DNA of 24,728 nucleotides from a candidate division FCPU426 bacterium (GCA_030637655.1 DAOWGI010000056.1:1-24728); one strand, 5' to 3'. Positions 1 to 24,728 are shown, counted from the first letter of the stretch. Numbers and translations are program-made. Notes: generated by a model not told the origin, from the sequence alone.

Positions 1-767
1 GTTATGGCCACCTGGTTTATCAAAGGCAAGTCATCTCTGCCATAAAAATAACTGATCGAGATGTCGTAGTTAAATATATTTCCTCCGATTTTGGCTGCTG
101 CCATGGAACTTTGACCTGAATTATTTTCCGGCAAAATAATTGTGTCTGTAAAATTCCCGACTGTCATTCCCGGCAGTGCTGAAAATGACGGCGAAAGCGC
201 TGAAGCCCAGCCAGCAGAAGGAAGTACTGCCGGCGTAAATATTGGGACATAAACAGCTGCCATGCTGAATTCCCCGATATAACAGGTCATATTTACCGCG
301 TTTGTCCCCAGCTTGCGGCCGAAATCCATTATATCTTCCAGATCATCAGGATTAATATTATTTGTGGGATTAAGTTTGTCAGCCGTTCCCCAGGCAATTA
401 TCTGCCGGCCTACGCGCAGTTCCAGATTATCAATAAATATTTTATGAAAATCAATATAGGCTTCTCTGAAATCCAGGGCCCAGGGAACAACTTTTTCTTT
501 ACCGGGTTCCTGCAAATCGCTTGATTGTGACACGCCCGGCATTCCCCATCCCCTTAACCAGACTTCCCCATAAGCATGGGCTCCGGAAATGTCCGAATCC
601 AATTTGAGCGTCAAACGGTTCTCGTTGCGGACAAACTTATTATTTTCTTCTTCCAGCCGGAAGCGGTTATCCGTAAGCACAGACCCGCTTATATTTACTT
701 CGGCAAATGCGGCTTTGAAAAACAAGACCGCAATCACAATTCCCAACAAAATATTTAATTTGCGCAT
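1..767 (-). CDS. DUF1302-like outer-membrane beta-barrel protein (3' end beyond window; absent from supplied ORF track)
   Basis: Manual translation from ATG at 767 (GGAGG RBS upstream): MRKLNILLGIVIAVLFFKAAFA signal peptide, then FREAYIDF...LRVGRQIIAWGTADKLNPTNNINP, a motif typical of DUF1302-like barrels. It lies directly after the LolA-like and MMPL genes. Confidence 0.75.
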   Translation of the reverse strand, partial: MRKLNILLGIVIAVLFFKAAFAEVNISGSVLTDNRFRLEEENNKFVRNENRLTLKLDSDISGAHAYGEVWLRGWGMPGVSQSSDLQEPGKEKVVPWALDFREAYIDFHKIFIDNLELRVGRQIIAWGTADKLNPTNNINPDDLEDIMDFGRKLGTNAVNMTCYIGEFSMAAVYVPIFTPAVLPSAGWASALSPSFSALPGMTVGNFTDTIILPENNSGQSSMAAAKIGGNIFNYDISISYFYGRDDLPLINQVAI

Positions 768-796
768 ATGCCAATCCTCCTTTTAACCAAAATATT

Positions 797-1597
797 TTAC
801 TTCCTTTTAAGATATCGTCGGGTAAACAGTTCAGCCTTCAAGTCCTGATCAAACTTGCTATGGATAATAATCATCTTAGTTCTGTGATTTTTCTTGAGAT
901 CGCACATCTCGGCTTCTTTGGCTTCCCAATATTTTCCGTTTTTCTCGATTTTTCTTCTTTCCATTGCTTTCCAGAGCTTTCCTTGTTTTGAATAATACCG
1001 GATTTCAATTGGATAAAAATTATCTTTTCTTACCAGCATGACTAATTTTGAATAATCTTTGTTAATTCCTTTTTTTGGTCTTAGCTCAAGCTTATAGTAT
1101 TCAAAAGAAGCTTGTTCCTTTTCCGGCTCGCTTTCAACAAACCCAGGATCATACTCATCGGCAAAATTAATGGCTGCCATGTCATCATAGGTAAAATCCG
1201 TACCGGCAAAACTGGTATTCTTTACATGCGAAGCAATCCGCCGGATTTTTTTGAAAGCCGGCAGATAAAGGTACATAACATCATTAGGCAAATCCAGAAA
1301 GGCCAGGCCTTTTACATCTGCCGGCGAAAAAAATTTGATCATCCTTTTTTCACTGCCTTTTTGCCACATCTTGGCTTCCCGTTTTTTCTCTTTCCCGTTT
1401 TTATCAACAAGTACCATTTCCAGGATGATTTCCTGATCTTTTGGCGCATTGGCCACACTGTCAGCCTTTTTTAGTATTTCCAGAGCGCTAAGTTCCGACG
1501 CTTGAGCTGCCGGTTCTTTGGCTTGCGTTGCAGGCGCCATTAGCATAAACATCAACACTCCTATTGGTATTACCCCCAACAAGTTCCTTTTTCCCAT
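797..1597 (-). CDS. Outer-membrane lipoprotein-sorting protein (LolA-like, DUF1329-related)
   Basis: Signal peptide; motifs F.SPADVKG.AFL, YLYLPAFKKIRRIAS, SFAGTDFTYDDM, C-terminal LFTRRYL. Starts 1 nt after the MMPL stop. Confidence 0.85.
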   Translation of the reverse strand: MGKRNLLGVIPIGVLMFMLMAPATQAKEPAAQASELSALEILKKADSVANAPKDQEIILEMVLVDKNGKEKKREAKMWQKGSEKRMIKFFSPADVKGLAFLDLPNDVMYLYLPAFKKIRRIASHVKNTSFAGTDFTYDDMAAINFADEYDPGFVESEPEKEQASFEYYKLELRPKKGINKDYSKLVMLVRKDNFYPIEIRYYSKQGKLWKAMERRKIEKNGKYWEAKEAEMCDLKKNHRTKMIIIHSKFDQDLKAELFTRRYLKRK

Positions 1598-1598
1598 C

Positions 1599-4595
1599 TT
1601 AAATTTCCTCCTTTTTTATTCTGATTTTTCCCAGTTTTTCTTTTTGCTCTGCTATCTTTTGTCTGACTTTAACCTTCAGTCCGGAGACTATTTTTCTGGA
1701 CAGACGGTCAAAATCGCCGATGAATCCCGCCCGGGTTACTAAAATCAAGGCCGGCAAGATCGTAATCGACGCCAAAGCGCTGAGTATCATGGTTAAGGCG
1801 ATCAGATAACCAAACCTCTGCATAGGAACGATATTTCCCAGCACCAGCACCAGGAAACCCAACATGACTGAGACGGCATTAATAACTATCGCCTTACCGG
1901 TGGTTGCCAAAGTCGTATTCAATGCTTCAATTTCTGAATTACAGCGGCTGAATTCTTCCTTGAATCTGGATAGAAAATGAATGGTGTAATCAATTCCAAT
2001 ACCCACTGCCACGCTGCCTATCAGTACCGTGACTATATCCAGCGGTATATTAAAAACCACCATTATGGTAAATGCCACCAGGATAGTAAGCACGATCGGG
2101 GATAGCGAAATCAATCCGCCGACCAGAGATTTTAACCGGAAGGTAAGCAAAATAAAAACCAGGAAAATGGCAATACTCAGGCTTAGGGCCTGACTTTGCA
2201 TTATTTTCTTATCAATATCCATGTATATTATAGGCATTCCTGTTTGTTTCGCCGTCAGGTTACTTTTATTCTCATCCGGATAGTCATTATTTTTAAATAT
2301 CTTTTTATATTTTAAACTTGTCAAAACAGTCCAATCTTCATTTATCTCCCAGACATCATCGCGCAGGTCATTCATGAAACCTTTATTGTCAGCAAGTTCT
2401 TGCGGAAAAAGCGGCCTTAGTTTTTCAATAAGCTGATTGACCCTGATCCAGTTATCTTCTTCGTTTATAATTGCCGCGATCGAGGCGGCGGTATATTCCA
2501 ACACCTCCGGATCTTCAGCGTATAACGTCTCAGGAATATTTTTTATGAGCAGATTAATAATATCCTTTTCATCTGGAATAGTTTGCCGCAACTTTTTCCC
2601 AATGTCGCGGACAATCCCAGCCATTACTTTTTCTGCGCTTATTTGAATATCCGCTTCCTCACTATGTAAATAATTATTGATTTTAGCGGCTATAATTTTA
2701 ATGGAATCAGGATTAAAGCCCTCCTGCCCGGCGGTTAGACTTGCCATAATTACTGTTTTCAACTCTTTATCAGGAATCGTGCTTTGGCTCCCGCTTTTTC
2801 CGATATCCTGCTGTAGTTTGGATAAAATCCGTTCCGCTTTTTCTTTTTTCAGTTCGTTGGCCAATTTACCGGGAACAAGAGAAATCCTGAATTTGACCAT
2901 GTCGGTTTTCAGTTCTTCCTGAATATAGCGACCAACTACCTTGACCAAAGTATTTAGTTTCTTCGTATTTACTGTGCCTATTTTCGCTTGCACCAGACCC
3001 TCAGTAGCTTCACTATTTATCAGTTGATTTAATATGTCCTGACCCTCAATAAAAAACCATAGATTCGCCACCCCTTCCCTGGTATCGGGAATAGTGGCAT
3101 GTCCGTTCATCACGCGGTTCATTTCGCAAATCAAGTCGGCAATGGACTGGGGATCATTAACATTGGGTTGGGCTTCCAGATATTTCTCGAATTTTATTAT
3201 TTCCTTTAAAACAAAGGGATCTTTCAAATCCCCTTTGACTAATATCTGCATTGGAATAGAACCACCGAGTTTACTTTGCATCATTTCCTCGGCTTGTCTG
3301 ATTTCACTATCTGTTTTAAAGTAATCAACCATATTAACTTCCCGGTTTAAATGCGGTATTGCTAAAAAGCCGATTACTACTGTACCCAGGCATATTCCCA
3401 CTAAAAGTTTTTCACGCCTGAGTACAAATTTCCCCAATCGTTCCATGCTTTTGGTTGACCAATTATCTTCCAGGCCGCCATGATTTAATTTAACTTCCCT
3501 GACTTTTAAAAAGGAAAGAACTGCCGGCAGAAAAGTTACTGAAACAAGCATGGCAAACATCACGCCCAGGGCGGTGAAAACGCCGAATTCCCGGATCAAG
3601 CCTAAACTGGAAGATAGAAATACCAGAAATCCGATCAAGGTGGTAATGCCGGCGAGGAATATAGGAACACCTACTTCGCTCAAGGCATCCTTTATTCCCT
3701 GGATTTTATCCTCCCCGCGATGAATCTCTTCGTTGTATTTAGAAAGCATATGGATTCCGTAAGCACTGCCAATAGCAACCAGCAAAACCGGAATGGCATT
3801 GGAAGCAATGCTAAGCGGGATTTTCATCAAGCTCATTAATCCCAGAGTCCAAACAGTGCTGATCAGCACTGTAATCAATGGCAGAAAAACTCCCCGCAGG
3901 CTTTTGAAACTAAAATAAAGAGTGAGTATTATAAGCAAAATAACCAGAGGAACGAGTTTGCCTAAATCAGCCTTGATAATTTCATCCAGAAAAGTCATCT
4001 GAAAGGGTATACCGGCATAGTATGTTTTTTCCCGGCCCGGAGTATTTTGCACTATCTTTTTCATTTGCTGAGCAAGAGCTACTTTATCAGCTTCTTCTTT
4101 CAGGCGGGCAATGATCAGCGTAATTTTACCGTCAGCCGAAACCAGGCTGCCGCGATACATATCCTTGGAAAGGATGTATGCTTTTATGCTTTTTAATTTT
4201 TTCGGGTCCTGGGGAATATTATCTTTATCAATAAGCTTACCTACTTCCAGGCCGCCCGCGATTTTCTTTATGTCCATAATATCAGTCAGGCTCATCACCT
4301 GAGAAACTTCATCCAGCCCCTTGATCTCCCGGGTAATCCGGTTAACTCGTGTCAGGGTTTCATAATTAAAAATATCCTCGTTTTCCAGGGCAATCATGGC
4401 CAGGGAGTTGCCTCCGAATTTATCCCCAACTTCATTAAAAAGCATTACCAGAGGATCATCCTGGGGCAGATAACTCAAAATATCGCTATTAATCCGGAGG
4501 TCTTTGGCAGAATAACCAAGCCCCAAGGTCAATAGTATTGTTCCCAGAATAATTACTACGCGAAACTTAAGTACAAAATCGGCAAACTTTTGCAT
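1599..4595 (-). CDS. MMPL/RND-superfamily transporter permease
   Basis: Two MMPL repeats with GSAYGIH and GIGIDYTIHF motifs and two TM bundles. Start moved to ATG 4595 (MQKFADF) because AGGAGGGG lies just upstream. Confidence 0.9.
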   Translation of the reverse strand: MQKFADFVLKFRVVIILGTILLTLGLGYSAKDLRINSDILSYLPQDDPLVMLFNEVGDKFGGNSLAMIALENEDIFNYETLTRVNRITREIKGLDEVSQVMSLTDIMDIKKIAGGLEVGKLIDKDNIPQDPKKLKSIKAYILSKDMYRGSLVSADGKITLIIARLKEEADKVALAQQMKKIVQNTPGREKTYYAGIPFQMTFLDEIIKADLGKLVPLVILLIILTLYFSFKSLRGVFLPLITVLISTVWTLGLMSLMKIPLSIASNAIPVLLVAIGSAYGIHMLSKYNEEIHRGEDKIQGIKDALSEVGVPIFLAGITTLIGFLVFLSSSLGLIREFGVFTALGVMFAMLVSVTFLPAVLSFLKVREVKLNHGGLEDNWSTKSMERLGKFVLRREKLLVGICLGTVVIGFLAIPHLNREVNMVDYFKTDSEIRQAEEMMQSKLGGSIPMQILVKGDLKDPFVLKEIIKFEKYLEAQPNVNDPQSIADLICEMNRVMNGHATIPDTREGVANLWFFIEGQDILNQLINSEATEGLVQAKIGTVNTKKLNTLVKVVGRYIQEELKTDMVKFRISLVPGKLANELKKEKAERILSKLQQDIGKSGSQSTIPDKELKTVIMASLTAGQEGFNPDSIKIIAAKINNYLHSEEADIQISAEKVMAGIVRDIGKKLRQTIPDEKDIINLLIKNIPETLYAEDPEVLEYTAASIAAIINEEDNWIRVNQLIEKLRPLFPQELADNKGFMNDLRDDVWEINEDWTVLTSLKYKKIFKNNDYPDENKSNLTAKQTGMPIIYMDIDKKIMQSQALSLSIAIFLVFILLTFRLKSLVGGLISLSPIVLTILVAFTIMVVFNIPLDIVTVLIGSVAVGIGIDYTIHFLSRFKEEFSRCNSEIEALNTTLATTGKAIVINAVSVMLGFLVLVLGNIVPMQRFGYLIALTMILSALASITILPALILVTRAGFIGDFDRLSRKIVSGLKVKVRQKIAEQKEKLGKIRIKKEEI

Positions 4596-4635
4596 GCTTC
4601 CCCTCCTGATTTCCAAAGTCAAACAGCACAATATA

Positions 4636-4656
4636 AAACATATGCGTTTCCTGTTC
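4636..4656. promoter_or_regulatory. Second, degenerate copy of the putative TetR operator, upstream of the MMPL gene
   Basis: AAACATATGCGTTTCCTGTTC matches the 5290-5310 palindrome at 16/21 positions. Confidence 0.5.
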
Positions 4657-4680
4657 GGTTTCAGCCCAAAAAAATATATG

Positions 4681-5271
4681 CTACTTCTTTACTATCCCGT
4701 TAAATAATATTTCCAATAGCTTATTCAGGTTGTCTTCCAGCTCCGGCACCGGAATTTTTATGGTCCAGGGATATTCCAGGCCCTTCAAAGCGGAAATAAT
4801 AGCAAACGATGTCAACTCAACGTCCGGCGCTATAAATATCTTCTTGGCTATTCCCTCGTCTAATATCGCTTTGACGGTTTCTATTTCTTCCTTATAATTA
4901 TTTTCCCGCGCCTTCTCTATAAAAGCATAGTGAGTTAAATATTCATCCTTTAAAGCCGCGTAAATATTTACCAACTCTTTTAAATATTTCATTCTGGTTA
5001 TAATAAAAGCTTTTATTTTTTCTTGGGGTGTTTCTTCTTTATCAACCGCTTCCCTAATTTTGTTGCTTAACACTTTACTTTCTTTATTTATAACTTCCCG
5101 GAAAATATCCTCTTTGTTCCGGAAATAATGGTAAAGAGAAGCTTTGCCCATGCGTGCGGCCTTGGCAATTTCATCAATGGTCGTTTTAAGGAAACCAAAC
5201 CGGGAAAAAAGACCCTGGGCTATATCTACAATAATTCCTTTTCTGTTAGTTTTTTCCGGCATTACTATCAT
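4681..5271 (-). CDS. TetR/AcrR family transcriptional regulator
   Basis: N-terminal HTH LFSRFGFLKTTIDEIAKAARMGKASLYHYFRNKEDIF. The true start may be ATG 5262 (AAGGA RBS). Confidence 0.93.
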   Translation of the reverse strand: MIVMPEKTNRKGIIVDIAQGLFSRFGFLKTTIDEIAKAARMGKASLYHYFRNKEDIFREVINKESKVLSNKIREAVDKEETPQEKIKAFIITRMKYLKELVNIYAALKDEYLTHYAFIEKARENNYKEEIETVKAILDEGIAKKIFIAPDVELTSFAIISALKGLEYPWTIKIPVPELEDNLNKLLEILFNGIVKK

Positions 5272-5289
5272 CCTTTATAAAACGTGTTC

Positions 5290-5310
5290 GAACATATTTG
5301 TTTTATGTTC
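5290..5310. promoter_or_regulatory. Putative TetR operator (GAACATA-N7-TATGTTC)
   Basis: Perfect 7-bp inverted repeat immediately downstream of the putative promoter of the tetR gene. Confidence 0.6.
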
Positions 5311-5311
5311 T

Positions 5312-5340
5312 ATTTAATTACTTTTTTGCTCTTTTGTCAA
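5312..5340 (-). promoter_or_regulatory. Putative sigma70 promoter of the tetR-MMPL operon
   Basis: Minus strand TTGACA-N17-TTAAAT (perfect -35, 4/6 -10). Confidence 0.45.
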
Positions 5341-5359
5341 GTGAAATAACACAAATACG

Positions 5360-5535
5360 GTAACAGGTCAGTGAACTAATGAAAAGAAAATTAACCGCCG
5401 ATGAACGCAGATAGACGCAGATATTTATAGTTTAAGAGATAAAAAAATTAATCTGTATTTATCGGCGTTCATCGGCGGCTAATTTTGGTTCCGGTTTATC
5501 CGGATTAGATTCTTCCCGCTTCACTGATATGTTAC
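5360..5535. mobile_element. MITE-like element 1 (176 bp) with 8-bp target-site duplication
   Basis: Terminal IRs GTAACAGGTCAGTGAA / TTCACTGATATGTTAC (14/16). Direct repeat CAAATACG at 5352-5359 and 5536-5543. Ends shared with 9839-10065. Confidence 0.7.
5387..5486. repeat. Long internal inverted repeat (36-bp arms, 31/36) built on CGCAGAT/GAACGC units
   Basis: 5387-5422 AAAATTAACCGCCGATGAACGCAGATAGACGCAGAT pairs with 5451-5486. Confidence 0.8.
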
Positions 5536-5569
5536 CAAATACGTATCTGGTTATATCAAGCGCCTTTTT

Positions 5570-6619
5570 TTATTGGCCATTTTTTCCCATTTCCCACAAC
5601 TCCATAGCCTGTGGAATCGCTTCCGCAATTGTCACATCATCCAAACAGCTCCGCCTGTCTTGTTGGCAATTTTCAGAGTGACACGGCCGGCAAGGAACAT
5701 CGTGATATAACACTCGATTGTTAGGTGTATCGGGATTGTTGTTTTTAAAATCCGTAGGACCATAACATATCAGAGTCGGGACTCCAAAACTTTCAGCAAA
5801 ATATTTAGGCCCGGAATCATTGCCAATAAAAAGCCGGCTGCCTTTAATTACTGCCGCGACCTGCCGTAGGGGCAGACCCAGGACGCGAATTGCGCTGTCG
5901 CCCAATTCCCGGGCACAAGCTGTGACCAATGATTCTTCCGTTTCTGATCCTGAAAGAATTACTTGGCACTGATATTTTTCTCTTAGCGCTTTTGCTACTT
6001 GGCCGAACTTTTTTGCTTCCCAGAGTTTCAAGGGCCAGCCACCTCCGGGAGATACAACCACAGAGGGAATTTTTTCCTGCCAACCCTGCTGACGTAAAAC
6101 CTGTTGAGCTGTTTCCACATCCTCCGGCGTCAGGAAAAATTCCATGCCATTGCTTTTCCCTTGCCAGCCCAAGGTCTGCGCGAATTGCAGATTTAGATCC
6201 ACTACATACCGGTGCGCTGCCCGGATTCTGTGAGAATAAAAATACTTGCGGCCGCGCAGATCAAACCCCAAACGCCGGGGAATACCTCCCCAAAAACCCC
6301 ACTGCGCAGTACGCATACTGCCGTAAAGATCTAGGTACAGGTTGAATTTCTGCTGCCGAATTTTTTTCAGCGTTTGGAGATAATAGTGCACGGCCTGAAA
6401 CCAGCCGGCTGTACGCAATTGCCGGGCAGGATGCGTCCACACCTGATCCACCCTTGGATTGGTTGCCATCAATTCCTGATACACATCATCAGTTATCATG
6501 GTAATGCGCGAGTCTGGATACAACTCCTTGAGTGCGCGTAATAACGGAAAAGTGGTGAGCACATCACCCAGGGTTCTAAGTTTTACGATAAGAATGTTTT
6601 TAACAGATGTTGGTTTCAT
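5570..6619 (-). CDS. Glycosyltransferase family 9 (LPS core heptosyltransferase-like)
   Basis: ILIVKLRTLGDVL N-terminus, SPGGGWPLKLW, IGNDSGP, YGPT, and CRPC...C...C C-terminal motif. Confidence 0.9.
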   Translation of the reverse strand: MKPTSVKNILIVKLRTLGDVLTTFPLLRALKELYPDSRITMITDDVYQELMATNPRVDQVWTHPARQLRTAGWFQAVHYYLQTLKKIRQQKFNLYLDLYGSMRTAQWGFWGGIPRRLGFDLRGRKYFYSHRIRAAHRYVVDLNLQFAQTLGWQGKSNGMEFFLTPEDVETAQQVLRQQGWQEKIPSVVVSPGGGWPLKLWEAKKFGQVAKALREKYQCQVILSGSETEESLVTACARELGDSAIRVLGLPLRQVAAVIKGSRLFIGNDSGPKYFAESFGVPTLICYGPTDFKNNNPDTPNNRVLYHDVPCRPCHSENCQQDRRSCLDDVTIAEAIPQAMELWEMGKNGQ

Positions 6620-6634
6620 ACCCTACCCCATAAA

Positions 6635-6693
6635 TGTAGGGGCACGATGCTTGTCCGACATCGCTTTAGCGAGTCGGATGCCGTGCCCCTACA
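6635..6693. repeat. GTAG-type REP-like palindrome with an internal second hairpin
   Basis: TGTAGGGGCACG...CGTGCCCCTACA 12-bp arms enclosing TCCGAC-A-TCGCT-TT-AGCGA-GTCGGA. Confidence 0.8.
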
Positions 6694-6701
6694 CAATATA
6701 A

Positions 6702-9023
6702 TTATTGTTCGGCGGTTTTTTTCTTACGAACCGTTTTGGCACGCAATTGGGGGGCAGGTTTGGAACCGAAGGGAGTCCCTTCATTTATACTATTTTTCCG
6801 GTTGGGGGAACCTGCCCCTACGTTTTTTTTTGCCTGCAACACTTCCGCCATAATCTCGATCACATATTCCGGTGTAATGTGTTTCCAACAGTCCAGCTTC
6901 GCACATTCATCCTGGTGGCAAGGCCAGCAGGATTGCGGATCATGCAGCACACGGTGACCTTTTTTTTTCGAATACGGAAACCAGACTTCGGGTTCTCCCG
7001 GACCAAATAAACCTAAGGTCGGCGTATTCACCGCGGGTCCCAAATGCATGGGAAAAGCATCATTGGACAGAACCAGCGCGCAATGAGACCACAAGGCAGC
7101 CAAACGCGCGGGCGGCAATCCTTCCACACTCAGCGAGAGTTTTCCGGCCGCATGCATATAATCCAGTTTCAAGTCTTTCTCGGCAGGGCCAAAAACAAAC
7201 ATGGTTTTCATCCCAAATTTTTCAACAGTTAAGCGGGCAACGTCCAAAAAGTTTTTCAACGGCCACCTTTTGGCCGAATGACTACCGCCCGGAAAAACGC
7301 CGATCACTTTACCGGGCTGTACCCGCCGCTCTTTGAAAAAGGAGCGTATCCATACATCATCTTCTTCACTCACTTTCCAACGCGGTCGCAGGGAGAGTTG
7401 TTTCATGCCAAAACTGCGCAAAATGTCAAAATACGATTCCCAGGCCGGCCGCTTACCCTTCTGATTGGGTTTGGTGATCAGATGGAATAAATACTCCCAG
7501 GCTGTTACGCGAGGACCGATCTTAAAACGGGCGCCACTCATAAAAACCAGCAAAGCGGTTCTGGGATTTCCAAATAAATCGCAGGCCACATCATAATTGC
7601 CGGCCCTGAGTTGGCGTATAGTTTGCCACCAGGACATTAGGTCATAACGCGACATGGATAGAATCCGACTCCAGCCTGCCTCTCCGCCGGCCGCGCCCAC
7701 ACAAGCCGGTTCAGTTAATAAATCCACTTGAGCTTGCGGATAATCCCGTTTGATGAGTCTGGGAATCGGCGAGGCCAGCAGCACATCCCCGCGAAAGCGC
7801 GGACGCAAAAACAACAACCGGGGTTTTTTCGGCAATACCCAGTCCGGCCCTGCGGGATCCGTATGCACAAAAGCCGGCAACAAGCCAATGAGAAAATAGA
7901 CAATCGTGATTACTTGTGAGGTGCCAAAATTGAACTCAAATAAACCATTCACCACAAATCCGATAAAGCCGGCTATAATACCCAATGCTGTCCCGGATCG
8001 CGCCACAGCGTGTTTCCGGTTTTTGCGCCAAGCCAGTAAACCGAAAAGCAGAACAACCATAATCCACCAAATGTATAATCCGGCAGCCGGCAACCCGCCA
8101 TTAATCGCCATCTGCATAAGTGTGTTATGCACATGGGGGGGCCGCTGTTCAATAGCTTTCGGATTTGCCACTTTCCCATACACTTCAGAAAGATTGTCCA
8201 CACCATATCCGCGCAGAGGACGTGCTTTGATTAGTTTAAAGGCTGAACCCCACATGTACCGGCGTTCGGCATTGCTGGAGTGATGTTTGACAGTCAGAGA
8301 AAAAACCCGCTGCGAGATTGGATTTTTCGGAAAAACAACCAGAAAGAGTATGGCAGCCAGTACAAACACCACCGGCAGACGCCAATCGCGCATAATGCCC
8401 AAGAACAGCAAGCCAACTCCCGCGCCAACCCAGGATGATCGGGTATAAGTAAATAAAAGTGCTAATCCCAACAATCCGGCACAGCTTAACCAGAACCATT
8501 GCTGCTTATCCTTTTGAAATAAAAAGCGGGACAAGGATAAAATAAATGCCAGCATGTACATTCCACCGGCTGCCATGTAATCACCGGAAAAGGACTGCGC
8601 CCTTCCTCCATCCAAACCTGCCAGATGAGCAATAATTGACCAGCTGGAACAAATGACAGCACCAATTAAGAACTGATTCAGAATCCGGTCCGCTTTAATC
8701 GGATGCGTAACCAAGGCGGTAGTTAGGAAAAAAACAGCCAGCAACCCGACTTTTCGTAATCCGAAAATCGTGGGATTAAGCCGGCCGGCCAATACAGAAG
8801 ACAGAATAAGTACCGCAGCCAACAACAACAGCGGCCAGTTCAAAGGTGTTCGGGTAAAATTCCATTCCCGCTTCAAGCCCATGCTGATCAACCAGGCGGC
8901 AATGGCCAGAAATACAAAATTTTGCATGGCAATGCTGGCCACCGCAAAAAAGGCAAACACAGTAAGTGCCCAGCACGACAAGCGCTCGGCCCGTAACACG
9001 GCCAAAGATCCGGCAATATTCAT
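6702..9023 (-). CDS. O-antigen ligase (WaaL-like) domain fused to a C-terminal GT9 glycosyltransferase
   Basis: N-terminal multi-TM region with TYTRSSWVG, ERRYMW...PLRGYG and HVHN ligase motifs. C-terminal part has LFLRPRFRGDVLL, FPGGSHSAKRWP, SNDAFPMHLG and CWPC. Start set at ATG 9023 (GGAGGA RBS, ATGA overlap with the upstream stop). Confidence 0.85.
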   Translation of the reverse strand: MNIAGSLAVLRAERLSCWALTVFAFFAVASIAMQNFVFLAIAAWLISMGLKREWNFTRTPLNWPLLLLAAVLILSSVLAGRLNPTIFGLRKVGLLAVFFLTTALVTHPIKADRILNQFLIGAVICSSWSIIAHLAGLDGGRAQSFSGDYMAAGGMYMLAFILSLSRFLFQKDKQQWFWLSCAGLLGLALLFTYTRSSWVGAGVGLLFLGIMRDWRLPVVFVLAAILFLVVFPKNPISQRVFSLTVKHHSSNAERRYMWGSAFKLIKARPLRGYGVDNLSEVYGKVANPKAIEQRPPHVHNTLMQMAINGGLPAAGLYIWWIMVVLLFGLLAWRKNRKHAVARSGTALGIIAGFIGFVVNGLFEFNFGTSQVITIVYFLIGLLPAFVHTDPAGPDWVLPKKPRLLFLRPRFRGDVLLASPIPRLIKRDYPQAQVDLLTEPACVGAAGGEAGWSRILSMSRYDLMSWWQTIRQLRAGNYDVACDLFGNPRTALLVFMSGARFKIGPRVTAWEYLFHLITKPNQKGKRPAWESYFDILRSFGMKQLSLRPRWKVSEEDDVWIRSFFKERRVQPGKVIGVFPGGSHSAKRWPLKNFLDVARLTVEKFGMKTMFVFGPAEKDLKLDYMHAAGKLSLSVEGLPPARLAALWSHCALVLSNDAFPMHLGPAVNTPTLGLFGPGEPEVWFPYSKKKGHRVLHDPQSCWPCHQDECAKLDCWKHITPEYVIEIMAEVLQAKKNVGAGSPNRKNSINEGTPFGSKPAPQLRAKTVRKKKTAEQ
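6751..6821. repeat. REP-like GTAG palindrome embedded in the 3' end of the ligase-GT9 gene
   Basis: GGGGCAGGTT (6751-6760) and AACCTGCCCCTAC (6809-6821) form a 10-bp perfect IR with a GTAG end on the minus strand. Confidence 0.6.
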
Positions 9024-9745
9024 CGTTTCCTCCGGGCACGGTACCATAAATACCAGGAAGATATTTTCCTTTTAAAATCAGCCGGCGTATCCGAGGGTTT
9101 GACATACACCCGGCGCAAAGCAAAGATATCCGCGGTCACGGATTCGGTTCCAGGTGAGATGGCACAGGCTGCTTGGTAACCTGCAGTTTGTACAGCTATT
9201 CGCGCCTTTTCATTCCAGGCGCCAAACGGGTAGCAAAACACCTCAACCTTGGTTTTTAATTCCTGCTCCAACATTCTCCTAGACCCTTCTGTTTCTGTGA
9301 TTAACGTTTCTTCTGTGACTTCCGCAAGATTAGCATGCGTGGCGCCATGTGACCCGATTTCCCAGCCTTGATCTGCCAAAGCCATTAATTCATTACCCGG
9401 CATACATGTTTCCTGTGCCACATCCTTGCCAACATCCCAAAAATTATGTTGTCCCAGCGCTTCGGCGACCACAAACACAGTTGCCGTAAAACCCTGTTCC
9501 TGTAAAATCGGCCTGGCTTCGCTGTACACGGATTGATACGCGTCATCAAAAGTAATTACCACCGGACGCTTGGGCAGGCCTGATGGATCCTGACCAGCCG
9601 CAGCCAGAGTACTTAACGCAATGGTTCGATACCCCTGCTTATGCAAATACGCCATCTGCCGGGCAAAAGCAGCCCGCGACACAGCCAGATCATTCCCTGG
9701 TTGGGGCTCTTGAATCTTATGATACATTAATATAGGTATATTCAT
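9020..9745 (-). CDS. Polysaccharide deacetylase (CE4/NodB, IcaB-like)
   Basis: IPILMYH, ITFDDAY, EIGSHGATH, FCYPFG and LRRVYV motifs. Confidence 0.92.
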   Translation of the reverse strand: MNIPILMYHKIQEPQPGNDLAVSRAAFARQMAYLHKQGYRTIALSTLAAAGQDPSGLPKRPVVITFDDAYQSVYSEARPILQEQGFTATVFVVAEALGQHNFWDVGKDVAQETCMPGNELMALADQGWEIGSHGATHANLAEVTEETLITETEGSRRMLEQELKTKVEVFCYPFGAWNEKARIAVQTAGYQAACAISPGTESVTADIFALRRVYVKPSDTPADFKRKISSWYLWYRARRKR

Positions 9746-9790
9746 GACACCACAATTTCTTCTCTTAGTTCTGATTTTTCAGAGCCAGGA

Positions 9791-9819
9791 AGATTACCAT
9801 AATTGGTATGGTTTGGCAA
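9791..9819 (-). promoter_or_regulatory. Putative sigma70 promoter of the deacetylase-ligase-GT9 operon
   Basis: Minus strand TTGCCA-N17-TAATCT with an extended -10 TG, 45 nt upstream of the ATG. Confidence 0.5.
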
Positions 9820-9838
9820 ATTCAAAACTGACCAACTT

Positions 9839-10065
9839 GTAACCGGTCAGTGAAGTGCTGTGTTTTGTCAAATAACCCGGAAACATATGGTCTGCTAATT
9901 TATTTTTTCCCAAGGGGAAAGCGCGCTCTTACCCGGCCGAATACGAAATTCTAAATAACTTAGCTGATCGGTAATTTTGAATTTGCATCTACGGAGGCAA
10001 GTCGCGTCCCTGGGAAAAAATAAATTAGCAGACCATATGTCTTTCTCGCTTCACTGATATGTTAC
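9839..10065. mobile_element. MITE-like element 2 (227 bp), same termini as element 1
   Basis: GTAACCGGTCAGTGAA ... CGCTTCACTGATATGTTAC; the right 19 bp are identical to 5517-5535. Flanks CCAACTT / TCAACTT form an imperfect duplication. Confidence 0.65.
9883..10040. repeat. Perfect 30-bp inverted repeat nested inside element 2
   Basis: ACATATGGTCTGCTAATTTATTTTTTCCCA (9883-9912) is the exact reverse complement of 10011-10040. Confidence 0.85.
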
Positions 10066-10207
10066 TCAACTTTGAATATAATAACCTGGGCCAAATTTTC
10101 AGACAAATGTTGAATAACATACCGTCTAAAAAGCTTTTAGGAAAAATTGTATGTTTTTTGAATAATAGAGAAATAGCGAAAATATTATCCAGAACCAAAA
10201 TAAAATA

Positions 10208-12037
10208 TTAACGATATTTTTTTTGAAAAACATTCTTCTGCATCTCCTGTAAAATTTCAATCTCCCTCAATGTTCCAGCCATATTTTCATCATTCGTATA
10301 AAAAATATCAATATTTTTATTTTTAATAAATAAATCAATTTCTTGCTTGGAATCAGTCTTTCCTTGATATAACTCCACTTTTCTAGCATATTTATTATCA
10401 AAAAGCGGGTAAATATAATTATCCGCACCTTTATAATAATACCCAATAGTTTGCACTCCGGGTAATTTGTATATAAAAGCAAATGGATTAGGTGTTGGCA
10501 TATTATTTCCGTATATTGCCGTGGCATTCAGGGGTATTGGTAACCTTATAAACGTTTTAAATCTGCCTTTGTCCACAAAAGCTCCTAATCCTAGTGAAAT
10601 GGTTATTGAAACAGCAAAAATACACAGTATTATTATTTTCAGGATGTCGCTCTTGAATTTTGTGATTAAACCGCCAAAAGCAATTGCAATTGCACCCGGA
10701 AACCAGATAACGTATTTAAACCACCAAGGATAAGGCGCGACAATCATTAAAAAAAGAATAAAAGGAGTGATAAAAAGCAAAGCGGTTAATACTATTTTCC
10801 TGCGCAAATAGTAAGATTTTATAAATAACCACAGAGCAAATACACTTGTAGGTAAAAGAAAAACAAACGCTTGCCCTCCCCAGCCGGAGGTCTCTGACAC
10901 TAAGTACTGCTTTCCATCTATTATTCTACCTAAACCTTTTATATTTAATATAAAATCCTGCCAGGAAGAAGATACGTTTCCCACTTCTTTCCCGGGCAGT
11001 ATAACATTAGTAAAAAGTGATACTTCTTGAGGATATATGGGATTTTGAAATAAAAAGATATTTTTAATATACCAAAATCCGCCGGTCAAAATCATCACCA
11101 GGAAAAGGATTGCCGCATTGACATAATTTTCTTTTAAATAAATCAGCCACTTTTTTTGTAATAAAGAAAGCAGCACAAAAAAGGATAAAACACCCCCTAA
11201 TATTTTCGTGCCTGCCAAAAGACCCAAGACCGCGCAAAGCATATACGCGTTGGCCACGCCGGGTGATTTTTCCAAACGCAATCTAATATAGATGGCGCAC
11301 AAAAATAATGCAGCCATGGGCATATCAGCCAGACAATATTTGGCAGTTTCCACAACAATGGGCATGCATACAAAAAAACCCGCCGCCCAGACCGCATTTT
11401 TTGCAGGTACCCTTAATTCCCGGGAAATTCCATAGACTGATAAAAAAGCCAAAAAAGCAAAGAGCAATCCAGGCAGTTCAATGATTAAATCTATGTTTAG
11501 CAACTGAAAAAACCAATAGTTTAGCAGGGCTACGTTTAATGGGGAAAAAGTCGCGTATTCAGCTGAAGTTGGATAAGGCAGTAAATTTTTATTCTGATGC
11601 CAATAGGGCAAATTCGTGATGTGATATACTATACTGTCCCAACCGAATTCCGGAAAAAGAATAATACAGAATAATTCATAAATACCCAAAATAACCAGCA
11701 TAACCAACAGAACACGGTCAATAACACCAAACGCCATTTTTTCTTTCTTGATAATTTGCCGCTTTTTAAAAATCTTGAAGAAACCGTTTTTATTTTTCAA
11801 GAAGAAAAAAATCATACTACAGCCAACAAGAATAATTACGAGATAGGTTATAGGCGATAAAAATCGTAAAGCATATCCGGCAATTGCTTCCAGCGCCACT
11901 ATGCTTGCGATAAATATAACCATCGCGCTGACTGCCCGGTCATGCCACGTTTGCCACAAATAACCGGCAATAAATATTGCCGCGCTAATTAAAATCCCCG
12001 TATTAATCCATTGAATAACACACATCAGTAAGGTCAT
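10208..12037 (-). CDS. GT-C fold integral membrane glycosyltransferase (GT39/ArnT/PMT-like), AT-rich
   Basis: Many TM segments; GWDSIVYH loop motif, DMPMA, GLLAGTK, and GGFWYIKNIFLFQNPIYP. Confidence 0.7.
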   Translation of the reverse strand: MTLLMCVIQWINTGILISAAIFIAGYLWQTWHDRAVSAMVIFIASIVALEAIAGYALRFLSPITYLVIILVGCSMIFFFLKNKNGFFKIFKKRQIIKKEKMAFGVIDRVLLVMLVILGIYELFCIILFPEFGWDSIVYHITNLPYWHQNKNLLPYPTSAEYATFSPLNVALLNYWFFQLLNIDLIIELPGLLFAFLAFLSVYGISRELRVPAKNAVWAAGFFVCMPIVVETAKYCLADMPMAALFLCAIYIRLRLEKSPGVANAYMLCAVLGLLAGTKILGGVLSFFVLLSLLQKKWLIYLKENYVNAAILFLVMILTGGFWYIKNIFLFQNPIYPQEVSLFTNVILPGKEVGNVSSSWQDFILNIKGLGRIIDGKQYLVSETSGWGGQAFVFLLPTSVFALWLFIKSYYLRRKIVLTALLFITPFILFLMIVAPYPWWFKYVIWFPGAIAIAFGGLITKFKSDILKIIILCIFAVSITISLGLGAFVDKGRFKTFIRLPIPLNATAIYGNNMPTPNPFAFIYKLPGVQTIGYYYKGADNYIYPLFDNKYARKVELYQGKTDSKQEIDLFIKNKNIDIFYTNDENMAGTLREIEILQEMQKNVFQKKYR

Positions 12038-12043
12038 TATTTT

Positions 12044-13051
12044 TTAATACCATACATATAAATCATATATTACTTTCCCACCACCGCCTGCGGATTGATA
12101 AAATACAATTGTGTTTTCACCCACACTCCACTGAGATAAATCTCCGATATCGGCTCTCAATGAATCCGTCGCGTCGATCGGCCCGGATATTCCTGCGCGG
12201 CTTAATACCTCACTGGTAATCTCCACTCCATTGAGACTAATCCGCAGATCACTTAGAAAAGTTTTTGCCGTGTAGGCTGAAACAATTGCCGCAACACCAA
12301 TATCCCCTCCGCTTGTTCCTGTATTTATTGAAAAACTGTAATTATGGACGTGACTTGAATCATTATTATCTATCCAGCCTGGTTGCATATGGTCAGCACC
12401 TGCGGCATTACTCACAATCCATCCACTTCCGCCGGGGCCATAACCTGTTCCGACTCTCAAATCGTGGGAATGAGAAACATTGTTATTACCCGTTGTGCCA
12501 CTATGATCAGCAGAGTGTTGATGCAAGGCAATTTCCCGATAATATATTTCATTAAATTTTTGCAAATGCAGCGACAATGTGATCTCCCGGGGTGTTTTGG
12601 TCAGCAATACATAAAACGTCCCGCCGGAATAATCCGTAATGTCCTTTTCACCTGAGTGCACTTGAGGTATGTTTACATACTCAGCCCGGATCGCGTACGG
12701 CGTGCTATTCAGCGCTTGACGCGGTGACATGGGCGGATCAGCTCCGACCTTTACCTCTAAATAATAATTCTCCGAAAAATCCATGGTTTGCGGAAACGCA
12801 TTTGCCGGAGGTCCGCCCAGTACCAGGTTGAAATATCCGTCCTTAGTATCCGCCGAATAAACTCCCGACCATTCCAAATTACCTCCGGTCAGGTTATCGT
12901 AAATCGATAATGTCAAAGAATAACTACCGTCCGCAACAGGATTACCTTCAGCCCCCGTTAATCTTCCTTGATAATTTATCGTTTTAGGAATTTCTGCAAA
13001 AGCACAACAAGCAATAAGTATCCCACATATAATGAAGATTGTTTTTTTCAT
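12044..13051 (-). CDS. Secreted fibre-like protein: INYQGRLT N-terminal domain plus HxH-repeat region
   Basis: Signal peptide (CCAFA-E); N-terminal domain homologous to 18735..19556; HQH, HSH and HVH motifs in Gly/Ser/Thr-rich context; AAAGGAG RBS. Confidence 0.65.
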   Translation of the reverse strand: MKKTIFIICGILIACCAFAEIPKTINYQGRLTGAEGNPVADGSYSLTLSIYDNLTGGNLEWSGVYSADTKDGYFNLVLGGPPANAFPQTMDFSENYYLEVKVGADPPMSPRQALNSTPYAIRAEYVNIPQVHSGEKDITDYSGGTFYVLLTKTPREITLSLHLQKFNEIYYREIALHQHSADHSGTTGNNNVSHSHDLRVGTGYGPGGSGWIVSNAAGADHMQPGWIDNNDSSHVHNYSFSINTGTSGGDIGVAAIVSAYTAKTFLSDLRISLNGVEITSEVLSRAGISGPIDATDSLRADIGDLSQWSVGENTIVFYQSAGGGGKVIYDLYVWY

Positions 13052-13081
13052 AACTCAATTTTCTCCTTTGAATGGAAGTAA

Positions 13082-13693
13082 TTATTTGATTAAAGCATTT
13101 TTTTTAATAATGACAGTAGTCTTACCTTCATTATTTCTTGCCTTAATGTATAGAAGGTAGACTCCGTTCGCCATATTAGCGGCGTTCCATTGCCACATAT
13201 TTGTACCTGCGGGTAATTGATCCCAATGCCTTGATAAAACAAATTGATTTTGAGGAGTAAATATTTTCAATTCCACTTCAGCCGGCATAGCCAAATTAAA
13301 ATAGATTTTTCCAATAACACCGCGGATTGGATTAGGCGCAGCATATACCCAATCTTTATGCATAATCTCACCGCCAAAACCGCGGATCACAGTCGGAGTA
13401 TAGGTTGGAGTTGCTGTTATAGTTATTGTTGGAGTAGGAGTGGGCGAAAGCGGAAGCATGTAATAAGTATTAAAAAAGCCGGATTGAATTGAATAGGTGG
13501 CGCTGAAAATTTGTCCTACAATTCCCTCCCCGGCAGAATCATGAAGCTTTTTTCCAGACCCTGAGTAGGTGTTGCCAAAAGCATTAATAACCGTCTGATT
13601 TAAATCATAGTTTGGTGAAGAAGCAGCCAGTGCGGATATAGAAAAAGGCAAAAATATTATTACAATGAAAATATTTTTGTAAAATAATCTCAC
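13082..13693 (-). CDS. Small secreted protein with Pro/Thr linker and T9SS type-A-like C-terminal sorting domain
   Basis: GTG start with GGAGGG RBS; signal peptide; short S.NY.L...GF domain; SPTPTPTITITATPTYTPT linker (13391-13447); YAAPNP...ANGVYLLYI...IK CTD. Confidence 0.75.
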   Translation of the reverse strand: MRLFYKNIFIVIIFLPFSISALAASSPNYDLNQTVINAFGNTYSGSGKKLHDSAGEGIVGQIFSATYSIQSGFFNTYYMLPLSPTPTPTITITATPTYTPTVIRGFGGEIMHKDWVYAAPNPIRGVIGKIYFNLAMPAEVELKIFTPQNQFVLSRHWDQLPAGTNMWQWNAANMANGVYLLYIKARNNEGKTTVIIKKNALIK

Positions 13694-13746
13694 TTGCTTT
13701 CCCTCCGGCTACACAAATATATATAAATATAAAAGACTTTTCGACC

Positions 13747-13774
13747 ATTATAGAACACGACATATAAAACGCAA
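13747..13774 (-). promoter_or_regulatory. Possible promoter for the small CTD / fibre / GT-C unit
   Basis: Minus strand TTGCGT-N16-TATAAT. Confidence 0.4.
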
Positions 13775-13775
13775 A

Positions 13776-13943
13776 TTATTTCATATGTTTTTTCTTAAAT
13801 ATCACCCAGCCGTCCTGTTCAACAACCACCTCATAATCAGGACTGGCATAGAAAGCTTGGGCTGTATCTTCGATTTTTTGACGATAAGGAAGAATTTTGG
13901 CCTGCTCTAAATCAAAAAAAGCGTACTCAGAACGCGAGATCGG
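13776..13943 (-). pseudogene. C-terminal remnant of a membrane glycosyltransferase-like gene (DUF2079-like tail)
   Basis: 55 open codons after an in-frame TAG with no plausible start: SEYAFFDLEQAKILPYRQKIEDTAQAFYASPDYEVVVEQDGWVIFKKKHMK*. Confidence 0.45.
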
Positions 13944-13955
13944 CTACTCCAACTC

Positions 13956-16253
13956 TTACTTTTTTGTTTTTCGTGTTGACTGCAGCGTGGTGCCCATATG
14001 AATAGTTCCGTCCTGGATTTTCATGCGGCCCAAAACAACATCTCCTGAAAAGCCGGACAATTTAAATAAGGGATTAAAATCTTCCACCACCGGCTGGAGC
14101 CACCAGCCTGGTATAGGCAACCAGCCGAGTTTCACGGAATGAATCTGAAAGCGAAGATTTTGCGAGGTTTTCACCTGCGGATCAGGAATTACGCGCAAGG
14201 AAATCGTGGCTTGCACTGGAAAAAGACCCGTCCAGCGCGCGGTTAACTTGTTGGCTTGGCAGGACACACGCAAAGATTGGATAGCGCCTGTAGCCTGACT
14301 GATGGATTGGTTCAAATCCTCTGCTTCCAGCAAGACCTCATTGATTTTCATGCGGCCCACCGTATACGGCAGTAATTTTCCGATTTCCAATTTTTCGATA
14401 TCCAGTATCAGGTTGTCGAGTTCGACATTCAATCGCTGAAAAGGCACACCCAAGGGATTGTGCTTAAAGTCTCCGACCAAACCCTGCTCAGCACGTACCA
14501 ATATTTTTTTAAAGCGTCCCAAGCGGGTTTCCGTCTCGGAAAACGGAACAATATCAATCGCATAGGTTTTGGCATCCTGGATATAGGCAGAGAGCAGATA
14601 ATGGAGTTCCTCTTTGACTAACGCTTCAATGGTTTGGGACGATAGCTCGGAGAGCACCTCTTGGCGCGCGTACAGCAAGGCCTCGGACTTGTCCGGCAAG
14701 CTATATTTTTGCAGCAGTTCAAAGCGCGGAGCCTGGGCCCGTGATTCAATCTGTAAAGCCAGACTGATCTTTCCGGGCTTTTCGGTATTAAAGTCCAGAC
14801 CCAAGCTTCCGGTCTTGGTCACCGCGTAATCCGTAAACATAGGCCAATTCGAGGTACTGCTCAACCGGACCATGTTTTTTCGGCTTGATTGCTCAACCAC
14901 AAAATTTACCCGGGTAAAATTAGCTGCATCCGGGATAATACGCAAAATGGGTTTTCTGCCCAAATTCCGGCTCCGCTCCTCAACCTCGGCTAAGATGGCA
15001 CCTAATGGCCAAGCGCGCGCATCCGGCGCCAAGGAATCAATAATTGGTGTATCCATGATCTTAATCTGCGTCAACTTATGCAACCAGCCGGTTTTGGCTC
15101 CCAGATGCACGTAACCCATATGTATTAAGGCCAGCACGGCTATTCCCAGCACCACTTTTTCTTTCACCGGTTTTTTCAATCCCTGAATCCACGTCAAGCC
15201 GGCCAAACTGAGCAGGGGCAGCAAAGGAATAATGTAACGGTGATCTTTGTTGCGAATCAGCATTAAAATCAGATATGGACCAGCCAGCCAGATCGCCATC
15301 CATCCGGATACTTTGTGGCGTATAAAAAACCAGATCAAGCCGATATATATCACCACAGCCATCGGGATAGAGGTTTGTTTGAAAACAGAACCCAGATAAT
15401 AAAACCAGGCTTTGGGCGAGAGCAGGGAGGGGTCATTTTCCAGTACACCCCGGGCATGGATATAGCCTGAGGTGTTTTTAACAAGTTTGATAAAATGAAC
15501 CACATACCAAGGACCAGCCAGGCATCCGGCAATAGCATATGCCAGCAACACAAAAAACCATATTCGACCGAGCTGCTTGTGTTTCTGCACCGTTGCCACC
15601 AAGGCTGCAATAAGGGGCGGAAAAGCCAGAAAAAATAGGGCGCTCCATTTAGTCAGCATGGCCAAACCTAAAACCACGCCGTAGGTAATGACCCAGCGCT
15701 TGCGCAAAAATTGCTCTGACGCCAGAAAAGCATAAAATCCCAAGGTTACAAAAAAAGCCAGCGAAATATCCAGCATAAAGACCTTGGACTGAATAATGAC
15801 CGCCGAGCCGGCCGCAAAAACATAGCCGGCCAGAATGCCGGTTTCCTGACCAAAGGTCCTTTTGCCCAGTAAAAAAAGCACCCAGATGATTCCGCCAATG
15901 AAAAAGACATCTAAAAAAGCAGCCGTATCGGTTGAGGGACTGGTAAGCAAGAAAAACAAACCGGCGATAAATTCTGTCAAAGGCGGATAAAAATCGGACA
16001 AATACAAGAGGTTGTGAAGCAAACCCCATCCTCCCTGTTGCAACACTTTAAAATATCCCACAGCACCCATATAATGGGTAGACTCATCCCAGGCCAAAGG
16101 ACGCGCATCCACAAAGAGCCAGACCAGGTTGGTTAAAATTATTGCCGCCAACAATGCCGCGAGGTAGGCAGTCGTGGAAATATTGCATTTTCCTGAGAAT
16201 ATTTCCGGGATTTTTATAAATATAGTATTCTTCGGCTCTGCCACCCAATTCAC
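13956..16253 (-). CDS. ArnT/GT39-like GT-C glycosyltransferase with C-terminal DUF2993/LmeA-like domain
   Basis: PLAWDESTH, FYPPL, MLDISL, GLAMLTKW, PWY and KDHRYIIPLLP motifs; the ~230-aa C-terminal domain is paralogous to that of 16321..18618. Start position uncertain. Confidence 0.8.
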   Translation of the reverse strand: MNWVAEPKNTIFIKIPEIFSGKCNISTTAYLAALLAAIILTNLVWLFVDARPLAWDESTHYMGAVGYFKVLQQGGWGLLHNLLYLSDFYPPLTEFIAGLFFLLTSPSTDTAAFLDVFFIGGIIWVLFLLGKRTFGQETGILAGYVFAAGSAVIIQSKVFMLDISLAFFVTLGFYAFLASEQFLRKRWVITYGVVLGLAMLTKWSALFFLAFPPLIAALVATVQKHKQLGRIWFFVLLAYAIAGCLAGPWYVVHFIKLVKNTSGYIHARGVLENDPSLLSPKAWFYYLGSVFKQTSIPMAVVIYIGLIWFFIRHKVSGWMAIWLAGPYLILMLIRNKDHRYIIPLLPLLSLAGLTWIQGLKKPVKEKVVLGIAVLALIHMGYVHLGAKTGWLHKLTQIKIMDTPIIDSLAPDARAWPLGAILAEVEERSRNLGRKPILRIIPDAANFTRVNFVVEQSSRKNMVRLSSTSNWPMFTDYAVTKTGSLGLDFNTEKPGKISLALQIESRAQAPRFELLQKYSLPDKSEALLYARQEVLSELSSQTIEALVKEELHYLLSAYIQDAKTYAIDIVPFSETETRLGRFKKILVRAEQGLVGDFKHNPLGVPFQRLNVELDNLILDIEKLEIGKLLPYTVGRMKINEVLLEAEDLNQSISQATGAIQSLRVSCQANKLTARWTGLFPVQATISLRVIPDPQVKTSQNLRFQIHSVKLGWLPIPGWWLQPVVEDFNPLFKLSGFSGDVVLGRMKIQDGTIHMGTTLQSTRKTKK

Positions 16254-16273
16254 CTGCTTTAATTATATTTAAA

Positions 16274-16305
16274 TTGTAGAGACGCGATTAATCGCGTCTC
16301 TACAA
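16274..16305. repeat. GTAG-type REP-like perfect palindrome (32 bp)
   Basis: TTGTAGAGACGCGATT|AATCGCGTCTCTACAA, intergenic. Confidence 0.85.
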
Positions 16306-16320
16306 CAATTATTGCGGTTT

Positions 16321-18618
16321 CTACTGAAAACGCAATTTGCCTTCTGTAATTTTTACTTCACCCAATTTTACCTGGCCAGGAATTTTTTCCATTGGAATCA
16401 GAGGATTATAATCTTGCAGGCCCCAATGCACAAGAGTTTTAGGTATCAATACCCGGGCAATAGTGATGCGCTTTATCTCAAACCAGAGATTATCCGATTG
16501 CGTGTGAATAGTATCCGGTTTCACTTCTAAAGCTACGTCCACCTCAGCTTGCGGTTTGTCCAGCCAACGGGCCTGAATCATTCCCTCTTTAAAAAAGAGC
16601 CGCAATTTTCGTTCATCACCCTTGGCCTTGGCCAGCGCTTGATTCACCTTCTGATCCTGTAATTCAATCTCATTCACTACCAGGCTGCCCAAGCTGATAA
16701 TCTCAAGCCGGTGTTTCTGAGCCGCTTCCAGATCCAGCACCAGTTGTGATATGGTAATATCCAATACTTCAAACGGAAGACCCAGGTCTTGGTGTTGAAA
16801 ATCTCCGAGTTCGCCGCCAATAGCGCGGATACGCAGCTGCTCAAATTCTCCGCAACGAATTTTTTCCGTAGAAAATGGCTCCATGAATATCTGCAAGTCT
16901 TCCGTATTTCTGACATATTTGGCCAGCCCGGACCGGATATTGTTTTCCAGAGTATAGAACACTTGGCTGATGCTTTTATCCTGTGTGATTTCCATATTTT
17001 TAGTCAAAAGACTCACTCTCGCTTGTTCTTGTTCCTGCTCCCAGGACAGGCACTGGTTTTCCAGTTTGGCAATGGTCAACACCCGCACTTGGCCTACCAG
17101 CAAAGCATGCGTAATCACATGCGGATAATCTGCCGGCAGGGCACGGAAACCATTGTCCAAATAATATTGCGCCCGATCCAATTCTTTGATAAACACTAAC
17201 CGCTGCCGTGCTGCTCTGGGCAGCAGGCGCGCACTGTCTGCCAACACCGGATCGGTCTCATATACTTTGATCATCTTAGCATCCTCCTGCGCAAGCAGGG
17301 TTTGCAGTCCGTGATAAAAAGTCAGCCCCCAGTAGTCCAATGCAAATTTGCCGTGCGCGCCTTGAATCCCGCCTATTCCCTGTTGAAAAAAGAGGTGTTG
17401 ATTCGGATGCATACGAACCATTGTCAACAACACACACATCAGGTAACAAGCGAGCAGGCTAATAAATGTCCAAGTTAGGATGGAAATCCGTTGCTTGGAT
17501 ATTTTGCTCTTCAGCCAAAGGTACGCTGATTTTCCTCCCTGAATCGCAATCAACAACATGGCTGGATAAATAAAATACAGATGCCGCCAACCATTATACA
17601 GGACAGACCGGAATAAAATTACTGCGCCCAAGGGCAGAAAAAACCAGAGCAAGAAAATCACATCCATTTTTCTGTTTCGCAAAACCCATAATGGCTGCTT
17701 AATCAATTCCTTAGTAAAAACCAGGAGTCCCAGTATGAATCCCAGCGAATATAGAATCGGCGTGGTAATAAAAATCCAGACTGGCGCGTAATGCCAGGGC
17801 AAGGCATCGGATTTTACCATTTTTCCCAAGTAGAGCATCTCCCCCAACCAGGGAAAACGGCTCATTTCTTTCAACGCCAGGACAAGATTGGCCAACGGTT
17901 GTTTCCAGAGCGTGGGCCAAAACAGAATCATCAGGACAAAAAAGAGCAGACCATAAACCAATAAACGTGATCCCTCCATAATCCATTGCTTCCTATCCTG
18001 CCGAACAACATAGATATCCCAGCCCTGCAACAGACTGGTAAACATCGGAACCAGCAGACCCAACACCCGAATATCCACAACCAGAGCGCAGCTGAGTGCG
18101 TGCCCTATCACCCACCACCAATTTTTTTTATCCAAGTATTGCTGTAAAGTATACATACTAATAATAAACAGACATAAAAAAGGCAAATCTTTGGAATTAA
18201 AAAAAGCATGCGCAAAGATGCGAGGACTGAGTATCAGGAGCAAAGCTCCCAGTATTCCCCAGCCCCAATGCCTAAAGTGATGTTTACAGAACAAATAGAA
18301 AAACCAGACCGCAGTAAAAAATAATAAAAAATTTAAGGTGTGACGGAGCAGGTATTTATGCTGTGTATCTTTGAGATGTAATATTTTTTCCGCACCAAAT
18401 AAAAACAGCTCAAAGGCCGGTCCGTAAATATTATCTTTATAGGTAACCAGTCGTTGGTCCCCGGCAAAGATATAATTCCAATTGATTTCACCATAACGCC
18501 GCTGTGTGGGTTCGGCAATGGAAAGACCGTAATCTTTAACAATCACTAATCCTACAATGAACAAGACTACAAAAAATAGCAATACTGTGGTTTTTTGAAC
18601 TGTTTGACTTAAATTCAA
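16321..18618 (-). CDS. GT-C glycosyltransferase (GT39/PMT-like) with C-terminal DUF2993/LmeA-like domain
   Basis: DYGLS..E, YGPAFE, SPRIFAHAFFNSKDLPF, LPWHYAPVWIFITTP, LYNGWRHLYFIYP and LDYWG motifs; TTG start. Confidence 0.8.
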   Translation of the reverse strand: MNLSQTVQKTTVLLFFVVLFIVGLVIVKDYGLSIAEPTQRRYGEINWNYIFAGDQRLVTYKDNIYGPAFELFLFGAEKILHLKDTQHKYLLRHTLNFLLFFTAVWFFYLFCKHHFRHWGWGILGALLLILSPRIFAHAFFNSKDLPFLCLFIISMYTLQQYLDKKNWWWVIGHALSCALVVDIRVLGLLVPMFTSLLQGWDIYVVRQDRKQWIMEGSRLLVYGLLFFVLMILFWPTLWKQPLANLVLALKEMSRFPWLGEMLYLGKMVKSDALPWHYAPVWIFITTPILYSLGFILGLLVFTKELIKQPLWVLRNRKMDVIFLLWFFLPLGAVILFRSVLYNGWRHLYFIYPAMLLIAIQGGKSAYLWLKSKISKQRISILTWTFISLLACYLMCVLLTMVRMHPNQHLFFQQGIGGIQGAHGKFALDYWGLTFYHGLQTLLAQEDAKMIKVYETDPVLADSARLLPRAARQRLVFIKELDRAQYYLDNGFRALPADYPHVITHALLVGQVRVLTIAKLENQCLSWEQEQEQARVSLLTKNMEITQDKSISQVFYTLENNIRSGLAKYVRNTEDLQIFMEPFSTEKIRCGEFEQLRIRAIGGELGDFQHQDLGLPFEVLDITISQLVLDLEAAQKHRLEIISLGSLVVNEIELQDQKVNQALAKAKGDERKLRLFFKEGMIQARWLDKPQAEVDVALEVKPDTIHTQSDNLWFEIKRITIARVLIPKTLVHWGLQDYNPLIPMEKIPGQVKLGEVKITEGKLRFQ

Positions 18619-18734
18619 AGTAAAGCCTCAAGGATACTTTTTGGCCATTATAGTACTATGTAAAAAAATATTGGCCTTTTTGCTGAAAATAGGCGGGACT
18701 TCCCATAAAAAGGGCTTTCCGCAACAGAAATTAA

Positions 18735-19556
18735 TTATTCTTTCAAACAAAATATTACATTAAAATACCGCGGCACATTTGAATCGCTGCTTATAGCATG
18801 ATTATGTAAATATGCCGTCGCTCCCCCGGTTTGTCCTGAAAAAGAATGATTATGCCAAATAGGTGCAGTACCTGTTGTGGATGCCATTGCACCACTTTGG
18901 GAGCTGGATGCTGGATTAGTTCCTGTTGTCCCACTATAACTGTGTGTATGATCTACCCCGCCGTTCTGCGTTGCACCACCATGACTATGCGAATCCGCAC
19001 CTCCGGCGTATTCCCCTGAATACGAGCCCGCCCCTCTCGGAAAGAGTCCGTCTAATTCAGTTAATCGCCGGTATCCCACAGGACAGGATGCGCCTGTCCA
19101 TAATATAATTGTTCCACTTGGAACACCGTCATCCGCGGTTTTTGCATGGTTCGCTTCTTCCGCCCGCATGGCATAAGCCACACTCACGATCTGCTGACGT
19201 CCGAATGTTTCATCAACACTATCGATCCTAACGGTCAATTCCATCCAAAGATTCTGATCAAAATCCGGCAAGACGGATGTGCCGCCTAAAATCACATTGA
19301 ATGATCCGCCTGCCACCTGGATTCCTCTCGTCTGGGCGATGTAGTGTTCCTCATTCCACACTTCAGTCCCTCCGGTTTCCTGATCCCATAAAATAAATTT
19401 CATATCATACACACCATCTGCGACTATATTCCCCGCCTTATTTGTCAGCTTCCCGGAATAATTAATCAGCTTCGGTACTTCGGCAAATGCCGGCAGCACA
19501 CTGACAAAATATATTAATACAATTATAAACATTCCACCTGCTTTTTTCATAGCCAT
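18735..19556 (-). CDS. Secreted fibre-like protein: INYSGKLT N-terminal domain plus phage tail-collar-like domain with HxH repeats
   Basis: Signal peptide (PAFA-E); VPSGTIILWTG..CPVGY...LDGLFPRG...NVPRYFNVIFC collar signature; HSH, HTH, HNH and HNH motifs; AAGGAG RBS. Confidence 0.75.
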   Translation of the reverse strand: MAMKKAGGMFIIVLIYFVSVLPAFAEVPKLINYSGKLTNKAGNIVADGVYDMKFILWDQETGGTEVWNEEHYIAQTRGIQVAGGSFNVILGGTSVLPDFDQNLWMELTVRIDSVDETFGRQQIVSVAYAMRAEEANHAKTADDGVPSGTIILWTGASCPVGYRRLTELDGLFPRGAGSYSGEYAGGADSHSHGGATQNGGVDHTHSYSGTTGTNPASSSQSGAMASTTGTAPIWHNHSFSGQTGGATAYLHNHAISSDSNVPRYFNVIFCLKE

Positions 19557-19581
19557 CTCTCCTTTTCTTCTTTGTCATTTT

Positions 19582-20538
19582 TCAAAACTCATACTCCAAA
19601 CTCACCTTGTGACTTATCCCCATATCCCCCTGGGGTGCCAGGGCATAATCCACTTTCCAGTTTTGGTACGCAATACCGGCGCCGCCGGTAATACCAATGA
19701 AATTCGTCGTGGTGTGTCCGAAATTCTGATTCCACCCCAGCCGTATCTGAAACAGTTTCAAACAGGTGTATTCAATCCCTGCACTGGCTATGGGATTCTC
19801 GTCATGTTTGAGGTTGAGGTCCGCCAAAAGTATAAAAATATCATCAGCTGTGAAACCGCAGGGCAGTGTGTACAGAATACCGGTTTTTAAAATCATGGGA
19901 AGCAGGCGGTTTTCTTCGGCTATGCCCACATTGAGCAAGGCCAAGCCGCTGACCAAATCCCGGGAAATACGGTACTGCGCGCCAAAATCCAGGGAGCCTA
20001 AAAACCTGGCATCAGTATCGATCTGATCATACGCCAGTTGCAAGCCAACACCGATAGAAATATTTTCAGCCGCTGACATGGCTAATCCGGCTTTGCCTGC
20101 AAGTACATAAGGCGTGTAGGTTTCATTACCCGGAAGCGGATTGCCGCCGGCATCCATCCCCCACTTCCTGATGAAACCAAAATTGATGTATCTCAACTCT
20201 GCGCCAAAAACACTGTTCTCATAGACCGGCTGAGCATAGGCCAAATGTTCAAGATTAATGGCACTGATCCAGGCATGATGGCTTAGCATAATACGCCGCG
20301 TGCTGATACCCAGTAATCCTGCGGGATTCCAATACAAAGCATTAATATCCCCTGACATAGCGGTAAAGGCATTGCCAAGACCGCTCGGCCGGGCGCCGGC
20401 AGGAATGAGTAAATATTTGGCTGCGGTTGAGGCTGAAGACAATATTTCCACTTCTGCTGCTGCCAACTGAGGCAGCAAGGCCAAAAGCCATAGAAGCATT
20501 GCAGCCTTCCTCATATTCATCATCCTTTCACCCCCCAT
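19582..20538 (-). CDS. PorV/PorQ-family outer-membrane beta-barrel
   Basis: YLLIPAGARPSGLGNAFTA...ALYWNPAGL N-terminal motif; C-terminal VDYA...SHKVSLEYEF. The true start is probably ATG 20523-20514. Confidence 0.85.
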   Translation of the reverse strand: MGGERMMNMRKAAMLLWLLALLPQLAAAEVEILSSASTAAKYLLIPAGARPSGLGNAFTAMSGDINALYWNPAGLLGISTRRIMLSHHAWISAINLEHLAYAQPVYENSVFGAELRYINFGFIRKWGMDAGGNPLPGNETYTPYVLAGKAGLAMSAAENISIGVGLQLAYDQIDTDARFLGSLDFGAQYRISRDLVSGLALLNVGIAEENRLLPMILKTGILYTLPCGFTADDIFILLADLNLKHDENPIASAGIEYTCLKLFQIRLGWNQNFGHTTTNFIGITGGAGIAYQNWKVDYALAPQGDMGISHKVSLEYEF

Positions 20539-22317
20539 TTATCGCAAAACCGCAAACGCCTTGGTTATCACTGCTTCCTGACCTGTAACCAGCTCACGCG
20601 CTGTCAAACGGAAAAAATAAGTTCCATTGACCCAATCTCCTATATCCAATTGCAAGCGGTTGATTCCCGTCAGGCCGGAATAATTTTGTAGGCTGATTTT
20701 TCTTCCAGCTGCATCATAAAATTCCAATTTAATTTCTGCCGGTTTTGACAAAAAATAACGGAGATTGAATCTACCGTCACGCACAGGCGAAGGCGCTACC
20801 CAAACTTCTTGTTCAGGGCAAAAACTATTGCGATTTATGTCAAGCGCATAGTGCGAAACATGGCCCGGGTTTCCTAAAAGATCAATGGCGCGGATATGAA
20901 AATAGTATTTCCCATTCGCCAGATTGGAGTAACTAATGCTGGTAACATTAGACGCTTTTTGCACTGTTGAACCGGGATCTGTGGAGGCTTGCGTGTCAAG
21001 CAATAGCGCGAACCCGGCAATTCCAATGCCGCCCTCATTATCCCGGCTTACCCAGCTAAATTCAGGATAATTATTGCCCGAAGACTTTGCGCCAACATTA
21101 CTCTGGCAGGTAATAACCGGAGCCGCGGGGTCTATATCATCGCGCAGAGCGTGAAAAATCTGCGTAGCCGTACCGGCGGCGGCATAACTATAATAAATAT
21201 TGAAATTGCCGCGATCAGCGGCCAGCCGGGGAGAACTGACACTTGTGCCGTAAGAAAACCCGCTGTCTTCGCCCCATGACACACCTTGGTCCAAACTCAT
21301 ATTAAAACGAATCCGGTAATTGCCGGCATCATTATAGACCCAGGCTGCTATCATTTTACTGCCAAATACCGCCAATACCGGTTCTGAACAAATACCTGTA
21401 CTGGTCGATATGGTTAATTCAGAAAGCAAGCCCACATCCGCTTTGCCAATACGCAGCATGACTGCTGTTCCATTCGCTTGTTGCCATAAGGCATAAAAAT
21501 CATCATTGCAAAAGGTTACATAGGGCGCTTCACAATCATCTGTGGAAGCATTGGATAAAAAATAATTATTGTTCCATGTTTCCCCCAAATCCGCAGACTC
21601 CCGATATTTGATTTGTTCATATCCGCCGATGCTTTCCTGCCAATAGGCCAACAAGCGCGCAGACCCAAATGCAATGCCTGGATGAGAAGCTGAAAAGCTG
21701 TTTAGAACCATGGGTGTGGATAAATTCAATCCATCAGCCGGGCCTTTGCGGTACTTGATCTGGCTGGTTTCTTCATCCTGCCAGATTAAATGCAGTGTAT
21801 TCATATTATCCACCGTTATAGCCGGAGATTTCGCGCGAACTACGCTGGTGACCGACCCTGCCACAACAACGGGATTGCTCCAGGTATTTCCATCATCCAG
21901 GCTCCGGCTGAAATAAAGCTGTATATTACCGCCATAATATTCTTCCCAAACAGCATAGATATTATTGCTTGTATCTGAGCACAAACACGCGCTACCTGCC
22001 TGAATACCTCCGGTTTCATTAGATAACACGGTATGCATAGACCAGTTATGATCTGCGTCCGGTTTGCGCTGGTAATACAAAGCTTGCATGCCGGTGCGGT
22101 TATCAAGAAACAGGAGATGCTGCGTACCATTCGGTGTAATCACTACATCCGCGACATCGACTGTATTGGGGCTATTAGTAATCTGTGTTTCGCTGCTCCA
22201 ATAAGAAAGCGCTAAGACGCGGGTCGCAATTGTCAAAAGTAACAGAATCAGGATGCAATATTTTTTCAAAACTTTGCCTCTTACATTCAATTTGGGGGTG
22301 CTGAAATAGTCACACAT
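20539..22317 (-). CDS. Secreted BNR/Asp-box beta-propeller protein with FnIII-like domain and T9SS-like CTD
   Basis: Asp-boxes SLDDGNTW, SADLGETW and SLDQGVSW; YYFHIRAIDLLGN; WVAPSP...NGTYFFRL...AVLR CTD. Likely start TTG 22269 (GAGG RBS). Confidence 0.75.
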   Translation of the reverse strand: MCDYFSTPKLNVRGKVLKKYCILILLLLTIATRVLALSYWSSETQITNSPNTVDVADVVITPNGTQHLLFLDNRTGMQALYYQRKPDADHNWSMHTVLSNETGGIQAGSACLCSDTSNNIYAVWEEYYGGNIQLYFSRSLDDGNTWSNPVVVAGSVTSVVRAKSPAITVDNMNTLHLIWQDEETSQIKYRKGPADGLNLSTPMVLNSFSASHPGIAFGSARLLAYWQESIGGYEQIKYRESADLGETWNNNYFLSNASTDDCEAPYVTFCNDDFYALWQQANGTAVMLRIGKADVGLLSELTISTSTGICSEPVLAVFGSKMIAAWVYNDAGNYRIRFNMSLDQGVSWGEDSGFSYGTSVSSPRLAADRGNFNIYYSYAAAGTATQIFHALRDDIDPAAPVITCQSNVGAKSSGNNYPEFSWVSRDNEGGIGIAGFALLLDTQASTDPGSTVQKASNVTSISYSNLANGKYYFHIRAIDLLGNPGHVSHYALDINRNSFCPEQEVWVAPSPVRDGRFNLRYFLSKPAEIKLEFYDAAGRKISLQNYSGLTGINRLQLDIGDWVNGTYFFRLTARELVTGQEAVITKAFAVLR

Positions 22318-22324
22318 CGTATCT

Positions 22325-22352
22325 GTAGGGGCGTTTAATTAAACGCCCCTAC
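22325..22352. repeat. GTAG-type REP-like perfect palindrome (28 bp)
   Basis: GTAGGGGCGTTTAA|TTAAACGCCCCTAC, intergenic. Confidence 0.85.
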
Positions 22353-22361
22353 CAGGACATA

Positions 22362-23318
22362 TTATAATTTCAATATCATTGTCAAACGATGCGTATCAGA
22401 CAATCCATCTATCATGATGCCATAGGCATAATCCAGCTGCCAAGTCCGGAAGCGGTATCCAACGCCTCCGTAAATACCTTGCGTATCCAGGCCACCGCGG
22501 ATAGCCACGAAATCCCATACCTGCCATTCGATGCCCGTATGCGGGATTATTTTCCAAGCCCGGGGAATTTCAATATCCAGGGAGGTGGTCAGGGGAAGCG
22601 AAGCAAACTTATACACCCCCCCCAGTCTAAGGGTGGGATATACAGACTCTTGTCTTCCTGTACTCCACACCAGACCCGGACTCATGTTTCTGAGCACCGC
22701 ACCAAATGCCCATTGCGACCATTCTTTTTTCGGATTAAAATAGCCGGCTATATCCAAACCAACGCCTTGCCCGTATTCACCCGCAACTTGATGATGATAG
22801 TATTTAAGGGCAGCGCCTACTTTCCATTCCGGGTTCAAGGTAAGCCCGTACGCCAAGGCAAACGCATTCTGAAAATCTTCTGTTGCTCCAAGCAGTTGTC
22901 CGCCGGCAGTACGCACCTCAATGGCTCCAATCCGGTTATGCTGCCAGCTGACACCCACACTGCCATATCCCTTTGGCAGCGTCACAATGTAACTGGCAAA
23001 TGCAGCCCGTCTTTCCAAAGTCATAGGCAGGGCCATGGCGGAAATTTGTACTTCATACGGCCTCAGTTCATCTAAAAAGGCCGGGTTCCAATAAACCGCT
23101 GCGCCGTCATCCGGACGGGCTGTAAACGCACCACCCAAAGCATGCGCGCAGGAAGTTAGGGATAATTTCAACCAGGCCAGATTGTCCAGACGGTATCCGC
23201 TGTCTTCTGCAGTGGCCTGGCATGCCAAAAATGTCAACACACAAACGCACACATAGATTAACCGTTTACACTGGTACATGAAAATTTCCCACCCTTGAAA
23301 GTATATATTCATGGGCAC
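22362..23318 (-). CDS. PorV/PorQ-family outer-membrane beta-barrel
   Basis: ALGGAFTA..DDGAAVYWNPA motif; C-terminal LDYAY...THRLTMILKL. Likely start ATG 23279. Confidence 0.8.
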   Translation of the reverse strand: MPMNIYFQGWEIFMYQCKRLIYVCVCVLTFLACQATAEDSGYRLDNLAWLKLSLTSCAHALGGAFTARPDDGAAVYWNPAFLDELRPYEVQISAMALPMTLERRAAFASYIVTLPKGYGSVGVSWQHNRIGAIEVRTAGGQLLGATEDFQNAFALAYGLTLNPEWKVGAALKYYHHQVAGEYGQGVGLDIAGYFNPKKEWSQWAFGAVLRNMSPGLVWSTGRQESVYPTLRLGGVYKFASLPLTTSLDIEIPRAWKIIPHTGIEWQVWDFVAIRGGLDTQGIYGGVGYRFRTWQLDYAYGIMIDGLSDTHRLTMILKL

Positions 23319-23334
23319 ACACAGTACGCGCCTG

Positions 23335-24591
23335 TCATTTTACAACCGAAAATTTTTCTGTCTGCAAGATGGTTCTTTTCCCACTCTGTGTTTGTATTAT
23401 GACCCTATACAAATATACGCCCCGGCTGATTTTATTCAGCGGCAAAATAGAATACTGATAGCCGGACGGTTTATTATCCCTTATTTTCGCAATACGTTCG
23501 CCAACTACATTATATATCTCGATTATGACTTTGCTGGACTCTTCGCAGAAATAAATGAACCGCACTTCCGGTCCTGTAGCAGGATTCGGATAAGCAGCAC
23601 TTTTTTCTGCTGCTATGACGGGTTTGGTATCAAAAACCACATCAATAGTTTTAGGGCTGCTTTCCAAATCAAGTTCTACAGCCTCTATCACTTGGGGATA
23701 ATATCCAAAATAATTAAACCGTAGCTGATAGGTAGCAAAAGGCAGTTCTGTTATTTGATAGGTCCCTTGCGCAACGGTTATGGTTTCCTGTTGCTTTTGC
23801 CCGTTACGCCATGCTTCTACTACCACCCCACTTAAGCCGAATCCGGTTACGACTGTGGTGACTATTCCCTGAATGGCTCCACTCATAATGATTTGAATTT
23901 GATAGACTGCCTCTGTCCCTGGATTTCCACTCTGATCCCTGGCAACACAGTGGAAATACCAGATCCCATTACCAACTAGAGTATAGCTCTTCTGCGCTGT
24001 GGTCACATATTCCCAGCCTGATTCTGAAACCAAGGTATTAAGAACAGCGTTTTTATCCAACTTAACATAATAACCGGCTACGCTTTGGCTTTGACCAGAA
24101 TCCCCGGAATGCACCCAATAAAAGCTCGGATTGGCATGGGCATAGGGCTGACCAGCCTTGGGATGGGTTGAGGATAATATTATTGGCGCATTCGGTCCGC
24201 CCTGGTCCGAGACTGCTGAGGCTTGATAATTACCCCTGCTTTCTTCTATGCCGCCAACCACAGCCTGTGCCACATAAAAATAACGCTTCCCGCCAATTAA
24301 ATTGCCCTTGTCATCCACATAATCCGGTTGAACAGTATCGCCGGCTAAACTGATTTTTTCTCCTTTAACACCAAAAGTAACTGATCGATATATATTATAA
24401 TGTTCACTGCCTGGTATGGCTGACCAAGACAAAGCAATATCTCCGCCAGGTTCTGAAGTAGCAGTCAAATCCGTAATGGAATGGATCTGCGCAGATACTA
24501 TGACTGCCATGCGCTTGTTCCCGGTAATTTGCTCATTATAGGCCACATCTACAGGCCGGATTTCGTAATAATACTGGATATTCCCAAGCAA
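23335..24591 (-). CDS. FnIII / carboxypeptidase-regulatory-like domain protein with T9SS type-A CTD; probably 5'-truncated
   Basis: LSWSAIPGSEHYNIYRS, WYFHCVARDQSGN, GAIQGIV...GTYQI and AYPNP...IYNVVGE...GVYLYRV...SVVK motifs. No signal peptide; in-frame TGA five codons upstream of the TTG. Confidence 0.75.
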   Translation of the reverse strand: MLGNIQYYYEIRPVDVAYNEQITGNKRMAVIVSAQIHSITDLTATSEPGGDIALSWSAIPGSEHYNIYRSVTFGVKGEKISLAGDTVQPDYVDDKGNLIGGKRYFYVAQAVVGGIEESRGNYQASAVSDQGGPNAPIILSSTHPKAGQPYAHANPSFYWVHSGDSGQSQSVAGYYVKLDKNAVLNTLVSESGWEYVTTAQKSYTLVGNGIWYFHCVARDQSGNPGTEAVYQIQIIMSGAIQGIVTTVVTGFGLSGVVVEAWRNGQKQQETITVAQGTYQITELPFATYQLRFNYFGYYPQVIEAVELDLESSPKTIDVVFDTKPVIAAEKSAAYPNPATGPEVRFIYFCEESSKVIIEIYNVVGERIAKIRDNKPSGYQYSILPLNKISRGVYLYRVIIQTQSGKRTILQTEKFSVVK

Positions 24592-24684
24592 TGGGCATAA
24601 TACTCAAAAAGTGTTGGTTTTTTGAATATTAAATGCCATAAAAGTATTTAAAAACAATATTTTTAATATAACTTTGTACTCACA

Positions 24685-24704
24685 TTATCAAACCGGTTTG
24701 ATAA
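24685..24704. promoter_or_regulatory. Perfect 20-bp palindrome, LacI-family-like operator
   Basis: TTATCAAACC|GGTTTGATAA directly upstream of AAGGAG-N6-ATG on the plus strand. Confidence 0.55.
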
Positions 24705-24715
24705 AGGAGCTTAGC

Positions 24716-24728
24716 ATGCATAAAAAAA
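24716..24728 (+). CDS. Probable start of a divergent gene (MHKK..., runs off window)
   Basis: AAAGGAG RBS followed by ATG at 24716; only four codons are visible. Confidence 0.4.

Follow-up and report, generated by a model that had tools for sequence, protein, structure and literature searches.

Introduction

The mosaic adhesive trimer (MAT) fibres of Bdellovibrio bacteriovorus are surface-exposed and prey-binding, and the primary report describes a conserved β-rich domain of ~130 aa right after the signal peptide, which presumably binds an unidentified surface element (Caulton 2024, PMC10769870). The Pam pilus of CPR bacteria has PamT as its predicted tip pilin, and the Pam operon co-localises with a 'tail fibre-like protein' (bioRxiv 2026, PMC13278184). 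Here we describe a locus of a candidate division FCPU426 bacterium, lying in a window (the whole stretch of DNA analysed) of 24,728 nt, that encodes two fibres with a MAT-type N-domain and, next to one of them, a small protein whose N-terminal module, SxNY, weakly resembles a segment near the start of PamT. This SxNY protein may fasten the fibres to the cell surface.

Results

Organisation of the locus

The region 10208-24591 contains ten genes, all on the minus strand, in the order CTD protein, PorV-family barrel, CTD protein, PorV-family barrel, fibre A, two GT-C, small CTD protein, fibre B and GT-C (Table 1). Positions and single orientation agree with an earlier note on this DNA, which had moreover seen the same gene logic twice. 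The repetition holds loosely, the half with the PorV genes being devoid of the small partner and the half with the partner being devoid of PorV; similarly, the CTD-PorV pair is present, but in two copies where one had been counted. Further genes at the locus encode a polysaccharide deacetylase, an O-antigen-ligase/GT9 fusion and a GT9 protein.

Table 1. Genes of the fibre locus and parts of the small CTD protein.
Feature	Position	Strand	Evidence
CarboxypepD_reg + T9SS type-A CTD protein, 418 aa	23335-24591	-	family profile matches
PorV/PorQ-family outer-membrane barrel (other copy of two)	22362-23318	-	NF033709 98.8 bits vs cut-off 90
BNR-like secreted protein + T9SS type-A CTD, 592 aa	20539-22317	-	Por_Secre_tail 29.9 bits vs 27
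PorV/PorQ-family outer-membrane barrel, fibre A side	19582-20538	-	NF033709 118.7 bits vs 90
Fibre A, 273 aa: signal peptide, MAT-type N-domain 19149-19481, C-terminal part	18735-19556	-	NF053851 E 2.6e-4
GT-C-like membrane protein, 765 aa, first gene after fibre A	16321-18618	-	six-frame PMT_2 25.1 bits
GT-C (PMT_2/PMT), 765 aa	13956-16253	-	PMT_2 38.2 bits, PMT 37.3 bits, each above cut-off
Small CTD protein (partner/adaptor candidate), 203 aa	13082-13693	-	SxNY module + T9SS-type CTD
SxNY module of partner, ~55 aa	13457-13624	-	N-terminal, behind signal peptide
Pro/Thr linker of partner	about 13385-13456	-	
T9SS-type CTD of partner	about 13085-13381	-	
Fibre B, 335 aa: signal peptide, MAT-type N-domain 12677-12994, C-terminal part	12044-13051	-	NF053851 E 6.2e-6
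GT-C-like membrane protein, 609 aa, directly after fibre B	10208-12037	-	PMT_2 E 0.0067; position enrichment

Fibres with a MAT-type N-domain and exchangeable tips

Several features that the earlier note had read from the fibres stand. Both fibres start with a Sec signal peptide of AxA type and have an N-terminal domain of ~105 aa in common (35% identity, E 2e-22 by pairwise comparison); its motif INY[QS]G.LT is real, with N7, Y8, Q9 and L12 at least 90% conserved and G10 invariant among 73 N-domains; and neither fibre matches a CTD or autotransporter family, the sorting-domain profiles TIGR04183 and PF18962 giving no match to A or B at E ≤ 0.01. An AF2 model of the fibre B N-domain is all-β (pLDDT 88.9). 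A profile of the domain collected 75,122 cluster representatives at E ≤ 1e-3, and 53 of the top 54 match NCBIfam Bdello_MAT_N (NF053851), always over profile positions ~2-78. NF053851 is a Bdellovibrio subfamily model with a cut-off of 60 bits, which a single one of the 54 relatives passes and below which both fibre B (26.1 bits) and fibre A (20.8 bits) fall. These profile matches show homology between the predicted N-domain of the fibres and that of Bdellovibrio MAT fibres.

The remainder of fibre A contains four HxH motifs and a collar-like end, and that of fibre B, which has three HxH motifs, differs from it. There are five fibre paralogues in the genome, with C-termini unrelated to one another, and in a relative (L098) with eight fibre genes, seven of which stand in tandem behind one SxNY gene, mean identity is 76% between N-domains versus 27% between tips. 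Comparison of the predicted proteins shows that the tips are mosaic, and fibres A and B are best explained as short members of a MAT-type fibre superfamily, built from a constant ~105-aa β-sandwich N-domain and an exchangeable C-terminal tip. One SxNY gene for seven to eight fibres with conserved N-domains suits either an anchor or an assembly helper.

In common with MAT fibres, those of the window have a signal peptide followed by a conserved β-rich N-domain, exchangeable tips and many paralogues per genome. Unlike MAT fibres, they measure 273 and 335 aa rather than ~1000 aa, lack an S74 domain and match only the first half of the MAT model, below its cut-off. Moreover, Bdellovibrio is predatory whereas the host here is not a known predator, and a partner gene is conserved here whereas the Bdellovibrio literature covered describes none.

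A short module encoded beside fibre genes

The module of the small CTD protein consists of three short S-x-N-Y-x-L-like strands and ends in GF[FW]. Only 4 of the 10,884 ORFs of this genome match the SxNY model, and 4 of 4 adjoin a fibre gene. At 78 fibre loci from different phyla, 19 SxNY ORFs occur in 19 loci, all on the strand of the fibre, with the cross-phylum matches outside the model seeds invariably located within 890 bp of it (9/9); in 30 related genomes, 33 of 36 matches lie ≤3 kb from a same-strand fibre N-domain. Another phylum carries the module in 173 of 201 genomes, and when its best 30 loci were picked by the SxNY module alone, 25 had one to three fibre genes directly upstream. 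Although these counts overstate independence because related genomes are kin, the pairing of fibre and SxNY genes is tight, repeated and found across phyla.

The SxNY model search found no such gene in 59 of the 78 cross-phylum fibre loci. Among the relatives, only 33 of 78 fibres have an adjoining SxNY gene, and fibre A itself has none, the nearest being 5 kb downstream; many fibres therefore work without the module or share one in trans. The small CTD protein had been proposed earlier as a partner of the fibres. The non-random pairing bears this out, but the conserved element is the N-terminal ~55-aa SxNY module and not the CTD, which as such was rejected as the conserved neighbour. The product of 13082-13693 is best explained as a putative conserved functional partner of fibres A and B.

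What the module is joined to varies. A T9SS-type CTD follows it in 10 of 23 partners and Dockerin_1 in 3 of 23 (in another phylum, 19 of the best 30 loci), no further domain could be recognised in 7 of the 22 scanned, and a word-limited search returned 63 SxNY module proteins, many of only about 127-143 aa. Fusion to Dockerin_1 suggests plug-in attachment to a scaffold; it resembles the cohesin-dockerin attachment of cellulosomal and other surface proteins, although the window partner has no dockerin.

Once signal peptides were removed, PamT was the sole family matched repeatedly (8 of 23 modules), and the window module alone aligns with PamT (NF058579) positions 28-78 (E 8.6e-4). The best score, 31.2 bits against a cut-off of 240 bits, covers only positions about 5-92 of the 241-position model; the relation is that of a predicted common module, not of PamT membership. 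The 'tail fibre-like protein' beside Pam operons is a further likeness, whereas in the window partner a CTD takes the place of the Ig-like pilin domain of PamT, and this locus has no Pam pilins or chaperones.

The CTD of the window partner scores just under both cut-offs (TIGR04183, 21.9 versus 23; PF18962, 17.4 versus 27); that of its paralogue on C56 reaches 29.3 against 27, and that of the L051 partner 29.7. In a structure model of the window partner, the CTD has pLDDT >90 and a fold compatible with a T9SS CTD, the fold matches including PorU and PorZ chains (ranks 8 and 19). The SxNY module is modelled at a pLDDT of 38-55, and this low confidence is compatible with folding upon a partner.

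PorV-family barrels and T9SS machinery

As in T9SS cargo, a T9SS-type CTD closes both upstream proteins and, by prediction, the partner, and PorV/PorQ barrels follow CTD genes. In the T9SS, PorV is the shuttle for type-A CTD cargo, and type-B CTD cargo has cognate PorP/SprF-like proteins encoded next door. Unlike in a T9SS, the fibres lack a CTD, and the window barrels, which both attain the PorV/PorQ family level, stay far under the PorV equivalog cut-off (NF033710; 44.5 and 60.2 bits versus 250 bits). Nor do the 46 PorV-family matches of the genome resemble a single shuttle: 20 of them, including both window copies, directly follow a CTD protein, the CTD ending <800 bp upstream. The CTD-to-PorV pair is a genome-wide module, a separate cargo-barrel unit.

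The earlier note had also suggested looking for SprA, and none was found in this assembly, which is 91.55% complete, whereas 3 of 3 control genomes score over the cut-off; the SprA-like ORF of a relative (G009) gave no tblastn match in this genome either. PorU sortase was likewise not found, with CTD-part matches only. Absence of SprA and PorU is not proven, because of the completeness of the assembly. GldM/PorM had no match in the genome, its relatives or the SprA-positive genomes, a set that includes no positive control.

GT-C genes downstream of fibres

Identification of the adjacent genes as GT-C is firm for 13956-16253, which exceeds the PMT_2 cut-off (PF13231, 26.1 bits), but not for the other two, which fall below it in six-frame searches (21.3 bits, E 5.1e-4 for 10208-12037; Table 1). 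A C-terminal LmeA-like domain is common to the products of 16321-18618 (PF11209, E 1.3e-4) and 13956-16253. As neighbours of fibres, GT-C genes are enriched directly downstream within this bacterial family, as the earlier note's pattern implied, and rare in other phyla: across five genomes of the family, 12 of 36 fibres have a same-strand PMT_2 match ≤5 kb downstream versus 0.51 expected, and only 4 of 77 cross-phylum loci have a GT-C near the fibre. Genomes of this phylum hold 4-55 PMT_2 matches each, so GT-C are abundant, and the GT-C genes differ from locus to locus. An Elusimicrobiota locus (L073) repeats the arrangement of SxNY-CTD, PorV-family barrel, fibre and two PMT_2 genes. The Pseudomonas GT-C gene for TfpW, which acts in pilin glycosylation, stands directly after the pilin gene. 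The window likewise places a gene for a GT-C family membrane glycosyltransferase after that of a putative surface fibre, and the GT-C varies by locus, as the fibres do; the window fibres are not type IV pilins, unlike the Pseudomonas protein.

Discussion

From gene neighbourhoods and domain architecture we infer fibre-SxNY binding, surface display, the export route and glycosylation, and we give an even chance to the proposal that the locus encodes adaptor-mounted, possibly glycosylated surface fibres docked by their SxNY partner. Against it weigh the fibres that have no adjoining SxNY gene, the searches that found neither SprA nor PorU in this assembly, the scores below cut-off of the fibres, of the partner CTD and of the PamT similarity, the shortness of the fibres, the kinship of the genomes counted, and the abundance of GT-C genes in this phylum together with their rarity near fibres elsewhere. 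The SxNY module would dock the fibre N-domain, the Pro/Thr linker would serve as a stalk, and the T9SS-type CTD would take the partner to the outer membrane and hold it there, possibly via one of the many PorV-family barrels, so that the fibre would be mounted on the cell surface with its tip outward. The GT-C after the fibre genes would be a lineage-specific addition that probably works on the periplasmic side, using a polyprenyl-phosphate sugar to O-glycosylate either the fibre or the Pro/Thr linker, and the two upstream CTD-PorV pairs would be separate cargo-barrel units of the kind repeated across the genome.

Tight adjacency on the same strand would suit a chaperone as well as an anchor, and the SxNY protein could instead be a fibre-specific helper of assembly or export (a chaperone or pilot), comparable to the small assembly genes located beside phage tail-fibre genes, and no lasting anchor or part of the displayed structure. 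The predicted disorder of the module alone fits such a helper, as do the partners that lack a recognisable further domain and the small size of many module proteins; repeated fusion to surface-attaching domains (T9SS CTD, dockerin, the pilin part of PamT) points to a role at the surface, a chaperone in the periplasm having no use for them, and makes the helper unlikely. The earlier note had instead looked to the neighbouring PorV-like barrel to export or anchor fibres that have no sorting signal of their own. A PorV-family gene does end 25 bp upstream of fibre A, L008, L009 and L103, which are syntenic relatives, show the same order of PorV then fibre, and the SxNY/fibre pair has a PorV-family neighbour in L073, in L098 and in the single lineage of L092 and L093. 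PorV binds T9SS CTDs, however, and the fibres have none; no PorV gene comes closer than 6 kb to 4 of this genome's 5 fibres, a local PorV model finds a PorV-like ORF in 3 of 78 cross-phylum loci (L008, L009, L073), and 4 of 20 relatives' loci have an adjoining PorV versus ~1 expected from gene density, two of the four being orthologous. These counts do not support PorV as a fibre component; the barrel at 19582-20538 probably partners the upstream CTD protein rather than fibre A, and export or anchoring by the barrel itself appears distinctly improbable.

Fibres that bind or process an envelope glycan, kept in the periplasm or on the glycan layer of the cell itself and taking part in polysaccharide biogenesis together with the GT-C and LPS genes, would account for the enrichment of GT-C downstream and for the continuation of the locus into the deacetylase and GT9 genes; one relative's fibre also lies inside a polysaccharide gene cluster (L028), and the C36 paralogue may have a β-helix-like C-terminal part (by eye; PHROGs gave no match). 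We regard such a role as very unlikely, given that the GT-C link is limited to this lineage, L073 and L050 whereas the SxNY link spans phyla, that hypervariable tips on a constant N-domain form the pattern of an adhesin and not of a biosynthetic enzyme, and that the Bdellovibrio relatives are surface-exposed (PMC10769870). Least credible, and close to negligible, is an origin in which a prophage, tailocin or contractile injection system left these genes behind, its tail fibres being the fibres seen here: tips of fibre A (E 0.0058) and of the C100 paralogue (4e-12, over repeats) have weak PHROG tail-fibre matches, but the N-domain and the whole of fibre B have none, 50,697 phage records searched by tblastn with fibre B gave no match, the window contains no further phage gene and the fibres have Sec signal peptides. 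The HxH motifs of the tips, which we take to be reminiscent of phage fibre tips, were counted in favour of this origin.

Beyond the adaptor-mounted fibres proposed for this locus, a wider and more tentative possibility, which we hold to be somewhat doubtful, is that SxNY is a general docking partner of MAT-type N-domains, a universal plug mounting exchangeable fibres in many phyla and on many anchors. Diderms of Firestonebacteria-, Chlorobiota- and Elusimicrobiota-like type would offer a T9SS-type CTD stalk as the anchor; Ignavibacteria-like and Zixibacteria-like lineages would use a dockerin-cohesin scaffold, and CPR bacteria the Pam pilus tip. If this is true, the SxNY module would be the surface element left unidentified for the MAT fibres of Bdellovibrio.

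Gene content of the fibre locus

The ten genes of the locus are listed in the table below. They bear out the gene list of the earlier note, whose underlying observation is real, except that pairs of a protein carrying a T9SS-type C-terminal domain (CTD) and a PorV-family barrel number two and not one. 3' of the fibre locus, Pfam and NCBIfam identify a polysaccharide deacetylase, followed by an O-antigen-ligase/GT9 fusion, which is a single 781-aa ORF (6702-9047) with Wzy_C (O-antigen-ligase) and GT9 heptosyltransferase domains, and then by a second GT9 heptosyltransferase gene (5570-6619). A promoter and terminator scan of the window was overall not above shuffles; a terminator-like hairpin at 9851-9827 on the minus strand (11 pairs plus a T-run), located between the genes for the last PMT-like membrane glycosyltransferase (GT-C) and the polysaccharide deacetylase, is a possible end of the fibre operon.

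Genes of the fibre locus, with the family matches on which domain assignments are based
Position	Strand	Product	Length (aa)	Basis
23335-24591	-	CarboxypepD_reg domain + T9SS type-A CTD	418	Pfam/NCBIfam
22362-23318	-	PorV/PorQ-family barrel		NF033709, 98.8 bits (cut-off 90)
20539-22317	-	BNR-like protein + CTD	592	Pfam/NCBIfam
19582-20538	-	Second PorV/PorQ-family barrel		NF033709, 118.7 bits (cut-off 90)
18735-19556	-	Fibre A	273	
16321-18618	-	Membrane protein	765	
13956-16253	-	Membrane protein	765	
13082-13693	-	Small protein with CTD-like end	203	
12044-13051	-	Fibre B	335	
10208-12037	-	Membrane protein	609	

The fibres resemble mosaic adhesive trimers

Fibres A and B are alike in their N-terminal parts (35% identity, E 2e-22), where a basic, hydrophobic signal peptide ending in AFA is followed by E-[IV]-P-K and the rest of a constant domain of ~105 aa (N-domain); as the earlier note had it, neither a CTD nor an autotransporter domain was matched in either protein by Pfam or NCBIfam. 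The motif INY[QS]G.LT is likewise real, being conserved across an alignment of 73 mature N-domains in which G10 is invariant and P3, N7, Y8, Q9 and L12 are each at least 90% conserved. The C-terminal parts are unlike, with four HxH motifs in fibre A and three, in another context, in fibre B; the end of fibre A resembles that of a paralogue on contig C56. HxH motifs serve as axial iron-binding sites in the tips of phage fibres.

A profile of the N-domain matches 75,122 cluster representatives at E<=1e-3 among 1.84 billion proteins (32,135 at E<=1e-10 and 108 at E<=1e-30); the domain has no model in Pfam, and its close relatives are named solely "hypothetical protein". Bdello_MAT_N (NF053851), the N-terminal family of the mosaic adhesive trimer (MAT) fibres of Bdellovibrio, is matched by 53 of the 54 top representatives, always at about positions 2-78 of 162, with one of the 54 above the cut-off; for the window fibres the scores are 26.1 bits (fibre B) and 20.8 bits (fibre A), the cut-off being 60. 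AlphaFold2 (AF2) folds the window N-domain with confidence (pLDDT 88.9) into an all-beta sandwich, for which Foldseek returned zero matches at E<=1e-3 in PDB and BFVD, and VIA wide retrieved generic Ig/FnIII-like sandwiches throughout (top Z 7.7; tool noise mark 8). Against PDB sequences, fibre A gave zero matches at E<=1, fibre B a single chance-level match (E 0.75), and the N-domain profile five matches at E<=1, none significant (top 9rce_H, E 0.031, domain E-value 0.38).

A phage-fibre identity was considered and rejected: PHROG families were matched by neither the N-domain nor fibre B, the tail-fibre match of the fibre A tip is weak (E 0.0058), and a tblastn search of fibre B against 50,697 phage records gave zero matches. 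On these grounds, together with the NF053851 matches, we assign the window fibres to the MAT-type superfamily, as short and divergent members.

A 2024 paper describes MAT fibres as the repertoire by which Bdellovibrio bacteriovorus recognises prey: surface fibres of about 1000 aa with exchangeable adhesive tips and, right behind the signal peptide, a conserved, beta-rich N-domain of ~130 aa for which the authors report no structural homologue and presume a surface element, yet to be identified, as binding partner (PMC10769870). In the main text of that paper, how MATs cross the outer membrane and what holds their N-domain at the surface are left open, and neither point is addressed in the MAT passages of later reviews. 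Unlike Bdellovibrio MATs, the window fibres are only 273 and 335 aa long.

The genome assembly, which is 91.55% complete and totals 3.28 Mb in 120 contigs, contains five fibre genes: those of fibres A and B and three others, each on a contig of its own (C56, C100 and C36). Their N-domains are 32-50% identical and their C-terminal parts mostly unrelated (22-34%), with the exception of the fibre A/C56 pair (57%). In a relative, a locus with a PorV-like gene and one gene of the partner type described below continues into seven tandem fibre genes, with an eighth nearby (L098; G002:C12:26000-43000); mean identity among these fibres is 76% (55-93) for N-domains and 27% (12-45) for tips, so that the array looks like a cassette store of adhesive tips.

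A small module-bearing protein accompanies the fibres

Directly 5' of the fibre genes on C56 and C100, and of fibre B in the window, lies a gene for a ~200-aa partner; the C36 fibre has a 369-aa version directly downstream. The three short partners are 49-59% identical and built alike, with a ~55-aa module behind the signal peptide, then a Pro/Thr-rich linker and finally a CTD. The module, which we call SxNY, is made of three short S-x-N-Y-x-[LI]-like stretches with G-F-[FW] at the end.

Its occurrence was followed in 78 loci around N-domain relatives, taken from one genome per species and spanning Zixibacteria, Ignavibacteria, Chlorobiota, Omnitrophota, Elusimicrobiota, Verrucomicrobiota, CPR groups and others. 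Clustering by blastp of ORFs up to three genes from the fibre revealed that the SxNY module adjoins fibres in several phyla and that the C-terminal parts of its proteins differ. A local model of the module converged on 23 ORFs, 19 of them in 19 of the 78 loci and exactly four among the 10,884 ORFs of this genome, a number reproduced by a separate profile search. All 22 ORFs that could be placed relative to a fibre gene are on the same strand, 19 of them within 260 bp; at L041, where the fibre ORF was not called by the script, the SxNY ORF ends 66 bp before the fibre match in locus coordinates. Ten of the 19 locus matches are seeds chosen among fibre neighbours, and the nine non-seed matches all lie no more than 890 bp from a fibre.

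Searches of 30 genomes of the same phylum returned 36 matches to the module, spread over 17 genomes, and 78 to the N-domain, spread over 21; since these genomes are kin, the counts do not represent independent events. Within this set, 33 of the 36 module matches share contig and strand with an N-domain match no more than 3 kb away; of the other three, one follows the N-domain of a 1272-aa fibre at a distance of 4.2 kb, and two are on contigs without a fibre match. Conversely, the module adjoins 33 of the 78 fibres. Fibres are present in 16 of the 17 module-bearing genomes, and the module in one of nine fibre-less genomes. Twenty fetched loci of relatives show two gene orders, namely an SxNY-CTD protein before a fibre of 220-340 aa, often then a multi-spanning protein of 440-640 aa, or a fibre of 400-450 aa before an SxNY protein.

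An unbiased test, with loci chosen by the SxNY module alone, was provided by an Ignavibacteria-like phylum in which 173 of 201 genomes carry the module at E<=1e-4 (401 matches). Among the 30 best-scoring loci, a fibre N-domain was inside the 1.5-kb flanks in seven; enlarging the other 23 disclosed 18 more with one to three fibre genes (500-820 aa), on the same strand and directly 5' of the SxNY gene. Fibres are thus found at 25 of the 30 best loci, and at two of the other five the contig extends less than 1.3 kb upstream. The earlier suggestion that the small CTD protein is a partner of the fibre is therefore upheld, by 33 of 36 matches in relatives and 25 of 30 loci in another phylum, and the neighbourhoods of the N-domain across genomes return the SxNY partner and, locally, GT-Cs, but PorV only weakly.

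The linker and CTD of the partner constitute a distinct CTD subtype shared by nine other proteins of this genome (E 1e-21 to 7e-39; ordinary CTDs of the genome score 1e-5 to 1e-9), mostly of 890-1244 aa (for example C74:3266-3634, C70:10213-10554 and C39:63158-63547). In Kiritimatiellia, Verrucomicrobiota and Lentisphaerota (L042, L044, L046, L063, L065-L067, L071, L083 and others), the fibre belongs to another conserved trio, with a ~600-aa protein without Pfam match upstream (10 loci) and a giant of >2,300 aa downstream (12 loci); no SxNY module was found in these trio loci.

The module is fused to attachment domains and resembles the start of PamT

The C-terminal parts of the 23 partners comprise ten T9SS-type CTDs (Por_Secre_tail, FlgD_ig or TIGR04183 at E<=0.01), three Dockerin_1 domains and three larger multidomain or weak BACON_2 proteins, the remaining seven being without a recognisable domain. 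Among 30 Ignavibacteria-like partners, 19 end in Dockerin_1, one has EF-hand-like matches alone and ten have no recognisable domain. The window partner's CTD falls just under the cut-offs (TIGR04183 21.9 versus 23; Pfam 17.4 versus 27), and the Pfam cut-off is passed by its C56 paralogue (29.3 bits) and by that of a relative, L051 (29.7). In the AF2 model of the partner, built from 24 homologues, the CTD (residues about 105-203) has pLDDT 90-97 and the module and linker (30-100) 38-55; the CTD model matches many Ig-like domains, including those of Porphyromonas gingivalis PorU (rank 8, E 2.4e-4) and PorZ (rank 19).

The 63 module proteins retrieved by a word-limited search are all unnamed or called BACON-domain proteins, and in none of them does a Pfam family cover the module. 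A word-based search with the window module alone found nothing beyond itself, and the ESM Atlas look-up peaked at 0.86, below the tool mark of 0.9. With signal peptides removed, 8 of the 23 modules match the NCBIfam family PamT at E<=0.1 (best 4.4e-5), the window module aligning with positions 28-78 of 241 (E 8.6e-4); the sole other family matched is ArfA_OmpATb_N, by two modules, neither with an E-value below 0.062. In CPR bacteria, PamT is predicted to be the pilin at the tip of the Pam pilus, and pam operons are consistently accompanied by a "tail fibre-like protein" (PMC13278184). As judged from these alignments, SxNY proteins appear to share a module with PamT; because scores are far below the 240-bit cut-off, membership in the family is not claimed.

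PorV-family barrels probably belong with CTD proteins

The earlier note had considered a PorV-like barrel as an alternative device for exporting or anchoring the fibres, which is probably wrong. The genome holds 46 PorV/PorQ-family matches, 32 of them above the cut-off, and 20 of the 46 are preceded on their own strand by the end of a CTD at a distance of less than 800 bp; across the genome, each CTD cargo seems to have its own PorV-like barrel. As both window barrels (22362-23318 and 19582-20538) directly follow a CTD gene (23335-24591 and 20539-22317, respectively), they are best read as partners of the preceding CTD proteins. A PorV gene adjoins fibre A alone, the other four fibres having none within 6 kb. 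With a local PorV model, PorV-like ORFs were detected in 3 of 78 cross-phylum loci (L008, L009 and L073) and in 4 of 20 loci of relatives (L103, on the same contig as L009; L092 and L093, of one lineage; and L098), with the family confirmed by NCBIfam for L092, L098 and L073; since about one adjacency in 20 is expected from PorV gene density, the enrichment is weak. At L073, an Elusimicrobiota locus, an SxNY-CTD protein, a PorV-family barrel with an OmpA domain and a 1370-aa fibre are encoded in this order beside two convergent PMT_2 genes, which makes the locus a single independent recurrence of all four components.

SprA, a T9SS component named in the earlier note, has no match in this 91.55%-complete assembly; the same search scores above the cut-off in three of three Ignavibacteria/Chlorobiota genomes. 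A divergent SprA-like ORF of ~2150 aa, below the cut-off (E 1e-22 to 1e-27), occurs in two complete genomes of the family (G009:C2:8359-11697 and G006:C1:865312-868770), and tblastn with it gave zero matches in this genome. PorU searches of the assembly returned matches to its CTD part alone, and the GldM search is uninformative because it was silent everywhere searched, SprA-positive genomes included, and thus had no positive control. Just 5' of the fibre in relatives lies a protein of ~2360 aa (L006:409-7488, full length, 2359 aa; L007:29-3727, partial), of which the L006 copy has no NCBIfam match and is not detectably SprA, and the L007 copy has no Pfam match; homologues in this genome end at contig ends (C111:15464-18208, C27:25856-27907 and C6:14835-15089), one of them right behind a PorV-family gene.

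GT-C genes are enriched next to fibres within the family

The GT-C identity given earlier to the three membrane proteins is firm for 13956-16253 (PMT_2 38.2 bits and PMT 37.3 bits, both above cut-offs), but the other two remain below the PMT_2 cut-off of 26.1 bits in a six-frame search (25.1 bits for 16321-18618 and 21.3 bits for 10208-12037). The two 765-aa proteins have a common C-terminal domain of ~230 aa (29% identical, E 5e-33), with a weak LmeA-like (phospholipid-binding) match below the cut-off (E 1.3e-4). Because pairwise similarity was undetectable among the three window genes, a candidate on C100 and most other seeds, GT-C counts are based on Pfam PMT_2 instead of a local profile; the C100 candidate, a 607-aa protein encoded after the fibre, has no PMT_2 match and, in the part scanned, no NCBIfam family, and was left uncounted.

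PMT_2 matches number 15 in this genome and 4-55 in relatives, amounting to 92 in about 16 Mb over five genomes of the family with complete match lists. Twelve of the 36 fibres in these five genomes have a same-strand PMT_2 match no more than 5 kb downstream of the N-domain, against 0.51 expected from uniform placement (binomial P about 7e-14, inflated by kin and tandem genes), and the GT-C genes beside different fibres are mostly unrelated to one another. In the cross-phylum set, 234 ORFs are first or second neighbours of a fibre gene, and a scan of 209 of them (twelve of >1,500 aa and 13 others were left out, and nine of the 13 were scanned separately) found PMT-type families in only 4 of 77 loci (twice each in L009 and L073, once in L051 and, as a TMEM260-like protein, in L050), with otherwise heterogeneous neighbours. 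The link between fibres and GT-Cs thus nearly vanishes outside the bacterial family.

Discussion

In at least two phyla, and far more often than chance would allow, MAT-type fibres pair with proteins whose SxNY module resembles the start of the predicted pilus-tip protein PamT and is joined to domains, such as the T9SS CTD and dockerin, that are established as attaching proteins to the cell surface or a scaffold. We infer that the module docks onto the constant N-domain of the fibre, so that one partner could serve several fibres with different tips, as in the tandem array of the relative, and that the C-terminal part of the partner would fasten this complex to the envelope. The GT-C enzymes of this lineage may in addition attach sugars in the periplasm, either to the fibre or to the Pro/Thr linker; linkers rich in proline and threonine are targets of PMT-type enzymes. 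A 1:3 complex, in which the three SxNY-like strands would face a trimeric fibre, is speculation; a complex prediction with three N-domains (A4) and three SxNY modules (A5) scored 0.14 and 0.08 against a mark of 0.32 and counts neither way.

The gene pairing itself would be explained equally well if the partner were a chaperone or had a pilot role. Against anchoring by the partner stand fibre A and over half of the relatives' fibres, which have no adjacent partner, its lack in 59 of the 78 cross-phylum loci, the shortness of the fibres relative to Bdellovibrio MATs, and an assembly in which SprA and PorU were not found to handle the CTD; what argues for it is the fusion of one module to different attachment domains. 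With respect to the interpretation put forward in the earlier note, the small CTD protein is retained, as are the GT-Cs at a local level, and the PorV barrel is probably to be dropped.

MAT fibres are known, and the literature searched, which extended to the main text of PMC10769870, contains no description of the SxNY partner module, of its pairing with fibres or of a MAT anchor; the supplementary tables of that paper list MAT-like proteins of other bacteria, and the spread of the family may be partly in print. Should binding fail, an ordinary conserved operon remains. The interest lies in a conserved fibre-adaptor pair: the N-domain, whose family is very large, is accompanied in at least two phyla by a single small module, so far undescribed and joined to known attachment domains, which renders the anchoring of MATs a testable question and proposes a role for the tail-fibre-like gene beside the Pam pilus operons of CPR bacteria. 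The pair points to a widespread plug-in system for the display of variable adhesins in uncultured lineages.
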